NCBI GenBank assembly: GCA_965205505.1
Contig: CBDBHB010000008.1
Span: 928,001 to 992,000, forward strand
Direction: 5' to 3'
From: Acidobacteriota bacterium
GTDB lineage: Bacteria > Acidobacteriota > UBA890 > WLXD01
Length of the DNA: 64,000 nt
This document shows positions 1 through 64,000 of the stretch, piece after piece. The notes beneath the pieces are model-generated. The model saw nothing but the letters and a program-made list of their open reading frames with translations, ran no database searches and was not told the DNA's origin. Both the position numbers and the translations under genes were made by a program. How positions within the stretch are numbered: position 1 is the stretch's first letter; every line of letters starts with the position of its first letter.

Positions 1-238
1 CCTCGGGCTCATCTACGATGTCGAGGCCGAGGAGGAGGATAGCCGTCTGCGCGTGAAGATGACCCTCACGTCGCCGATGTGCCCGGTCGGCCCACAGATC
101 ATGGGAGCGGTGCACACCACCTGCTTGCAGATGGAAGAGGTCGAGGACGTTGATATCCAGCTGGTTTGGACGCCGCCTTGGGACCCTCGTGCGATGGCGA
201 CCGAGGACGTCAAGATGATGCTCGGTATCTGGGACTGA
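1..238 (+). CDS. DUF59/MIP18 (SufT/PaaD-like) Fe-S cluster assembly protein, 5' partial
   Basis: Frame from base 2 reads LGLIYDV...MTLTSPMCPVG...VWTPPWDP, the DUF59 signature; runs off the window start. Confidence 0.9.
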   Translation, partial: LGLIYDVEAEEEDSRLRVKMTLTSPMCPVGPQIMGAVHTTCLQMEEVEDVDIQLVWTPPWDPRAMATEDVKMMLGIWD

Positions 239-367
239 CCACCGACCCACCGGAGACCTCAGGTGGGGATGCGGTCCAGATCGGGCCGAGACCCGGCCCA
301 ACGGCTGTGCTAATCTCAATTCGACGCTGCCGTTACCGTCTGCCGCACCGTCCCCAGGACCACGACC

Positions 368-916
368 GTGATTCGTTCCCGCGCCCTTGCGCTGTTTGCC
401 ATGATCCTGGCGGCAGCTCCGTTGCACGCGCAGGACTCACCGACCGCGGAAGAGGTGCTGTACGCGCTCCAGGACGTAAGCCTGACGCTCGATAGTCTGC
501 AGGTGCGCTCCACCCTGGCTACCGATGTCGGCGGCAGTGCCCTGTTGCAGCTGCGTGACGGAACGCTCATCGACGTTCGCCTCGCCGCCGCCGCGGATAG
601 CGGCTGGTCGGTGCAGGATATCTCGATGGTCGCCGGCAGCGGCGCTACATTCCGTAGCTGGACGCAAGGCTGGCGCGCCCGCGTGAACGCGGCGGAGAAC
701 TTCCTTGCCGGCGTCGCAACGGCCGGAACGCCGACTCGGACGGCCGAGGAACTGGCGACGCTTTCGTGGTTCGAGGATCCGGACCAAAGCACCCGTCTGT
801 GGGGCATGAACCCGGTGACCTACCGGATGATGCAGGCGCTGCAGATGATGCCAACGCTGCAGGGCCCGACGGGCGGCGGGACTCTCACCAACCCGGTACC
901 CCGTCAGCAGCAATAG
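368..916 (+). CDS. Secreted hypothetical protein
   Basis: 182 aa ORF with Sec-type signal (RSRALALFAMILAAAPLHA|QD); no family recognised. Confidence 0.7.
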   Translation: MIRSRALALFAMILAAAPLHAQDSPTAEEVLYALQDVSLTLDSLQVRSTLATDVGGSALLQLRDGTLIDVRLAAAADSGWSVQDISMVAGSGATFRSWTQGWRARVNAAENFLAGVATAGTPTRTAEELATLSWFEDPDQSTRLWGMNPVTYRMMQALQMMPTLQGPTGGGTLTNPVPRQQQ

Positions 917-936
917 CTCCGCGGCTGGCCCCAACT

Positions 937-978
937 CGCCGCAACCAGGCCCGCCACACTTCTGCCACGGCCTGCTAG
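937..978 (-). repeat. CTAG-repeat family copy overlapping the alr stop codon
   Basis: Minus strand CTAGCAGGCCGTGGCAGAAGTGTGGCGGGCCTGGTTGCGGCG aligns without gaps to the copy at 59785-59826. Confidence 0.8.
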
Positions 979-2282
979 AACCTCCGGCGACGGCCGCCCT
1001 CCCGGCTCCGCGGCAAGTCCGAGCTCAGCTGGATGTGGACACGATAATCGGACATCTGGGCCCAGTCCGCCACCATCTCCGCCATCGGCATTCCCATGCT
1101 CGGATCCCGCGCTTCCGGTCCCGGTTCAGCGCCGAACGCGGCAGCCTCGTCGCCCGTTGCAATCATCACGGCCAGCTCGCCTGGCTGGACTTCCAGCCGC
1201 TCGGGGATGCGCACCATGCAGTGATTGGAGCTCATCTCGCCGACGAACGGACACCGCGTGCCACGAATCCACACGTGTCCGCCGCCCACCACCGCCTCCG
1301 GTGGATACCCGTCCGAGTAGCCGATCGGTAGCAAGGCGATAGTCTGCGGCGTCTCGGCCACATACACGCGGTGGTATCCCACCGACTCGCCCTGCCGAAG
1401 CCTCTTCACGCTGACCACCCGAGCGCGAAGCCCAAGCACCGGCTTGAGCCCCAGATCGGGCTCGCGGTCGCGCGCCGCGCGCGACGGATAGTGACCGTAC
1501 AAGAGAATCCCGGGTCGCACCATGTCGAGGTGCGCATCGCGCATCTCCAGGAGCGCTGCGCTGCTGGCCGCATGGCGCCGTCCGATGTCGATTCCCTCGG
1601 CGACAGCGCGCTCGCAGATCTCGTTGAGACGCCCCAGTTGCACCCGATCGAAGTCGGCATCCTCGGCGAAGGCGGTGCTCACCCCGGCGATGCGCACCCG
1701 CGATCGGCCGCCGATATACCTGAGCAGCTCGGAAGCCTCACGCCAGGGCACCCCGACCCGACCGAGGCCAGTGTCGATATGCACATGAACCACCGCCTCC
1801 GACTGCTGCATGGCGGCTCCCGCCACCAGATCCGACACCGCATCGCGTGAATCGACCATCTGCTCGAGCCGATGCTCGATAATCAGCTCGGCCCCCGGAC
1901 CGAACACGCGTCCGAAGTGCAGGATCGGTGTCTCGATCTCGGCGTCGCGCAGCGCCACTGCTTCCTGAGTATTGGCCACCATGAAGGCCTCGACTCCGGC
2001 GGCAGCGAGCGTCTGGGCAACGGGCACGAGACCGTGTCCGTAGGCGTCGGCCTTCACCACGGCCATCACCGGCAAGCCGTTGGCACGCTCGCGAACGAGC
2101 GCCAGATTGGCGTTCAGGTTGGCCACGTTGACGCCCACCCAAGCATCGAAGCGGCGACCCCGAGCGCCGCGCGAGAACCCGAACTGCCGGGACGTGGACG
2201 GCGACGCAAGCCCGGCGCGCCCAGTAACCAGTCCCGCGCCTACGGCGCCAACTCCGGACCAAAGCAGGTCACGCCGCTTCAC
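975..2282 (-). CDS. alr: Alanine racemase family PLP enzyme with twin-arginine signal
   Basis: AVVKADAYGHG PLP-lysine motif, IDTGLGRVG, MVRPGILLYG, PIGYSDGY; N-terminus MKRRDLLWSGVGAVGAG. Confidence 0.9.
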   Translation of the reverse strand: MKRRDLLWSGVGAVGAGLVTGRAGLASPSTSRQFGFSRGARGRRFDAWVGVNVANLNANLALVRERANGLPVMAVVKADAYGHGLVPVAQTLAAAGVEAFMVANTQEAVALRDAEIETPILHFGRVFGPGAELIIEHRLEQMVDSRDAVSDLVAGAAMQQSEAVVHVHIDTGLGRVGVPWREASELLRYIGGRSRVRIAGVSTAFAEDADFDRVQLGRLNEICERAVAEGIDIGRRHAASSAALLEMRDAHLDMVRPGILLYGHYPSRAARDREPDLGLKPVLGLRARVVSVKRLRQGESVGYHRVYVAETPQTIALLPIGYSDGYPPEAVVGGGHVWIRGTRCPFVGEMSSNHCMVRIPERLEVQPGELAVMIATGDEAAAFGAEPGPEARDPSMGMPMAEMVADWAQMSDYRVHIQLSSDLPRSREGGRRRRF

Positions 2283-2317
2283 AGGCCACCTCCTGCCGCG
2301 CTCCGCACCACGGCGTG

Positions 2318-2645
2318 CTAGTGAACGAACCCGATGTCATCCGGATTCGGTATGCTGCCCTGGGGATCCTGAATGTCGCCGAACTGCTCTTCATATTTGC
2401 GCAGATTGTCGCTCAGCGCGCTGACGATGCGCTTGTAGTGCGACGGCGACACGATTACCCGCGACACCAGGTGCCCTCGCGGCCCCTCACCCGCCGGTGT
2501 GACCGAGAAGAAGTCGCAGACGAATTCCCTCCGCTGTATGGCTCACCGACATCAGGTTGGCGTAGCGACCCTTGAGGTCGTCGTCGGTTGCGGAGATCTG
2601 AACGTGCCCCTCCGATGTCGGAACGATGTCTTCCGGGTTATCCAT
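2318..2645 (-). CDS. DUF3467 family protein with one frameshift (probably a sequencing error)
   Basis: DDLKGRYANLMSVSHTAE then, after a shift near 2528, EFVCDFF...VSRVIVSPSHYKRIVSALSDNLRKYEEQFGDI...IGFVH*. Confidence 0.8.
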
Positions 2646-2851
2646 GCGTTTGCCTGCCCTAAGGAACCGAAGATCGAGAACAAATGCCACGGGCCGTGGA
2701 AAGTAGCCATACTAACGGCTCACCCCCGGCTGTCCACAGCAGCACCCGCCGCTTGGCGCGCCCGGACGTGGCCGCTATCATAGGCGGCTGCTGAGTCCGT
2801 GTGATCAGGCACTCCACCTCGGCAGGCTCGTTCGAGCCAGACGACCCAGGT

Positions 2852-2924
2852 GGGCGCATAACTCAGCGGCTAGAGTGCCATCCTCACACGGTGGAAGTCC
2901 CAGGTTCGAATCCCGGTGCGCCCA
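2852..2924 (+). tRNA. tRNA-Val(CAC), CCA not encoded
   Basis: Acceptor stem GGGCGCA/TGCGCCC, anticodon arm CCATC-CTCACAC-GGTGG, T-loop GGTTCGAATC. Confidence 0.96.
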
Positions 2925-3086
2925 CTCTCTCCAACCTCCTGTGGTCAAAGGGCTTCTCGCCTACGTCAGGTTCCCCCTCCGATTCCTCGGGGCGGCGGGC
3001 TGATCACGCCCCTGTCGCTCCAATCTGATTTGCATCAGACTGCTACGGCAGCATCAAGAAGTTCGAACATAGGTGAGAGGGCATCC

Positions 3087-5053
3087 ATGAAGAACCCCGC
3101 GGCCGACGCTAGAGACTTCGCGAGGCTGCGTTGGCTACTGGCCGTCGCCGTTGTCGGTGCGTGTGGCCCGGCAGACGGACCCGGTGGGCGGGCGGTGACC
3201 AATGCTGGGGTAGACGAGCCGTCATCGAGCACCGTGCAAATCTCTTCTGATTCGACGCCGTTGCCGCTCGACATGATGCTCTCCGGCAGCGATCTGGCAG
3301 CTCCGGTCGACAACGCCGGCTTCTATCCCCCCAGCGACGCCACACCGGCTCCGGCGCTTGCTGTGCGGCTTGCCATCGAGCAGACGCGGATGCTGTTTGA
3401 ACCCGAGATCCCGCAGCCGGTGTGCGATGGCTCGGCGGTCGAGCTGGGCGGGTCGTGCCGGGGTGGCCACGACAAGCGCCTGTTGCCCGCGTTCACTCTG
3501 GACTTGTTCACCGCCGGCGAAGTTCTCGCCGCGATTCAGATCGGCGAAATGCTTGGAGACGAACGCACCGGTGGTAGCCGGAGCTACTGGCACGTGATCC
3601 CGCAGTACGGGCGTGTGTGGCGACAGCCCGGCGATGGCGACTGGTCGCGCGCCGCCTTCGCCCTGATGTTGGTACATGACATGGAGAATCACGCCCATCA
3701 AGGCCTCGCGAGTTTTCTATACGCCGGTGGCGAGGTCACCGATCTGCGGTTTCAGTTTGTCCAGCAGACGGCGCCATTTAACATTCCGGTGCACTTCGTC
3801 GCCTGGGGCGCGGCGAAAGCGTCGTTCGAAGCGGTGGCATTCGGCAATCTCGAGGCCCGGCGAGCCCGGGTCGATTCAGAGTTGGCGGCGAGGTTGCCGC
3901 TGCGACCCTGGGGCGAGTTGGTGGCGGCGTTGGCGGACGAGGGTTTGCCAGAAGCAACGCTCGAGGGTTTTGGCGGCCTGCTTCCGGACGACTATGTGGT
4001 CGCCAAGGGCCCTGGTCCGCGACGGCGTTGTCTACCACCAGGGATCGCAGACCCCCTACGGGCCCTATCCGTATCCGCAGGAGATGCGGTTCGGGCCGCG
4101 ATCGGTGGCCAAGTCGGTTACGGTGCCCCTGGCGCTCGGTCGTCTGGCGCAAGTCTACGGTCCCTACGTGCTCGACCTTAAGATCGGCGACTACGTCGCC
4201 GGGCTGGATCCCGAGTACGACGAAGTGCGCTTCATCGACGCCGCCAACATGGCCACTGGCATGGGTGGCCATGGAAGCTCAGTTACCAGTCCTAACAGCA
4301 CCGGCGATGGCTACGTCGACGACACCTATGACGATTGGTACAACGGCGCGTTTTCGAACGCCGAGAAGATCACCAGCATCACCGAGAACGGCTCGCCGTA
4401 TCCCTGGGGAGCGGGGATCGTCATGCGCTATCGCGATCGCGACTTTCACCTGCTCGGCGCTGCGACCGACGGGTTCCTGAGGTCGGCCAGGGGCCCGGAC
4501 GCCGACATCTGGGAGATGCTCGAGGAGGAGGTCCTCGCACCCATCGGCATCCATCACGCGCCGATCGTAAGGACGCGCGAGGCCGATGGAGAGTTAGGTC
4601 TGCCCTGGTTTCATGCTGGCATCTACGTAACCCTCGACGACGTGGCCAAGATTTTCACCCTGTACCAGAACCTCGGCCAACACGACGGCGAGCAACTCCT
4701 GCACCGGGGGCTGGCCGCCCAGATCTTCAGCACCGAGGGCGCGATCACCAAGGAAACGGATCTCTCCGTCGCTGCCGCATTCGGCCCGACGCGCGCCAGT
4801 GCCGCTGGCAGCCGGCGAGGGACTCTACAAGATGGGTTTCCATCTCACGCCGCATGTCGATCTCGATGGCGGCGCGGTCGTTTACTTGCCGGGCGCCTTC
4901 GGCGCCGGCTCCAACCAGGTAATCATGTACCCGCAGGGTCTGATCTCGATTCGCATGGCCAAGGTATGGGACTGTAGCGAATGCCAGGGGCTCTCCGGTC
5001 CGGAAGGCACGATAGCGGCGGTCAATAGGTTGCTCGGCACGCTCGTGCGCTAG
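3087..5053 (+). CDS. Serine hydrolase (beta-lactamase/PBP fold) lipoprotein with two frameshifts
   Basis: Lipobox-like VVGAC; SxxK (RSVAKS); EEVLAPIGI; three overlapping ORFs join near 4008 and 4795. Confidence 0.75.
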
Positions 5054-5094
5054 CGCGGCCCTGTTGAGCTCGCTCGACTCGAAAGCTCCTCATC

Positions 5095-5230
5095 GGGTAC
5101 TGTCAAGTTAACTCGAAATCGGCAAAACAACGCGCGTGACCCGTAGGACTGGAAACCCCTGTTATTCGGGCGTTTGCGGTCTGGGCGAGGTGCCTAAGCG
5201 GGCAAGAATCAGCTTAACTTGACAGTACCC
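5095..5230. mobile_element. MITE-like element with 17 bp terminal inverted repeats (IS6-like ends)
   Basis: GGGTACTGTCAAGTTAA (5095-5111) and TTAACTTGACAGTACCC (5214-5230); no ORF inside. Confidence 0.85.
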
Positions 5231-5231
5231 A

Positions 5232-5378
5232 CCCGAGCACTCGCACGCCAAGCAGGGTCTGATGCGCGGCACGCTGAATCGCCAGCTTCTGGTGTCTCGG
5301 GAGCTGCCAATCGACCCTGCATGTCACGCTGCTATCGTAGGGGCGCTGCAGTCACCTGGCGCCGTCATGCTCTCGTGA
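5232..5378 (+). pseudogene. 3' remnant of a paralog of the HEXXH protein at 38532-39209
   Basis: PEHSHAKQGLMRGTLNRQLLVSRELPI vs PEHSHSQDGLLRGTLDRRLLLAQDLPL; begins at the MITE end. Confidence 0.75.
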
Positions 5379-5634
5379 AGTGCAGGTGGGGAGTCTGACG
5401 ATCTCGACAGGCTCCCCTGCCCGTAGCCCCCGTCGGTAGGCTCCGCCCCCGGCCCCCGCATGCTCAGCCAGCGGAGAAGCTCGTGTCACCGGTTCTCGTC
5501 TGGGGTGCTGGTGGGCTAGTAGGCCATGTAAGCGATGATACGGGCGTCTCGCGCGCAGCTGTAAGAAACCCCGATAGCCCTGCACTCACCATCGAGTGGC
5601 GCACTAGACCGCTCTCAAGCCAACTCGATGGAGG

Positions 5635-6648
5635 ATGGAAATGACCAAGCTGCGCAGTTGGATCCTGTTGTCCCTTGCCCTACCCACCATGGCCATTGCC
5701 AGTTCGGCCAGCCCGCTGTCGCACCAGGTGCCTCAGTACCGCGGCGAGGTCAACGCGATCCAGACGGACGTGTTGGTTCTGGACGACCAGGGACTGCCGA
5801 TGGTCGGTCTGACGTTGGACGACTTCGAGGTCTACGAGGACGGCGTCAGACAGCGGCTGTCCAGTGTAGAGATGATCGGTTCGCGCTCTGACGAGGCGAC
5901 GGTGGAGGTTACGCCACGCCGATTCGTCTTCGTCATCAACCGGCTGGGCGCCACGCCCGTATCGTTGGTGAAAGCCCGAAACGCGCTGGAGGGCTTTGTC
6001 ACGACCTTTCTGACCGACGACGATAAGGTCATGGTGGTCGACATCGGCTATACGGTCCGAGTGCTTCAACCATTCTGCGGCTCGAAGGACGCGACCATCC
6101 GCGACATTCGTAATCTCCCGCTCCTGCGCGTTGACTACCCGCATCACTCGCACTACGGCGAGCGATATGTCTTCGAGGCACTCGAGAGCCTTGGCGAAGC
6201 GCTCGGAGACGTTCCCGGCCGCAAGATCGTCATCTTGCTGTCAAACGAGCTGCACAGCCGGTATGGCGAAGACATCGACGACACGATCGATGCACTCAAT
6301 GAATCCAACAGCACCGTCTATTCGATCGACCTGGAACTCGTGTACCAGCGCGTGCGCCGTCGCTTATTCCAGCGTCACACTCGCTATGCAATCGAGGGTC
6401 TGTTCCCACTCGCCAATGAAACCGGCGGTCGCTACTTCTACAACCAAACGAGGTTCGAGCGTCCGGTTCGACGCATTGGCGAGGAAAACAGCAGCTACTA
6501 CCTGCTCACCTTCACGTCGAGCAATCGTGCGCTGGACGGCGAGTATCGGAAGCTGCAGGTAAAGGTCAAGCGGCCGGAAATGAAAGTCGTCGCGCGGCGC
6601 GGCTACGTAGCCCCAAGAGTCGACGAAGCCGGCCTTGCGGGCGGGTGA
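5635..6648 (+). CDS. VWA-domain protein (acidobacterial VWFA-related type), secreted
   Basis: Signal peptide; GLTLDDFEVYEDGVRQ, PGRKIVILLS, LANETGGRYF, YYLLTF, DGEYRKLQVKVKRP..ARRGY. Confidence 0.88.
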   Translation: MEMTKLRSWILLSLALPTMAIASSASPLSHQVPQYRGEVNAIQTDVLVLDDQGLPMVGLTLDDFEVYEDGVRQRLSSVEMIGSRSDEATVEVTPRRFVFVINRLGATPVSLVKARNALEGFVTTFLTDDDKVMVVDIGYTVRVLQPFCGSKDATIRDIRNLPLLRVDYPHHSHYGERYVFEALESLGEALGDVPGRKIVILLSNELHSRYGEDIDDTIDALNESNSTVYSIDLELVYQRVRRRLFQRHTRYAIEGLFPLANETGGRYFYNQTRFERPVRRIGEENSSYYLLTFTSSNRALDGEYRKLQVKVKRPEMKVVARRGYVAPRVDEAGLAGG

Positions 6649-6678
6649 GATCGGCAATGGAAGACACATCCTTCCGCG

Positions 6679-6989
6679 GGGTACTGTCAAGTTAAGTCGA
6701 TTATGGGGAGCTGAGGCCTCGTCGTGATGACTGTCGGCGGCCTTTGGTAATCCTCTGGTAAACGCCGCTCTGCGACGTCGTATCGTAGCGGCTGCGACGG
6801 CCTATTCAGCGTGTAACTTCAAGTAGCGTAAAGAGATACCCGTCTTCGCGCTGTTAGTGCTTTCTACGCTCGGCGGAAGTCACAGGTTCGAGTCCCGGGG
6901 CCCTGCTCCGCCCAAACGTGCCGTCTTTCGCCTCTATTTTTCGAGGTCGGTACGAACTGTGCCAGGCTGCCCGTTAACTTGACAGTACC
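6679..6989. mobile_element. Second element with the same inverted repeats, enclosing a tRNA fragment
   Basis: GGGTACTGTCAAGTTAA (6679-6695) and TTAACTTGACAGTACC (6974-6989); interior unrelated to the first copy. Confidence 0.8.
6871..6900 (+). repeat. Degenerate copy of the tRNA-Val 3' half (att-like)
   Basis: CGGCGGAAGTCACAGGTTCGAGTCCCGGGG vs tRNA 2889-2918 CGGTGGAAGTCCCAGGTTCGAATCCCGGTG, 26/30 identical. Confidence 0.75.
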
Positions 6990-7561
6990 GACTCGGCCAC
7001 GGTGGTGGAGGGTCTTGCCCTGCGCAGCGAGGCAGGTGGTACAACCTGGTTGATGGCGCCTGTCTTTACGTCGTAGACCAAGCCGGATACGACTAGCCGA
7101 TCGGGGGCACTGAGTGTGCCTCGGAGCCGTTCGACGTCGGATTGAACCGACTCCGCCGGATCAGCGATCGCCATTGCCGCTATCTCTTCAACGCTACGGT
7201 CGAGCCGTTCCGCCGCCTGCCGTTGAAGTTCCGGATTGGTGAAACGGCTCATCCCGCAATCAGTGTGATGCAGAATGACTAACTCCGTTTTCATCTTGCT
7301 GGGCCCTGGCATGTTGGCTGCCAGAACACCGAGGATGGCGAGATCTTCCAACACCGCAGGGGTTATCCTGCCGCCGGCGTTGCGCATGACGAGGACGTCG
7401 CCGAGCTCGAGGCCGAAGATGTGTGCCGGATCGACGCGGGCGTCGAGGCAAGTCAGGACGATCGTTGGCATGCGTGGTCGAATGGGGAGATCTCCTGCCT
7501 CGAACTGCTCGGCGAAGCTCCTGTTGCGATCCAGTAGCGTAGTGAATGAGTCGGAAATCAT
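6974..7561 (-). CDS. Beta-class carbonic anhydrase
   Basis: Zn motifs TCLDARV and HHTDCG, plus RNAGG; the stop codon lies inside the MITE inverted repeat. Confidence 0.9.
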   Translation of the reverse strand: MISDSFTTLLDRNRSFAEQFEAGDLPIRPRMPTIVLTCLDARVDPAHIFGLELGDVLVMRNAGGRITPAVLEDLAILGVLAANMPGPSKMKTELVILHHTDCGMSRFTNPELQRQAAERLDRSVEEIAAMAIADPAESVQSDVERLRGTLSAPDRLVVSGLVYDVKTGAINQVVPPASLRRARPSTTVAESVLSS

Positions 7562-7922
7562 CTCTCTCTCCTTGGTACGCGTGTCAGGCGCTGGACCGAG
7601 TGCGAACGGGTTGGTGAACGTGGGAGGCCGGCAGAAGGAGAAGCTTCCGCTGCTCTGCAGCTTCGCGCCAGTCTCGGCTGTCGTGGGCTAGCAAGGGTTC
7701 CCGCAATATCGGGTGACCGCGATCCCGCTCCCAGCCATCGAGATCGGGGACGGGCGTCAGGATCATCTTGGCCATGAAGGCGAGAGCCTGTAGCTTCGTG
7801 CCTGCCCTTAGGCCAGGATAGATCAGATCCGGCTGTGCGATGTACCGTCGGGCCGCCGTCTCGGAAAGACTCCGGCGGCCTGCCGGTGATCTCTTGAACG
7901 TGCCTCGGCGGGACCGCGGCGT

Positions 7923-8083
7923 GAGTACCGATTCGAAGGCTTCCGTTTCGAGATCGACTCCGGCTTGCTGTATGACGGGGGGGGGGGCGAGGTGGTGCTG
8001 CCGCCGCGAGCCCTGGCGGTGTTGGTGTGCTTTCTGGAGCGGCCCGGGAGCGTCCTGACGAAGCACGAGCTGCTCGCGTGTGT
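7923..8083 (+). pseudogene. Truncated OmpR/CadC-type winged-helix domain
   Basis: EYRFEGFRFEIDSGLLYDGGGGEVVLPPRALAVLVCFLERPGSVLTKHELLACV, cut by an IS21-like end. Confidence 0.7.
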
Positions 8084-8166
8084 ATTTCGGTGATGGTGAT
8101 CGCTCATTACGGAAACGTGATCAGCCATTACGGTTGATCGTGATCACCCATCGGAGCGAAGCGACG
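8079..8166. mobile_element. Isolated IS21-family-like terminal sequence
   Basis: TGTGTATTTCGGTGATGGTGATCGCTCATTACGG...GTGATCAGCCATTACGG...GTGATCACCCATCGGAGCGAAGCGACG: TG end with reiterated internal motifs. Confidence 0.6.
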
Positions 8167-8221
8167 GATAGGTTATCTCCTAGTGAGTGAAGCGTGCAGA
8201 GATGGTAGCCGTAGAGGCTGT

Positions 8222-8461
8222 GGAGCCTGTGCGACGGCTGGCATCGACCCGCCTGTGACGTTCCATTAGTTCCGAAGCCACTATGCCAGCGCCTACCTCA
8301 TGAACCGCGGATCGCCGACGGACTTGGCCGAACAGCTCGGCTATTCCGATACCAAGATGATCGAGGAGAACTACAAGCACTTGGTCGCACGATGGAGGTC
8401 GGAGCAGGTGCAGCGGACAGGCCGTCGCTCGGCATCAAGCGTGGCAAGGTGCGGCGAATGA
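8222..8461 (+). pseudogene. Tyrosine recombinase/integrase C-terminal remnant
   Basis: AGIDPPVTFH*FRSHYASAYLMNRGSPTDLAEQLGYSDTKMIEENYKHL matches the H-x-x-R...LGH...Y box, with an in-frame TAG. Confidence 0.8.
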
Positions 8462-8650
8462 GGAGACCGCGGTGAGCGTTGGACCGCTGCTGTTGGCTCT
8501 GGCACGCGAGTGTCTTGGGGGTTGGATTTAGTGATCAGGTGAAGATTGTTTGGGTGATGGTGCTTAGGGCGCGTACCATCTATCATCAGAGCTTGAAGAA
8601 ATGGAGCTGGATTTCGAGGCCTACACCTCGATCCTTGAGGAGACCTGACA

Positions 8651-9862
8651 ATGAAGAAGAGCGACCGCGAGCTGGGCATGAACCGGGAGATCAACCGTCG
8701 CGACTTGCTGAACGGAGCGAGCATCACGATCGCGGGAACGGTGCTCGCGCCGGGGGCCTCGGACGCTAGCACCGCTTGGATGGTGCCAAGTCCTCCACCC
8801 ATAGATGAACCTGTGCCAACAGGGGGTACCGGCCACTTCCTGTATGTAGCGACTCCTGGTATCAGAGATTATTTGGGCTATGGGGGTCACGGATTGCTGG
8901 TTTTTGATATAGACAACAATCACAAATTTGTAAAACGAATTAGCACCAGGGGGTTCCATGAAGATGGCAGCCCATCAAATGTCAAGGGCATTGATGTCAG
9001 CGTGCCGCTCAACAGTGTCTATATCACCACCTTGGAAGGTATGCAGCGAATAGATCTGAGTACGGAAGAGGTGCTGTGGGACATCGCTTTCGAGGGCGGC
9101 TGTGACCGTATGTCAATTTCACCTGATGGAATGACCATGTATTTGCCATCATTAGAAAAAGAGTTTTGGAATGTCGTTTATACCGAAACCGGTGATGTCA
9201 TTGCCAAGATCGTAGTAGATACCAGTGCACACAACACGATTTACGGTCCTTCAGGAACTCGAGCATATATGGCGGACTATAAATCTCCCTGGTTGTACGT
9301 TGCAGATACCAAAACGCACACAGTCGTACAGAAAATAGGCTTTTTTAGTGGAGCTGTTCGACCGTTTACCATCAAGAGCGACGAGTCGCTTGTGTTTGTG
9401 AACGTTGATGATTTGCTGGGATTTGAAGTGGGTGATTTGAAGACAGGAGAAAAGGTAGCGAGTGTTCGGGTCCAGGGTTGGGACAAAGGTCCCGTACAAC
9501 GACATGAAAATCCAAGTCACGGTATAGCTTTGAACCCAGATGAAACAGAGATATGGATTAGCGATGGCCACAATATGCGAATGCATGTTTTTAGCGCAGA
9601 AGCCCCTTATCAACAGCTCACCACCATTGCACTACGTGATATGCCGGGTTGGGTCACTTTTAGTATGGATGGTGAGTATGCCTATGCATCTAGTGGCGAA
9701 GTGATTCATGCCAAGACACGGAGAATTTTGTATTTGTTGCAAGATGACAATTACAATACCGTTTGCAGCGAAAAGATGATTGAGCTACATATGCAAGGCG
9801 GCACAGTAACCAAGGCAGGTGACCAATTTGGCTTGGGTAGATTGCATGTAGCAGGAGATTAG
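8651..9862 (+). CDS. YncE/YVTN-like beta-propeller with Tat signal; low-GC body
   Basis: Propeller repeats (SISPDG, HNTIYGPSG, HGIALNPDE, GWVTFSMDG); leader INRRDLL; visibly AT-richer after about 8790. Confidence 0.85.
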   Translation: MKKSDRELGMNREINRRDLLNGASITIAGTVLAPGASDASTAWMVPSPPPIDEPVPTGGTGHFLYVATPGIRDYLGYGGHGLLVFDIDNNHKFVKRISTRGFHEDGSPSNVKGIDVSVPLNSVYITTLEGMQRIDLSTEEVLWDIAFEGGCDRMSISPDGMTMYLPSLEKEFWNVVYTETGDVIAKIVVDTSAHNTIYGPSGTRAYMADYKSPWLYVADTKTHTVVQKIGFFSGAVRPFTIKSDESLVFVNVDDLLGFEVGDLKTGEKVASVRVQGWDKGPVQRHENPSHGIALNPDETEIWISDGHNMRMHVFSAEAPYQQLTTIALRDMPGWVTFSMDGEYAYASSGEVIHAKTRRILYLLQDDNYNTVCSEKMIELHMQGGTVTKAGDQFGLGRLHVAGD

Positions 9863-10026
9863 GGTTGAGTAGAAATTCGGGTATCCGTCTCAACCGCTAC
9901 ATGCCAGCAATTCAGAAAGCGTAGTTTCGAGTACGCCACGAGCTCGCCGTCCTCGATCGTGACCGCAGTAGCCAACGGGTTGCCGTCGTCCATCGTCACG
10001 ATGTCGCCGCCCCTGATCCCACTCCT

Positions 10027-12012
10027 TCAGGTTCGCTCGGCCCAGGGATATTGGAACTCGGGCCGAATGACGTCGGTGATCAGCTCTTGGACCGCACGGT
10101 GCGCCTGGTCGAACGCCGCCTGTGTAAGACAACTCGCGGCCGCGTCGGAGTTCGCGATAGCGATCCGCCCGAACCGCTTACGGCCCAATACCCAGGGAGC
10201 CTCGTCGTACCCCCAGTCGGGGTCGAAGAGGTCATTGCCCGCTCCCGCGTACCCGTGGGGCCAGCGGTTGACGAAGATGGCCTCGATGTCCCGGGCGGGA
10301 TCGAAGCCTCCCTCCCCCAGGGCACGAGCAAGCTGATCCCTGATGCCACGCTCGAACGTTTCGAACGACATGGCCAGAAGCTCCTCCCGTACGGCCCGCC
10401 ACTGGTCCCGTACGGGGAGCCCCGGAGCGATCGGAGATGCCCAGAGCCCTACGACGACCGGTTCGTCGGGCAACTGGGCGGTCTGGTAATCCCCGAAGCT
10501 GTTGCTGTAACCGTCAAGACTGACACTTTCGAAGTAGGCGCCCGGGCAATGGATGCGCGCCACACCGAGCCGCTCGAACGCTCGCCAGCCGCGAACCACG
10601 ACGTTTCCCGCAACGAAGGGTCTGCGCACCGCCATATGCAGGTGTTCTTTCTGGTCCTCCGGCAGCTCGGGACACAGATACGGGACCACCGAGTTGTAGC
10701 ACGCCATCACGCAGGTACCTGCGCGCACGCGATGCGCCTGGCCGTCCCGTACGTACGTGATCTCCACCGCGTTCGCCTTTGCCCGTTCGCCCACGTGGTG
10801 AGCATTCACCACCGTGCTGTTGAGACGGATGCGCACGTCGTTTTCCGCCCGGTCGAGGGTCGAATACCGGACCCGCGTCGGCACCGAATCGTTCATCGTC
10901 TCGCCCGGTAGCGAACCCGGAATCAGCCAGCGCACGAGCAGGCGGGCGACGCCAGCGTTTCCGTCGGGGAAATGCATGCCATCGAACGGATTCTCCAGCC
11001 CGTGGAATCCGTCTCTCGGCGGCGGCTCCCCGAGCCCGAGGCCCTGCAGCCCGGGTAAACCGCTGTACCGGAACGCAGCCCATCCGCTCAACGTATCGAT
11101 ACCGGCGATGCCATTGGCATCCGGGGCGCGGCGCTTGAAGAAGGGGATCACGTCCGGGTGGACGCCGACGACGTTCAGCAGATAGTCCTGATAGCTCATC
11201 TTGCGGAGCCGAGCGATCTTCTCCTCCACCGACAATCCGGGGAAGTAATCCTCCTGCGTCTGGTACAGCTTCGCGATGTCCTTCTGCACCCGGTCCGAGA
11301 GCGGCGTCTTCTGAAGCCATTCCGTCCACGCCTCCGGCTCGTCCGATCCGGGCACTCCTACAACCAGCCGATCCTCACCGAACGTCTCCTCGTCGAACAA
11401 GACCGCGCTTCCCAAACCCGGCTCTCGCGCCCGTAAGCTTCGTCCCACGTTCGCACGCCTGTACACCTCCGCATCCAGACCGATGTCGTGCATCAACTCC
11501 AGGCCTTCGTACGTATAGGCTCCCGTGATGTACGTCGTGCCTCCCCAGCCGATGACCTGGCGCCCGTCGACCATGGCCTCGTTCCGCTTCGCGTGCCCTC
11601 CGAAGTCGTCATGGTTCTCCAGAATCAGGACCCGAGCCTCAGGCATCGCCTTCCGGAAGTAGTAGGCCGCTCCGAGACCGCTCAACCCGCCACCCACCAC
11701 GATCAGGTCGTACTCTTCCCCTGTTTCCTGCGGGTCGTCCCACGTCTCGCCGAGCCGCATGCCATGAGCCACCTCGAACGACCCCGGATGGCTGCCCCGC
11801 ATCCCCGTACGTGTCGGCGGATAGTACGTCTCCTGGCTCGCAGATTGATCGACAACTGGAGATGCGGCCGGAGCCAGCCGGGCATCGCGCCCCTGCGCCC
11901 CCACATCCCCCGGCGCAACGACCGCTCCCGCGATCGCGATGCTCGTTCCGCTCACGAAGTCGCGACGGTTGATTTCCCGGTTCATGCCCAGCTCACGATC
12001 GCTCTTCTTCAT
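10027..12012 (-). CDS. Spermidine dehydrogenase (SpdH)-like Tat-exported FAD oxidoreductase
   Basis: INRRDF leader, YYPPTRTGMRGSHPGSFEVAH, VVGGGLSGL, DDFGGHAKRNE, NRWPHGYA, RIAIANSDA. Confidence 0.88.
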   Translation of the reverse strand: MKKSDRELGMNREINRRDFVSGTSIAIAGAVVAPGDVGAQGRDARLAPAASPVVDQSASQETYYPPTRTGMRGSHPGSFEVAHGMRLGETWDDPQETGEEYDLIVVGGGLSGLGAAYYFRKAMPEARVLILENHDDFGGHAKRNEAMVDGRQVIGWGGTTYITGAYTYEGLELMHDIGLDAEVYRRANVGRSLRAREPGLGSAVLFDEETFGEDRLVVGVPGSDEPEAWTEWLQKTPLSDRVQKDIAKLYQTQEDYFPGLSVEEKIARLRKMSYQDYLLNVVGVHPDVIPFFKRRAPDANGIAGIDTLSGWAAFRYSGLPGLQGLGLGEPPPRDGFHGLENPFDGMHFPDGNAGVARLLVRWLIPGSLPGETMNDSVPTRVRYSTLDRAENDVRIRLNSTVVNAHHVGERAKANAVEITYVRDGQAHRVRAGTCVMACYNSVVPYLCPELPEDQKEHLHMAVRRPFVAGNVVVRGWRAFERLGVARIHCPGAYFESVSLDGYSNSFGDYQTAQLPDEPVVVGLWASPIAPGLPVRDQWRAVREELLAMSFETFERGIRDQLARALGEGGFDPARDIEAIFVNRWPHGYAGAGNDLFDPDWGYDEAPWVLGRKRFGRIAIANSDAAASCLTQAAFDQAHRAVQELITDVIRPEFQYPWAERT

Positions 12013-12089
12013 TTCATATCTCCTCGAGCGTCAAGGTGTGGGCAGTGAGACAGCGCCGCTGACGCAGTGATCGAAGAATTCCCTTGGGA

Positions 12090-12249
12090 CAACACACAGC
12101 TGTAGAAGTCTGCCGTGGCCAGGCGATCCCTGTCTACCTCGATGCCCAGACCGGGTCGATCCGGTGCCACTACTCTCCCGCGGCCCAGTAAGTTGCCGTT
12201 CTTCATTCCAAACTCGAAGGCCTCCTTGGGCATCGGCGCTTCGAAGTAC
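12090..12249 (-). pseudogene. 3' remnant of a mandelate racemase/enolase-superfamily gene
   Basis: YFEAPMPKEAFEFGMKNGNLL...RPGLGIEVDRDRLATADFYS is nearly identical to the C-terminus of 20137-21447; cut at the IS3 end. Confidence 0.85.
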
Positions 12250-14763
12250 TGACCTGACCCCACGGTTAGTACCACGTCTTATCTCAGTAACTCGGTGCTT
12301 GACCCCAAGGGGTTGTTGAGTACCAGGCGAAGTTTAGGATTCGGTAGTTCCGAAGCTTCAACAACAGCCAGCCTCCTGGCGAACTCGGTGGTTCGATCGC
12401 CCAGTGAGCTGTGCGGTCTGCATGCGGTATTGTACTGCAAGCCTCCAATCTCTCGATCAGAACCTTTCGCCTCGCGTGAGCGATCGTAGAAGATCAGGTC
12501 GGCGTTGAGGCATTCGTCGCGAAGCCGTCCGTTGAAACTCTCGACGAACGCATTCTCCACGGGCTTTCCCGGCCGAATGAAGCTCCAACTGCACGCCTCT
12601 TCGGTACGCCCAGGAGTCCATCGCCTCGGGAGTAGAATTCCGAGCCATTATCGACGGTGATGACCCGTGGCAACGCCCCGGCAAACGACAGCCTACTCGA
12701 GTGCTCCAGCCACCGCCTTGCCGGTCATCGACACGCTTCCGGCTCACGTAACGGACATTCACGGCTAAACTGATCGACCACCGTCAGCACCCGAAACGGC
12801 CGGCCACTCTCGAGCCGATCGGTCACGAAGTCCATGCTCCAGCGCTCGTTGGGCCGCTCTGCGGGCGGCAGCACAAGCCGTATGTGACTCGCCCGCTTGC
12901 GCCGTCGCTTTTTGGTCCGTACCTCCAGCCCCTCCTCTCGATAGATCCGCTACACTCGCTTGTGGTTCACTACCCATCCCTCGCGGCGTACGCAACACGC
13001 ACAACCTCCGATACCCGAACCGCGGACGCGTCGCGGCGAGCTCGCCAAGACGACGCCGCAGCACGGGGTCGTCCGGTCCTTGTGCTCTGATACCGATGGC
13101 TGGTGCGCGACAACTCGATCAGCCGACACGCTCGACGCTCACTGACACGGAACCCAGTCCTGCAGGTACCGCACCACCTCGCGCTTGCGCGCCGGCTTCA
13201 CACCTTTTTTGACAGCACCTCCTGGAGCATGTGCTTGTCCAAGCTCAGATCTGCCACCAGCTGCTTCAACTTCCGGTTCTCATGGCGGAGTTGTTGTAGC
13301 TCCCGAAGTTCGGCCACAGCCCATCCCGGCGAACTTGCGGCGCCACGTGTAGAACGTCTGCTCGCTGACGCCCAGCTTGCGACACACCTCCTTGATACCC
13401 GGCGTGCCCGCCTCAGCCTGCCGCAGCGCGTAGGCGATCTGCTCGTCCGTGTACCTCTTCCGTCTTCATCTGTCCTCCTGCTTGGAGGACGACGGTACAC
13501 CGATTTCCTAAACATGTACCCTGGCACCGTTTTCGGGGTTTGGGTCATGCTGACAAGGGGTTGTTGAGGCCGGCGAAGCGGAGCGTAGCCGGCTTCAACA
13601 ACAGCGCCTCCGGGGCCGGTGGTCGGTAGCCCAACGAGCTGTGCCGGTCGCATGCGGTTGTACTGCTGCCTCCATCTCTCGATCAGAACCTTTGCCTCCT
13701 TGAGCGTGTAGAAGATCTCGCGTTGAGCAGCTCGTCTCGGAGCTTGCCGTTGAAGCTCGACGTAGCCGTTCTCCCACGGCGAGCCCGGCTCGATGAACAG
13801 CGTGCCCACACCGCCTACCGAGCCAGTCGCGAACCGCCTCGGCGGTGAACTTCCGGTCCGTTATCGGACCGGATGTGCTCAGGTATGCCCCTTCTGCACG
13901 AACAACCACCCGAGCCGCTCGAGCACGTCCTCCAGTTGAGCTTCCGTGCCACGTCGATCGCCAGGCTTTCTCGTGTGTACTCATCGACGATCGTCAGCAG
14001 CCTCATAGCCCGACCCTCGTGCGTCCGGTGATGAACGAAGTCGTACGCCCAGACGTGATCTTTGCGCTGTGGTCGCAGCCGGATGCACGAGCCATCGCTG
14101 AGCCACAGCCGGGCTCGTTTGGGCTGCTTTGTCGGTACTTTCAGCCCCTCACGCCTCCAGATACGCTGCACTCGTTTGTGGTTCACCCACCAGCCCTCCA
14201 TACGCAACTGACGCCGTCACTCGCCGATACCCGTAGCGCCCGTATTGTCGGGCTAGATCCACGATCCGCTCCGTACAACATCTGCTCATCGCCCGGTTCT
14301 CTTGGCATGTACCTGTGTGTCGTGCGTGGTTGTTTCAGTACCCGGCACGATCCGCCTCTGGAGACGCCCAGCCGCCCCCGTACAGGTGCGCCACCGCCTC
14401 GCGCCGTCGAGCTGGGCTCAGAAGTTTCCCTCCGCGACTTCCTTCAGGATCGACAGGTCGAGCTCTTTCTCCGCCACCAGTTTCTTGAGCACGGGCGTTT
14501 TCTTTCTCCAGCTGCTTGAGCCTTCTGGCCTGGTTGACCTTCAGCCCCCCGCTCCCGCAGGCCACCGATAGGAGGTGTGCTCGGTGATCGCTAGCTTGCG
14601 GCAGGCATCCTTGACCGTCCCGCCTTGCGCCTGCTCCACTTCAGCCTCCCGGAGCTTGCGTACGATCTGCTCGGCGCTGTGCCTCTTCGTCGGCATTCTG
14701 ACCTCCCCTTTTCGACCCAGATCGCTGAGATTACCTCTGGATCCGTTTTGGGGGGTCAGGTCA
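12250..14763 (-). mobile_element. IS3-family element (outer), degraded and interrupted by a second IS3
   Basis: Ends TGACCTGACCCC and GGGGTCAGGTCA; OrfA MPTKRHSAEQIVRKLREAE from 14696; OrfB WAYDFV, IRSDNGPE, PGSPWENGYVE; many frameshifts. Confidence 0.9.
12300..13547 (-). mobile_element. IS3-family element (inner) with 4 bp target duplication
   Basis: Ends TGACCC and GGGTCA flanked by TGCT at 12296-12299 and 13548-13551; OrfA ending LSLDKHMLQEVLSKKV with A6G slippery site; Orf[19 protein letters not shown]. Confidence 0.9.
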
Positions 14764-14949
14764 GCCGACCGCGTGTGACGATCTTTTGTTGCGCCGACCA
14801 CTCGCCACCCGGGCGGCTCACCGGATCCGCAGGCAACCTTGCGCTAGCCGCTTGATGTACCCGAGTCCTAACCCAAGAAAGCGTACCCATCTGCAGACGG
14901 AAAGTACCCGCTTCCTTGCAGTTGCTCGCCGCTCTGGCCCCATGAACCT

Positions 14950-15396
14950 TTGTTGCCTTTTGCACACGTCGAGATTTGCGTTCCTAGGCCAATTTATGGT
15001 TATCCACAGTCACCAAGACACATCGGGGAGCACATCAAGAGGCGCAGGATCGGACTGGGCCTGCGTCAGAGAGACGTTGCCGAACAGATAGGCGTCACGA
15101 GTCGAACGACCATCAACTGGGAATCAGGCGAGACGCAGCCTGCCGTCCGGTTCGGCCCGCAGGTCGTGAAGTTCCTCGGATACGACCCTCTCCCCGAACC
15201 GACTGACTTCGGCCAAGAAATATGGAAGCTCCGATGGCAACGGGGTCTCACTCAGCGCGAACTGGCAGCCCAGTTACACACGGATGACAGCGTCGGGCGC
15301 GACTGGGAACGAGGAGAGCATCTGGCGGGAGCTAGGCTACGCCCTCGGCTGGAGGCGCTGATGCGGGAGTTTCTCGTCAAGGCCGAGGAGACGTAG
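14950..15396 (+). CDS. Double HTH XRE-family regulator
   Basis: [21 protein letters not shown]...NWESG and [16 protein letters not shown]...DWERG. Confidence 0.8.
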
Positions 15397-15523
15397 CCGT
15401 TCTCGTAACACCCACCCCCAACGCGAGAGTGGGCACCGCAACGATCGTGAGTCCTGGCGACCAGCGTAGGGCGCGGAACGCATAGCGGAGATCCTGCGAC
15501 CAGCCGCTCATCATCATCGCCAT
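15397..15523 (-). pseudogene. N-terminal remnant of an acidobacterial ADOP/MacB-like ABC permease
   Basis: [34 protein letters not shown]. Confidence 0.75.
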
Positions 15524-15548
15524 GTCGTCGTTGACGGACTTCCGCAGA

Positions 15549-16745
15549 TCAATCCTGAATCAGCTCGCGGAAACTAGGGCGATCCCGCAGGGCGATCAGA
15601 TCGTCGTCGAGCGCTGCTTCTGAGCGACTGAACCCAGCGTCGACCGCACGCGAAATGCCTTCGAGCGCGTCGTTGAGTCGACCTGCGAGAGCGTGGACCA
15701 CGGCCAGCCGGTACAGGGCGTCGGCGTTCCGCGGCTCGAGGTCGATCGCCGGCTGCGCGTGGATCGCGGCCTCAGCATGGTTCCCCAGCTTGGCCAAGCA
15801 CAGGCCCAGAAACACGGCGCTGTTCGGATTGACCTGCAATCGCTCTCGCGCGATCTCGATAGCCCGCCCGTAGGCAGCAACCGCATCGTCCTCCCGAGGC
15901 AGTTTGCGATAGGCGTCGCCGAGGTTACGGTATCCCACGGCGTCTTCCTCGAGCTCCAGCGATTCGGCGAAAGCGGCCGCCGCGGCCTCATAGTTCTCCT
16001 GCCGATAGTGAATCACCCCGAGGTTGGATAGAGAGGCTGGGCTCGCTCCGATGGCGATCGCCTTCTCGTAATTGACGATCGCCTCGTCCAGCATGTCCTC
16101 TTGGTGGTATGAGACTCCCAACATCTGGTGGCCCCAGGCAAGATCAGGCTGCAGCTCGGTGATCCGCCGAAAAGACCTCCTGGCCTCCGAAAACTCGCCC
16201 AACCTGTAGTGAAACACGCCCAGTTCGCGATGGTTTCGCCAAAAGTCCGGGCGGATATCAATCGCGGTCTTGATGGCATCCACTGCCTCATCGACCAATC
16301 CCTGGCCAGCGAGAATGCGTCCGAGAAGCCGATGCGCCTCGTCGTAGCGTGGCTGCAGCTCGAGTGCTTCGTTCAATTCCACCAACGCCTCGTCGTGGCG
16401 CCCCATACCTTCATAGATCACCGCGAGGGTCTGGCGGACCTCCGGATGCGTTGGATCACGACGTCGAGCCTCTTCGGCCGAGCTCATCGAGAGCTCGATC
16501 AACTGCTGATCCAGGGTGTCTCGATACGTTTCCCAAAGCGCCTCCGCGAGGCCTGCGTGCGCCAGCGCGAAGCTCGGGTCGCGCTCGATCGCACGCTCGA
16601 ACAGGCGGGCTCCCCGATCGAGGTTCCCGGCAACGTCGGGGCGCTCCAGAAAGGCCCGACCCTGCGAGTATTCGGCATAGGCGTCTCTGTCGCGCGTCGG
16701 CGGCCGGTTGAACCGTTCGATGTCTCCCGGCCGCAGGGGGTCCTT
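15549..16745 (-). pseudogene. 5'-truncated TPR protein (C-terminal module of a kinase/wHTH-TPR type protein)
   Basis: Frame stays open upstream of 16502 (DAYAEYSQGRAFLER...AIERDPSFALAHAGLAEA) with multiple TPRs and no convincing start. Confidence 0.75.
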
Positions 16746-17504
16746 GCTGCATGCGGCGTTCTCGCTGCCCCTACGCCACTCATGCAGGTTGGTGTGATTG
16801 TCTTCGGTGGGCTTGTAGGGCTCATGTTTCTCAAATCCTAGGCATCAGCGGAACATGTGTCGCTCGGCATCAATGTCAGCCGCGGTCTCGCGGTCGCATC
16901 ATTGCTATTGTTCTTCGCCGCACTGATCGGGCTGCCAATACTCGCAACGGCATATCCGTCTCAGACGCTCGCTCTCGTCGAAAGTTTCTATTCGTCTGGA
17001 TCGCTTGTGTTTGGTGGTGGTCACGTTGTGTTGCCGTTACTGCAATCGTCTGTTGTCCCGCCCGGTTGGGTTTCAAACGATGCGTTCCTTGCCGGGTACG
17101 GTGCGGCCCAAGCGGTTCCCGGCCCTCTCTTTACGTTCGCGGCTTACCTTGGAACCGTGCTGGAGCCGGTCCCCCATGGGCTGACCGGTGGACTTATTTG
17201 TCTCGTGGCAATCTTTATTCCGTCATTTCTGCTTGTCGTCGGTGCCCTGCCATTCTGGGATGCATTGCGGAAGGCCAAGGCGATGCAGACGGCGCTTCTC
17301 GGTATCAACGCCGCTGTTGTCGGGCTTCTGCTCGCAGCCCTATACAATCCGGTATGGACGAGCGCGATTCTGTCGTCATCGGATTTCGGGCTGGCGATTA
17401 GCGCGTTTACTTTGCTCGTGTTCTGGAAATTGCCGCCGTGGCTTGTTGTTATTCTGACAGCGTTCGGTGGCTGGGCGGCCGCGGCGCTTCCGGCGATGTT
17501 TTAG
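16745..17504 (+). pseudogene. chrA: Chromate transporter ChrA, C-terminal half only, with in-frame stop at 16839
   Basis: GSLVFGGGHVVLPLL, FLAGYGAAQAVPGPLFTFAAYLG, GINAAVVGLL. Confidence 0.85.
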
Positions 17505-17606
17505 CAAGGTTGGACAAGTGATGTTCATGAATAGGAAGGCTCACGGATATTTCTCCGCGATCAGCCCCAGGGCTCCTTCACGACGCGGTCGTGACCTAGC
17601 AGGGTG

Positions 17607-17869
17607 CTGAGTCAGAAATCCGTTGCATATTGTGGCGAGCGCGACCGAGGCGGATCCCAGGAGGCGCGACGACGGCGATGCAATAAGCATCGTCGAGGAG
17701 TGCCGACGCCGGAGGCGTCCGGTCCCGCCGCCACCCGGAAGGTTGGGCCGATATGGGGGCAATCTCGGCGTTGCGATTCGTCGACGAGGGGCGTGGCATC
17801 GCCATCCTCATCGCGCCTTGAGCTTGCCCCCATCTCGGCCCAGCAATATGCAACGGATTTCTGACTCAG
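17607..17869. mobile_element. MITE-like element with perfect 26 bp terminal inverted repeats
   Basis: CTGAGTCAGAAATCCGTTGCATATTG (17607-17632) and its reverse complement (17844-17869); CTAG close to both sides. Confidence 0.85.
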
Positions 17870-17873
17870 GACA

Positions 17874-19844
17874 CTAGGTTCTCTCCGCCCACGGATACTG
17901 GAATTCGGGTCGAATGACGTCGGTCAACAGCTCCTGGACGGCTCGATGGGCCTGGTCGAACGCCGCCTGCGTGAGCGAGATCGCCGCCGCATCTGAGTTC
18001 GCGATCGCGATGCGCCCGAACCTCTGGCGCCCAACGACCCACGGGGCCTCGTCGTAGCCCCAATCCGGATCGTATAGATCGTTGCCTCCCCCGGCGTAGC
18101 CGTGCGGCCAGCGGCCGACGGTGATGCCGGCGATGTCCCGGGCCGGGTCGAAGCCGCCCTCGCCGAGGGCACGGCCGAGCTGGTCGCGGATGTTGCGCTC
18201 GAAGGTCTCGAACGGGGTCGCCAGCAGCTCCTCGCGCCCGGCGCGGAACTGGTCGCGCGCCGACAAGCCGGGACGGGTCGGAAGCCGTTGTAGCCACAGC
18301 AGGATGGGTTCCTCGGGCGAGGCCGAGTGGCGGTAGTCGCCGACGTTCACGCCCCAATCCAGATCGATGAACTCGCAGAATCCACCCGGGGTGTGGATGT
18401 CTTGGATGCCGAGATTCTGGAAGGCAGTCCAGTTGCGGATCGCGACCTGCGTGTAAACGTAGGGCTTGCGCACGGCCATGCGTAGCGCCGAGGCCTGCTC
18501 GGCCGGCAGCTCCGGGCACAAGAAGGGGATCATGGCGTTGTAGCAGGCCATGACACACGTATCGGCGGCCACCGAAAGCGCCTTGCCGTCCTGCACGTAC
18601 GTCACCGTCACGCCCGACGACGCGCGACGCTCACCCGCGTGCCGCACACCGACAACGGTGGAGTTCAGGCGGATTCGCACAGGGCTCGTCGGAAGGTCGA
18701 GTTGCGAATAGCGCACCGGCGTGGTCACCGAGTCGTGCATCGTGCTCCCGGGCAGCGCCGACGGGATGAGCCAGCGCACCAAGAGGCGCGCCACCCCGGC
18801 GTTGCCGTCGGGAAAGTGGACTCCGTGGAAGGGGTTGCTCTCCGTCCCGGCGTTTCGCGGGGGCCGCGGCAGGCCGAGTCCCTGGAAGCCGGGAAACGTA
18901 TCCTCGCGAAACGCGCCCCAGGAGCTGTACGAATCGATGCCCGCCGCTCCGTTCGCGTCGCCCCGCTGCCGCAGGTAAGGGATCACATCCTCGCTGACGC
19001 CCACTACGTTCAAGACGTAGTCCTGATAGCTCATCTTCCGCAGACGATCGACCTTCTGCTCCACCGTGAGCTCCGGCAGGTAGTCGGTCTCATCGGCGAA
19101 CAGCGTCAGGATGCCGCGCTTGGCGTCGTCCGAAAGCGGCGTCCTGGACAGGTACTCCGTCCACCGCTGGCGCCCTTTTTCGCCGATCACACCACTGGAG
19201 AAGGAGCCCCAGGGCTCGCCAACGACGAGTCGATCTTCACCGAACACTTCGCGGGTGAAGAACACTGCCGACTGGAGGCCCAGTTCGTCATACAGGCTGC
19301 CGGAGCTGCTGCGTGGCAGGTTCGCAGCGTCGAGGCCGATGTCCTCAAGCAGCGAAACGCCTGCCGGGGGGTAGTGGCCGTCGATGAACTGGGTTCCGCC
19401 GTAGCCGATCAGCTGTCGGCCGTCGACATCGAACTCTACGCGCTTCGCATGCCCGCCGAAGTCGTCGTGGTTGTCGAGGATCAGTACGGAGGCGTCGGGG
19501 AGCGCTTTGCGGAAGTAGTAGGCGGCGGCAAGGCCGCTCAGTCCGCCGCCGACGACGACCAGGTCGTAGTGCTCGCCCAAATCCGCCGCCTCGTCCCAAG
19601 TCTTCCCGTATCGCATCTCGTGGGCGACCTCGAAGGAGCCGTCGTGGCTTCCCCGCATGCCGGTCAGCCGCGGCGGATAATAGTCGCCTGAGGCTTGCGG
19701 TACGGTGTTCTGCTGAGCCTTGCTGCGGGCATGAGCGGTCGATGAAGAGAACACCGCCCCGCCGATTGCTACGCTGGCACCGTCGAGGAAGTCGCGTCGT
19801 GTGATCTCACGATCCATCCCGAGCTCACGGTCCTTCCTCTTCAT
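17874..19844 (-). CDS. Second SpdH-like Tat-exported FAD oxidoreductase
   Basis: MKRKDRELGMDREITRRDFL after a GAGGAGG RBS; same motifs and identical C-terminus (TDVIRPEFQYPWAERT) as 10027-12012. Confidence 0.88.
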   Translation of the reverse strand: MKRKDRELGMDREITRRDFLDGASVAIGGAVFSSSTAHARSKAQQNTVPQASGDYYPPRLTGMRGSHDGSFEVAHEMRYGKTWDEAADLGEHYDLVVVGGGLSGLAAAYYFRKALPDASVLILDNHDDFGGHAKRVEFDVDGRQLIGYGGTQFIDGHYPPAGVSLLEDIGLDAANLPRSSSGSLYDELGLQSAVFFTREVFGEDRLVVGEPWGSFSSGVIGEKGRQRWTEYLSRTPLSDDAKRGILTLFADETDYLPELTVEQKVDRLRKMSYQDYVLNVVGVSEDVIPYLRQRGDANGAAGIDSYSSWGAFREDTFPGFQGLGLPRPPRNAGTESNPFHGVHFPDGNAGVARLLVRWLIPSALPGSTMHDSVTTPVRYSQLDLPTSPVRIRLNSTVVGVRHAGERRASSGVTVTYVQDGKALSVAADTCVMACYNAMIPFLCPELPAEQASALRMAVRKPYVYTQVAIRNWTAFQNLGIQDIHTPGGFCEFIDLDWGVNVGDYRHSASPEEPILLWLQRLPTRPGLSARDQFRAGREELLATPFETFERNIRDQLGRALGEGGFDPARDIAGITVGRWPHGYAGGGNDLYDPDWGYDEAPWVVGRQRFGRIAIANSDAAAISLTQAAFDQAHRAVQELLTDVIRPEFQYPWAERT

Positions 19845-20136
19845 GTTTCCCTCCTCAACCAGGGGTTTGCCTTCCTCTTTCGCGCTCATCCCGTCCCCTA
19901 AGCTCTCTCCGCCGATGAGCTCAGAGAGCTGGCAAGTCCTTGACCATTCGCACTCTATCGCCGGCAGCGTCTAGCATCAAAGGAGTACGCCAGTCCGCGA
20001 CACGCGAGACCGCTGGGCGCGCCCGTTGCCCCTCGCCAGGGGGGATGGCAATCGTTCTTGGGGGCCCAGTTGGATCCTTTCAGACCCGCCTCACAGAATC
20101 CGCCTCACGATCGGTCCCTCATGGTACGGTCCACCG

Positions 20137-21447
20137 GTGGATAACCGTCACCGGCACGAAAGCCACCGGCCAACCCGTCGGTTCCGAGCAGGGCCGATCG
20201 TTGCCTTGCTTTGCCTGCTGGTTGCCCGAGCCGAGTCTTCCTCATTGTCCGGCAGAGCCTCTCTGAATGCGGTTGAGCTCTTGACGGCGTTCTCGGGTGA
20301 GAGCGCCGAGCAATATGAGCCGTTCTTCCGCTTCGCCGAGGAAGCCAGAATCGTCGGTGTGGAGATTCACGCCGTCGGAACGGAGAGCACCACGGCCCGG
20401 TATTCCGGTAGGAACAGACCTTCGAAATCGGTCAACAACATCTTGCGGCTCGCGACCGCGGACGGATTCGAGGGTATATCCGGCGTGGCGTCCTATGGAC
20501 GAGAGTTCAGCCGAGAGCGTCTGCTGGAGTTGCAGGGCGTTGCCGCTGATCTCCTTGCCCTGCAGTCACTGGACCCGGTCGAGGTCGGGACGATGCTCGA
20601 GCGGACGAAACCCGGCTTGAGCGATGCAGCTCGCTCGAGCATCGATATCGCGCTGTGGGACTTGGCGGCACGTAAGGCAGATCGTCCTCTCTACCAGCTG
20701 CTGGGGGCAAAGCGGGACTCGATCGAGCCCTACGCCAGCCTGCCCTTCTACGATTCGCTTCCCGAGTACGTCGACGCGGTCAACGAGTACGCCAAGCTCG
20801 GCTACAGGACCTTCAAGTTCCACGTCTGGGGCCTGATCGAGGAGGACTCGCGACTCGTGGAGTTGGTCCAGCAGACATTTGCAGACTCTCCCTATCGCTT
20901 CATGATCGATATGGAGGGAGCGTACGGCTTTGAGGACGCCCTCAGGCTGGGCGGGGAAATGGATGAGCGACTGTTTGTCTGGTTCGAGGGACCGATCAAC
21001 GACGAGCTTCTGGAGGAGTATAGGCAGCTCAGGAGCAGGCTCGCGGTACAGATCATTCCTGCCGGATACCGCATCTATTCTCCCGAGTTCATCAGACAGG
21101 GGATCGAGGCCGGTTCATGGGATGCGGCCAGAGTCGATGCAACGGCGATCGGCGGGATCTCGAAAGTGCTCGAGATCTTGACGATCACCAACGATGCCGG
21201 CCTGGCGATCGAGATCCAAAGCTGGGGCCACTCGCTGGCCCAGGCAGCCAACCTCCACCTGATGCTGGCCAATGAGCGCACCCGGTACTTCGAGGCTCCG
21301 ATGCCCAAGGAGGCTCATGAGTTCGGGATGAAGAACGGCAACCTGCTCGATCAGGGGCGGGCCGTTGCGCCGCAGCGGCCAGGTCTGGGCATCGAGGTAG
21401 ACTGGGATCGCCTGGCCACGGCCGATTTCTACTCCTACTCGAAGTAG
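20137..21447 (+). CDS. Mandelate racemase/muconate lactonizing enzyme family protein; start uncertain, possible signal peptide
   Basis: IDIALWDLAARKADRPLYQLLG, GYRTFKFH, MIDME, WFEGP, RPGLGIEVD. Confidence 0.85.
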   Translation: MDNRHRHESHRPTRRFRAGPIVALLCLLVARAESSSLSGRASLNAVELLTAFSGESAEQYEPFFRFAEEARIVGVEIHAVGTESTTARYSGRNRPSKSVNNILRLATADGFEGISGVASYGREFSRERLLELQGVAADLLALQSLDPVEVGTMLERTKPGLSDAARSSIDIALWDLAARKADRPLYQLLGAKRDSIEPYASLPFYDSLPEYVDAVNEYAKLGYRTFKFHVWGLIEEDSRLVELVQQTFADSPYRFMIDMEGAYGFEDALRLGGEMDERLFVWFEGPINDELLEEYRQLRSRLAVQIIPAGYRIYSPEFIRQGIEAGSWDAARVDATAIGGISKVLEILTITNDAGLAIEIQSWGHSLAQAANLHLMLANERTRYFEAPMPKEAHEFGMKNGNLLDQGRAVAPQRPGLGIEVDWDRLATADFYSYSK

Positions 21448-21592
21448 AGCGGTCACCGCGGCTCCAGCGATCTCTTGCCAGCACCGATTCTATGAGCTAA
21501 CCAGTGGCCTCACCACTTACGGCAGGTCACCTGTACTTCACCGATCTGGTACAGGTTCTCCGCATGGATCAGCAAACTGAGAAGCAGCACAC

Positions 21593-22504
21593 ATGAGAAC
21601 ACTTCTACGAGAACCCCTATTGTATTTCCTGCTGCTTGGTGCGGCGATGTTCGGTAGTTACCGATTAGTCTCCGATGCCGGATTCTCCGGCAACCACCCA
21701 TTGGAAGAAATAGTCATCACCGAGGGCCACATCGATGCGCTGATTCTGGGATTCGAGAGAGACTGGCAACGCCCGCCCACAGAACAGGAACTGGATGGTC
21801 TGGTACAGGCCCACATTCGTGGAGAGGTCATGTACCGCGAGGCGCTGGCTATGGGTCTCGATCGTGACGACCCCATCATCCGGCAGCGTTTGCAACAGAA
21901 GCTGGCATTTCTTACCGAAGATATCGCCAGCCTGAGGGAACCCACTGAGGCCGAACTGGAGGCTTTTCTGGCAACAACTCAGGAACGCTTCCGTGAGCAA
22001 ACTCGTTTCAGTTTTGAGCAGGTCTATTTCAATGTCAGCGAGCGTGGTAGCTCGGCCGAGGCAGATGCAGAATTGCTTTTGGCTGAACTGCGACAGCCTG
22101 ATACGACGGGGCCTGGTGACGACTCCAATTCCAGTATCGATACGGCTCTGCTGGGCGATCAATTATTGTTGTCGCAGTTCAACAACGCCTATGAGCGCGA
22201 GATACTGCGTGCACTGGGACGCCAGTTCTTAGCGGGACTGCAATCTTTGCCAGTTGGCAGCTGGCAGGGACCCATTGAATCCGGCTTTGGCCTACACCTG
22301 GTCAAGCTTAGTGAACGGATTGAAGGAACCGTTCCGCCGCTTGATGATATTCGGGATCTCGTGTCACGGGATTGGACGTCTGCGAAACGCGAAGAAGCCA
22401 ACGAAGCTTCTTATAACGCCTTGCGTGACCGTTATATTGTGACGCTTGCCGAACCGACTGCATCCGACCTGACCGCTGTCGCTGTCAGTTCCCGCGAGGA
22501 TTAG
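21593..22504 (+). CDS. Parvulin/rotamase-like membrane-anchored protein
   Basis: LLREPLLYFLLLG anchor, YREALAMGLDRDDPIIRQRL, WQGPIESGFGLHLV. Confidence 0.85.
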   Translation: MRTLLREPLLYFLLLGAAMFGSYRLVSDAGFSGNHPLEEIVITEGHIDALILGFERDWQRPPTEQELDGLVQAHIRGEVMYREALAMGLDRDDPIIRQRLQQKLAFLTEDIASLREPTEAELEAFLATTQERFREQTRFSFEQVYFNVSERGSSAEADAELLLAELRQPDTTGPGDDSNSSIDTALLGDQLLLSQFNNAYEREILRALGRQFLAGLQSLPVGSWQGPIESGFGLHLVKLSERIEGTVPPLDDIRDLVSRDWTSAKREEANEASYNALRDRYIVTLAEPTASDLTAVAVSSRED

Positions 22505-22518
22505 GGGAGTGGCTGACC

Positions 22519-23561
22519 ATGAATAGATTCCTGCTCATCGCCTTGCTTACGCTGCTGTCAGTTGGAACTGTACAGGCAGACGAGTACCGGCCGGCGTTTC
22601 TGGAGCTGCGACAGTCCAGTGATGAAGTCTTCGAGGTGTTGTGGAAGGTGCCGGCCCTGGGTGGTCGGCGCCTCGGCCTCTATGTTCGATTCCCCGGCCG
22701 ATGTCGACACGGTCAGTACGGTACGCGCTTCTATGATCGGTGGCGCCTACATCGAACGTTATTCGATAAGCAGTAAGTGGTGGCCTGGCCGGCTCAGAAA
22801 TTGCGATCGAAGGCTTGTCTACGGTGTCTACCGAGGTCCTGGTGCGCATCGAACGGCTGAACGGCACCACCATCGTTGCCCGACTGCTCGCCGCCAATCC
22901 TTCCTTCGTAGTCGGCGAATCTCTATCGCGCTTGGAGGTGGCAAGGACTTACACGGTGTTTGGGATCGAACACATCCTGGGTGGGCTTGATCATTTGCTG
23001 TTTATCGCCTGCCTGCTGCTGATCGCAGTCACCGGGCGCCGCATCCTGATCACCGTCACCGGCTTTACACTTGCTCATTCCATTACCCTGACCCTGGCCG
23101 CCCTGGAACTAGTGCGATTGCCGATACCTCCAATCGAGGCGGTCATCGCACTATCTATTGTGTTCCTGGCGCGAGAGATCGCCCTGCAGCGACGCGACAC
23201 GCTGACCTGGCGCTATCCCATCGCGGTATCGGCGTCATTTGGCTTGTTACATGGTTTTGGTTTCGCCTCGGCGTTGAGTGAGCTCGGGCTTCCGCAGACG
23301 GAGGTGCCAGCCGCGCTGCTGGCGTTTAATGTCGGCGTAGAAATTGGTCAGATTCTGTTTGTCGGCGTCATCATCACGACTGTCTGGGCCATAACGTCGA
23401 TCATGGGAACGTTGCGATTTATTGACAGTGCCAACTCGAGACTCGGCAAGAAACTCAAGCCGCTCGACTGGCTGCGACGAATTGAACAGCCGCTGGCTTA
23501 TGCCGTCGGTGGCATCACGATTATCTGGACCGTGGAATGCACCATGGTTTTCTGGCGATAA
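22519..23561 (+). CDS. HupE/UreJ family membrane protein with two frameshifts
   Basis: GIEHILGGLDHLLF, FTLAHSITL, EAVIALSI, FGLLHGFGFA, FNVGVEIGQ; frames switch near 22695 and 22775. Confidence 0.85.
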
Positions 23562-23600
23562 GAAGATTCGATTTCCATCAATTGGATTCAGGCGGACGAT

Positions 23601-25016
23601 ATGATCTCTCGACGCTTTTTGGCGCATCGTACTCTGCTTACAATTTCTTCGACGCTGCTGCTGCTCTCCGTTGGGAGCGTGCTCGGACAACAGTCCATGC
23701 TGGGCGAGCTGCAGGCGCAAGCGAGCGCGCTGAGTCAGGCACAAGCGAGCATGCTGACTGATGATCAGATCGAGTTCATTACATCAGGCGCGATACTCGA
23801 ATACATGCCCGATCGACAGCTCGAGCACGAGCTCGCCACGCGTGACGCAGACAGCTTGCGTTCTCTGCTCGACGACGTGATGTCGCTCGCCGAGAGAATG
23901 GGTTATGACCCGGAGCGAGACATGGGCGCGACACCGCTGAACCTCACTACCAAGGATTTCGGCATGCCCATGCCTACACCCGCACTGCTGCGCGATTTCA
24001 AACGCGAGCCGGGTCCGTTCGCGGTGCACCGTTACCTGGTTCCGGAATCCGGTGTACCCACGTTCGGTGGCGCCGACGTCGCCATCTGGCCGGAAGATCT
24101 CGTCGCGGGCAATGTCGACGTGGCGATCGTCGGCGTGCCAAGCAACATGAGCAGCGGCCGACGCGACGCCAGGAACGGCCCGAACGAAATGCGTGGCCTG
24201 AACACCATTGCCGCGACGGACGTGCAATCCCTGGTGAAGCCGTTCGAAACGCTCTCCGTGGTCGACTACGGTGATTTCGCTGTCGACCGGAGGAGCATCG
24301 AAAGAACCGTCGCCCACGTCGCCGCCATGGTTGCCGAAACCGCGGGCACCGGCGCCATCCCGATGCTGGTCGGCGGTGATACTTCGTTGCTCTACCCTGC
24401 CGTCGGCGGCGTCGCCCGGGTACACGGCAATGGGAGCTTCGGATTGCTGCACTTCAGCGCCCACCCGGATGTCGAGCGCAACGATGACCATACGATCTCT
24501 GACCGTCAGGCGCTTTTCCGGCTGCTGGACGAGGGCATCGTCGAAGGCAGCGAAACCGTCCAGGTGGGCCTACGCGGGCCCGCGGTAGATGCTGACACAC
24601 TGCAGTGGCTGCGTGACCAGAGCGTGCGCTACCACACGATGGCTGAATTCCGGCAGCGCGGATCCGAGATGGTGCTGCAACGGGTCCTGCAGGAAGTCGA
24701 AAGAGGCCCCGATGCCTACTTCGTCTCGATCGACGTGAGCGTCGTCAACCCGGCCGAGATGGTTGCGGCCGGGCGTGCGACGCACCATGGCTTGCGTCTC
24801 GAGGAAGTGACCCACACGATCCGCCATGTGTGCGCGGCCAAAGAGATCGTCGGTTTCGAAATTACGGACGTGGCCCCGATGTTGGATTCCACTCGACTGT
24901 CGGTAATGCATGCAAACGCTGCGCTGAATGCCTGCCTAGTTGGCATCGCGGTGCGCAAGGCCGGTCTCGCCCCGGACTACGTTCATCCCCTGGCGCTCGA
25001 TCATGGCCAGCAGTAG
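23601..25016 (+). CDS. Ureohydrolase (agmatinase-like) with signal peptide and degenerate metal ligands
   Basis: GGDTS, HFSAHPD and SIDVSVV replace GGDHS, xxDxHxD and SxDxDxx; fold motifs VVDYGD and IVGFEITDVAP are retained. Confidence 0.85.
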   Translation: MISRRFLAHRTLLTISSTLLLLSVGSVLGQQSMLGELQAQASALSQAQASMLTDDQIEFITSGAILEYMPDRQLEHELATRDADSLRSLLDDVMSLAERMGYDPERDMGATPLNLTTKDFGMPMPTPALLRDFKREPGPFAVHRYLVPESGVPTFGGADVAIWPEDLVAGNVDVAIVGVPSNMSSGRRDARNGPNEMRGLNTIAATDVQSLVKPFETLSVVDYGDFAVDRRSIERTVAHVAAMVAETAGTGAIPMLVGGDTSLLYPAVGGVARVHGNGSFGLLHFSAHPDVERNDDHTISDRQALFRLLDEGIVEGSETVQVGLRGPAVDADTLQWLRDQSVRYHTMAEFRQRGSEMVLQRVLQEVERGPDAYFVSIDVSVVNPAEMVAAGRATHHGLRLEEVTHTIRHVCAAKEIVGFEITDVAPMLDSTRLSVMHANAALNACLVGIAVRKAGLAPDYVHPLALDHGQQ

Positions 25017-25050
25017 CAGGCGCCCGGCCCGCGCGTATCGGAGCTTTGTC

Positions 25051-26619
25051 ATGGCATTTGTTTCGACTGGAATTCGCGCCGCGCTGCTCTTGCTCGTGGC
25101 GGCGGCACCGCTCGTCTGGGCCCAGGAACAAAGGCCTGCCACCCAGGAGCACGTGGTCGGGGAGCAGCCGTATCCGTTTGATACCGTCGACCCCCGCGAG
25201 GAGGAACGGCCGCCCATTGATCTTCCCGACAGCGTGGCGCCAAAGCTCGAATTGCTGACGCCGGAGCAAATCGAGTTTCTGAAGAGCGGCGACGCGCGCG
25301 CCTTTACCGGGCCGGCCGAAGAAACCGTTGAAGCGCTCGAGGAACGCACACCAGAGGAAGTAAAGGCATGGGTCGAGGCCATGCAACAGGTGGTGGAGCA
25401 ACGCCGCTACACCGAAGGACGGGACTCGCCCAACATTCCCTTCAATACCGAATCGCCCGATTTCAATGCGTGGCGAGTACTGCGTCCCCGCTCCATGGAT
25501 CCAGGGCGGGAGGCGGGACCGGTCGCGCTCGGTCGTTATCGCAGCGGGGGCGGTCCCCCGACATTCGGCGGCTTCCCCCTGGCGCTGTCGAAGGAAGATC
25601 TGATCGCCGGCGAGGTCGACGTCGCCATCCTGGGCGCCCCGCTGAACATGGGCGGGGGATGGCGCGACTCGGGCGAGCGAGCCACCGTCGAACTTCGCCT
25701 GCTCGGCCGGTACATGGGCTCACAGGACCAGTATGTGCAGGTCAACGCATCACAGGTACTGACCGTCGTGGACTACGGCGACGTTGCGGTAGACAACAAC
25801 AGCACCGAAAGGTCCATGCGCCACGTACGCGACATCGTACGCGAGATCGCCGAGACGGGAGCCGTGCCCATGATTGTCGGCGGCGACCACTCATTGGAAT
25901 ACCCCAACGTTGCGGCCCTGGCGGACGTCTACGGCAAGGAAAAGGTATCGGTTATTCACTTCGACTCCCATTACGACGCGTGGTGGGGCGGCGCCCATCT
26001 GATCAGCCATGGGCTCCCCGTTTACCGCCTCATCAATGAAGGTCATGTGCGGGCTGCGGATTACATCCAGGTCGGGCTGCGCTCGGCCGGACCCGACAAG
26101 TCGGGTTTCACATGGATGCGGGAACAGGGCATGCGTTATCACACCATGGCCGAAATTGAGCGGCGGGGCTGGGATGCCGTGCTCGACCGAGTTGTCGCCG
26201 AGGCCAGTGAAGAGGGGCGCAAGTTGCACATCTCTTTTGATATTGATGTTCTCGATCCCGCATTCACGGTGGCTACCGGCACACCGGTTCCGGGCGGGCT
26301 CACCATGCGCGAAGCAATCACCATCGTGCGCCGCCTGTGTGCGGAGTCCAATGTGGTGGGTTTCGACCTGGTCGAATTGCATCCTGGACTGGATCCCACC
26401 TACACGACGACGCTCAACAGCGTGCATATCGTCAAGGCGTGCCTGACGGGACTCGCGATGAACAGGGAAGGGCTGACTGAGACGCATTACCTGAGCCCGT
26501 TGTCATCCGAGCACGCCATAGACGACTACTATGGCGACCAGCAACAGCACCTGGACGCGACAAAGGCAGAGGAAGAGAAGGAGGAGGAAGAGAAGGAGGA
26601 GGAACAAAAGAAGGAGTGA
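25051..26619 (+). CDS. Ureohydrolase (agmatinase/guanidino hydrolase) with signal peptide and intact metal site
   Basis: GGDHS, HFDSHYD, SHG, SFDIDVLDP, TGTPVPGG, GFDLVE; leader AALLLLVAAAPLVWA|QE. Confidence 0.9.
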   Translation: MAFVSTGIRAALLLLVAAAPLVWAQEQRPATQEHVVGEQPYPFDTVDPREEERPPIDLPDSVAPKLELLTPEQIEFLKSGDARAFTGPAEETVEALEERTPEEVKAWVEAMQQVVEQRRYTEGRDSPNIPFNTESPDFNAWRVLRPRSMDPGREAGPVALGRYRSGGGPPTFGGFPLALSKEDLIAGEVDVAILGAPLNMGGGWRDSGERATVELRLLGRYMGSQDQYVQVNASQVLTVVDYGDVAVDNNSTERSMRHVRDIVREIAETGAVPMIVGGDHSLEYPNVAALADVYGKEKVSVIHFDSHYDAWWGGAHLISHGLPVYRLINEGHVRAADYIQVGLRSAGPDKSGFTWMREQGMRYHTMAEIERRGWDAVLDRVVAEASEEGRKLHISFDIDVLDPAFTVATGTPVPGGLTMREAITIVRRLCAESNVVGFDLVELHPGLDPTYTTTLNSVHIVKACLTGLAMNREGLTETHYLSPLSSEHAIDDYYGDQQQHLDATKAEEEKEEEEKEEEQKKE

Positions 26620-26658
26620 CTAACAGGCCGAGCACAAGGCCCAGCTGCGATCAGGTCA

Positions 26659-28629
26659 TTACTGAACCGACGCAGTAGCGGCGCGCTGCGGGATCACCGG
26701 CAGGAGCAGGTGCGACGGGTACTCGGCCGAGTGGTGCACCGTCTGTCGGGCCACCTCCCACTCGCTCTCGTCGTAGTTGTTGCCACCAGTGTTCAGGTTG
26801 CGGTCGAAGCGTGGGAAGTTCGAGCTTGAGATCTCGAGGCGGATGCTATGTCCCGGAGCGAAGTAGTTACTGCTGGCGTACATATCGATGCGCAGCTTGG
26901 CGACCTCGCCCACGCTCATCCAGACCTTCCTGTCATAGCCCTCACGATAGCGAGCCCGCATGATGCCTTCCTGGATGTTGTAGGCTTTGCCGTCCGGGGT
27001 CACGTCGACGAGCTTGGCGGTGAAATCGGTGTCCTTTGCGGACGACGAGACATAGAGCACCACCTCGATCGGGCCGGTGACCTCAACACCCCTCTCGAGC
27101 ACCGGCGAGGTGTAGACCAGCACGTCGTGGCGCATCTCGGTCTCCGACTGGTCGAAGCTACCAGCACGCATCAGCCGCGTACCCAGGCAGCACCACTGGC
27201 CGCCGCGCGATGGAACCGGTGTGCCCGGGTCATAGGTGAACAGATCGGCGGGCTCATTCCGGGGCGGAGCGGTACCGAGCGTTCCTGAGCCAAAGCGACC
27301 GTTGGCACGGCCGTCGCTGTGCAGGTAGTAGGGCGTAAGCTCGGTGTTGGCAAGCGGCCACTCCCCTGCCTCGCGCCATTCGTTCGCGCCCATCATGTAG
27401 TACTGCACCTTGGCCATTTCGGTGACGCCGTTGTCGACGCCCTTTAGCCAATGGTCGAACCAGTCGAGATAGATGCGCCAGAAGTTCTTGCGCGCGTCAC
27501 CCATGTCACGCTCGCCGATGACGGTGCGCTCGGTGGCAGACTCGGAGCCGCAGTGAGTTGATGGCGAGGTGATGATGAACTGGTTGTCGCGACCACGCGC
27601 GCTCGCGGCGTTGCGGCGCAACAGGTTGAACTCGTGAAAGAGATCGCGGGCACCGTAGTCGTACCAGGAGTTGATGAACAGCGCCGGAACATCGAAGCGA
27701 TCGTCGTCCTGGAGGTAGCCGAAGTCGTCCCAGTACTCGCCCACCAGATCGGCCTCGAGCAGGTCCTCCCAGTCGGTCAACGGTCCGCCACGGGCGCTAA
27801 CCATGTCGACGATCGGCAGCGTGTTCCACGCCTCCTCGTAGTCGATCTCGGGCAGTGTCGGCCGCTGCTCGAACATGTCGGCCTGGGCCGAGGTGAACCA
27901 CTCGGAAGCGTCCATGTTGTCGGGCGGGCCGTAGTAGACCTTGTTGCCGGAGCCCCAGAACCAGCCGAAGCCATACGCGAGCTCGAGGGCACCACCCGCG
28001 AAGAGGCCGCCGTAGCGGATGCGTCCGTCAATCGCCCCATACGAGCCGCCCGAATGCTGCGGAACCATGGCGGTCAAATGGGGGTTGCGGTGCCGCGACT
28101 GCAGGATCTGCACGTCACCCAGGTACGAGCAGCCGAATGTGGCTACCTTGCCGTCGGACCACGACTGCTCAGCCAGCCAATCGACGGTGTCGTAGCCGTC
28201 GAGCCCATCGCCGTTGTACATGGCGTAGCGACCCTTGTACGACTCGTACTTGCCGCGCTTGTCTTGCACGGCGACGACGTAGCCGTGCTGCCCGAAGATG
28301 TACGGCGCGCCGCGCTCGCGACGCCAGTAGTTATTCTTGTCATACGGGGTGCGCAGCAGGATGACCGGCAGCTTGTCGCCGGCGCCTTCAGGGAAGTACA
28401 GGTCGGTCGAGAGCTCGATGCCGTCCCGCATCGGCACCATGATGCTGCGCCGTACCGAAACCTCGTATTCGCCCTCCGGCGGCATGATCCGGCCTCCCGA
28501 TCCACCCACCGCCTGCCCCTGACCGGGTTTCGCCGCGCCACTCACGGCCGCCATCGCAGCCAACGCGGCCACCGCCAGGGAGCTTCGCGCCAATAAAACA
28601 CCCACACCTCGTCTGCCGACGGTCTTCAT
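26659..28629 (-). CDS. CocE/NonD family hydrolase, secreted
   Basis: VPMRDGIELSTDLY, RTPY, DGYDTVDW, GCSYLG nucleophile, SSNFPRFDRNLNTG. Confidence 0.92.
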   Translation of the reverse strand: MKTVGRRGVGVLLARSSLAVAALAAMAAVSGAAKPGQGQAVGGSGGRIMPPEGEYEVSVRRSIMVPMRDGIELSTDLYFPEGAGDKLPVILLRTPYDKNNYWRRERGAPYIFGQHGYVVAVQDKRGKYESYKGRYAMYNGDGLDGYDTVDWLAEQSWSDGKVATFGCSYLGDVQILQSRHRNPHLTAMVPQHSGGSYGAIDGRIRYGGLFAGGALELAYGFGWFWGSGNKVYYGPPDNMDASEWFTSAQADMFEQRPTLPEIDYEEAWNTLPIVDMVSARGGPLTDWEDLLEADLVGEYWDDFGYLQDDDRFDVPALFINSWYDYGARDLFHEFNLLRRNAASARGRDNQFIITSPSTHCGSESATERTVIGERDMGDARKNFWRIYLDWFDHWLKGVDNGVTEMAKVQYYMMGANEWREAGEWPLANTELTPYYLHSDGRANGRFGSGTLGTAPPRNEPADLFTYDPGTPVPSRGGQWCCLGTRLMRAGSFDQSETEMRHDVLVYTSPVLERGVEVTGPIEVVLYVSSSAKDTDFTAKLVDVTPDGKAYNIQEGIMRARYREGYDRKVWMSVGEVAKLRIDMYASSNYFAPGHSIRLEISSSNFPRFDRNLNTGGNNYDESEWEVARQTVHHSAEYPSHLLLPVIPQRAATASVQ

Positions 28630-28697
28630 CGCTGCAAACCTCCTCGGGTTGGTAACTCGCAGCACTTTGTCCTGTCGACGCCGAACGGGCAAGGTGA

Positions 28698-28800
28698 CAT
28701 CGCGATCTGAAGCCCGCCAACGTACAGGTCTTCCCCGACGGCACCGCCAAGGTGCTCGACTTCGGGCTGGGTAGGGCCTACGAAGCGGACGGCAGCGGCG
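28698..28800 (+). pseudogene. Isolated Ser/Thr protein kinase catalytic-loop fragment
   Basis: HRDLKPANVQVFPDGTAKVLDFGLGRA with no surrounding kinase ORF. Confidence 0.8.
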
Positions 28801-28875
28801 CACGCCCGTCTGGAATCCGGTCAGGCCTAGGCAAGGACGTGGTTCAGATCAGCGCCTGACTGGGGCGCCGTTCAG

Positions 28876-30042
28876 CTAACCACCCGGCGCCGCGGCCGCC
28901 TCCACCGCGCGCAACACCCGCAGACAGTTGCCGCCGGCGATCGCGCGCAGCTGGTCATCGGTGTAGCCACGACGCGCCAGCTCGACGAACAGGTCGGGAA
29001 ACTTCGAGACGTCCTCGAGGCCCTCGGGGATCTCGTCGATGCCGTCGAAGTCAGCGCCGATGCCGACATGCTCGTGGCCCATGGCGGAGCATAGGTAGTC
29101 GATATGGTCGGCCACGTCGCTGAGCGTTGCGCGCGGTGCCGGATTGTCGGCGTCCCAGGCGGCAAGCTCGCTGTCGCGTCGCTCGCGATTGTCTGGATAC
29201 CTCTCCGCCAGGCGGGCCTCGCGGCCCAGGCGATTGGCGCGGTGCTCCATCACGGTGGCCGAGACGAACCAGGGAACGAACGTTGCCATCACGATGCCGC
29301 CGGTGTCGCGGATCATCTCCAGCACGTCGTCGGGAACATTGCGCGGGTAGTCGAGGATCGCGGCCGCACCGGAGTGAGTGCAGGCCACCGGCGCCCTCGA
29401 CGCCTCGATGGTCTGCCGCATGGTGTCGGCGGAGGCGTGCGACAGATCGATCATCATGCCGAGGTCGTTCATGAGCGCCACCACCTCGCGCCCGAAATCC
29501 GTGAGGCCACCGTGCACCGGATCCAGGTGGGCGCATTCGGCCCAGTCTGTGTGGACCTGGTGCAGCAGCGTCATGTACCGGGCGCCAGCCTGGTAGGCCA
29601 GACGCAGCGCGCCGAGCGAGTTCTCGATGCCGTGGCCGCCCTCGACAGCAAACAACGAGGCGATCTTGCCTTCGGCGTGGATGCGCTCGATGTCATCGGC
29701 GCAGAAGGCCGGCTCCAAGGAGTCCGGGTAGGCCGCGACGAGCCGCCTAGCCACTTCGAGCTGCTCGAACATCACCCGCGCGGCCCCCGGGCCGGCCACG
29801 TCGTAGGGCACGTAAGCAACCCAGAACTGCGCCCCGACGCCACCGGCGCGCAGGCGCTTGAGGTCGGTATGCATCGGCGGTTCGAGGGCGCTGGTGTCCT
29901 CGAAGTCGAAGCTGTCGCGGTCGAAGCTGTTCAAGTCGTTGTCGGACCGCGCCAGGAACTGGATCGCCGTATCGTTGTGTCCCTCCACGAACGGAGATCC
30001 GGCCAGCAGTCGGAGAACGCGCTCTCGTATGTCTTCACTCAT
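28876..30042 (-). CDS. Membrane dipeptidase (peptidase M19)
   Basis: EGHND, HTDLKRLRAGGVGAQFW, VEGGH, IDLSH, RNVPDD, HVGIGADFDG. Confidence 0.92.
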   Translation of the reverse strand: MSEDIRERVLRLLAGSPFVEGHNDTAIQFLARSDNDLNSFDRDSFDFEDTSALEPPMHTDLKRLRAGGVGAQFWVAYVPYDVAGPGAARVMFEQLEVARRLVAAYPDSLEPAFCADDIERIHAEGKIASLFAVEGGHGIENSLGALRLAYQAGARYMTLLHQVHTDWAECAHLDPVHGGLTDFGREVVALMNDLGMMIDLSHASADTMRQTIEASRAPVACTHSGAAAILDYPRNVPDDVLEMIRDTGGIVMATFVPWFVSATVMEHRANRLGREARLAERYPDNRERRDSELAAWDADNPAPRATLSDVADHIDYLCSAMGHEHVGIGADFDGIDEIPEGLEDVSKFPDLFVELARRGYTDDQLRAIAGGNCLRVLRAVEAAAAPGG

Positions 30043-30199
30043 GGTTGGCAGCCTCCAGACGCTGCCTTCGCAACTTGCCGTCAGCGTACAAACTGAGGCC
30101 GGTGACCATCAGCACCGCCAGCGTCCCGAAGACGGTGCTGCAGAAGAACATCGGGTCGGTGACGCTCCCACTCGGCCAGCGCCCGTGCGGCCGGTACCT

Positions 30200-30535
30200 G
30201 GTCGAGATGCAAGCAGTCTTCGTCGCTCTCCCACTGATCATTGCCAACATCGCCCGCATGAGCCCCGACCGCACAGCGGTGGAGTTCGGCGTGGGCGCAG
30301 CGAGCCTCACCAGCACCGCCCTGCTGATCGGCGTGGCCCGGCGCATTCAGACTGTGTTGAACGAGGGCGGCATAGTGGACACAATGGTCCACGGTATCAG
30401 CCTTCCCCTTCGGGAGCTTCCGGGGGGCCGTTTTCGCCGTGGAACTGTTCTTCGTTCAGAGTCTCGCCAACTTCTTCATTCCCTCGGGAAGCGGCCAAGC
30501 CTATGTCACCGTCCCGATAATGGCACCCCTGGAAC
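30200..30535 (+). pseudogene. YfcC-like transporter fragment
   Basis: [26 protein letters not shown] then, shifted, [28 protein letters not shown]. Confidence 0.7.
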
Positions 30536-30622
30536 ACCTCGCGCTCGTGGCCGTACTGATCGGATACGTTTGCGAACGCCCATGAAACGATTTCACGTAG
30601 ATATCACTCTCAGCGGAGTCGT

Positions 30623-31972
30623 TTGATGGCTAGATACCGTTCTGCGCCTGTCCCTTCCGCCGAGATGCCCAGCGGTATTCCTTATATCCTCTCCAATGAA
30701 CTCGCGGAGCGGTTTAGTTTCTCTGGAATGCGAGGGATATTGGTCGTTTTCATGACGACCTATCTGATGGGACGCGAAGGCGAACTTGCCATCATGGGCG
30801 AGGACGACGCCAAGACGTACTACCATTTGTTTATCGTGGCGGTCTATTTGTTTCCGCTCGTCGGCGCGTTCATTGCCGATATGTTCCTTGGCAAATACTA
30901 CACGATTATTGCGTTTTCGCTGATCTATTGCCTGGGACACGGGGCACTCGCTCTCGACGACACCCGACTTGGGCTCTTCGCGGGACTGATCCTCATCGCG
31001 GTTGGCTCGGGTGGTATCAAACCGTGTGTCGCGGCTCATGTGGGTGACCAGTTTGGCGCAACCAATCAGCACTTGCTGTCGAAGGTATTCGGCTGGTTCT
31101 ACTTTGCCATCAATCTCGGGGCCTTAGCGTCTGCGCTTCTGACGCCACTCTTGCTGAAACACTACGGCCCTGCATGGGCCTTCGGTGTACCGGGAGCAAT
31201 GATGCTCTTGGCGACACTTTGTTTTCGGATGGGGCGAAACAAGTTTGTCCACATCCCTCCCTCGGGAACGGGTTTCGTTCGGGAAGCGATCAGTCCTCAG
31301 GCGCTTCGCGCGATTGGGAAACTGAGTATCGTATTTGGTTTCCTCATCGTGTTCTGGTCTTTAATCGATCAGACGGGATCCGCGTGGGTGCTTCAAGCGC
31401 AACACATGGACCGAGAATTCATGGGCATCGAGTGGTTACCCTCTCAGATTCAAGCGGTCAATCCTCTATTCCTGATGGTCCTAATTGTGCTGTTCAATTA
31501 CGTCTTGTACCCGGCTGTTGAGAAAGTGGTTCGTCTCACACCGCTCCGCAAGATCTCCGTGGGGCTTTTCGGGACCGCTGCGGGCTTCTCCATTCCTGTA
31601 TGGATTGAGGCGCAGATTCAGGCCGGCAACACGCCGAATATCGGTTGGCAGTTGCTATCGTATGGCCTTCTGATGGCGTCCGAAGTTCTGGTTTCAATAA
31701 CCTTTCTAGAATTCTCCTATACGCAAGCGCCAAAACAAATGAAAGCCGTGGTGAGCGCCATGTGCTATCTCACGGTTTCGGCCGGGAATATGCTTACCGC
31801 TGCGGTAAATTATCTTATTCAGAATGAGGACGGGACGTCAACACTGGAGGGTGCAAGCTACTACGCCTTCTTCACGGGAATGATGTTGGCCTCGGCCATT
31901 CTGTTTGTGTTCGTCGCCTACTTCTACAAAGAAAAGCGCTATGTCCAAGATGAAGAAGTAGGCGGTGCGTGA
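30623..31972 (+). CDS. POT/PTR family proton-dependent oligopeptide transporter
   Basis: NELAERFSF (ExxER), GSGGIKP, GDQF, FYFAINLG, LEFSYTQAP. Confidence 0.93.
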   Translation: MMARYRSAPVPSAEMPSGIPYILSNELAERFSFSGMRGILVVFMTTYLMGREGELAIMGEDDAKTYYHLFIVAVYLFPLVGAFIADMFLGKYYTIIAFSLIYCLGHGALALDDTRLGLFAGLILIAVGSGGIKPCVAAHVGDQFGATNQHLLSKVFGWFYFAINLGALASALLTPLLLKHYGPAWAFGVPGAMMLLATLCFRMGRNKFVHIPPSGTGFVREAISPQALRAIGKLSIVFGFLIVFWSLIDQTGSAWVLQAQHMDREFMGIEWLPSQIQAVNPLFLMVLIVLFNYVLYPAVEKVVRLTPLRKISVGLFGTAAGFSIPVWIEAQIQAGNTPNIGWQLLSYGLLMASEVLVSITFLEFSYTQAPKQMKAVVSAMCYLTVSAGNMLTAAVNYLIQNEDGTSTLEGASYYAFFTGMMLASAILFVFVAYFYKEKRYVQDEEVGGA

Positions 31973-32058
31973 TCGTCTCGTTCTTCTTGTCCTTGGAAGG
32001 GGACACCGTTGATCACACTGACCGGAATCATGGTTGATTGGTAGGGGGAATAGTCTCA

Positions 32059-33216
32059 ATGAATATTCAAAGACGTCGATTTCTGGGCAGCTTGTTGGGC
32101 CCAGCGTTTCTGGCAGGAATGCCGCTCTCCACGCTCGTCCCCGGGTCACCCTCGCCAACCGTGGCAGCCGATGCAAACGCTACTTTGATCGACGAAGCAC
32201 AACGTTGGGCGGTCTCGGAACGTGCGGCGGCTCTGCACGCTTCAGCCCTGGTGTGGGACGATCACGCTGGCTGGGGCTTTAACCAGGCCGAAGATCTCCA
32301 GTGGCTGGCGCTGTGGAGCGCCGCCGGTGCGGACTTCCTCTCGGTGAACATCGGCTATGACGCCACCCCGTGGACGCTGGCTATCCAAGCGGTTTCGCAA
32401 TACCGCCACTGGATTCGCGAGCACAGCGACCGTTTTGTTCAGGTCGAGACCTTTCAGGATGTGCAGATGGCAAGGCGCGAAAACAAATTGGCGGTCAGTT
32501 TCGACCTGGAGGGTATGGGCGCCCTGAACGGTGATGTCGGCATGGTCGACTTTTATTACCGGCTGGGGGTTCGACAAATGCTCATCGCCTACAATCTCAA
32601 CAACCTGGCGGGTGGCGGGTGCCACGACAACGACGCCGGCCTGACGCCATTCGGCCGCTCGGCGATTCGGGAAATGAATCGCGTCGGAATGCTGGTCGAC
32701 TGTTCACACACCGGCTACCGAACTGCCCTCGAGGCAATGGATGTCTCCGATGCGCCGGTCATTTTCTCCCATTCGAACGCACGCAACCTCCAGGATCACG
32801 AGCGAAACATCACCGACGACCTCATCGAGGCATGCGCTGCCACGGGCGGCGTGATCGCAATAAATGGTGTGCATCTGTATCTCGGGCCGCAGGACGGTAC
32901 CGTCAATCGCCTGGTCGACCATATCGAATACATGGTTCAACTGGTTGGCCCGGAGCATGTAGGCATCGGCCTCGACAGCGTACCGGTGCAGATAACTGAC
33001 GACGCCCCGGCGGACCCGCAATACTGGCCGGCCGGCCAGTATCCCGCTTCCGCGGGCCCAGATCCGTTCGCCCAGGTCGTTCAGCCCGATGCCATCCCCC
33101 AGATCACCGAACGACTGCTTGATATCGGCTATGACGACAGCGCAATACTGGCGGTCATGGGAGGCAACTTTGCCCGCGTTGCGGAACAGGTCTGGAAGCC
33201 CGTGAATGCCGGCTAA
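32059..33216 (+). CDS. Peptidase M19 with Tat signal
   Basis: IQRRRFLG leader, DLEG, VDCSH, FSHSN, HERNITDD, HVGIGLD. Confidence 0.9.
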   Translation: MNIQRRRFLGSLLGPAFLAGMPLSTLVPGSPSPTVAADANATLIDEAQRWAVSERAAALHASALVWDDHAGWGFNQAEDLQWLALWSAAGADFLSVNIGYDATPWTLAIQAVSQYRHWIREHSDRFVQVETFQDVQMARRENKLAVSFDLEGMGALNGDVGMVDFYYRLGVRQMLIAYNLNNLAGGGCHDNDAGLTPFGRSAIREMNRVGMLVDCSHTGYRTALEAMDVSDAPVIFSHSNARNLQDHERNITDDLIEACAATGGVIAINGVHLYLGPQDGTVNRLVDHIEYMVQLVGPEHVGIGLDSVPVQITDDAPADPQYWPAGQYPASAGPDPFAQVVQPDAIPQITERLLDIGYDDSAILAVMGGNFARVAEQVWKPVNAG

Positions 33217-33281
33217 AGGCCGGTCTCGACTACGCCCGGAAGCTACGTCGGCGGCAGGGTCGTCTGGGCGACGCTTGGTTG

Positions 33282-34652
33282 CTAGCAGGCCGTGGTGAAA
33301 GTGTGGTGGGTCAAGACGGTGACGTGATCGACATCTTGGAGGGACCATGTATGCGTGCGATCGATGGTGTCATTCTGATAGTTGGCGCGATTCAGTTGGC
33401 GACTCTGGGCCAGGGCGGCAAACGGGTCATCAAGATGACCGGCGGGGACCACGATATGCCGGCAAGTGCGGCAGTGGTCGCCGGAGACTATGTGTACGTA
33501 TCCGGACAATTCGGACGCGAACCTGACGGTAGGTTCGGCGACATCAAGGCCCAAACGCGTCGGGCTCTCGACAACATTTCCGCGATCCTGCACGAAGCAG
33601 GCACCAGCCTAGAGCAGGCGGTGTCCAGTTACGTGTACCTGCGGAGCAGGGGTGACTTCAGGGCCATGAACGACGAGTACAAGGCCTATCCAGGCTGGCC
33701 CAAGACCACACACAAGACCGCGCGAGGCGACGATTTGGACCTCCCGGTCCGGACGACGATGACCGGCGACCTATTGGCACCATCCGGAGCGCTGGTGGAA
33801 ATTACGATCATCGCACTTCGCAAGGGAGCTGAGCGCACAATCGTCCAGCCCGCCGAATGGGGGAAGTCGAATCTGCCCTACCCGTGGGCAATCAAGTCGG
33901 GCGACACGCTGTGGATTTCAGGACTCGTCGCCAGCAACAAGCGAGGGGGCCAGTACATACGTGGCGACATGAGAAAGGACGTGACCCAAACCCTGACTGA
34001 TATCGGGGAGGCGTTGTCGACGGCTGGAATGTCACATGCCGACGTCGTCTTCTCGCGTGTCTATATCCAGGATCAGGCGCTGGCGAAAGAGATGGACGAG
34101 GCCTATCGCACATTCTTCCCCAAAGAACCTCCGGCGCGAGCGACCCTCAGGGCCGGCATCATGGGCAGAATCCTTGATGAAATCACTACGATCGCCGTCG
34201 AGGCTCCGAAGACGATTGTCAGCATTCCGAATGCTGACGTCGCGCCCTCGGCGAGCCCCGCGGTCGTTGTAGGCAATCGCTTTTTCAGCAGCGGTATTCA
34301 GGGCGTGACCGACGCGACGAGAGGTGACGCGAACGCGCAGACGCGGGAAGTGCTGGCAAGGCTGGGTCGTGGGTTGGAAACAGCCGGCTTCGAGTGGCGG
34401 CACGTCGTTGATGCGTGGGTTCTTCTGAGTGACACGCGGGATTACCCTGCGATGGTTGATGCGTACCGCGAGGTCTTCAGAGGGGATTATCCGGCTTGGA
34501 CCGTGGTCGGCGAACAGCCGCTTGGTCGTGGGGTCGTGCAAATTCAAATCATGGCGGTGAAATAACTAGGAAACCTTTCGCCTCGCCACACGCTGCGCTT
34601 AGCGGGAATGCGATCTCGCCAGACCCACCACACTTTCACCACGGCCTGCTAG
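33282..34652. mobile_element. Non-autonomous cassette: perfect 31 bp inverted repeats around one passenger gene
   Basis: CTAGCAGGCCGTGGTGAAAGTGTGGTGGGTC at 33282-33312 and its exact reverse complement at 34622-34652; no transposase inside. Confidence 0.8.
33351..34565 (+). CDS. Triple-domain RidA/YjgF family protein, possible signal peptide
   Basis: Three repeats (VYVSGQ..QTRRALDNI, LWISGL..PPARAT, FFSSGI..YPAWT); GGAGG RBS before ATG 33351. Confidence 0.85.
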   Translation: MRAIDGVILIVGAIQLATLGQGGKRVIKMTGGDHDMPASAAVVAGDYVYVSGQFGREPDGRFGDIKAQTRRALDNISAILHEAGTSLEQAVSSYVYLRSRGDFRAMNDEYKAYPGWPKTTHKTARGDDLDLPVRTTMTGDLLAPSGALVEITIIALRKGAERTIVQPAEWGKSNLPYPWAIKSGDTLWISGLVASNKRGGQYIRGDMRKDVTQTLTDIGEALSTAGMSHADVVFSRVYIQDQALAKEMDEAYRTFFPKEPPARATLRAGIMGRILDEITTIAVEAPKTIVSIPNADVAPSASPAVVVGNRFFSSGIQGVTDATRGDANAQTREVLARLGRGLETAGFEWRHVVDAWVLLSDTRDYPAMVDAYREVFRGDYPAWTVVGEQPLGRGVVQIQIMAVK

Positions 34653-34739
34653 GCTTGGCGGCCATTCGAGGGTCCGCACCTGAGGTAATCATTTCCGCCT
34701 ACGACGGTGCCGGCCCGCTGCAAGCAGGAGGCCTACCTG

Positions 34740-36227
34740 ATGAGAGCTCCAACGACCACATCGTTCGCCCTAACCGTGCTCATCGGACTTCAGGTGGTCC
34801 TGGGCGGAGGCGCACTTCGGGGGCAAGCCGCTGTAGACACGGGGCTTCTCACACGGCCGGGTCAGGCGGTGGTGATTCGTGGCGGGTGGTTATTCGATGG
34901 GGTCGCGGACACCCGCGTACGGAACGAAGGGCTCCTCATCCGGGGAGGGAAGTTCCTCGACGTCGACGGCGGCCTCGGTAGCTACGAGGTCCAGGGCGCG
35001 CTCGTCGTTGATCTAGACGATGAGGAGACGATCATGCCGGGCATGTTCGATCTTCATGCCCATCACCGCGTGGGATTCGGCACGGACGACGCCGAGGAAA
35101 CCAGATGGGTTCCCATGCTGCATCTGGCGAACGGCGTGACATCCACGTTCCCGGCTGGCGAGCTCGATCCTGAAGGCATGATGGAGGCTCGCCGCCGGAT
35201 CGAATCCGGGGAGCAGATCGGGGCTCGGATCTTCAACTCGGGACCCTATTTCGGCAACGCGCGCAATCAGTGCCCAGAGGTTCGAACCTACCAGGACAGC
35301 TGCGCGCACTGGCCCGCTGACATAACGGACCAGCAGATCCGTGATCGTGTCGACGAGTGGGCGCTCCGTGGGATCAGGGGTATCAAGGCGAAGCAAGCGA
35401 GTGCGCGCGAGCTTGGGATCATCATCGACCAGGCCCACCGGCATGGGATTACCGTGACCGCACACCTCCACAACTACGCGGGTCGCGGCACCGACGTCAG
35501 TGTGCGTGATGCAATTCTCATGGGCATCGATCGTGTGGAGCACTCATTCTTTGACCAGCCTCTGATTCTAGCCGGGCAGATGGCGCCCGGGACATCGGAG
35601 TTCGACGAGAGGATACGTCTGTTCGTCGATCACAACGTCTACTTCGACGGCACGAACTGGCTGTACGGCCAGGCCGTAATCGAAGCCGAAGTCGACTCCA
35701 GCGAGGTGGCTGAGGTCGATACGGACCGATTCCTCACGCCCTATCTCCGGAGCTTGCGATCGGGGAGGGGGCCCAGGGGTGGCGCCGACTCCCAGCTCAC
35801 CGAGCAGGAGCGGGAGTGGGACCGGATCAACGGTACCGATGGGTACACAACGGTTTTCCACAACAAGGCTCCGGCGTTGCTGAGGCTCTATGAGCTGGGT
35901 GGGGGGCATCTCATCACCACGGGGACGGACAGCTGGAGCGGTTTCAGCATCCACAACGAGTTGTTCGCCCTCGCGTATGTCGGTCTCCCGCTGCACGCCG
36001 TGCTGAAGGCCGCGACGATAAACGGGGCCAGCGCCCTGGGTGTCGGTGATGGGCTCGGAACGATCGAGCCAGGCAAGATAGCGGACCTCTATGTTCTGCG
36101 AGGCAATCCCCTGGATGACATCCTCGCCACTCGGAACGGTCATTTGGTGATGAAGGCGGGACAGCTCTACGACGTAGAGACTCTCATCCGAGCAGCGGAG
36201 GGGAAAATAGGCCCGACCGGGCCGTAA
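34740..36227 (+). CDS. Amidohydrolase family protein, secreted
   Basis: MPGMFDLHAH, ANGVTS, TAH, VEH, TGTD, AATINGA, GTIEPGKIADL. Confidence 0.9.
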   Translation: MRAPTTTSFALTVLIGLQVVLGGGALRGQAAVDTGLLTRPGQAVVIRGGWLFDGVADTRVRNEGLLIRGGKFLDVDGGLGSYEVQGALVVDLDDEETIMPGMFDLHAHHRVGFGTDDAEETRWVPMLHLANGVTSTFPAGELDPEGMMEARRRIESGEQIGARIFNSGPYFGNARNQCPEVRTYQDSCAHWPADITDQQIRDRVDEWALRGIRGIKAKQASARELGIIIDQAHRHGITVTAHLHNYAGRGTDVSVRDAILMGIDRVEHSFFDQPLILAGQMAPGTSEFDERIRLFVDHNVYFDGTNWLYGQAVIEAEVDSSEVAEVDTDRFLTPYLRSLRSGRGPRGGADSQLTEQEREWDRINGTDGYTTVFHNKAPALLRLYELGGGHLITTGTDSWSGFSIHNELFALAYVGLPLHAVLKAATINGASALGVGDGLGTIEPGKIADLYVLRGNPLDDILATRNGHLVMKAGQLYDVETLIRAAEGKIGPTGP

Positions 36228-36261
36228 GAGCCCTGCAGGTAGCCAAGTAACGCTACCTACG

Positions 36262-36687
36262 TCAATTCTCTGGGAAGCCCCTCTCATGCCGGGGCAAGCC
36301 GTCATCTAGACGGAGCCAGTCGAGCCAGCGCACCGTCCAGAGATGCTCCCCGGGTGTCATCTGTTCCGGCTCGTCCAGGCTACAGACGGTCACCCAGACC
36401 CCTCCCCCCGAATCGTCCGGCCGCTGGTAGGTCATCTGGGTGCCACAGGCGTTGCAAAACTGACGGCGGACTCGGGCTCCGGCGTCGTTCCGGGACTCGT
36501 AGCATCCCGGTGAGCCTGCTGTGAGTTCGAACTCGTCGGCATCGAAGTTAGCCCAGGCCAAGAAGGGGGCACCTGAAGACCGGCGGCAATCACTGCAGTG
36601 GCAGAAGTGCACCCGAGCATCCGCCAACATCCCGCGATAGCGAATGGCGCCACAGAAACAACCACCCTCGACGATCACACCCTCCAC
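36262..36687 (-). CDS. GFA/CENP-V family Zn protein
   Basis: GGCFCGAIRY, CHCSDCRR, FCNACGT. Confidence 0.92.
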   Translation of the reverse strand: MEGVIVEGGCFCGAIRYRGMLADARVHFCHCSDCRRSSGAPFLAWANFDADEFELTAGSPGCYESRNDAGARVRRQFCNACGTQMTYQRPDDSGGGVWVTVCSLDEPEQMTPGEHLWTVRWLDWLRLDDGLPRHERGFPEN

Positions 36688-36912
36688 TGGATCCTCCCGG
36701 CCGTCTCATGGCCTGGTTTTGATTGATCTACCCGCGCAGTTGGCACCACGTATCAGTCGGGGGTCTGCCCCGTCAGGGACTCGCTTGGCGCAAAGAGCGT
36801 GACGACCAACAGCAATGCTCCGGCACCTTTCATCGCGTTCGTCACTAGTCTCTCCCGCGCCCCAGTGCGTTGGCCCCTCCTCTTGATAAATCCGATACAC
36901 ACCATGCTTCGT

Positions 36913-37242
36913 TCAAGCCCGAGTGACCTCCGTGATCCATTGGAGATACGGATCAGACCCGGCCGTGATTGGAAGACAGATTACCTCTGGGACATCGTAG
37001 GAATGCTCAGATTGCAGGACGGTCTCAATTTCATCATAGAGATCACGACGGGTCTTGATGAGTACTAGGGTTTCCGGCTCATTGGCGATGGCGCCTTGCC
37101 AAACGTAAAGACTATGGATGGGCAGAATCTGAACACATGCCGCGAGGCCATGACCAAGTAATGAGGACGCAAGCGAACGAGCTTGCTCTTGGTCGGACGC
37201 AGTGGTCATGACGACGCAGTAGTTTTGATTTTGTTCAGGCAT
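36913..37242 (-). CDS. cutA: Divalent cation tolerance protein CutA
   Basis: LAACVQI, SLYVWQG, HSYDVPEV, YLQWI. Confidence 0.93.
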   Translation of the reverse strand: MPEQNQNYCVVMTTASDQEQARSLASSLLGHGLAACVQILPIHSLYVWQGAIANEPETLVLIKTRRDLYDEIETVLQSEHSYDVPEVICLPITAGSDPYLQWITEVTRA

Positions 37243-37423
37243 AGCGTTGTGTACTCCCTGTTCCGAGAATTCGCGGCATACACCAGATGCGAGCCGTCGG
37301 GTGAAAGGGCCATCGAGGGGACCGCCTCAAACCCGAACGACAACTGCGGAAGACCTCAAGAGGAGCCACTTCTTCGGATTCTAGGTGGAGAGAGACGAAT
37401 GTACCGCCTGCCAGACGAGGCGC

Positions 37424-38522
37424 TCAGCCTATGACCTCCTCGTACACGCGGTAGAGGTTGCGCCCCATGATCTTCTCGATCTGATCCTCCGAGTAGCCCC
37501 GATCGACCAGCCCGGCCCAGACGACATCCATGCGGCGCGGGCCGTTGAGCTCGTCGATGAAGTAGGGCAGCTCGCTGTTGGTGACCTGGCTCCCCTCCTC
37601 GGCCCTGAGCTCGGCCTCGTACTCTGGGGTCATCTCGATGACGCGATGGTCACGGTCGCTGCCGATGCACACGTGATCGACGCCCGCCACCTGGACGGCG
37701 TGGTCGATGTGGTCGAAATAGGTGTGCAGGTTGTCCTGCTTCTTCAAGGTCAGGAAGGGGCGTAGCTGGCAAACTCCCACCAGGCCACCGTGCTCGGCGA
37801 GCAGGCGGAGGTTGGCATCGGTGGTATTGCGTTCATGTGGGTGCACGGCATTGCAGGCGGTGTGGGAGATGATCACCGGCCGGCTCGAATACGCGATCGT
37901 GTCGGCCATCGTCTGCATGTTGGCGTGCGAGAGGTCCACCAGCATGCCGATGTCGTTCATGCAGTCGACCATCTGGCGTCCGAACTCGGTCAGACCGCCC
38001 TCGTCGCCAGCGGCCCGGCAGCCGACGCCGGCGAGGTTGCGCTCGTTGTATGTGACCTGACAGCTCGTCAGGCCAAGCCGATGGAACATCTCCACGCGGT
38101 CGAGGTCATCGTCGAACTGGGTCGCATTCTGGTACAAGTAGAAGACGGCCATGCGTCCGGAGTCACGCGCCTCGTCGATGTGGGCGACGGACGTTGCCTT
38201 GACGAACAGGTCGGGGTGGGTCCCGAGGTAACGGTCGTATTCCATCAGGCCGTCGACGGCGAGTTCCAGTGCCTCCGCCCCCCTCTGCTTTCGGATCGCA
38301 GAGCGTCACCGTGATGGAGTCGATCCCGCTGGCCAGCATTTCTCGAACCAAGGGCGGCTCGTAGATCGGACGCAGCTCGCCCATCGCGTCCATGATCAAC
38401 GCGCTGGGGTTGGGCGGCCCCGAGAAATAGGGCGCGCTGCCCCCACTGACGGTCGCGCCGGGTCCGAGCCAACCAGCTGCGGCCGCGGCACCCGAGTGCT
38501 TCAGGAACGCTCGTCGGTTCAT
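37424..38522 (-). CDS. Peptidase M19 with Tat signal, one frameshift near 38280
   Basis: MNRRAFLK leader; TYNERN, VDLSH, ISHT, HERNTTD, HVCIGSD; the shift lies in a homopolymer run. Confidence 0.85.
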
Positions 38523-38531
38523 GCTTTGCTC

Positions 38532-39209
38532 CTATAGCAGACCGTGGTGAAGAGTGTACGCCGTCCGTCGCGACCCCCCGAGACTCTCTCTGACAGCGGC
38601 AACGCACTCGACGCCGAGCGGCAGGTCTTGAGCCAGCAGCAGCCGCCGGTCCAACGTGCCGCGCAACAGACCGTCCTGAGAGTGGGAATGCTCTGGCACG
38701 ATAGCGTGGACGAGCTCATGCACGAGAATCCGAGCGAATGCCCGCGTCGTCCGATGATGACAACGTGTCCCGCCGCGACAATTGGCGCGTTGTCTGCCCC
38801 CCAGGACATGGAAGATCCGCTCCGGAAAGATGATGACGCGGCGTCCTAGCGCCCACCTGGGTACGAACATCCCCATCGCCCGTGCCTTCACACCCCACGC
38901 ACTGGGCGGTCTTGCCGTAAGCGTCACCAGGTAGGAATCCGCGGCGGCCGGACGCCAGAATTCGCTCTCGGCTTCGGCGCTGGTGGAATTCTCTCCAGAC
39001 CAGGTGGCGCGGATGCCGATCTCACTCAGGAGGGTTACAGCCTGGTCGCCCATGGCTACCAAGAAGCTCTCGTCGAAGCCGACGCGGTCCGAAATGACGA
39101 AGTGGAGATGCGGAACAGGATCGGACGCCGCTGGTTTCTTCCCCGATTCTCCAAGCCAGCCATGCAATGCGAGCGACACAACGAGATTCAACACGAGTAC
39201 CAGGTACAT
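38532..39209 (-). CDS. Secreted hypothetical protein with HEXXH zinc-binding motif
   Basis: Hydrophobic N-terminus; ARILVHELVHAIVPEHSH; the C-terminus HHGLL is the antisense read of the CTAG repeat. Confidence 0.65.
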   Translation of the reverse strand: MYLVLVLNLVVSLALHGWLGESGKKPAASDPVPHLHFVISDRVGFDESFLVAMGDQAVTLLSEIGIRATWSGENSTSAEAESEFWRPAAADSYLVTLTARPPSAWGVKARAMGMFVPRWALGRRVIIFPERIFHVLGGRQRANCRGGTRCHHRTTRAFARILVHELVHAIVPEHSHSQDGLLRGTLDRRLLLAQDLPLGVECVAAVRESLGGSRRTAYTLHHGLL

Positions 39210-39499
39210 GCTAATCACACATTTGGGGATGCAATGGAGCGGGTCATTCCAAGTCGCCCCAGATATGTCGTGCCGGAGCCGCCTTTCGGGCACCGCTTAC
39301 GTATGCGGCGGGCAACCTCGGCTCTCCCCGGCCAATTGCCTCCGATACACGACGCGGTTTCGGTACCCCAGCAACGGGGCATACAAGTCGGGTACTACCG
39401 GGCAGCGCTGTGACGCATATAACGACCCCGTAGGGGAGCACCTGCCGGACCGAAGTCGAACTCTTTTTGAAGCCGCAAGTCGAGCTGCCTGAACGGGTC

Positions 39500-39806
39500 G
39501 ACGGTGCGGTTGCCGTTGCTGCAGATCGAACAGCTCCGGCTGCGGCGACATGATCAGCTTGTAACGGTCGCTACGTAGCGTCTTGAGCTCGCTCCAGCCG
39601 AAGTGCAGTCGCGGGTAATAGGACTCGGCATAGACCGCATCGCGCCATGGAGCCTCGTCACGCCCCAGCGGTGACCAGCAGGACGTTGTAGTCGCCGTCA
39701 TCGCGGAGCTCGTCGAAGCTCGGCGACGAGGTCGAGCAACCCGAGCTGCCAACCAGCAGCCCCAACAGAACCGCGCAGCTCGCAGGTACCTGGTGCCGGC
39801 GCCCAT
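39500..39806 (-). pseudogene. Internally deleted sulfatase
   Basis: Lipoprotein-like start with YNVLLVT joined out of frame to VYAESYYPRLHFGWSELKTLRSDRYKLIMSPQPELFDL. Confidence 0.75.
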
Positions 39807-39911
39807 ATGGGCTCACGGACCGTGGTCCGCGCAAAACATCGCGTGACGTCCTACTACTCCTGGCCACTGCACCCCAACTGCCGATTGGCAACCAAGGTCA
39901 CATGGAAGCGA

Positions 39912-41300
39912 TCAACTGACGATGTAGATCCCGTAGTTTGGGACCTGAATCCATTCGACGCCGTTGGGTCCGACCACTTGCGGATTCGAAAAGTTGATAG
40001 AGATCGGATATCCGGGCCGGTCCGGCAGGTTGGTGTGGACGGCGTATTCGAACGCGAAGATGTGGTTCGGGCGGATAACCAGGTCGTCCCGATCGCGGCG
40101 GAATGGCGCGATCGACGGCCCGACCGTCATGAGCTCGCCGTTGTTGTTGCCCTGGGCGTGAAGATCCAGGTAGAAACCGGGGCTGTCGGTGCCGGCGAGA
40201 TAATCCTGGACCATTCGGTAATCCTCTTCTCCATCGTCAGTGAAAGGCGTGTAGATGTATCCCTCCGCCTCCAGCGCGGCGACGATTTCCTCGAGCGCCT
40301 CTCCCGAGGTCATGCCGACCCGTACGTGCTCTCGCATGATTCCCTGCGCTCTCTTGCCGAAGTCCCAAGCCCGCTGGAGGCTCTCCGGAACTTCGGTCTC
40401 GCCGTCGCGAAGGATGTACGCCTGGAGCTTGGAGTCGACTGAAAACGAGGAGAACCCGAAGTCGAAGATCCGCTCGACACCGTAGTTGAGGCTGATGAAA
40501 TCACCGCCCTGAAGCACGTAGTTGCGACTGTGGGCCGGGGAGGAAGTCTGCGGCGCTGCCTTGCCTTCTGCAGTGGCCGAATAGAGGACGGAGCCACGGC
40601 GGAGGTCGCCGACCTTCGTCTTGCCGGGAACGATGCTCTCGAGTTGCGCGATCGCCGCCTGACGGGCGGCTTCGAGCGTGATCGCCTGGATGGCGACCTC
40701 GAGAGAGAGGCGGCGCGAGCGAAAATCGGTGATGAGATGCTCCGCCGATACGATCCGGGAGGAAAGCTCGGGCCCGAGGATTTGCTCGAGCTTTGTAAAT
40801 TGCGTGTGGGAAATGCTGTCAGCAACCGCCAGCCAATCGGAAACATTCACGGCGATCGTCTGCGGGTCGTGCGTTTCCACGTACTCTCTCAGCTCATCGT
40901 AGACCGCAAAATCCACGTTGCCGTGGTCGTAGCCGGTGAGAGCGCGTGAAATCTCCATCGATCCAAAGACGTCGATGTTTTCGATGGCGCCCCCTCCACC
41001 AAAGACCTCACCGAAGACTGCTCGTTCGACCCGATCGCCAAGGTCGGTGAAGATAATGAAACCGCCGATCCTGCCGAACTCGTAGGCGAGCGGATCGGGG
41101 TTGCCCTGGCGCGCGGCGTGAATCCACATGTCGACGTTGTTGTCGCGCATGGCGCTGGGGAGAATGAGATCGAGCCGGTCGTTGCGGATCAAGCGAAGCC
41201 ACTCGTCCTGATCAGGCTTCGGCATCTGCTCCTGTGCGCCGGCCGGTAGTCCGACGCCCAGCATGAACGCGATGAGGGCCAATACGAGGCGAGCTTGCAT
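39912..41300 (-). CDS. Secreted M24-fold (Xaa-Pro aminopeptidase-like) protein
   Basis: Signal peptide; ILPSAMRDNNVDMWI, LQGGD, DSKLQAYILRDGETEVP, DLHAQG, FAFEY; paralog of 58453-59883. Confidence 0.75.
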   Translation of the reverse strand: MQARLVLALIAFMLGVGLPAGAQEQMPKPDQDEWLRLIRNDRLDLILPSAMRDNNVDMWIHAARQGNPDPLAYEFGRIGGFIIFTDLGDRVERAVFGEVFGGGGAIENIDVFGSMEISRALTGYDHGNVDFAVYDELREYVETHDPQTIAVNVSDWLAVADSISHTQFTKLEQILGPELSSRIVSAEHLITDFRSRRLSLEVAIQAITLEAARQAAIAQLESIVPGKTKVGDLRRGSVLYSATAEGKAAPQTSSPAHSRNYVLQGGDFISLNYGVERIFDFGFSSFSVDSKLQAYILRDGETEVPESLQRAWDFGKRAQGIMREHVRVGMTSGEALEEIVAALEAEGYIYTPFTDDGEEDYRMVQDYLAGTDSPGFYLDLHAQGNNNGELMTVGPSIAPFRRDRDDLVIRPNHIFAFEYAVHTNLPDRPGYPISINFSNPQVVGPNGVEWIQVPNYGIYIVS

Positions 41301-41314
41301 CCTCCTGTCCTTCG

Positions 41315-43153
41315 TCAACTTCCTTCGAGATCCTCTGTTACCAGGGTGACGTCGTCGCTGTTGCCGGTCATTTCCCAGCGAATGAGTGACATCGGTATGT
41401 TGCCGGCCGACAGGAACTCATCGACGAAATCACGAAGCACGAATTCGTCACCGAGCTTCTGCGCCCGTTCTCTGAACAGTTTCATGAAATAAGCCTTGCC
41501 GGTAACAACGTTGCTATGAAAGCCACCCGGGTTACGCAGGTTGGACTGCATTTCAAACCAGACCATACCTTCATCTTCTTGTGACCAGCCGCGCGGCATG
41601 ATCTCGGCACACAGACGCCTCGCCTCGGCCAGGTTGATCTCGTTGGCGTGCATTTTCATGTCCGGTATCGCGAGGCTCATATGCGAGGCATTCATCAAGT
41701 ATTCCATTTCCCTGCCCTTGCGCGGCCGATCGTCGAGTACGCCAGCCTGCATCAACAACTCCTCGAGTGCTACGGCCCAACCCTCGGTGCGCATCGAGTC
41801 CATGTTGTAGCGGCGCCCGGCGCTGCGGATCGGGCTCCTGGTCAGGCGCTCCTGTCTTTGAAAATCGAGCATGTGCCCAATGAACTCGTGGGTTTCGCCG
41901 GGCAGTATCTCGCGCTGGCGGACCTTGGTGTCGATACTCGTGTTTTCGGGCAGGAACCGGTCACTGGAATCGTCACCCTCTCGGGCGAGACGCTCATCGA
42001 GCTCAGCGAGGGTCTCGAAGCCCGTGTAGTCCGCTGGGTTCACCCAATCGTCGATGGTCATGATCTCTTCGTCGCGCAAGAAATCGACGACATGATTGAG
42101 CGCGTGGTACAGGCTGGTCTCGAATTCCTTTTCGTTCGAGGCTACCTGCAGGGGCGGCAGGTTGCGATTTCGGTGTTCTTCGAGCTTCAGGAACGTGATG
42201 ATGCGATCGTATTCTCTCTGGATAATCGCGTTGTTTTCTTCCCAGCCCCACGGAGACAACTGCACGTTGCGCATCCACCAGCTGTAGTTTTCCTTGCCGA
42301 TCCCGGCCGCGGCGGTCATCTCGTGCTTGGTCGCTTCCAGCCATTCGGCATAGTCACGTACCGCCTTCCCGGCGCCGAGCGCATCGGCCGCCAGGTCCGG
42401 ATGATGTTCCTCGAGCTGCGCGGCAATTCGGACATAGGTCTCGGCTTCGCGCGCAGAGTTCCGAACCGCGAGCTCGGCGAGATCAGCGGCCGCTTCGGTA
42501 AGGTTGGTCCTCGCCTGCACGTAGATTCCGGGGATAGCCCTCAGCGCCGCCCGGTATCGTGCCTTTTCGTCCTCCGAGAAAGGGGGTCGCAGGGAAAAGA
42601 GCGCAGACCTGAGGCTCGCGGCGTTCATTGACGCCCCCGCGTCTCCCCCTCTGATCGAATAGAAACCGGGGTCACGTGCCCAAGGCTTGAGCACCCGGTG
42701 ATGGAACTCCAGGGCGTTCATTTCGGCACGAACCAAGTGATAATCGACTCTTTGCCAGACGGGCCAATCACCCGTTTCCATCGCAGCCAGGCGCTCTTGA
42801 AACTGCTTCAGGCCACGGTATTGCTCTCTAATTGCGGCAGCGCTGTAGTCGGGTACGCCGTTGTTGTTGTTGGTTGATTCCTGAAATCCACGAAACTCAT
42901 CGAACAAACCCGCAAGATCGCCATAGTTGCTGCTGGTGGTGATTCTCCCGGGAATCTGCTTGCGGGGGAGGGCAAGGAGCGACGACGAGGCGATGCTGGA
43001 GTCATCGCGGGGGAGGAGCGGCGCCGCCAGTCGTCCGTAATTCCCACTTGCCCGTAGGGTTGTGCCGCCAACCAGATCCATCACACTTTCACCACGGCCT
43101 GCTAGCAATAGCATCACGGAACAAGTCGCACAAACAACGTACCGAGTTGACAT
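41315..43153 (-). CDS. DUF885-like secreted protein
   Basis: VDYHLVRAEMNALEFHHRVLKPWARDPGFY, HEFIGH, EGWAVALEELL, IPMSLIRWEM. Confidence 0.7.
   Translation of the reverse strand: MSTRYVVCATCSVMLLLAGRGESVMDLVGGTTLRASGNYGRLAAPLLPRDDSSIASSSLLALPRKQIPGRITTSSNYGDLAGLFDEFRGFQESTNNNNGVPDYSAAAIREQYRGLKQFQERLAAMETGDWPVWQRVDYHLVRAEMNALEFHHRVLKPWARDPGFYSIRGGDAGASMNAASLRSALFSLRPPFSEDEKARYRAALRAIPGIYVQARTNLTEAAADLAELAVRNSAREAETYVRIAAQLEEHHPDLAADALGAGKAVRDYAEWLEATKHEMTAAAGIGKENYSWWMRNVQLSPWGWEENNAIIQREYDRIITFLKLEEHRNRNLPPLQVASNEKEFETSLYHALNHVVDFLRDEEIMTIDDWVNPADYTGFETLAELDERLAREGDDSSDRFLPENTSIDTKVRQREILPGETHEFIGHMLDFQRQERLTRSPIRSAGRRYNMDSMRTEGWAVALEELLMQAGVLDDRPRKGREMEYLMNASHMSLAIPDMKMHANEINLAEARRLCAEIMPRGWSQEDEGMVWFEMQSNLRNPGGFHSNVVTGKAYFMKLFRERAQKLGDEFVLRDFVDEFLSAGNIPMSLIRWEMTGNSDDVTLVTEDLEGS
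43069..43105 (-). repeat. CTAG-repeat copy translated in frame within the signal region
   Basis: CTAGCAGGCCGTGGTGAAAGTGTGATGGATCTGGTTG encodes LAGRGESVMDLV. Confidence 0.85.
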
Positions 43154-43319
43154 GCTTGCGTCTCCTTTGCTTCCTATCCGAGGAATCGGCTGAGACTCAA
43201 TGACGGATGCGGAGTGTTGTGCATACCGATTCCCGGCGGCGATTGTATCGGCTCAGCGATTCTACGATGCCGAAAACCAACGGGCCCTACCATGCCGTGG
43301 CGGATCCGGCTCAGCGTGA

Positions 43320-43448
43320 GCCTCGAGGAAGCCGCCACGATGGCCCTGTTGTACTCCAGCCCGAACTTCGCACACCAGTACTGGATCGCCTCGTGCGAGA
43401 CGGTGACACCTCGCTCCGCGAGGAGAGCTTCGACGTCTCGGAGGCTTA
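43320..43448 (-). pseudogene. IS6-family transposase N-terminal remnant
   Basis: SLRDVEALLAERGVTVSHEAIQYWCAKFG. Confidence 0.8.
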
Positions 43449-43470
43449 CAGGCCGTGGTGATCTATCGGG

Positions 43471-44715
43471 CTATTCCCCCACGATGACGAGATCTAACGG
43501 AGACTTTAGAGGCTGATACGCAGTATCCGCTTTGAACATCAGCGTATCGACGTAATAGGTGATTCCTGACATGCGGGGCGAGAAACACTGGCTCTCGAAA
43601 TTAACGACTGTCCCCGGCTCAAACATCCTCTCCGTCTCGGTATCCGTCATCACGTAGACATAATTGCCGACCCAATCGGGCGGAAAGGCAACGCCGAGCT
43701 CATACCCGCCGACCCAGGCAGCATCGGACCAAATCCCGACCTCGTCGTAGTAGGCCCTGGTCTTGGTCACGAGCTCTGCAACCGGCAGGTTGGGACGCAG
43801 CATCTCGGCGATCACGTCGAAAACACCCGTGGAACGCCGGTGATAGTCCATCACGTCCTTGGCCGGTTCTCCGACATGAAATGACCGTCCGGCATTGCAA
43901 TGATAGCGGTTGAACACACCACTGACATCGACATTGACTTGTTCACCCGCCTTGATCACCTTTCGGCTGGCCAGCGAATGGCCGCAATTGGCTTTCAGCC
44001 CTGAATTCACCGGCAACGTGATTCCGGGGTTCTCTCCGCCCGCCTTCGCCATGGCATGAGCGATCTCGCCGTACACGTCGAGCTCGGTGACACCGGCCCG
44101 GATGGCATTCTTCGCCGCCTGCAAACCGATGTCGGTGATTTTCGCGGCCTTCTCGATACAGGCGATCTCGGCTTCCGATTTGACCCAACGAATATCGCGC
44201 AAGATATCGCTACCGTCGATCACGCTCATACCAGCACTCTCGAAGGCTTCCCAGAACCGCGTGCTGATCGCGGGATTGGGCCGATAGCTATGACATTCCA
44301 TTCCGACCGTGCCAGAAGACATCCAGCCCTGGGATTTCAGTTCGTCGATAATGAATGACATGCCATCGCGACGCCCGCCCAGCGGGAACATCCGGATGTC
44401 CGTCGCGCAGGTGACGAAGCGACACATGATGCCTTCGCTGGGCGTGTCGAACAGGATGAAATCGTCGCGGTCCTTGTGAATTGCAATTCCGCTCGTCGCG
44501 GGCCATTGTTTGGGGCCTTGCGCCTGATACCAGATGCATTTGTAGCCGCTCACATAGTAAAGGCTTTCGGGGGCCATGAGCCACAACACATCAATGCCGT
44601 TGCCGTCCATACGCGCACGGATGCGCTGAAGACGATGTTGACATTCTTCCAGGCTGAACGCCGGTTCGACCTCTGGCTGGCACTCCTGAAGGGCAAGATC
44701 TCGGTTTCTTCCCAA
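43471..44715 (-). CDS. M24-fold amidine/amide hydrolase (ectoine hydrolase DoeA/EutD- or creatinase-like)
   Basis: RLQRIRARM, VKSEAEIA, GYELGVAFPPDW; typical metal ligands incomplete; AAGGAGG RBS before TTG. Confidence 0.8.
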   Translation of the reverse strand: MGRNRDLALQECQPEVEPAFSLEECQHRLQRIRARMDGNGIDVLWLMAPESLYYVSGYKCIWYQAQGPKQWPATSGIAIHKDRDDFILFDTPSEGIMCRFVTCATDIRMFPLGGRRDGMSFIIDELKSQGWMSSGTVGMECHSYRPNPAISTRFWEAFESAGMSVIDGSDILRDIRWVKSEAEIACIEKAAKITDIGLQAAKNAIRAGVTELDVYGEIAHAMAKAGGENPGITLPVNSGLKANCGHSLASRKVIKAGEQVNVDVSGVFNRYHCNAGRSFHVGEPAKDVMDYHRRSTGVFDVIAEMLRPNLPVAELVTKTRAYYDEVGIWSDAAWVGGYELGVAFPPDWVGNYVYVMTDTETERMFEPGTVVNFESQCFSPRMSGITYYVDTLMFKADTAYQPLKSPLDLVIVGE

Positions 44716-44800
44716 TTACCGCCTCCTTCACTTACATGACTTGTCGTTCGATCCGACAATTGAACCCGAACAGTGATCAGAACGACTATCGGGGTGTCCA

Positions 44801-45100
44801 ATGTATCAGATCGATCCTTTGAGAACGGACCTCGTTGAGGAGTTTCGAAATAGCCCTGGGGGCCCTTATAGTCGCGACCTCACTCTCGTTGTGAACCGGT
44901 TACGAGTAATGCCAATGGCAGATCGCCATATTCTCGTTTGCACGCAGCGCGGCCGCGAATGGATTCTGGCGAAAATGCCATCGAAACGTGGCACCGCGCT
45001 GGAACTCTTCGAAGATCATGTCTTCGACGACTACCATGAAGGCGTACGGGAGGTTTTCAAACTGCGGTGGCAAACCGTAACGGGAACCGACCTGTCATGA
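44801..45100 (+). CDS. N,N-dimethylformamidase small-subunit-like protein
   Basis: EEFRNSPGGPYSRDL..NRLR...VFKLRW; directly upstream of the large subunit. Confidence 0.75.
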   Translation: MYQIDPLRTDLVEEFRNSPGGPYSRDLTLVVNRLRVMPMADRHILVCTQRGREWILAKMPSKRGTALELFEDHVFDDYHEGVREVFKLRWQTVTGTDLS

Positions 45101-45131
45101 GCGGATTGCCAGTGGCTAAGGAGCCGACCGC

Positions 45132-47366
45132 GTGAAAACGATACTGGGATATACAAACGTATGGGGGATCGCTCCGGGAGAGACGCTCAACGTCATGGTC
45201 AGTACATACGGTCCTGAGCGCTATCGAGCCGATCTGGTTCGCATCATCTGCGGAGACGACCACCCCGACCATGATATCTATCGTGAAGAAGAACTTGATG
45301 CACCGTTCAGCGGTGAGTATCGAGGCCGGCTACAGCCGATTGACTGCGGATCATATGCAGTGGTAGCTAACTCCGTTGAACTCGCTGCGCTCGAAAGCTT
45401 CACTGTTCTGGCGTGGATATGGCCGACCACACCCCCCAAGGGAGAACAGGGTCTCATTGCGAGGTGGCAGGACGATCCAGCCCTCGGGTTTGCTCTGCTG
45501 ATCGACGACACTGGCGCGCTTGCCCTGCGCGTGGGCGACGGTGGCGGAAACGTGGCGGAGATCAGCACGGGCGAGCCGTTGGCGATGCGGCGCTGGTATC
45601 TGGTTAGCGGGTCGTATGACGCACTCACGGGCGAGCTCAACGTCTATCAAGAACCCGTTAATGTCGACCATGAACGTCACGAAGTCGCCCAGGCAACGAG
45701 TCGGGTTGAACTCGACGTTGCGGCCAACTCCGCTTCGCCGCTCATGTTTGCGGCATTACCCACGACGCTATCGACAGGGAAACCCGGATCTCAATGTCAC
45801 TACAATGGCAAGATCGACCGGCCCCGCCTGGCTGCCGGGGTATTGTCTCCGGCGGAACGTTCAGCGATGGCGCGGGATGCGCTGCCCCATGAACGAAACA
45901 CTCAAGTGATTGGCGCCTGGGACTTCTCACGTGACATTGGTGGCGGCGTAATAAGTGATGTTGGTCCTAACAGGCTTCACGGGAAGACGGTCAACCTGCC
46001 ATCACGCGGTTGCAAAGGCCATAACTGGACCGGCACGGAGCAGAATTGGGCTCACGCACCACAGGAATATGGTGCTATCCATTTCCACGACGATGACCTT
46101 TATGACGCCGGATGGGAGACCGATTTCGAATACATCGTGCCTGATGAGCTGCGAAGTGGTGTTTACGCAGTGCGTCTGACAACCGACGATGACGAATGGT
46201 ACGTTACCTTCTTCGTCCGACCAACTCGGGGTACCACCACCTCAAAACTCGCCTTCTTGGTTTCGACGGTAACCTATATGGCGTATTCCAATTATCACTG
46301 GTTATTCCATGAACGCTTTTGCGAGGTGGCCGAAACCATGTGGACCACGTTGGACAGAGGCGACGTCTTTCTGCAGGAGCACACCGAAGTCGGGTTATCG
46401 ACCTACGATACGCATTCTGACGGGAGCGGTGTGCGCTATGCATCACGATTGCGTCCCGTGCTCAATATGGCACCAAAGACCCCCTTATGGAGTTTCAATG
46501 CCGATACCCACATACTGGGTTGGTTGGAAGCTCACGGTATTGAATACGATGTGATTACCGATGAGGACCTTCACGAGGAAGGTGCCGCGCTGCTTGATGG
46601 ATACCAGGCCGTGCTGACGGGCACGCATCCTGAGTACTACACCACGCCCATGTGGGACGGGCTGCGCGCGTATCTCGCAAGAGGGGGTCGTATAGTCTAT
46701 CTCGGCGGCAATGGTTTCGTCTGGCGCTGCGCCCTTTCATCCGAAATGTCCGGCGTTGTCGAGTTGCGCCGGCCAGAAGACGGTATTCGGTACCGTGATG
46801 AAGAGCCCGGTGAATATTATCTGGAATTCACCGGAGAATACGGTGGTTTGTGGCGACGCCTCGGCATGGCACCACAGGCTTTGGTCGGCGTCGGCACGGT
46901 CGCCGCCGGGTTTGATGCTTCCGGTTGTTACAAGCGTAAGAAGGCGAGCTTTGATCCTCGAGTCAGTTTCATGTTCGAGGACATCGGTGATGATGAAGTG
47001 ATCGGAGATTTCGGTATTCGCGGCGGCGGTGCCAGTGGTTCTGAAATCGATGCTGCGGACCCGATGCTGGGAACACCATCCCATGCTCTGGTCGTTGCTA
47101 GTTCAGAAGGTCACACTGAAAATACGTATTTGGTACCAGACGAGACCGGCTTTCATCATAGTGCCATGGATGGCATTCAGAACCCACACATTCGGGCGGA
47201 CATGACGTTCTTCGAAACGCCTGGAGGCGGTGCCGTATTCTCCGTTGGATCAATCGCTTGGAGTGCGAGTCTTCCGCACAATGGTTATGAGAACAACGTA
47301 TCCCGGATTTCGGAGAATGTGGTTCGGCGCTTCCTCGATGATAAGCCCTTTGCCATGCCCGAATGA
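45132..47366 (+). CDS. N,N-dimethylformamidase large-subunit family protein
   Basis: YGAIHFHDDDLYDAGW, TYMAYSN, GLSTYDTHSDGSG, GTHPEYYT, YLGGNGF, RADMTFFETPGGGAVFSVGSI. Confidence 0.92.
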   Translation: MKTILGYTNVWGIAPGETLNVMVSTYGPERYRADLVRIICGDDHPDHDIYREEELDAPFSGEYRGRLQPIDCGSYAVVANSVELAALESFTVLAWIWPTTPPKGEQGLIARWQDDPALGFALLIDDTGALALRVGDGGGNVAEISTGEPLAMRRWYLVSGSYDALTGELNVYQEPVNVDHERHEVAQATSRVELDVAANSASPLMFAALPTTLSTGKPGSQCHYNGKIDRPRLAAGVLSPAERSAMARDALPHERNTQVIGAWDFSRDIGGGVISDVGPNRLHGKTVNLPSRGCKGHNWTGTEQNWAHAPQEYGAIHFHDDDLYDAGWETDFEYIVPDELRSGVYAVRLTTDDDEWYVTFFVRPTRGTTTSKLAFLVSTVTYMAYSNYHWLFHERFCEVAETMWTTLDRGDVFLQEHTEVGLSTYDTHSDGSGVRYASRLRPVLNMAPKTPLWSFNADTHILGWLEAHGIEYDVITDEDLHEEGAALLDGYQAVLTGTHPEYYTTPMWDGLRAYLARGGRIVYLGGNGFVWRCALSSEMSGVVELRRPEDGIRYRDEEPGEYYLEFTGEYGGLWRRLGMAPQALVGVGTVAAGFDASGCYKRKKASFDPRVSFMFEDIGDDEVIGDFGIRGGGASGSEIDAADPMLGTPSHALVVASSEGHTENTYLVPDETGFHHSAMDGIQNPHIRADMTFFETPGGGAVFSVGSIAWSASLPHNGYENNVSRISENVVRRFLDDKPFAMPE

Positions 47367-47446
47367 CATGATGGCTCTGCGACGGTCAAGTAGGTGGATG
47401 GGCAAATAGGTGGATGGGCAACCAGCGGACCGACCGGTCTGGGAGG

Positions 47447-48271
47447 CTATCTCCCGGAACCCTGCAGCGCGGTCAGTCTCTCCCTTGCCCCCTGGTGATC
47501 CGGTCGTAGATCGAGCACCCGCTGGTAGTAGCGCACGGCTGTCTCTCCCTCGCCCTCTTCCTCGTACAGTCGGCCGAGGGTGAAGTTGATCGCCACGGAC
47601 TCTGGATAGAACTCGGCATTGAGCTCGTAGACCGTGATCGCTTCTGGCACTCGATCGTCGTCGGCGAGGCGCTCGCCGAGGGTGTTCATTTCCCATTCGC
47701 CGAAATCGAACGCGCCGCTCATGCCATAGTTCTCCCGCAGCTCCCGGTAGCGTGCCACAGGCGCATCGATGCCCTCGGCATCGAGTGTCAGGCGAAGATC
47801 GTCGGTCAGCAGCAGCGGGCTGGACTGTCCCCTGTGACACGTCTTGCACTGGATGCGAACCGGCGGGTCGCTGCGATCCGGAATCGAGGGAAGGATCTCG
47901 GCGTTGAGTCGCTCGACCATGCGCAACATGAACCGCGCCTTGCGCTTGTCAGGGTCGTCGTCGCTGTGGAACTCCACACCCGCGAACGAGATGCCGTCAC
48001 CGCCAACGTGGCAGTACTGGCATCGCACACCAAGCGCGAAAGAGAATCCGCGCATGATGTCGATGAGCTCCTCACGGGGGATGTCCTCGCGGAACACCCG
48101 CAGGTTCTGGAACTCGCTGGGCAACTGCGACGTGGTTGCGGATTCCGCGGTCACTACTGGCGCCGCGGCCACCGCAGCGATCCTGGCACCCGCGGCAGCA
48201 GGGAGGATGTACGGCGAGGCTATAGCCAGTATGGTCAGCAGGATCATCGGAAAGCTGCGCGGCACGCTCAT
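47447..48271 (-). CDS. Dihaem c-type cytochrome with C-terminal TPR, secreted
   Basis: ALGVRCQYCH, KRKARFMLRMV, IQCKTCHRG; TPR helices at the C-terminus. Confidence 0.85.
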   Translation of the reverse strand: MSVPRSFPMILLTILAIASPYILPAAAGARIAAVAAAPVVTAESATTSQLPSEFQNLRVFREDIPREELIDIMRGFSFALGVRCQYCHVGGDGISFAGVEFHSDDDPDKRKARFMLRMVERLNAEILPSIPDRSDPPVRIQCKTCHRGQSSPLLLTDDLRLTLDAEGIDAPVARYRELRENYGMSGAFDFGEWEMNTLGERLADDDRVPEAITVYELNAEFYPESVAINFTLGRLYEEEGEGETAVRYYQRVLDLRPDHQGARERLTALQGSGR

Positions 48272-48698
48272 GCCTACCTCCGGAGTTGTGAGCCAGTCGT
48301 GTGCTACCGGGAATGGTCCGCAGACTACCGGCTTCAGAGGTCCCGGTGGTGGCGTCAGCGCAAGACATCTGTGTGGTGGCCGTGAGGAAGATGTCAGGAA
48401 AGCGTCAGAAGCCGGATTCGAAACTGGGGGACCTCCGGGAGGCGACGTCGCGCCCCATCCCTACTCTTGGCCGGGCACTCGTTCGGTCTCTTGGCCGGTC
48501 GCTCGTTCAGCCGTTCCGCCAAAAGGCAGAGCGCGGCACGATATCCAAAAGGCCCCGAATCCCAGCAACGACACGGTCCGCGCCGCGAGTCGGCCGACGT
48601 ACGGCACGCTCGAGATCAGCGTCAGCAGGATCACGCCGATCATCAGTGGCAGGAACCGCGCCGCTGTCCCGCTCAGCTCGGCGTCTCCTAGCAGGCCG

Positions 48699-48720
48699 TT
48701 GAAAGTGAACTTCAAGTCAA
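48699..48720 (-). promoter_or_regulatory. SoxR/MerR-type operator dyad with divergent -35
   Basis: Imperfect dyad TTGAAAGTGAACTTCAA abutting TTGACT on the minus strand, just upstream of the soxR-like gene. Confidence 0.55.
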
Positions 48721-48730
48721 GAGGGTTTCG

Positions 48731-49144
48731 ATGGGCGTGATGAAAATTGGCGAGGTTGCCGAAAAAGCAGGCCTACGGGCTTCGGCGCTCCGCTACTACG
48801 AGCGGATCGGGTTGTTGCCAGCGGCGAAACGAGAAAGCGGCCAGCGTCGTTACACGGACGAAATGCTGACTCGGCTGGCCGGGATCAAGGTGGCGCAGCA
48901 AGCCGGCTTCTCGGTGGAAGAAATCAAGCAGCTGTTCTACGGCTTTCAGCGACAGGCCAGGCCGTCGAAACGCTGGGCCGAGCTGGCTCGCGCGAAGCTG
49001 CCGGAGAGCGAGGCGCTGATTCGCCGCACCCGGGCGATGAAGACGCTACTGGAGGAAGGAATCCGGTGTGGCTGCAGCTGTCTGGAGGAGTGCAGCCTGA
49101 TCGAAGACGGAACGGCGGCGCGCCAGCAGCGTAGCTCCTTCTAG
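48731..49144 (+). CDS. SoxR-like MerR family regulator
   Basis: IGEVAEKAGLRASALRYYE, SGQRRY, AQQAGFSVEEI, C-terminal CGCSCLEEC cluster. Confidence 0.85.
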   Translation: MGVMKIGEVAEKAGLRASALRYYERIGLLPAAKRESGQRRYTDEMLTRLAGIKVAQQAGFSVEEIKQLFYGFQRQARPSKRWAELARAKLPESEALIRRTRAMKTLLEEGIRCGCSCLEECSLIEDGTAARQQRSSF

Positions 49145-49223
49145 ATCCATCCGACTGCCTCCTGCTATGGTCATCGAAAATCTGCTCTGGCCGGGACTGA
49201 AGATCGACTGAGGAGGGCTTGCA

Positions 49224-51194
49224 GTGGCACGCTTCGTACAGTTCCTCGCTATTTGTCTTTTGGTGAGCCTTGTTGCCGGGGCGCTGCCGGCAGCAACAAC
49301 ACCGTTACCACTACCGTCCCAAGACGAATGGCGCTACTTCGGTGGTGACAAGGGTTTCACACGCTACTCCCCGCACGATCAAATCCACCGCGACAACGTT
49401 AACGATTTGCGGATCGCCTGGCGTCGCCCGGCGGTGCGCGACGAACTTACAGAGGCGTTTCCTGATCTGTACCCCGATGCCTACCTGAGGGCGACGCCGA
49501 TCATGATCGACGGCGTGCTCTACACGCAGGATGCCCACGGTTTGGTAATCGCCCTCGATGGCGAGACCGGCGAGACCCTATGGGAACAGGAGCTCGTTGT
49601 GTCGACACTGGAAGAGGCCGACGCGTCGAGCACTCGTGGTGTTGATCACTGGAGCAGTGGCACCGGCGATGAGCGCATCCTCGCCATCCGAGGTGAGTAT
49701 CTCTACGCGCTCAATACCAGGACCGGCGAGCCTTACGCTGGTTTTGGCGATGACGGCAGGGTCAGCCTGCGGTTCCATGAGCGTCAGCCCTTGGCCCGTG
49801 CATTCAGCGACAGCACGGGTCCTCTCGTGGTGGGCAACGTCGTCGTGGTCACCGGGATCACGGGCGGAGCCGGCGATGGCGGTAACAAGAAGGAATCGGC
49901 GCCGGAGGATGTACGCGGCTTCGATGCTCAAACGGGCCGGTTGCTGTGGACGTTCCATCCGGTGCCGCGGGCGGGCGAGTTCGGCGCCGACACTTGGGGC
50001 GACGATTCTTGGAAGGTAGCAGGCGACCTCGGCGCCTGGGCTCTGATGACCGCGGACGAAGAGCTCGGTTATGTCTATATCGCGCTGTCAGCGCCGACGT
50101 CTGCTTGGTATGGCGGCTGGCGACCCGGTGACAATCTGTTCTCGAACACCTTGGTCGCTCTGGACGTGAAGACCGGCGAGCGCGTGTGGCACTTCCAGAT
50201 GATTCACCACGACCTCTGGGAATACGACAACATCGGTCCCGCGATACTCGGCGACATCACTGTCGACGGCAAGCGCATCAAGGCGGTGATGCAGCCGAAC
50301 AAGAATGCGTTTCTATTCGTCCTCGACCGTACCAACGGCGAGCCGGTGTGGCCGATCGAAGAGCGCCCGGTACCACGGTCGACGGTGCCCGGCGAGGAGT
50401 CCTCGCCGACGCAGCCGTTTCCGACCAAGCCGCCGCCCTTCGACCAACAGGGGATGACCGACAGCGACTTGATCGACTACACACCGGAGCTCAAGCAACG
50501 GGCGCGCGAGCTCGTCAAGGACTATCAACTCGGTCCGCTCTATACCCCACCGTCCGTGCCGAGCGATGAGCCGGGTGGAACGAAGGGGACGATCGTATAT
50601 CCGGGAGCGTGGGGCAACGGAAACTGGAACACCGGAGCCTTTGATCCCGAAACAGGAATCTACTACGCGGTCTCAAACACCTCGTATGGTCCGACAAACC
50701 GCGCTGTGGTCAAACAAACCGACCCGGAAGCGACGATGGAATATGCCTATGTCCCCAGCGCCCGACTCGAGCTCGACGGGCTCTTCTTCAACAAGGGGCC
50801 GTACGGCCGGATCACAGCCCTCGATCTCAACCGAGGCGAGCAGCTGTGGATGACCGCCAACGGCGATGGGCCACGCAACCATCCGTTGCTGAAGGATCTC
50901 AACCTACCGCCGCTGGGGAGTCCCAACCGTCCGGCTCCACTTGTCACCAAGACCCTGTTGTTCCTCGGCGAAGGCAGCAACGCCGTGAGCGGAACGCTGA
51001 ACGAGGACTGGGCATGGGGCAAGAAATTCCGTGCCTATGACAAGGCCACGGGTGATGTGATTTGGGAGATCGAGCTGCCGTCGGGGACCACCGCCGGCCC
51101 GATGACCTACATGCTCGACGGAAAACAGTACATCGTGGTGTCAATCGGAGCGCAGGATCACCCGGCGGAGTACGTCGCACTGGCGCTTCCATAG
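49224..51194 (+). CDS. PQQ-dependent (glucose dehydrogenase-like) quinoprotein
   Basis: WRYFGGD..RYSP..QI...NV, DNLFSNTLVALD, HHDLWEYD, PVWPIEERPVP, SPTQPFP, PMTYMLDGKQY. Confidence 0.9.
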   Translation: MARFVQFLAICLLVSLVAGALPAATTPLPLPSQDEWRYFGGDKGFTRYSPHDQIHRDNVNDLRIAWRRPAVRDELTEAFPDLYPDAYLRATPIMIDGVLYTQDAHGLVIALDGETGETLWEQELVVSTLEEADASSTRGVDHWSSGTGDERILAIRGEYLYALNTRTGEPYAGFGDDGRVSLRFHERQPLARAFSDSTGPLVVGNVVVVTGITGGAGDGGNKKESAPEDVRGFDAQTGRLLWTFHPVPRAGEFGADTWGDDSWKVAGDLGAWALMTADEELGYVYIALSAPTSAWYGGWRPGDNLFSNTLVALDVKTGERVWHFQMIHHDLWEYDNIGPAILGDITVDGKRIKAVMQPNKNAFLFVLDRTNGEPVWPIEERPVPRSTVPGEESSPTQPFPTKPPPFDQQGMTDSDLIDYTPELKQRARELVKDYQLGPLYTPPSVPSDEPGGTKGTIVYPGAWGNGNWNTGAFDPETGIYYAVSNTSYGPTNRAVVKQTDPEATMEYAYVPSARLELDGLFFNKGPYGRITALDLNRGEQLWMTANGDGPRNHPLLKDLNLPPLGSPNRPAPLVTKTLLFLGEGSNAVSGTLNEDWAWGKKFRAYDKATGDVIWEIELPSGTTAGPMTYMLDGKQYIVVSIGAQDHPAEYVALALP

Positions 51195-51198
51195 CAGG

Positions 51199-52536
51199 GT
51201 GCGGAAGAGCTCTGGTGGATCTGGTTACGGCGTCGCGGGGCCAATCGTCTTGCTGCTGCTGGCTGTTTCTCTCGCTCTCGCGGCAGTGGCCGGGCTAGTG
51301 GCCCAATCGCCCACTGAGGCGGCGTCCTGGCGGCAGTGGGGCGGGCCGCACCGGAACTTCATCTCCGACGCGACGAGCCTTGCCGACTCATGGCCCCCGG
51401 GAGGCCCCAGAGAAGTCTGGAGTCGACCGCTCGGCCTGGGCCATTCGACGATCGTCGTCGACGGCGCCCATCTCTACACCATGTACCGGCCGCACCTCGA
51501 GGAAGCACGGCCCAACCAATGGGCCGGCGAGGAGCTCGTCATCGCGCTAGAGGCCGCCACCGGAGAGACGATCTGGGAGTACCCCTACGGCGCTCAGCCC
51601 TTGAACTTCAGATTCGGGGCGGGGCCGCACGCGACGCCGCTCATCGTCGGCGATCGGCTGTTCACCTCAGGCACGAACAAGCAGATCCACGCCTTCGACA
51701 AGCGGACCGGCGAAGTTCTTTGGTCGCACGATCTCGTCGCCGAGTACGATGCGCCGCCGACGTTGATCCGGCCGGCCGTAACGGCTGGCTACGCCTCCAG
51801 CCCCCTGGCGTACAACAACACGGTGATCGTGACCGCCGGGGGCGACGGCCAGTCGGTGATGGCCTTCAACCAGAGCGACGGTTCGCTGGTCTGGAAGAAC
51901 GGTGACTTCCTGGTCGCGCCGTCTTCGCCGATCCTGATCGAGCTCGAGGACGAGACCCAGCTCGTTGTGGTGGGAGGCCGGACGGTCAACGGGCTGAACC
52001 CGGACACCGGTGAGATCCTCTGGAGCCATCCGCACGACACCAACGGCGACATGAACAACACGACGGCGGTGTGGGGACAGGACAACGTGTTGTTCGTGTC
52101 ATCGGCCTACAACGGGGGCAGCCGCGGCATGCGTTTGTCCAAAGCGGGCGACGACACGGAGGTCGACGAGCTCTGGTTTACTCGCGACATGCAGATCATG
52201 TTCGGTAGCACGATTCGGTTGGGTGACTTCATCTACGGAAGCAGCGGCGGTTTCGGACCGGCATTCATCACGGCGCTCGACCTGCGAACGGGCACCGCGG
52301 CGTGGCGCGAGCGAGGCTTCTCCCGGTCGCACTTTCTCTACGCCGATGGCAAGGCGATCATCCTCGACGAGGACGGCAACCTGGCGCTCACGGAAGTTTC
52401 GCCGGAGGGCCTGACGGTCATCTCGACGGCTGAGGTGCTGACCGGTACGTCGTGGACAGCGCCGACCCTCGTCAGCACGACCCTCTACCTGCGAGACCGG
52501 CAAACGATCAAGGCGCTGGATATCGGGAAGCGTTGA
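51199..52536 (+). CDS. PQQ-binding-like beta-propeller protein
   Basis: WRQWGGPHRN, ATGETIW, GPHATP, YASSP, SWTAP..LYLRD. Confidence 0.88.
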   Translation: MRKSSGGSGYGVAGPIVLLLLAVSLALAAVAGLVAQSPTEAASWRQWGGPHRNFISDATSLADSWPPGGPREVWSRPLGLGHSTIVVDGAHLYTMYRPHLEEARPNQWAGEELVIALEAATGETIWEYPYGAQPLNFRFGAGPHATPLIVGDRLFTSGTNKQIHAFDKRTGEVLWSHDLVAEYDAPPTLIRPAVTAGYASSPLAYNNTVIVTAGGDGQSVMAFNQSDGSLVWKNGDFLVAPSSPILIELEDETQLVVVGGRTVNGLNPDTGEILWSHPHDTNGDMNNTTAVWGQDNVLFVSSAYNGGSRGMRLSKAGDDTEVDELWFTRDMQIMFGSTIRLGDFIYGSSGGFGPAFITALDLRTGTAAWRERGFSRSHFLYADGKAIILDEDGNLALTEVSPEGLTVISTAEVLTGTSWTAPTLVSTTLYLRDRQTIKALDIGKR

Positions 52537-52564
52537 GCCCGGACCCTCCACGATATCTCTGCAA

Positions 52565-53539
52565 CTACCGCAGGTTCGGCGACCAAGACGGGAATCGGTC
52601 ATTGCCCGGACTACTCGTCAGTCTCGTCTGATCAGAGCCATCTATTCGCATGCTGTAAACGTCCCAATGCCCATGCCTGTTGGTTTCAAATACGATCTTC
52701 GAGCCATCCGGCGACCATCGGGCGTGGCGATCTTCGTAGGCGGGTTGTCTTTCCACGGAATATAGGGGTGTGGACAACTTCTTCTCATTGGTCCCAGTGG
52801 AATCCATCACAGAGATGCTCATGCGATTCTAATCGAAAAGTATCAGCGCGCCGTCCGGTGACCATGATGGAAATCCGTTGGCATCGGAGTTATCGGTCAA
52901 TCTCACCAGATTCGTGCCGTCCAGGTCGATCACGAAAATGTCAACGTCGCCGCCCAGGTGCGGATCCGTGTCAGATTCGATGATGACTCGAGACCCATCA
53001 GGTGACCAGACAGGAACTTTTGCGTTGATGACACTGTCGGTTATTCTCCGCTGGTTGGATCCGTCGAGGTTCATGACATATGCCTCAACGTGTCCATCGC
53101 GGCCTGTACTAAAGGCGATTCGAGAACCGTCGGGGGCCCAACTCGGGAAATTGTCATCGTAGCTATTAGAGGTCAGTCTTCGTTGGCTCGAACCGTCCAT
53201 ATTCATCAGGTAAATTTCCCAGTTTCCGTCCCTTTCAGATTCGAACGCGAGCATTGAACCGTCCGGCGACCAGGAAGGATGGCGATCTGCGGCGGGATTG
53301 TCTGTGATCCTTCTCTGAGTCGATCCATCGGTGCTCATCACGTAGATTTCCCAGTTTCCGTCCCTATCAGAATCAAATGCGATCATCGATTTTTCATCGT
53401 AGGCGTTTTCAGTACGGGATATCATGTGGAATCTCGTGTCGTCGCAGGGGTCATGTTCAGTCTCTGCGCCGGCTGCAATTACAAGAAGCGACAAGACTAT
53501 CGAAAGCTGTACCTTCATCGACATTGTCCTCGCTTTCAT
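52565..53539 (-). CDS. TolB-like PD40-repeat protein, one frameshift near 52830
   Basis: Repeated PSWSPDG / [12 protein letters not shown] units continue across two frames. Confidence 0.85.
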
Positions 53540-53748
53540 ATCGTTGCCGACCTCAGCAACCCTGATTGGAATGCGGGTCGTTTATCCAACATCCGGTGCA
53601 ACAGGTTGCACGATCGCGCGTTGCCAGAACCGTTTCTGGAACTGCCAATCGGATCGCGATTCTGCCGTCGAATCGGTCGGATGACAACCACCCCTGCCCC
53701 ACTCTGGGGTGGCTTCCCGAGCCGTCGGCACGAACCCGTCTCGGACGG

Positions 53749-54594
53749 ATGAACAAGCGCACCTTCGGCCCCACGGGCTTGGACGTTCCAGTCATCGGGC
53801 AGGGCACCTGGGAGATGGAGCTGTGCGATCGTGCCGCGGCGAGCCGGGCGCTGCACCGCGGCCTCGATCTGGGCGCGACGCACATCGACACCGCTGAGAT
53901 GTACGGCAACGGGGCGGTCGAGAAGCTCGTAGGTGAGGCGATAAGGGATCGGCGCGACGGGGTCTATCTGGTTAGCAAGGTGCTGCCGTCGAACGCGTCG
54001 CGGGCCGGGACGATCGCTGCGTGTGAGCGGTCGCTGCGGCGTCTGCGCACCGATCGGCTCGATTGCTATCTGTTGCACTGGGAAGGAAGTTATCCGCTCG
54101 CGGAGACGGTCGCCGGGTTCGAGCAACTGCTCGCCGACGGCAAGATCCGCGCCTGGGGCGTGAGCAACTTCGACGAGGCCGCCATGGCCGAGGTCGTTAC
54201 GATCGCTGGCGCCGAGAGCATCGCCTGCAACCAGGTCTGCTACTACCTGCAGGAGCGCGCTATCGAGCATGCAGTGATACCGTTTTGTGAGCGACACGGG
54301 ATCGCGGTGGTCGCGTACAGCCCGTTCGGCTCGGGCTCATTTCCTCCCGCGCGCTCTCCGGGCGGCCAGCTGCTTGCGGAGATCGGCGCGAACCGCGAGG
54401 CTAGCCCCTTCCAGATCGCGCTGGCGTTTCTTTGCCGGCGCCGGGCGCAGTTCGCGATTCCGAAGAGCTCGACCGTCGCTCACGTCGAAGACAACGCCGC
54501 CGCCGGTGATCTCGCCCTTACCGACGCGGAAATCGAGCGGATCGATGCGGCCTTCCCGCTCGGCCGGCCGCGGGGCGGGATTCCGATGATCTGA
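53749..54594 (+). CDS. Aldo/keto reductase
   Basis: IGQGTW, IDTAEMYG, LVSKV, YLLHW, GVSNF, AYSP, AIPKS. Confidence 0.93.
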   Translation: MNKRTFGPTGLDVPVIGQGTWEMELCDRAAASRALHRGLDLGATHIDTAEMYGNGAVEKLVGEAIRDRRDGVYLVSKVLPSNASRAGTIAACERSLRRLRTDRLDCYLLHWEGSYPLAETVAGFEQLLADGKIRAWGVSNFDEAAMAEVVTIAGAESIACNQVCYYLQERAIEHAVIPFCERHGIAVVAYSPFGSGSFPPARSPGGQLLAEIGANREASPFQIALAFLCRRRAQFAIPKSSTVAHVEDNAAAGDLALTDAEIERIDAAFPLGRPRGGIPMI

Positions 54595-54631
54595 GAGCAG
54601 TTTCAGTGAGCTCCGACGGGCTTCCAGCGCT

Positions 54632-55903
54632 TTGAGCGAGAAACTCTCCCGAAGCCTTACTTTCATCGGACTCCTCGGCTTCGGCTTCAACATCATGATC
54701 GGCTCCGGCATGTTCTTCCTGCCGGGCAGGGCGATGGCCATCATGGGGCCGGCCTCGATACTCGCTGGAGTGGCAGCACTCTCGATCGCGGCATTGCTGG
54801 TTTTCTGTTTCGCCGAGCTCAGCAGCCAGTTCACCCAGACCGGTGGACCGATTCTCTACACCCACGCGACGCTGGGGCCAGCAGCCGCGTTTGGCGTGGG
54901 TTGGCTGGGCTACCTATCCCGAGTTTCTTCGAACGCGGCGCTCGTCGTGATCTTTGCAACGTCCGCGGTGACGGCGTTTCCAACGCTCAGCGGCCTGGAG
55001 TCCGTCCTGATCGCGGCATTCGTGGCGCTGCTGCTGGTCATCAACCTTCGCAACGTGGCGTTCAACGCCAGGGTCATGGACATCGTTCTCGTGCTGAAGG
55101 TCATCCCGTTGCTGGCGTTCATCGGCTGGGGGGCTTTCCATATCCAGCCGGAGAACTTCACGCCCTTCGCACCTGACGGCGTGACGAGGCTTGGCGAAGC
55201 CACGCTGGTTATTTTCTACGCCATTGTCGGCTTCGAAATGATGACGGTCGTCGCAGGTGAGGCACAGGACCCGCAGCGGAATGTACCCAGAACGCTGTTC
55301 GTCGTTGTCCTGACGAGCGGCGCGTTGCTGTTTTCGCTGTTCGTCGTCCTGATCGGCGCCTTCCCGGAGGCCGCACTTTCTGACAGCCCCGTTGCCGACG
55401 CGGCCCTGTCGATCATGGGCCCTGCCGGCCGTCTCATCGGCGTCGGCATCCTGCTATCGGTGATCGGGGTCAATCTGAGCTGCGCTCTGGCAACACCGCG
55501 CTACCTGTATGCGATGTCCCTCGAGGGGTCCCTGCCGCGCGTGTTCGCGCGGGTGTCGTTGGGCGGACAAGTGCCCTATGTTGCCGTGCTCTTGAGCAGT
55601 GGCCTGACGTACGTTCTGACGATCGGTAACAGCTACGTAGCTCTGGCCGTGCTCTCGGTCATCGCCCGGATCGTCCAGTACATGGCGAGCTGCGTTGCGT
55701 TGCTGATCCTTCGATCCCATCAGGAGCCACAGGAGCCAGGCGAGGTTCGATTCCGTGCGCCGGCCGGCCGTTTCGTGGCCGCTGCCGCACTGCTCGTTTG
55801 TGTTTGGCTTCTCTCGTCTGCTACCAGCAGCCAACTGCTGTGGACAGCGGTCGCATTGCTCGCCGGCTATGTTCTCTACTATGCCAACAAGGCACTCGCG
55901 TAG
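54632..55903 (+). CDS. APC family amino acid/polyamine permease
   Basis: IGSGMF, FAELSSQF..TGG, YAIVGFE, AGEAQDPQRNVP; multiple TM segments. Confidence 0.92.
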   Translation: MSEKLSRSLTFIGLLGFGFNIMIGSGMFFLPGRAMAIMGPASILAGVAALSIAALLVFCFAELSSQFTQTGGPILYTHATLGPAAAFGVGWLGYLSRVSSNAALVVIFATSAVTAFPTLSGLESVLIAAFVALLLVINLRNVAFNARVMDIVLVLKVIPLLAFIGWGAFHIQPENFTPFAPDGVTRLGEATLVIFYAIVGFEMMTVVAGEAQDPQRNVPRTLFVVVLTSGALLFSLFVVLIGAFPEAALSDSPVADAALSIMGPAGRLIGVGILLSVIGVNLSCALATPRYLYAMSLEGSLPRVFARVSLGGQVPYVAVLLSSGLTYVLTIGNSYVALAVLSVIARIVQYMASCVALLILRSHQEPQEPGEVRFRAPAGRFVAAAALLVCVWLLSSATSSQLLWTAVALLAGYVLYYANKALA

Positions 55904-55928
55904 CCGCAATAGGCCGGCACCCTTGCTG

Positions 55929-56513
55929 TCAGTCACGCAAGTTGATCTTGGCGCTCTCCGGTTGTTCCTGTACACGATCCAGCAGTTCGTAGCCACCTTG
56001 CATCGCTTCCTGGTCTCCGTTCGGGGCCCAGTCTGCCCAAACGACAACCGCCTTTTCTTCCGAAATGATTTCGAGGCTATGTACTGCGTTCGGTCTCATG
56101 TAGACGGTCGAGCCAGGTGTGGCGATGAATTCCTCCCCGTCGACATTCCATCTCGCGCTACCTGAGATGAAGTAATACAGCTCTGGGCACGGATGTCGGT
56201 GTGAGGGATAGATTGCACCCGGACCCAGCTCGCCAACACCAAAACCTATGTCGCGGTCCGGCAAGGCCTCGCCGAATCGGCCACCTGTACCAATGAGCGT
56301 CTTCCAGCGCATGACTTCCAGCATCCGCCGCATTTCCTGTGCCCGCTCCCTGAACTCTTCCGGAATACTCGCCGCATCTGCGGCGACCAGTTCGGGCCAC
56401 GGAACATCATGTTCGTTCAGGTGAACTGCCGATTCGAGATCGTCAACGACCTGGCCAGACAACGGCATAACCACCAACAGGGCAACTACGAATCCGGAAA
56501 TGAACCTAAGCAT
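55929..56513 (-). CDS. Secreted cupin resembling DddK/DddW-type DMSP lyases
   Basis: Signal peptide; RWKTLI...GVGELGPGAIYPSHRHPCPELYY..SG...VYMRPNAVH. Confidence 0.75.
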   Translation of the reverse strand: MLRFISGFVVALLVVMPLSGQVVDDLESAVHLNEHDVPWPELVAADAASIPEEFRERAQEMRRMLEVMRWKTLIGTGGRFGEALPDRDIGFGVGELGPGAIYPSHRHPCPELYYFISGSARWNVDGEEFIATPGSTVYMRPNAVHSLEIISEEKAVVVWADWAPNGDQEAMQGGYELLDRVQEQPESAKINLRD

Positions 56514-56665
56514 GACCTGCTCCTTTGGCGAAACTCTTTCGGTCGGGACATTCTAATTCAGTACAAGATGTTGACAATCAAACGGCGGACGCGAGGTCGA
56601 CGGGCAACACGTAAGCCATCGGATGCCTCGACGGCGCCCTCAACATGGGGGGCGGTGCGGTCCGC

Positions 56666-57298
56666 TCAGAGTCCGAGCAGGTAACGGAAGCCGATCTCGA
56701 GACGGCTACCGGGGTTGCGCGCGGTGGCCAGCTGAAGCGGCGTGCTCAGCGGATCGCGCCACAGTGCCCAGACTCGAGTCTCTCCGTTTAGGTGGCTGGT
56801 GAGAGCATACACGCGTCCCACCTCCTGCAGACCGCCGACACTACGGGTCTTGCCGTAACGAAACTCGAGCTCGAGGAACTTCACCGCGCGCTCGTTGTGG
56901 ATCCAGGGCCACGCCGGGGGCCACGGTATTCCCAACAGCGCCGCGTAGACCCGCGTCGTCGAGCCCGATACGGAATCGTGGTTCTCGCTGGCCTCGGCTG
57001 CGAGCTGGGGGACGTTGCGATCGGCGTCCGTGTCCAGCACGCCGAAGAGGAAGGCGCGGTTGCCCAGGCGAAAGCGGATGCGGCCGCTCGAAGCCTCATC
57101 CGAGGTGCGGGCCACCAGGTCCAGATCCACGAGCTGGATGCCGCCGCAGGCCCCCGGGCTGCATGGCATTGGCAGATGATCCACCGGATAGTCGATCTGT
57201 TCTTGGCCGCTCGTAGTGACCTGCGGCGGCTGTTGGGCACAGACCCCGGTGGGCCAGATCGTGACTACCGCCACCGTGATCAGTAGCCCGTTGTTCAT
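56666..57298 (-). CDS. Secreted hypothetical protein
   Basis: Signal-like N-terminus; start overlaps the upstream gene stop; beta-strand-like C-terminus RLEIGFRY. Confidence 0.6.
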   Translation of the reverse strand: MNNGLLITVAVVTIWPTGVCAQQPPQVTTSGQEQIDYPVDHLPMPCSPGACGGIQLVDLDLVARTSDEASSGRIRFRLGNRAFLFGVLDTDADRNVPQLAAEASENHDSVSGSTTRVYAALLGIPWPPAWPWIHNERAVKFLELEFRYGKTRSVGGLQEVGRVYALTSHLNGETRVWALWRDPLSTPLQLATARNPGSRLEIGFRYLLGL

Positions 57299-58449
57299 AG
57301 CGCCGCCCGCGCCGAGTCGAGCACGCGCTGGTCATCGTCGGTCGGAAAGTAGCGGGTGATGTCGGGCACGAGTTGCTCGTACGGCAATGTCACCGCACCG
57401 CCGGCAGCGGCTCGCACCCGGCTCAGGAGGTGCTCGTACAGATCGACGGACTCTATTGAGGAGGCGAAATCGGACTCGATGGATTCAATGCGGATGAGAC
57501 GAAAGTCGTCGGGCTCGAGGTCGAACAGTACGAAGTGATAGATGCGCTCGGCGGTCGCAATCTCCGCACGCATGCGAGCATTGCTGTCGGTGAACCAGGG
57601 CAGGTGGTTGGCTGTGCCGCGCGCGCCGGTCTCGGTGATCCAGACCGGCTTGTCGGTCATGCTGCCCAGCAGCTCGATCGCACGCTCGTCATATACGTGC
57701 ATCGCAACGACGTCGCAATGCTCTTCCAGCCCCGCCTCGATCATCTGCCGCAGCCTGAAGATGCCGTCACGTCCGCCGACGGGGGCAGCGGCCACGACGC
57801 GGAGGTCGGGACGCCGCGCCTTCAGGTCGCGGTAGGTAGGTGCGAGGAACAGCCGGACGTAGTCCTCGGGCCGCAGGCCGAGGAAATTGCCGGGCTCGTT
57901 GAGCACCTGAAAAGCCACGCTGCTGAGCTCGCCGGCGCGCCGGCGGGCAGGTGACACCTCGCCGGCGAACAGCGTCAGGTAGGTGTCGACAACCAGGGCG
58001 CGTTGCCGCGGGCGTCTCAGGGCGCGGGTCAGATCGTGCCCGCTACCGAACTGACCGAGGATTGCCAGCACGTCGACGCCGAGAGCACGTGCGGAGCGGA
58101 CATAGGGGATCGCGCCGACGAGGTCGGCGCCGAAGCCGTTGAACGAGACCGTCGTACGGATGGACTCGAACCCCAGCTCGTAAACCTCGCGCATCTGCAG
58201 ATCGACGAGCCGGGGAACGATCAGCGGCGGGCTGAAGTCTGAGACCTGATCGAAGCGTCGCACCGGCTGCAAGTTGAGCCCGCCGTTGACCCGTGGGACC
58301 ACGATGTGACGGCCACGGCGCCGCTGTTCGGTTCGCACTCGCCGCAGACTCAGCGCCAGACCGGCAGCCACGAATCGACGGCGACTGAACACGCGCTCCA
58401 CCTCCCGTTCCCGTGCCTGATCGACGACGACATCCAGGCTGGCGCCCAA
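57295..58449 (-). CDS. Clan GH-A glycoside hydrolase-like protein, possible Tat signal
   Basis: FQVLNEP acid/base and KPVWITETG nucleophile motifs, DVVAMHVY; SRRRFVAAG near the start. Confidence 0.75.
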   Translation of the reverse strand: MGASLDVVVDQAREREVERVFSRRRFVAAGLALSLRRVRTEQRRRGRHIVVPRVNGGLNLQPVRRFDQVSDFSPPLIVPRLVDLQMREVYELGFESIRTTVSFNGFGADLVGAIPYVRSARALGVDVLAILGQFGSGHDLTRALRRPRQRALVVDTYLTLFAGEVSPARRRAGELSSVAFQVLNEPGNFLGLRPEDYVRLFLAPTYRDLKARRPDLRVVAAAPVGGRDGIFRLRQMIEAGLEEHCDVVAMHVYDERAIELLGSMTDKPVWITETGARGTANHLPWFTDSNARMRAEIATAERIYHFVLFDLEPDDFRLIRIESIESDFASSIESVDLYEHLLSRVRAAAGGAVTLPYEQLVPDITRYFPTDDDQRVLDSARAAL

Positions 58450-58452
58450 GTT

Positions 58453-59883
58453 TCAGCGGATGAGCCGTATTCCGGGGTCCGGCGGATAAGGGAACTCGAC
58501 GCCGTCTTCCGTCACTACCGCACCGTCATGGAAGGCGATGTAAATGTGCTTGCCCCTCCCCCACGCAGGTACTGGCATGTGGATCATGTACTCGAACGTG
58601 AAGGTGTGCAGCACCGGGATCGTCATCTCGCGTTCCCAGTCGGAGCCGAGCGGAGAAATCCTCGGAGCAACCAAGCCGCTTCGTCCCACGGCGTGCACAT
58701 CCAGATGCACCTGCGTCTTGTGAGGGTCGGCCGTCGAGTCGTATTGGTCGACCGGATTGTAGTGGTAGCCCGCCTCTTCGATCTTCCGGATCAGCAGGTC
58801 GAGGGTCTCCCCTGCCGTGCGCCCGGCAACGATGTTGTCGAGTAGCATCTGGCGGGTCTCGAGCGCAACTCGCCAGATCTCTTCGATCTCCGGCGGTGCT
58901 TCCGTCTCGCCCTCGCGCAGCAAGTAGGCGTTGCCCCCGAGGTCCGACGAGAAGATCCGGTTGCCGGCGCCGTGAAGAATCGTGAAGACGTCGCCCGGCT
59001 GCAGGACATAAGGCTGCGGATCTCCAGTGTGGAACTCGACGCCGTCAGGATCGCGGCGGAAAACGTTGCCCTCCAGGTCGCGGAGCTCGGTTACTCCCGG
59101 CACGACTTTGCCGAACTCGCGGTCGAGGTTGTCGGCAGCGATCAACCCGAACTGGCGATAAAGCTCGATCTCCTCGGCAACGCGACCCGCCAGGTAGTCG
59201 ATGATCAGGTGCTCGGCGGAGACCACGCGCCCGGCGTAGGTGTCGCCTAGCGCCTGCATCAAAAGGCCGTAGTCGGTGTGGGAGAGCCCGTCGGTCAGCG
59301 GGGCACGTTCCGACGCGGCCGAAAGCCCCAAATCCTCCGAGTAGTTGACGCCGATGCGGCGTGGGTCGCGTTCGGCCACGAATTCCCCCACACGGTCGAA
59401 GCGAAATTCCAGATGGTCGGTCTCATCGCCGCCGGGCTGCTCGGTGATCACACCGTCGACGAAGGTGGGCAGCTCCACGAGCGGCCGAGCGATGACGTCA
59501 TAGGCGTCTGCGTCGTCGACGTGTCCGGCGAACAGGGCCCGCTCTATTCGATCGGCTCCGCGGTCGGTGAAGACGAAGATCCCCGCGTCGCTCCCGAGCT
59601 CGAAGCTCAGCGGGTCGGGTGCCCACGGCCGCATGACATGAATCCACATGTCGATCTCGTTTTCCCGCATGATGCGCGGCAGAACCTGATCGAACTTGCT
59701 GTGGCGCACCTGGTTCTCAAGCGCCACCGAATCATCGGGCAGCACGGTGGAGGGATTCACCGTTTCGGGGTTCTGCGCCCTTGGCGGCGCAACCAGACCC
59801 ATCACACTTTCACCACGGCCTGCCAGCAGTGCCAAGAGAACGAAACAGCAAGCGGTGAGCTTCGAGAGTACGCCCATGGACAT
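58453..59883 (-). CDS. Secreted M24-fold protein
   Basis: VLPRIMRENEIDMWIH, LQPGD, SDLGGNAYLLREGETEAP, DVHAVG, FTFEY, FHDGAVV. Confidence 0.78.
   Translation of the reverse strand: MSMGVLSKLTACCFVLLALLAGRGESVMGLVAPPRAQNPETVNPSTVLPDDSVALENQVRHSKFDQVLPRIMRENEIDMWIHVMRPWAPDPLSFELGSDAGIFVFTDRGADRIERALFAGHVDDADAYDVIARPLVELPTFVDGVITEQPGGDETDHLEFRFDRVGEFVAERDPRRIGVNYSEDLGLSAASERAPLTDGLSHTDYGLLMQALGDTYAGRVVSAEHLIIDYLAGRVAEEIELYRQFGLIAADNLDREFGKVVPGVTELRDLEGNVFRRDPDGVEFHTGDPQPYVLQPGDVFTILHGAGNRIFSSDLGGNAYLLREGETEAPPEIEEIWRVALETRQMLLDNIVAGRTAGETLDLLIRKIEEAGYHYNPVDQYDSTADPHKTQVHLDVHAVGRSGLVAPRISPLGSDWEREMTIPVLHTFTFEYMIHMPVPAWGRGKHIYIAFHDGAVVTEDGVEFPYPPDPGIRLIR
59785..59826 (-). repeat. CTAG-repeat copy translated in frame within the signal peptide
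   Basis: CTGGCAGGCCGTGGTGAAAGTGTGATGGGTCTGGTTGCGCCG encodes LAGRGESVMGLVAP. Confidence 0.85.
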
Positions 59884-60367
59884 GCACGGTATCAGTGCGG
59901 ATCAGGGGCCGTCAGCAAGGACGGGGCGGGGCCGCGGCCGACAGGGTAGGCTTCGGCTGCCGCCGGCGGAGAGAGCGATTCGCTCATGCCGCCCATAGCG
60001 CCGATCCCGGCCGCTGAGCATACGGAGAGTGACGATGCAGCGTTGTGGCGCGGCACGGCAGCATCGTCTTCCACGACGCCGTCGGCACCCCGACCTCCGC
60101 GTGCTCGACGGCGGACCTCGCTGTGGTCTCCATGATCCAGTTAATGGGGTCGCCCTACCCGCTGCGTCGAGAGCTGCAGGCGCTGACCTACGGTGCGCTC
60201 ACGGAGCTGAGTGACCGGTGACGAGGTGCCGGACGGCCCTTTCGTGATGTTCCGCGGTACGGATGAGCGCCAGCGCAGGCTGCCGGATCACGCGACAGCA
60301 CCTCTATGGTTATCCTGGGGTGCCCGCATGTCGACCCGATGCCGGTGTCGCTGGGAGGGAACCAGCA

Positions 60368-60952
60368 GTGGACTCGAAGACTCTCCAGGAACTCATGGAC
60401 GAAACCAAGAGCCCCGAGGAGCAGGCCGAGATCCGCCGAGACGCTGGACGGTGCCAATCTCGACTCGAACAGATCGACCCTGGCGACATCCCGGAGCCTG
60501 CTCGCGAGCTCTTGGTGCACCAGAACGACATGACATCGACGTTGCAGGGGTTCTTCAGAGACGAGATCCACCTCCGCATCTTGGATCGACATCGAACCTC
60601 GAAGGTCTATACGCGCGAGGTCGTGCTCTGCCTCGATCGCGATGATCGGCCGGTTGAGTACGGCACGATCGATGTCCACTACACGCTCCTTCCCAAAGCT
60701 GCGCAGGCAGACGTCGAACGAGAATATCGTCCGTTTGGCGCGATCCTGGAAGACTATCGGGTTACTTATCGGTGTCGCCCAGGACCCTATTTCCGAGTCC
60801 ACGCGGACGAGCGTGTGCACAAGGCTCTACGGCTGCAGCCGCGGCCGGTCCTGTATGGCCGACGAAACCGCTTGCTCACAGAAGATGGGGCCGTACTGGC
60901 AGACGTGCTGGAGGTCCTGCCACCGTTGACCGGGCGGGATCGCGGCGCGTAA
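60368..60952 (+). CDS. Chorismate lyase/UTRA-like fold protein
   Basis: LLVHQNDMTSTL, REVVL, PVEYG, PFGAIL, LYGRRN..LADVLEVLPP. Confidence 0.65.
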   Translation: MDSKTLQELMDETKSPEEQAEIRRDAGRCQSRLEQIDPGDIPEPARELLVHQNDMTSTLQGFFRDEIHLRILDRHRTSKVYTREVVLCLDRDDRPVEYGTIDVHYTLLPKAAQADVEREYRPFGAILEDYRVTYRCRPGPYFRVHADERVHKALRLQPRPVLYGRRNRLLTEDGAVLADVLEVLPPLTGRDRGA

Positions 60953-61100
60953 GCGGGCGCCCCGTGGGCCGCCGCTCTGGGCGATCCGCAGACGATCATC
61001 GTCGGCGTAAGTGCGCTCGAAGGTGGTGAAGTCGACTACAGGGAACAGCGGAAAGCAGCCGTTCGGTAGCAGGAAGAAGTACGCCCCGGTTAACGGCGCG

Positions 61101-63480
61101 TTATTGGAGGTAGCCGAGAGCACGGAGCCGACTGGCGAGCTCGGCGTCGATCACCGCGTCCTCAGACTCGAGAAGGCTCTGCTGCGAGGAGGCCCTGGCG
61201 TGCATGACGAGTTGGAGATATCCGGCCAATGCGGGTGACTGACCGGAAACCTCGACCTGCTCCCTCGGGTCGGTGCGCCAACGAAACATGCGCGCCGTTT
61301 GATCCACGCCCGGCGCGCCCGGGTACCGTTCGATGAGATGGTGGCTACCCGTTAGCAGGCTGTCGACTCGGTGTCGGTCGAGCTCGATGTATGCCACCAG
61401 GCGTCGCGTCGCGAAGCGCTCGTCCTCGGTACCTTCTTGTGCGGTCGAGATCACCGGCAACAGGCTGTCGCCAGCGGACCCTGGCGGAGGCGGCACGCCG
61501 ACCAGGTCTAGGATCGTCGGCAGAATATCGACGTGTTGGACGGGTGCGTCGACGCGGGTGCCGGCAGCCCAGCCACCGGGGAACTTGATGACCAGTGGGA
61601 CGAAGATGAGCTCGGAGTAGAGCGTCTGGCCGTGCTCGAATGATCCGTGCTCGAAGAACTCCTCACCGTGGTCGGAAACGAACAGGATCAAGGTCGAATC
61701 GTAGATACCCAATTCGCGCAGGTGATCGAGCAACCGCCCGAACTGCGCATCGTTGTGGGCTATCTCGGCGTCGTACAGATCCACTAAGGCAGCCACCGCA
61801 TCCGTCATCGAGAGGTCGGGCATCTGTTCGAAGGCCTCTACGATCAGGTTCGGGTCCGGGAGATATGGCATCCGCGAATCAAGACGAAAGCGTGAGAGAT
61901 ACGGCTCGCTCGGCGTATACGGCTTGTGGGGGTCATCAGCGTGCAAATAGGCGAAGAACGGCTTGTCCGTTTGGCGTTGCGAGAGCCACTCGAAGAAGGC
62001 GTCGTCGACTCGACCCGACAGCTGGGCGGAAACGAGCGGCTGCGAAGGTGCCCAGTCCGGGACGTAGACGAAGCTGTCGAAGCCGTTTTCGAAACCGAAT
62101 GGGGTCGAGACGTTGCCGTTGGTGACTACAGCGTGGGTCTGATAGCCCCGCTTTTTAAGCAGCCCGGGTAACGTGACCGCTTCGACTGAAAGGGCGTCCA
62201 AGCGACCGAGCACGTCGTGCACGCGCGGCTGAAGACCGGTGAGGATCGACGCCACCGAAGTGCGCGTCCATCCCGACTGCGCCATGGCGTGGTCGAAGAC
62301 GACGCTCTCCAGGCTCATCGCGTCCAGGGAGGGGCTCGTTGGACGCCCGTAACCGTACGTTCCGAGGTGGTCGGCGCGCAGCGTATCCACCAAATAGATA
62401 ATGACGTTGGGTGGCCGCTCGGCCGGCAGGCTTGCCCGCAGCGCGGCCCCGAGGCCGGCCGGCAAACTTTTCGCTACATCCTCAGTCGGGCTGAGAACTT
62501 CGCTGGCCGGCTGGACGACATCCCCAACCTCTGCCCCGTTCGGCTTCGGCGACCCGATACCGGCCGGGGCGGTGAGCGCGGGTTGAAGGATACGAAGTCC
62601 GGAGGCGCGTTCCGGCGTCCCAGGGGCCGGCAGGGCGAGGAAGGACACACGCGCCACGCCGTGGCTATCCAGCGCCGCGCTGAACGGCGCCGCCAGGTCC
62701 GTGCCGGTCAATACGGCAACTCGTGTTGGCGTCGAGCTACCCTCGTAGAAGACGTCGGCGTGCAGCGTGGGCGCGGCCTGTCTGGGAGCGACGCCCCAGG
62801 GCACCACCCGCTCCCAACGCAGCTTCGCACCTGCTTTGACGTCGACGAAGTAGTCGACTCGAGTGTGGAACGGAATCTCGAGCGCTTGGCTGTCAGCGCG
62901 AACCGACCCAAAGGCGAACTCGGAGCCGATGCGAATCCGCTGCCAAGCAACCGCCGGCGACCGCCGGACCGAGTCTCCCGCCCACGGCACCTCATTGCCG
63001 CGATTGCCGTAGCGGAGGACGAGCTCGTTTCGCCCCACACGCAATCGTCGGCGAGGCACACGAACGTGATAGTCATGAAAGCCGCTGAGGAGCGTGACCG
63101 TTGACCACCACCTCGACTCGAGGTTCGGCATCTGCCATTGCTCTCGAGGGTCTGCCCCTGAATCTGATCACCGTGCTGCGCGGATCGAAGGTGTAGAAGT
63201 TCAGGGTCGACTCGGGCCACAGGCCCCAGGCGAACGCCCAATCGGCCGCCCAGTTCTCGTCGTAGCTCCAGCCCCGGATCAGGTGACGGCGGGCTGATGC
63301 GAGGCCCACATTGACGATCCGAGTCTCCGGATGGACGATGGCGAAATCGAGGTTGGCAGCAAAGTCGAACACGACGGGATCGGGGGTGCCGCAGGCAACC
63401 GTGGTCAGCAGCGCCGTCGTCAACAGCGCCATCGAGGGCACGCGGAGCCGGCGCCTGCTCACGGTCGTGTGAAGGCTCAT
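61101..63480 (-). CDS. Sulfatase family lipoprotein, one frameshift near 63098
   Basis: PNVIIYLVDTLRADHLG, QSGWTRTSVASILTG, DPHKPY, YDAEI, SDHGEEF, RLRALGYL; lipobox TVACG. Confidence 0.88.
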
Positions 63481-63499
63481 TCCTCGTCCTCGAGGCCCG

Positions 63500-63569
63500 A
63501 CGGAGCGACCGCAGAGACCCTCACCAGGCCGCGGATCCCGTAGCGGTCCAGTCGAGTGCCGGGTTCCAT
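63500..63569 (-). pseudogene. N-terminal remnant of a Ser/Thr kinase-like gene
   Basis: MEPGTRLDRYGIRGLV resembles the common 'PGTRLGRYEI' kinase start, then breaks off. Confidence 0.45.
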
Positions 63570-63669
63570 GGTGTTACCAGAGGGGGGCGTGCGTGGGAGC
63601 GTGAAGTGTATCGCCCGAACATGCGGGAGCCAACGCAGAATCGGGTGCGCTGAAGGTAACCACGGCCTG

Positions 63670-64000
63670 CTATCGCATCCACACCTGGGCGCTCGACGTA
63701 TCGGGCATGCCCCAATCGGCGCCATTCCAGCCGTCGAAGCCTTCCATACGGAATGCCCAAAAACCTGTGGTGAAATCACTGATCACGATGAGACCGTCCT
63801 CGTTGCGCACGTCGACGCCCCAGGCACCGTTGAACATCGCAGCCGTGCCGCCACCAGAGTTTGGCGGCCCGAGATAGGTGTCGTAGTAGGCGACCGTCAC
63901 CGGCTTCGTCGGATCCATCATGCTGAACACCTGCAGCCCGTCCAGGAGGCCGGAAACGAACACATAGGGCCAGCGCACCTCGTGGTTGTGCACCAGGTGT
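63670..64000 (-). CDS. LVIVD-repeat protein, 5' partial
   Basis: HNHEVRWPYVFVS..DGLQVF..DPTKPVTVAYYDT...GAWGVDV..DGLIVISD. Confidence 0.8.
   Translation of the reverse strand, partial: HLVHNHEVRWPYVFVSGLLDGLQVFSMMDPTKPVTVAYYDTYLGPPNSGGGTAAMFNGAWGVDVRNEDGLIVISDFTTGFWAFRMEGFDGWNGADWGMPDTSSAQVWMR

Follow-up and report, generated by a model that had tools for sequence, protein, structure and literature searches.

A Bacteroidota-type beta-propeller gene in an acidobacterial genus, probably fused to the ribosome-binding site and Tat-type leader of a spermidine-dehydrogenase-like gene

How may a gene that has crossed from one phylum to another work in its new host? The question is raised by an open reading frame at 8651..9862 on the forward strand of the window, by which we mean the whole 64,000-nucleotide stretch of acidobacterial DNA analysed here. 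It encodes 403 aa beginning MKKSDRELGMNREINRRDLLNGASITIAGTVLAPG, and orthologues of the same architecture are present in G002, G003, G004 and L013. We consider it highly probable that 8651-9862 is a natural fusion, produced in one old event, between the ribosome-binding site (RBS) and Tat leader of an SpdH1-type gene and a Bacteroidota-type propeller.

SpdH1, the convergent neighbour at 10027..12012 on the reverse strand, encodes a spermidine-dehydrogenase-like flavoprotein (661 aa, beginning MKKSDRELGMNREINRRDFVSGTSIAIAGAVVAPG) with a leader of the parental type. A repeat search of the window detects inverted arms at 8650-8756 and 11907-12013 (107 nt, 89% complementary), and in a MAFFT alignment the similarity extends a further 27-30 nt or so upstream of both ATGs, through the RBS GAGGAGA; leader and RBS of SpdH1 thus occupy 11907..12043 (reverse strand), the counterpart of 8622-8756. 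The window contains exactly two copies of a 20-nt leader core; from 100 shuffles 0.02 would be expected, and none of these shuffles reaches two. The 5' untranslated patch with GAGGAGA (8622..8650, forward strand), homologous to the stretch upstream of SpdH1 and aligning with 12013-12043, also precedes the orthologues L011, L012 and L013, and G003 diverges upstream of about -14; L013 5974-6106 matches window 12039-11907 at 91%. Behind the leader, base composition changes. Per 200 nt, GC is 0.62 at 8600-8799, 0.465 at 8800-8999, between 0.43 and 0.475 until 9899, and 0.61 from 9900. Codons 1-38 have a GC3 of 0.92 and codons 39-403 one of 0.45, compared with 0.79 in the SpdH-like neighbour and a genome mean of 0.74 over 3244 long ORFs, only two of which have a GC below 0.50, 8651-9862 being one of the two. 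An earlier reading made from the sequence only had described leader similarity of about 105 coding bp plus upstream bases, an abrupt GC drop near 8790 and the comparison of GC3 across the junction as a check; the similarity and the GC3 contrast are borne out, and the drop is as abrupt as described but lies nearer to 8765.

Where does the leader come from? SpdH1 matches SpdH of Pseudomonas aeruginosa (PDB 7d9f-7d9j; phmmer E 2e-133 against 7d9j over residues 54-644 of 661) and Pfam NAD_binding_8 at 1e-10, with VVGGGLSGL visible near its N-terminus, so that both full-length similarity and the dinucleotide-binding motif place it in the SpdH family. The leader of the propeller is of this family's type; the leader alone is held in common with SpdH, and the enzyme part is not. 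When residues 1-40 are searched separately against 5.8 billion proteins, a check that the sequence-only reading had put forward, SpdH-type flavoproteins and propellers alone are recovered: the 39 matches are 5 propellers and 34 flavoproteins with PF13450, and no third protein family bearing the leader is found among them. All 17 flavoproteins inspected (of the 34) read on into YYPP..TGMRGSH. The nearest leaders are those of SpdH1-type proteins of other organisms, which read FLNGAS...GASGAQG. The genome that holds the window (G000) encodes 8 SpdH paralogues with DRELGM..I.RRDF, the propeller being the sole other bearer. Leaders of the form I(T/A/S)RRDF(L/V)NG are found on plasmid-encoded SpdH relatives from Duffyella, Deinococcus and Gemmatirosa, and the RR leader of a Sphingobium relative, LSRRQLVGG, has diverged further; judged by these motifs, members of the SpdH family bear a predicted Tat leader across several phyla.

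The body tells a different story. In an AlphaFold2 model (mean pLDDT 79.7, pTM 0.79) residues 1-56 are unstructured and the protein is all-beta from residue 61, with 28 strands; the predicted seven four-stranded blades and the matches to solved propellers (at least 500 Foldseek matches at E<=0.001, the best being 1l0q at E 9.3e-17, TM 0.63) indicate a 7-bladed beta-propeller. The fold is that of YncE/YVTN-type propellers (PDB 1l0q; NCBIfam NF052280, TIGR02276) and relatives are named 'YncE family protein' in source records, yet likeness at the level of the repeats is weak (TIGR02276 22.1 bits, NHL 26 bits). NF052280 scores 20.2 bits against a cut-off of 400; therefore the propeller is not a YncE orthologue, and the fold class alone is common to the two. 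The family is 65-90% identical across phyla and has many invariant His, Asp, Cys and Arg residues, a conservation which, as far as the alignments tell, goes far beyond the needs of a scaffold. So conserved, widely transferred and secreted a propeller family is a candidate for separate study.

Related loci in species-representative genomes number 80, of which 3 are acidobacterial; the other 77 come from Bacteroidota or Verrucomicrobiota, apart from one MAG labelled Williamsia and one labelled 'uncultured bacterium'. The core of the body is 84.2% identical in nucleotides (73% at third positions) to L014, a Flammeovirgaceae MAG, and the GC of 8768..9862 (0.466; GC3 0.45) compares with a GC3 of 0.34-0.46 at four Bacteroidota loci. 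In a tree of 95 rows, built by a quick method and with a root that depends on long paralogue branches, the 9 rows with the leader group together as a single clade (SH-aLRT 100), which sits amid Flammeovirgaceae, Roseivirgaceae and other Cytophagales rows and is surrounded by Bacteroidota and Verrucomicrobiota with Sec signals. Constraining the 82 Sec-type rows, a group defined post hoc from the tree itself, to one clade costs 72.5 lnL (p-AU 0.0019). None of the 77 non-acidobacterial loci has the SpdH-type leader, the finding that would have spoken against a graft according to the sequence-only reading, whose proposal of a horizontally acquired propeller with native translation and export signals is upheld: the body is of Bacteroidota type, and the leader is otherwise confined to SpdH-type flavoproteins. 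The body, from about codon 40, derives from a secreted 7-bladed propeller family centred in Bacteroidota and Verrucomicrobiota; the ancestors of the acidobacterial genus acquired it horizontally, and the donor's base composition persists. We regard the direction of both transfers as established.

The two parents meet within a few bases. The SpdH1-derived coding part (8651..8762, forward strand; 37 codons and one base of codon 38) holds the n-region MKKSDRELGM, R16-R17 (NRRDLL) and the h-region, and SpdH1-type metagenome contigs track the window up to 8762 and then continue GAQG... DNA homology of the body to L014, L016 and L076 begins at TAGCACCGCTTGG, and the Bacteroidota-derived part (8768..9862, forward strand) comprises the original signal end S-T-A-W, a linker, the 7-bladed propeller and the stop codon. 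Between them lies the junction interval 8763..8767 (forward strand), whose bases may come from either parent; since SpdH1-type proteins read GASGA-QG and Sec-type propellers VA-STAW, one alanine is common to both. The two parentages and the placing of the junction within 5 nt are matters of direct observation. The front, that is about 27 nt of 5' leader with the RBS, the start codon and the first 37-39 codons, came from an SpdH1-type flavoprotein gene; we propose that the two were joined by illegitimate recombination when the foreign DNA inserted into, or next to, a copy of SpdH1.

When did this happen, and how often? Leaders are 94-96% identical between propellers, 87-97% between SpdH1 genes and 79-90% between propellers and SpdH1, with no within-genome excess in the last comparison. 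Because the propellers' own leaders are closer to each other than to those of SpdH1, and the nine propellers that bear them form one clade, the leader was grafted a single time, before at least four species diverged. Close orthologues are present in 4 of the 5 genomes of genus g1 (G000 counted); 6 further genomes of family f1, like 15 of f2, yielded none. The leader-bearing clade also includes L013 and the metagenomic P0001, P0004, P0005 and P0006.

A possible though less probable history is that the chimera was built in a sister lineage with an SpdH1 leader reading FLNGASIAIAGAVLAPGASGAQG, and that a unit of about 1.3 kb then spread laterally into the species of the genus. The leader of propeller P0001 equals those of the SpdH proteins P0124 and P0128 through residue 39 (P0125 differs once, at position 30), and SpdH1-type contigs of X8 (record 18) show 5 differences from the window leader in 91 nt. 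The presence of L013 and the four metagenomic propellers within the clade fits such a spread, as does G001 (92% complete), where SpdH1 is present and the propeller orthologue was not found. In each of the four genomes the propeller has different flanks, beginning directly at the border of the unit, with insertion sequences in the vicinity. Against it, a 44-mer of the leader (<=3 mismatches), sought in 401 Acidobacteriota genomes from 227 genera, turned up in genus g1 only, with no sister lineage bearing that SpdH1 among them; in three of the four genomes SpdH is also found no more than 12 kb away, as a local origin would predict; and the divergence among propeller orthologues (89-97% nucleotide identity) is about that of the SpdH1 leaders, compatible with vertical descent and rearrangement. 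Once formed, the unit settled in different, insertion-sequence-rich surroundings in each genome, and in G000 a 2.1-kb SpdH1 module and nested insertion sequences adjoin it. Its 3' tail with the hairpin GGTTGAG...CTCAACC (9863..9915, forward strand) is shared with the G003 orthologue only. Between the convergent genes lies a 72-nt repeat (9940..10011), with copies at G000:C8:494574-494645 (97%) and C8:604478-604549 (86%) and on short contigs of X4 and X8. Beyond the SpdH1 module, two nested, multicopy insertion sequences (12246..14764) form the border: an outer element (12249-12581 and 13548-14764; about 25 copies, ~97.5%) and an inner one (12250-13547; about 20 copies, ~94%).

A question remains, does the leader act as a Tat signal on its new passenger? 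The Tat consensus is (S/T)-R-R-x-F-L-K-like and sits at the boundary of n- and h-region. At this boundary the window gene has N15-R16-R17-D18-L19-L20-N21, and the RR pair is found in all nine leader-bearing propellers, including the diverged P0005. There follow a moderately hydrophobic h-region, GASITIAGTVLAPGA, and, by inspection, a small-x-small site S-T-A / W, a few residues behind the junction; the retained A-S-T-A / W is probably the signal-peptidase site. The join would then lie inside the signal peptide, the propeller's Sec-type n- and h-regions having been replaced and its last residues, A-S-T-A / W, kept. G000 has three matches to TatC (PF00902) above cut-off, of which two span the full length. 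With a cut-off of 16.7 bits, TIGR01409 scores residues 1-60 at 16.1 and the complete protein at 12.1, the paralogue SpdH2 reaching 17.3, and Pfam TAT_signal has no match at E<=0.01. A scan of 8000-10100 limited to the sigma-70 type finds no sigma-70-like site. Sec-like signals are found in the rest of the propeller family and in G000's own paralogues (36-39%), therefore the fold does not need Tat. Codon differences per pair of leaders are non-synonymous in 3-7 cases and synonymous in 0-3; a non-synonymous excess is usual in signal peptides, and the substitutions do not demonstrate constraint outside the n-region and RR.

That the leader is a relic without a role in Tat export, the protein passing through Sec despite its RR or starting downstream and staying in the cytoplasm, is therefore an alternative to be weighed, in view of the TIGR01409 score under cut-off, the Sec-type signals of the remaining family and the RRDLL of the genus g1 copies where the consensus has RRxFL. 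We think it unlikely. The frame is open from M1 in nine of nine propellers with RR invariant, and GAGGAGA is conserved 7-8 nt ahead of M1; the next methionine after M10 is M44, and a start there would delete the whole signal, yet the relatives are all secreted. The SpdH paralogues, moreover, also vary F-to-L or L-to-V at the positions in question. We infer that the leader may now route the propeller to the periplasm via Tat, or that it would at least give it a host-adapted start and signal.

More doubtful is a wider extension, that the 135-nt 'RBS plus Tat leader' is a moving module in this lineage, shuffled among genes by repeat-mediated recombination. The module has sharp borders at about -27 and +112 and stands on two unrelated protein families, and an orphan third copy at G000:C8:497212-497284, 96% identical to the propeller leader, is flanked by two copies of a 280-nt MITE-like repeat, of which the genome has dozens. 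If true, the conserved n-terminal extension KSDRELGM might be what a leader-specific chaperone recognises, or a means of shared translational control, and the foreign propeller could be linked to the way in which the SpdH amine dehydrogenases are exported and perhaps regulated. The acidobacterial genus itself, in which eight SpdH paralogues occur alongside dense insertion sequences and MITE-like repeats, is worth a study of its own.

The adjacency of the two genes raises another possible origin, namely recent copying of the leader from the convergent SpdH1, or ongoing gene conversion between inverted copies 3.1 kb apart. The two leaders are indeed inverted and 3150 nt apart, and SpdH1 lies 9.5 kb from the propeller in G004 and 12 kb in G002. 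We hold this to be very improbable. The adjacent SpdH1 leader is 86% identical to that of the propeller, and the G000 propeller is no closer to SpdH1 of its own genome (84-86%) than to that of G002 or G004 (also 84-86%), while the orthologous leaders are 94-97% identical. Differences are fixed by group (GACCGCGAG vs GATCGTGAG; LLNGAS vs FVSGTS), and in G003 the nearest SpdH1 is some 460 kb away. A duplicate of the SpdH1 module (10013-12137) lies at C9:1428893-1431017 (95.3%), and repeats and insertion sequences delimit the module, so that its place beside the propeller probably arose secondarily. Of the proposal that the leader was copied from the SpdH-like gene, then, the SpdH1 lineage stands as the source; the adjacent gene is not a recent source, and adjacency is not conserved.

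The assembly across the join is sound. The junction is crossed by record 4 of X4 (8300-9844), records 9 and 10 of X5 and record 17 of X8, contigs from three other public runs of three studies, any that stem from an RNA library being no sign of transcription; the same junction is found in L011, L012, L013 and L093, four acidobacterial assemblies share it, and the misassembly that had been raised as a possible objection is thus not seen. Although the window comes from a metagenome-type assembly and its composition changes sharply at the join, it is scarcely credible that the join is a chimeric contig, given its recurrence in these assemblies and runs, or that an acidobacterial Tat-propeller passed to Bacteroidota and then lost its leader, since the gene is Bacteroidota-like and unlike its host in composition, the acidobacterial clade is nested and, across phyla, the leader is the one that SpdH proteins bear.

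The locus offers, at nucleotide level and with both parents identifiable, a case of how a cross-phylum gene may work in a new host, and suggests a route to function: the resident RBS, start codon and export leader are taken and the gene's own cleavage site is kept. It would also be a natural signal-peptide swap, a Sec-type propeller having been on a Tat leader long enough for divergence into several species, which bears on how strictly export route and passenger must match and provides an existing combination of leader and passenger with which Tat targeting of an all-beta protein could be tested. A foreign gene fitted with host signals is a clean case here but one with precedent, blaNDM-1, on whose chimera Toleman et al. 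2012 is reportedly an earlier reference. According to one account, blaNDM-1 is an in-frame fusion of the aphA6 5' end, with its promoter, and a foreign metallo-beta-lactamase gene (PMC4212838). In both cases an in-frame fusion gives an acquired gene the opening codons of an unrelated resident gene together with its upstream expression signals, and the finished chimera spreads afterwards; both hallmarks, a 5' part homologous to a resident unrelated gene and a foreign remainder that elsewhere lacks this 5' part, are found in 8651-9862. Unlike blaNDM-1, the propeller captured a complete targeting module (RBS and Tat n- and h-regions, 37-39 codons) and its export route probably changed, but the promoter was not captured, SpdH1 homology beginning at about -27 to -30; eight members of the donor gene family persist alongside it in the genome, and no resistance gene is involved. 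B1 metallo-beta-lactamases offer a second parallel: they are predicted to have SPII, SPI or Tat signals by taxon (PMC13616975), so that there, as here, homologous secreted proteins appear Sec-type in some lineages and Tat-type in others. The signals in that work are predictions whose origin is untraced, whereas the source of the propeller leader is traced to nucleotides, with a junction placed within 5 nt.

The propeller gene (8651..9862, + strand, 403 aa) and its convergent neighbour SpdH1 (10027..12012, - strand, 661 aa) encode nearly alike N-termini over the first ~35 residues. At the DNA level the two 5' ends are inverted copies of each other over 107 nt (8650-8756 and 11907-12013, 89% complementary), and the alignment extends ~27-30 nt 5' of the coding part, across the ribosome-binding site GAGGAGA, the upstream limit of SpdH1 homology being at about -27 to -30. 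The window contains exactly two copies of a 20-nt core of this leader, as compared with 0.02 expected from shuffling, and none of 100 shuffles contained two or more. Measured in 200-nt windows, GC content is 0.62 before a dip to 0.43-0.475 across ~8800-9900, after which it is back at 0.61-0.68. Likewise, GC3 of the propeller gene drops from 0.92 (codons 1-38) to 0.45, as compared with 0.79 in SpdH1 and a genome mean of 0.74 (3244 long ORFs). These figures bear out the likeness of leader and ribosome-binding site, as well as the GC drop, noticed in the sequence-only reading. GC below 0.50 is found in two of the 3244 long ORFs, the propeller gene among them. The other one, C8:560961-562197, located outside the window (GC 0.48, GC3 0.40), looks by sequence like an NAD-dependent formate dehydrogenase and is probably another recent import. 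An Rfam search of 1-24000 returned only a tRNA gene at 2852-2924 and no RNA family at the leader.

The match to the genome's own SpdH1 stops at 8756. SpdH1-type proteins of other organisms (...APGASGAQG) and the propeller protein P0001 (...APGASGASTAW) are identical up to residue 39, and SpdH1-type metagenome contigs track the window to 8762 before diverging into GAQG. DNA likeness to Bacteroidota genes begins at TAGCACCGCTTGG, from 8767 onward. Given that SpdH1 likeness reaches 8762 and Bacteroidota likeness starts at 8767, the join lies in 8763-8767, at an alanine both share, 2-4 residues ahead of S-T-A / W, the likely peptidase site, which is that of the propeller parent. The ribosome-binding site came with the graft and a promoter probably did not; a promoter and terminator scan of 8000-10100 detected no promoter-like site and one intragenic terminator-like site, at chance level.

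The product of the low-GC gene is a 7-bladed beta-propeller. Its AlphaFold2 model (mean pLDDT 79.7) stays below 50 for residues 1-56 and shows strands from residue 61 on, and the top solved-structure match is the YVTN propeller 1l0q (E 9e-17). Pfam and NCBIfam yield weak repeat-level matches, the YncE equivalog model reaching 20 bits where its cut-off is 400, and Foldseek searches of the PDB and the protein atlas return nothing beyond generic propeller or 'YncE family' names. With 5621 of 8000 scored candidates found at E<=0.001, the best 120 being 66-90% identical, the family is large and unusually conserved. Among 18 family sequences examined, six, which are 79-90% identical to the window's propeller, carry the leader MKKSDRELGM..INRRD, and the other 12 have short hydrophobic Sec-type signals ending in ..(A/G)(S/T)AW. 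Many His, Asp, Cys and Arg positions are invariant, which suggests an enzyme or metal site. Gene neighborhoods at 20 Bacteroidota and Verrucomicrobiota loci show no conserved neighbor, the biggest cluster comprising three loci; therefore context yields no functional lead. Loci L014-L090 are 56-80% identical to the window's propeller, with Bacteroidota and Verrucomicrobiota interleaved in the tree, and one copy in a MAG labelled Williamsia adjoins a Chitinophagaceae sequence. The family appears to be a secreted protein widely exchanged between lineages.

Which of the two families owns the leader? SpdH1 matches PDB 7d9j over residues 54-644 (E 2e-133) and contains an NAD_binding_8 domain; it is a spermidine-dehydrogenase-like flavoprotein. 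A search of residues 1-40 against 5.8 billion proteins gave 39 matches: five are propellers, 34 contain flavoprotein domains, and no third protein family bearing the leader is among them; all 17 examined of the 34 are SpdH-like. Searched separately, the leader thus leads to SpdH-type flavoproteins, a family distinct from the propeller body, as had been anticipated. We compared 80 related propeller loci, all from species-representative genomes. The leader is present on all three Acidobacteriota loci (L011, L012, L013) and on none of the 77 others, which are from Bacteroidota or Verrucomicrobiota plus the Williamsia-labelled MAG and one 'uncultured bacterium', so that no distant propeller is found to share it. 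Cyclobacterium loci L038, L045 and L073 have an RR within an unrelated MNRRKLF n-region. In the window's genome, DRELGM..I.RRDF followed by YYPP..TGMRGSH marks eight SpdH paralogues, and the propeller is the sole further bearer of the leader. All eight have KxDRELGM..I.RRDF, and two are located in the window less than 8 kb apart (10027-12012 and 17874-19889). I(T/A/S)RRDF(L/V)NG leaders are found on plasmid-borne SpdH relatives in Duffyella, Deinococcus and Gemmatirosa, that of Gemmatirosa with a DRLGM extension too; the RR leader of a Sphingobium relative, LSRRQLVGG, diverges more. Because the leader occurs on SpdH across phyla and is absent from 77 foreign propellers, passage from propeller to SpdH is set aside; the leader is a property of the SpdH family, donated to the propeller.

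A tree of 95 rows (IQ-TREE quick, LG+G4) unites all nine bearers of the leader in a single clade (SH-aLRT 100), placed deep within Cytophagales-type rows and adjoining the Sec-type proteins P0007 and P0008. When the 82 Sec-type rows, a group chosen after inspection of the tree, are constrained to be a single clade, log-likelihood drops by 72.5 units (p-AU 0.0019). Two rows from a further genome flagged as unpublished, G071 (L095, L100), serve solely as distant rows; the root is backed by two further paralogue rows and no claim depends on G071. At the nucleotide level the window's propeller core and that of a Flammeovirgaceae MAG (L014) are 84.2% identical, with 73% at third positions; therefore synonymous sites between the phyla are far from saturated. 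Members of the acidobacterial clade are 89-97% identical in nucleotides to the window's propeller. Close orthologues are found in four of the five genomes of genus g1, including the window's own, in none of six other genomes of the family and in none of 15 of the sister family; G001 (92% complete) has 34% paralogues alone. The paralogues in the window's genome are 36-39% identical, with GC 0.60-0.64 and Sec-like signals without RR. Propeller GC3 is 0.45 in the window and G004 and 0.55-0.56 in G003 and G002, a spread that looks like the onset of amelioration. Between orthologues, DNA identity is higher in the leader (94-96%) than in the body (89-90% for three pairs of four), which fits faster synonymous change in a body out of compositional equilibrium. 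Taken as a whole, we regard the chimeric origin of the gene as well supported and likely.

Was the leader copied from the gene next door? Genomes G001-G004 each have two copies of SpdH1 with its upstream stretch, 93-97% identical to the window's copy over 181 nt. Over 112 coding nt, identity is 94-96% within the five propeller leaders, 87-97% within the ten SpdH1 leaders and 79-90% between the two groups, the last with no within-genome excess. Thus, of the earlier proposal of a copy from the SpdH-like gene, the SpdH-type source stands and the adjacent copy does not; these identities argue for a single old graft. SpdH copies lie at most 12 kb from the propeller in three of four genomes, and an FLNGAS-type SpdH leader is closer to the propeller leader than are the SpdH1 leaders of genus g1. 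The fusion may have arisen in genus g1 or in a sister lineage with that closer leader. A 44-mer of the leader was found only in genus g1 among 401 Acidobacteriota genomes. Given that the window's SpdH1 module (10013-12137) has a duplicate, 95.3% identical, at C9:1428893-1431017 and is bordered by two nested insertion sequences (12246-14764, 20-25 copies each), the adjacency noticed by the sequence-only reading is probably secondary. The outer insertion sequence (~1.55 kb, ~25 copies at ~97.5%) is interrupted by a ~1.3 kb element (~20 copies at ~94%). Flanks of the chimera are unlike across the four assemblies; what is shared begins at window position 8262 (L011), 8525 (L012) or 8605 (L013) and stops at the stop codon, G003 alone sharing with the window a 55-nt tail, which is a hairpin. 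Transposase genes are close to the propeller in L011 and L012. An integron cassette as the origin of this tight 1.3-kb unit was rejected, as no attC-like element is common downstream of the four orthologues. Misassembly is discounted, since contigs of three runs from three studies (X4, X5, X8) as well as the four assemblies cross the join: X4 record 4 spans 8300-9844 with 7 differences, X8 record 17 spans 8650-9166 with 0 differences, and X5 contributes records 9 and 10. Of the words sampled from 8400-9200, a fraction of 0.56 or more is present in each of fourteen runs from nine studies; one of these runs may be the source sample, and the four genomes assembled separately weigh more as evidence.

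Several repeats and fragments accompany these genes. An orphan leader outside the window (C8:497212-497284, 73 nt, 96% to the propeller leader, TTG for ATG) is followed by unrelated sequence and turns up again as a contig of 350 nt in X4 and X8. A decayed SpdH gene was rejected as its origin, since a tblastn search with SpdH1 hits residues 1-27 alone there (E 2e-8), with no credible body. The orphan leader sits between two copies (C8:496731-497010 and C8:497303-497587) of a ~280-nt repeat, also found at window 17621-17877 and in dozens of genome copies at 97-98%; copies match their own reverse strand at ~69% and are therefore MITE-like in appearance. Another copy (C9:1431016-1431294) is just upstream of the C9 SpdH1 duplicate. 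Directly upstream of SpdH1 in the window is a C-terminal fragment of an enolase-superfamily dehydratase (12009-12275, - strand), 81% to the end (21285-21432) of an intact gene (20026-21447, + strand); the C9 duplicate bears the same fragment. Window 2885-5095 (2.2 kb) begins within the 3' half of the tRNA gene and is 99% identical to L011 9992-12200, where the 39-nt tRNA end recurs at 12332-12370; it looks like an element integrated at the tRNA, and neither of its two long ORFs matches an NCBIfam model. The ~1.1 kb upstream of the chimera (7562-8650) contains no convincing ORF; 8262-8650 is 96% conserved in L011, and 8078-8238 is 86.5% identical to C9:3033282-3033443.

The leader frame is open from M1, the RR is invariant and the ribosome-binding site is conserved; the genome encodes TatC. 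Against Tat routing, the TIGR01409 Tat-signal score is just below cut-off, and the rest of the propeller family is served by Sec-type signals. We consider it reasonably likely that the leader sends the propeller through Tat. Run X16, a metatranscriptome library, has contigs at 8848-9048, 9060-9282 and 9653-9907 (92-96% likeness) and none on the leader, yet RNA-library contigs do not equal transcription and the uncovered part proves nothing.

A limited literature search, which is not proof of absence, found no description of a transferred gene that had acquired a Tat leader from its host. The nearest described precedent is blaNDM-1, in which the 5' end of aphA6 and its promoter are fused in-frame to a foreign beta-lactamase gene (PMC4212838); B1 metallo-beta-lactamases are reported to have SPI, SPII or Tat signals among relatives of one family (PMC13616975). 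Unlike these, the propeller chimera took over an entire targeting module whose resident source family can be identified, retains at its join the cleavage site of the passenger, and persisted through speciation.

Follow-up and report, generated by a model that had tools for sequence, protein, structure and literature searches.

In-frame MITE remnants within the putative signal peptides of two acidobacterial secreted proteins as probable tolerated insertion scars

Within a 64,000-nucleotide stretch of DNA from an uncultured acidobacterium, the whole of which is here called the window, two unrelated secreted proteins begin in strikingly similar ways. The DUF885-family protein, P0001, starts MSTRYVVCATCSVMLL-LAGRGESVMDLV-GG while P0002, a protein of putative M24 fold, starts MSMGVLSKLTACCFVLLAL-LAGRGESVMGLV-APPRAQ, with both reading LAGRGESVM(D/G)LV in frame just after a hydrophobic stretch and with both open reading frames (ORFs) staying open for more than 450 codons (Table 1), all as the first-pass annotation had described. 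How, then, did the same repeat come to be translated within two signal peptides? Two answers had been put forward, that an insertion left a scar which the protein tolerates or, alternatively, that a resident start and hydrophobic region (h-region) were fused to new cargo. It is the first of these that we consider to be very probably correct, i.e., that P0001 and P0002 carry tolerated scars, inside of resident signal peptides, from insertion of a transposable element, MITE-B.

The block common to the two ORFs is the terminal inverted repeat (TIR), approximately 35 nt in length, of a non-autonomous DNA transposon (a MITE) that is abundant in this acidobacterial lineage. A 25-nt DNA core of this repeat does not differ between the two genes and occurs four times in the window at ≤3 mismatches, versus zero expected (100 shuffles), with TIR arms among the window's copies being 31-35 nt long and 94-100% complementary. 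Genome-wide, a 21-nt core is present in 343 copies at ≤4 mismatches, 120 of which are exact. An inverted partner lies within 420 nt for 166 of these copies, leaving 177 as ‘solo’, and the paired elements are chiefly 273 nt long, with a second size class of 147-183 nt. These are, that is, small, non-coding, high-copy-number elements without an internal transposase ORF but with TIRs along with a target-site duplication for which unoccupied sites exist, i.e., in genome G001 for P0001 and in genome G004 for an outer-membrane protein considered below.

As CTA directly precedes 257 of the 343 copies, the duplication is of TA inside of CTAG, with TAG also directly following 126 of the 166 partner ends. 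TA within CTAG thus is the target of this family. The genome contains the tetranucleotide itself 5853 times against 19712 expected, a 3.4-fold deficit, and 519 genomic CTAGs adjoin this TIR. A consequence of such targeting is that TAG stop codons as well as Leu-Ala codons become sites of insertion.

The MITE-B sub-family folds as a long hairpin (z-score -13.6). Its signature is a GTG-ATG-G variant of the TIR which, though found in only a minority of copies (23 of 343), is present in both of the gene copies, and both are MITE-B-derived. Rfam provided sub-threshold matches only, to plant miRNA-precursor families, which themselves are long hairpins. The MITE family occurs across two families of one acidobacterial order and its TIR is unusually conserved; 20 of 41 related genomes contain the TIR core, at up to 329 copies, with a reversed-pattern control giving zero in each. 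Searches of the literature for acidobacterial MITEs and for MITEs within signal peptides found no description of this family in the papers covered.

The frame which P0001 and P0002 share does not amount to an independent coincidence, as the TIR is readable in only that frame. Particularly, the TAG of CTAG and a TGA inside of the TIR close the other two forward frames, so that every copy surviving as a read-through encodes (L)AGRGESV. A complete MITE-B, for its part, would break the frame, because 273 nt together with the 2-nt duplication cannot be divided by three and because the element also contains an in-frame stop.

Table 1. Features of the window discussed in the text, ordered by position
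Feature	Position	Strand	Basis or remark
Diverged TIR copy, fifth in window	942..980	-	TAG of its CTAG is the alanine racemase stop codon
Alanine racemase gene	975-2282	-	Stop codon supplied by CTAG of the diverged TIR copy
Solo TIR copy, intergenic	33279..33312	+	~40 nt 5' of RidA-like gene
Solo TIR copy, intergenic	34616..34654	-	Repeat search
Paralogous M24-fold gene, repeat-free	39912..41300	-	Alignment, including A3
P0001, DUF885-family secreted protein, 612 aa	41315..43153	-	Translation, Pfam
MITE-B-derived segment in P0001, codons 18 to ~73	42936..43102	-	Consensus alignment, MAFFT alignment A2
CTA (Leu17), left half of CTAG target	43103..43105	-	CTAG unoccupied here in G001 orthologue
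P0002, secreted protein of putative M24 fold (prolidase/creatinase-like), 476 aa	58453..59883	-	Translation, Foldseek
Stretch matching MITE-B left end in P0002, TIR + ~30 nt	59772..59823	-	Alignment
Net 39-nt (13-codon) insertion, c-region of P0002 signal peptide	59789..59827	-	Alignments A1, A3

P0001 matches Pfam DUF885 (PF05960) from residue 97 (E 6e-24, 86 bits vs a 32.4-bit cut-off). Its start ATG is found at 43153-43151, with AAGGAG 8 nt upstream, and its signal region as judged by eye consists of R4 followed by YVVCATCSVMLLLA. What had been described as a shared block of 12 aa does belong to the element, but homology to the element is longer than that, extending for ~167 nt in P0001, i.e., as seen upon pairwise alignment to a MITE-B consensus built from 8 copies, and for 52 nt in P0002. 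In P0001 the left TIR is intact and the 90-nt central hairpin is gone; the right TIR lacks its outer ~20 nt and the host linker has also been lost, with the remainder continuing in frame to host ..SSNYGDLAGLF. The G001 orthologue, which begins MPTRYALGTFLALFLLLGARS, has an unoccupied TTG CTA GGA exactly at the point of insertion, and that of G003 begins MSTRSVCQLALSLVLLGG. In both, the start and its GGAGAC..ATG context are conserved and the repeat is missing, with orthologues showing 73-78% identity over the mature part. P0004, from a second strain, has the same architecture as P0001 and is identical to it at 605 of 612 residues. Three of the seven differences are found within residues 17-76 (Fisher p 0.024), such that constraint on the element segment is relaxed, with frame nonetheless kept. 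A scan of 42800-43500 for promoters and terminators found nothing, and two RNA-labelled sequencing runs contained a fraction of 0.05 of the sequence words sampled.

P0002 falls under the 23-bit cut-off for Pfam Peptidase_M24 (20.8 bits) and found no match among PDB sequences. Its predicted structure, however, retrieves X-Pro aminopeptidases, prolidases, and creatinases with Foldseek (E 7.5e-13; TM-scores 0.42-0.56, mean pLDDT 66.5), which suggests an M24 / creatinase ‘pita-bread’ fold. In the AlphaFold model a helix spans residues 3-20 (the signal) and is followed by coil over residues 21-51, at pLDDT 25-47, prior to the first domain helix. The signal region by eye is K8 and then LTACCFVLLALLA, with orthologues ending ..A|Q. 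Five orthologues (G004, G007, G001, G013, and G005) read MSMTVLSKLAACCFVLLAL-PARA|QNPETV or close variants of this, are repeat-free, and are 84-94% identical over the mature part. It is against these five plus the paralogue that the P0002 insertion is net 39 nt. The paralogue had previously been noted as lacking the repeat, and alignment agrees; it has a signal peptide of its own, MQARLVLALIAFMLGVGLPAGA|QEQ, with a GGAGG ribosome-binding site before its start.

The final 9 nt of the P0002 match to MITE-B, GGGCGCAGA, are present as well in host sequence of the orthologues and therefore represent 9 nt of microhomology at the inner junction. Insertion at CTA GCA had been proposed, and the evidence favors a site of this Leu-Ala (CTA G) type, but the P0002 junction itself is CTG GCA. 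Comparison with the G004 orthologue gives a dN/dS of 0.153 (463 codons), pointing to purifying selection on P0002. The insertion has moved the ancestral cleavage motif, PRA|Q, 13 residues farther from the h-region, and cleavage may have been shifted or lost.

Those same comparisons bear on the second of the two original proposals, that recombination at the repeat joined a resident start plus h-region to an acquired enzyme, thereby rendering that enzyme exportable. The same element does sit at the boundary between h-region and ‘cargo’ in two unrelated proteins and, in both, the element ends on its inner side not in a clean second TIR but in a joint formed by deletion or fusion. A graft nevertheless should give rise to a break in homology at the repeat, and the N-terminal and mature parts instead belong, in each case, to a single orthologous gene. 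That is, start codon, ribosome-binding context, h-region, and mature part are all orthologous to single genes which are free of the repeat, and the target CTAG of P0001 is present but unoccupied in G001. As repeat-free orthologues share the start and hydrophobic region, these signal peptides are resident, and grafting, which is not supported, is most improbable.

Tolerated scarring, by comparison, would have involved a MITE-B copy inserting at a CTA-G (Leu-Ala/Gly) site where the hydrophobic core of an ancestral Sec signal peptide ends. Deletion of inner or right-side portions of the element would then have reopened the frame through to the mature protein, with derivatives of this type persisting. 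In P0002 the derivative retains 43-52 nt, its junction displaying the 9-nt microhomology, while in P0001 approximately 167 nt remain in place of the variable linker which led from the signal peptide to the domain. With c-region and linker being, in a secreted protein, the most tolerant of changes in length and sequence, such remnants probably stay on as nearly neutral scars. This order of events, insertion first and deletion second, is what we infer, as we also do that both proteins are still translated from the upstream start and still exported. No allele with a full-length element at either gene was seen in contigs of four sequencing runs.

Could the element instead have been placed within these ORFs by a repeat-induced misjoin, i.e., as an artefact of assembly? 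Short-read contigs of runs X3 and X4 do end exactly at the TIR, though we read those ends as breaks of the de Bruijn graph at a repeat rather than as absence. That sequence should bridge the junctions had been set beforehand as a point on which the earlier reading would stand or fall, and independent contigs do cross both, those of run X2 over 42600-43722 and 52491-60100, with a run X7 contig (59419-60100) also crossing that of P0002. X2 and X7 come from studies other than that of the likely source run. P0004, furthermore, is from still other contigs and shows the same architecture. A misjoin accordingly has next to no chance of being the explanation.

Additional in-frame element segments exist elsewhere in the genome, six in all based on a census which employed ORF length and GC3 as a substitute for gene calls. 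All but one of the six fall among a protein's first ~80 codons, and signal peptides account for four. A GWxTD protein has a TIR after its h-region, and P0005, which is lipoprotein-like, has 42-44 nt of the element left in its n-region, following GGAGG-ATG, both of these as based on comparison with paralogues only. In an FGGY kinase the N-terminal leader contains a complete element of 157+2 nt. An outer-membrane protein has a whole 166+2-nt element in a loop, missing from three orthologues, which are contiguous without residues 176-230; the site reads CTA[166 nt]TAG here versus an empty GCC CTA CTG in G004. In P0001, P0002, and this outer-membrane protein the insertion is in frame, stop-free, and absent from orthologues, with P0002 being a gene under purifying selection, and these are features of in-frame repeats of the Rickettsia type discussed below. 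The N-terminus of the G004 GWxTD orthologue is joined to another ORF, so no comparison was obtained there. Nine candidate C-terminal tails were also seen to read into TIRs, at least one of which comes from reading the outer-membrane-protein locus in an incorrect frame. Locus L114 of genome G010, a long open frame through the MITE, was rejected, its GC pattern being non-coding.

A different concern is that translation might begin at the ATG found within the TIR, or downstream, with the upstream h-region an untranslated relic and the proteins cytoplasmic or decaying. An in-frame ATG that is 7 nt after GGTGA makes an internal start conceivable, and the rare GTG-ATG-G variant which supplies that ATG is present in both copies, though this variant also marks the MITE-B sub-family, i.e., the source of both. 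Nor does the match in frame with the upstream ATG count for much against an internal start, since CTAG fits only two coding frames, making that match an approximately 1-in-2 event per gene. Telling more against it are the signal peptides which are found in all orthologues as well as in the paralogue, with loss of export probably inactivating these enzymes, and the low dN/dS of P0002. At P0001 the upstream start has a strong, conserved AAGGAG, and the upstream ORF is intact both in P0004 and in independent contigs. The P0005 remnant, moreover, lies between that gene's only RBS-backed start and a lipobox-bearing h-region, and so must be translated. Internal starts therefore seem to us quite unlikely.

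The element-derived peptide might also have been co-opted, serving as new c-region and cleavage site, as pro-peptide, as tether, or in converting signal to anchor. Four of the genome's six in-frame cases being in signal peptides could be taken to favor this, as could retention of frame in two strains. Orthologues, however, function without the segment, which in P0001 evolves faster than the remainder (three of seven differences in 60 of 612 residues). Segments differ, too, in length, in orientation, and in position (n-region, c-region, or linker), a variety such that no common function is apparent. In addition, a search with the P0001 element segment of a 5.8-billion-protein set found, among long proteins (336-1071 aa), its own cluster only. 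Co-option we view as unlikely. Similarly improbable is a broader version, in which, throughout this acidobacterial order, insertions of the CTAG-targeting family would time and again remodel exported proteins at their N-termini, with remnants changing how those proteins are handled. Were that so, then Leu-Ala-rich signal-peptide DNA would be offering targets in the TIR's one readable frame, signal-peptidase sites could be shifted or lost, tethered or pro-forms or indeed a second, cytoplasmic isoform (via the MITE-B ATG) could result, and what the family would keep generating is variants in export and localisation, not neutral scars.

What mobilises these elements? Clear TIRs and a TA/CTAG target point to an IS630/Tc1-mariner-type process, with TA duplication and CTAG preference both seen in this MITE family. 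TA within 5'-CTAG-3' is reportedly preferred, as the title of a 1991 paper by Tenzen and Ohtsubo is said to indicate. As in IS630/Tc1-mariner MITEs, there is TA duplication in CTAG, there are TIRs of ~25-35 nt, and there are internally deleted derivatives which keep their ends. Duplication of a TA target is ascribed to the IS630/Tc1-mariner family in one account (PMC2170065). Unlike those elements, no transposase gene flanked by the MITE TIR has been found here: TIR pairs which are 600-6000 nt apart in the genome enclose ordinary genes and no transposase gene. The pair at window positions 33285-34649, considered as a possible autonomous element, was rejected, as it encloses a RidA-like gene. 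Six IS630-family (DDE_3) copies resident in this same genome (G000) do sit in CTAG, but with other TIRs; these resident TIRs begin TAGTATAGCG.. and TAGTGTCCTGAG.., and have no resemblance to that of the MITE. Nor was a matching TIR found at 30 IS630-family loci from G004 and G007.

Rickettsia palindromic elements (RPEs), for which Ogata et al. 2000 is reportedly the cited source, are a closer parallel in terms of coding. RPEs are in-frame insertions in protein-coding genes (PMC10969869, a 2024 review). As there characterized, RPEs, like the copies here, are small, hairpin-forming, non-autonomous repeats which sit stop-free and in frame in the ORFs of unrelated genes, adding a conserved peptide at positions that the protein tolerates. 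They differ in belonging to another phylum, in being unrelated in sequence, and in being whole elements in surface loops, whereas here there are clear TIRs with a TA/CTAG target and most coding copies are truncated N-terminal remnants. Coding copies here also are a small minority, ~6 among 343 TIR copies. As with enterobacterial RU-2, a MITE-like repeat forms a translated part of the signal sequence at the N-terminus of a protein presumed to be exported, and homologues elsewhere have signal sequences free of the repeat. With RU-2, though, hydrophobic residues of the predicted signal come from the repeat and the signals of homologues are unrelated, whereas here the h-region is ancestral, with the repeat inserted after it (c-region or linker) or instead before it (n-region, P0005).

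Tolerated in-frame scars are something for which other bacteria provide published precedents, and are not a new route of export-signal grafting; no new mechanism of making proteins exportable is revealed by P0001 and P0002. They do supply a natural example of where proteins tolerate foreign sequence. They serve also as a warning with regard to annotation, that a peptide found unchanged at the N-termini of unrelated secreted proteins may be a transposon end rather than a sorting motif.

The window's remaining TIR copies lie outside of such ORFs. The copy at 34616..34654 forms a perfect 31-nt inverted pair with 33282-33312, the latter being upstream of the RidA-like gene, which starts with an ATG at 33351 that is preceded by GGAGGG. 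Lastly, at the diverged fifth copy it is the TAG of CTAG which serves as the stop codon for alanine racemase.

The secreted DUF885 protein P0001 and the secreted M24-fold protein P0002 share repeat DNA within their signal peptides, which overall is explained as the tolerated scar of MITE insertion into signal peptides that were already resident. Translation of the two open reading frames (see table) bears out the N-termini first proposed for them, i.e., MSTRYVVCATCSVMLL-LAGRGESVMDLV for P0001 and MSMGVLSKLTACCFVLLAL-LAGRGESVMGLV for P0002. P0001 matches DUF885 from residue 97 (Pfam E 6e-24). P0002 scores slightly below the cut-off for Pfam Peptidase_M24, and a sequence search of the PDB gave no match; its structure model, from a 7-row alignment (mean pLDDT 66.5), resembles X-Pro aminopeptidases, prolidases, creatinase and EutD (Foldseek E 7.5e-13; TM-scores are low, at 0.42-0.56), so that ‘M24 fold’ would seem a fair label. 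The paralogous M24 gene is indeed without the repeat, as the first-pass annotation had it, and possesses its own signal peptide behind GGAGG. With up to 3 mismatches allowed, the window contains four occurrences of a 25-nt core of the repeat, versus 0 in 100 shuffles, with a fifth copy being diverged, and the DNA common to both genes is no chance match.

Coordinates of the genes, repeats and contigs discussed (window positions unless a contig is named)
Feature	Location	Strand	Remarks
P0001	41315-43153	minus	612 aa
P0002	58453-59883	minus	476 aa
M24 paralogue	39912-41300		
Diverged core and TIR copy	942-980		directly on alanine racemase stop
Alanine racemase gene	975-2282	minus	Pfam Ala_racemase_N, Ala_racemase_C
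Solo TIRs	33279-33312; 34616-34654		perfect 31-nt inverted pair
Gene between solo TIRs	33351-34565		three RidA/L-PSP domains
Second short element	17601-17875		~275 nt
X2 contigs	42600-43722; 52491-60100		
X7 contig	59419-60100		
High-depth bins	50192-50775; 53112-53695		
PQQ-dependent dehydrogenase gene	49224-51194		
PD40 beta-propeller repeats	52829-53539		
Long repeats	10029-10328 / 17876-18175; 11144-11250 / 18979-19085; 12102-12249 / 21285-21432; 8650-8756 / 11907-12013		direct/inverted set, 76-89% identity
GC drop	8001-10000		to 0.52
P0005 (L118)	G000 C9:1487648-1489279		
L109	G000 C7:375563-376585		
P0006 (L127)	G000 C7:540720-542378		
L032	G004 C7:218943-220595		open frame 1620 aa

Across the source genome, G000 (5.98 Mb searched, 9 contigs), a 21-nt core, allowing up to 4 mismatches, has 343 copies, of which 120 are exact. 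CTA directly precedes 257 of the 343; 166 have an inverted partner no more than 420 nt away, with TAG following 126 of these partner ends, and 177 are solo ends. Element lengths cluster mainly at 273 nt, a further class being 147-183 nt long. Such features are those of a MITE, bounded by terminal inverted repeats (TIRs), which duplicates the TA inside CTAG, a duplication confirmed by unoccupied sites in related genomes. MITE-B, the sub-family behind both gene copies, ends ..GTGATGGGTCTGGTTACGCCGCCAAGGGCGCAGA..; its consensus (8 copies) folds as a long hairpin (-189 kcal/mol, z-score -13.6), and an Rfam search with it returned no above-threshold family. The core is found in 20 of 41 related genomes, from two families of the order (329 copies in G004, 140 in G008, 126 in G003, 110 in G007, 105 in G012), while a reversed-pattern control gave 0 in each. 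At the window's diverged TIR copy, the TAG of CTAG is itself the stop codon of the alanine racemase gene. The two solo TIRs that surround a single gene have the look of a composite element, yet no transposase is enclosed.

One of the frames entering the TIR from outside is closed by the TAG of CTAG and another by TGA in GGTGAAAG. The only open frame, as read from the sequence, is CTA GCA GGC CGT GGT GAA AGT GTG. Any surviving open reading frame with a forward TIR thus must encode (L)AGRGESV. That P0001 and P0002 use the same frame follows from there being this single open frame, that is, and is no additional coincidence.

The first-pass annotation had entertained two readings of these N-termini: a tolerated scar or, instead, a resident start and h-region grafted onto new cargo. 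P0002 orthologues in related genomes are 84-94% identical to it, and five of these (G004, G007, G001, G013, G005) have its start context and hydrophobic core, the latter leading directly into QNPETVNP where G000 has 13 extra codons. The G007 orthologue thus begins MSMTVLSKLAACCFVLLAL-PARA|QNPETV and that of G004 MSMTLLSKAAACCFVLAAL-AVGA|QNPETV; in a sixth (G012) the n-region is shorter and the core unchanged. P0001 orthologues (73-78% identity) start MSTRSVCQLALSLVLLGG, preceded by GAGGAGACGCGC-ATG, in G003 and MPTRYALGTFLALFLLLGARS in G001. At the insertion point G001 reads ..CTG TTG CTA GGA.. versus ..CTA TTG CTA|GCAGGCC.. in G000, i.e., G001 possesses an unoccupied CTAG at exactly that position. 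In both cases the start and ribosome-binding site, the h-region and the mature domain are those of one ancestral gene, which the element entered later. Grafting is rejected since N-terminus and mature domain are jointly ancestral in orthologues, and the expected break in homology at the repeat is not seen, homology instead being present on both sides of the insertion. The repeat-free orthologues and the empty CTAG of G001 uphold the tolerated scar.

Neither gene contains the element cleanly and in full. The P0002 copy matches MITE-B for 52 nt from the TIR end, with a net gain of 39 nt, and the last 9 nt of that match (GGGCGCAGA) are also the host sequence after the insertion point in orthologues. 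Deletion between this 9-nt element repeat and its chance host twin would give the observed joint. In P0001, ~167 nt match MITE-B, from an intact left TIR into the right TIR, of which only the inner portion remains, its outer ~20 nt being lost; the 90-nt central hairpin also is absent. Short copies of 174-185 nt are present elsewhere in G000. Host homology begins again at ..SSNYGDLAGLF, so that a variable linker, of 10 to about 48 residues in orthologues, was replaced by the element segment. As a whole 273-nt element with its 2-nt duplication does not keep the frame, and as the open frame meets a stop in MITE-B after 35 codons, the surviving forms would be those in which secondary deletion has restored an open frame.

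With a dN/dS of 0.153 versus its G004 orthologue (463 codons), P0002 is a working gene. Its insertion is modeled as coil (pLDDT 25-47) between the signal helix (3-20) and the first domain helix (52-74). P0004, which is the P0001 of a second strain (cluster of 13 member sequences), keeps the P0001 architecture and is identical at 605 of 612 residues, with three of the seven differences falling among element-derived residues 17-76 (Fisher p 0.024). The element segment looks like a spacer under relaxed constraint, and neither the P0002 dN/dS and model nor the P0004 comparison points to a function of the element peptide itself. The old P0002 cleavage motif, PRA|Q, now is 13 residues farther from the h-region and, judged by eye under the -3/-1 rule, a new site may be ALLA|G. 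It is also possible that translation begins, alone or additionally, at an ATG inside the repeat, as both gene copies are of a minority variant (23 of 343 copies) with an in-frame ATG 7 nt after GGTGA. That variant, however, is a hallmark of the MITE-B sub-family; P0001 furthermore retains a conserved AAGGAG at its upstream start, the relatives of both proteins all are predicted to be exported, and in P0005, a lipoprotein-like protein, a remnant is found between the only credible start and a lipobox-bearing h-region.

The stretch is present in public runs of 11 studies, and four runs from four studies were compared, these being runs other than the one flagged as a possible source. Independent contigs bridge the junctions, that of P0001 in run X2 and that of P0002 in both X2 and X7. 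Contigs from X3 and X4 stop at the TIR, as short-read graphs do at repeats, and no insert-free allele was seen in the four runs. Separately, two bins display summed contig depths 10-100x those of neighboring bins in these runs. As the bins lie inside the PQQ-dependent dehydrogenase gene and PD40 repeats, the excess is attributed to conserved sequence from other organisms, and copy number is rejected as its cause.

Additional in-frame cases come from a genome-wide census, filtered on open-reading-frame length and third-position GC, with candidates judged by eye. In the forward frame, 49 of 343 copies have at least 100 open codons downstream, and most of these are elements that precede the actual start. 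In three, the copy itself is preceded by a start and by a hydrophobic stretch; these belong to P0001, P0002 and, on contig C9, a GWxTD-domain protein (..GLLVMGAGVATAS-AGRGERVVGLV-AGSPHTQQ; TIGR04514, E 5e-29), for which no close orthologue with an intact N-terminus was found for comparison. Among 30 reverse-orientation copies listed, 29 are upstream of a real start and one is inside a gene, that of P0005 (MK-LAVTRPATLPPRPA-RATLYSLPIAVVATLFALAC behind GGAGG-N5-ATG), where an in-frame right-end remnant of 42-44 nt separates Met-Lys from the h-region and lipobox; its paralogues start MKRxVATVIFxLxAVAAC. As for whole elements, 33 of 166 paired copies have no stop in the forward frame; in 12 of the 33, length+2 is divisible by three, and two reside in coding sequence. 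A Phenol_MetA_deg outer-membrane protein (L109) contains an in-frame 166+2-nt MITE (56 codons); residues 176-230 have no counterpart in the orthologues of G004, G003 and G002, which run on uninterrupted, and the empty site in G004 reads GCC CTA CTG. The FGGY sugar kinase P0006 contains an in-frame 157+2-nt MITE (53 codons) in its N-terminal leader, after a TTG start candidate and ahead of the conserved AYLAVDLG motif, whereas the leader of the sole orthologue is instead one of 22-33 residues; in-frame ATGs within this element could serve as an alternative start. Nine candidate C-terminal tails reading into TIRs also were listed.

The in-frame cases in G000 thus number six, of which five fall in the first ~80 codons and four affect signal peptides. 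This placement is read as survivorship, since CTAG in coding DNA can be only CTA-Gnn or nCT-AGn, with CTA-Gnn common in Leu-Ala-rich signal peptides, and since extra residues are least harmful in termini, signal peptides and loops. As a separate matter, in a 95%-identical GWxTD orthologue in G004 (L032), residue 184 marks a junction with a long and unrelated open reading frame, the product of either rearrangement or misassembly.

That MITE-like repeats can be fused in frame to host open reading frames is described for Rickettsia RPEs and others (review PMC10969869). The acidobacterial case is alike in that fusion but involves another phylum and another element family, and is set apart by its ancestral h-region, truncated remnants and TA/CTAG target. 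No account of this MITE family came up in the article texts searched for MITEs, either in Acidobacteria or in connection with signal peptides.

Six IS630-family (DDE_3) copies in G000 likewise stand in CTAG, with ends unlike this TIR, and IS630-family copies in G007 are inserted into CTAGs at MITE ends. IS630/Tc1-mariner elements target TA according to PMC2170065 and reportedly prefer CTAG, going by the title of a work cited there. No autonomous element with this TIR was found among the TIR pairs 600-6000 nt apart in G000, and the family therefore would be assigned to the IS630/Tc1-mariner superfamily by target site only. CTAG is 3.4-fold under-represented in G000 (5853 observed versus 19712 expected from base composition), and ~9% of these CTAGs (256+263) abut this TIR. 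The second short element of the window has 32-nt inverted ends, 94% complementary, which are similar to the TIR of one of the resident IS630-family copies (L025/L026, ..CTAGTGTCCTGAGTCAGAA..); it probably represents a second MITE family, one whose autonomous relative is identifiable. The long repeats in the window's first third, where GC also drops, could represent either paralogous genes or a further mobile region.
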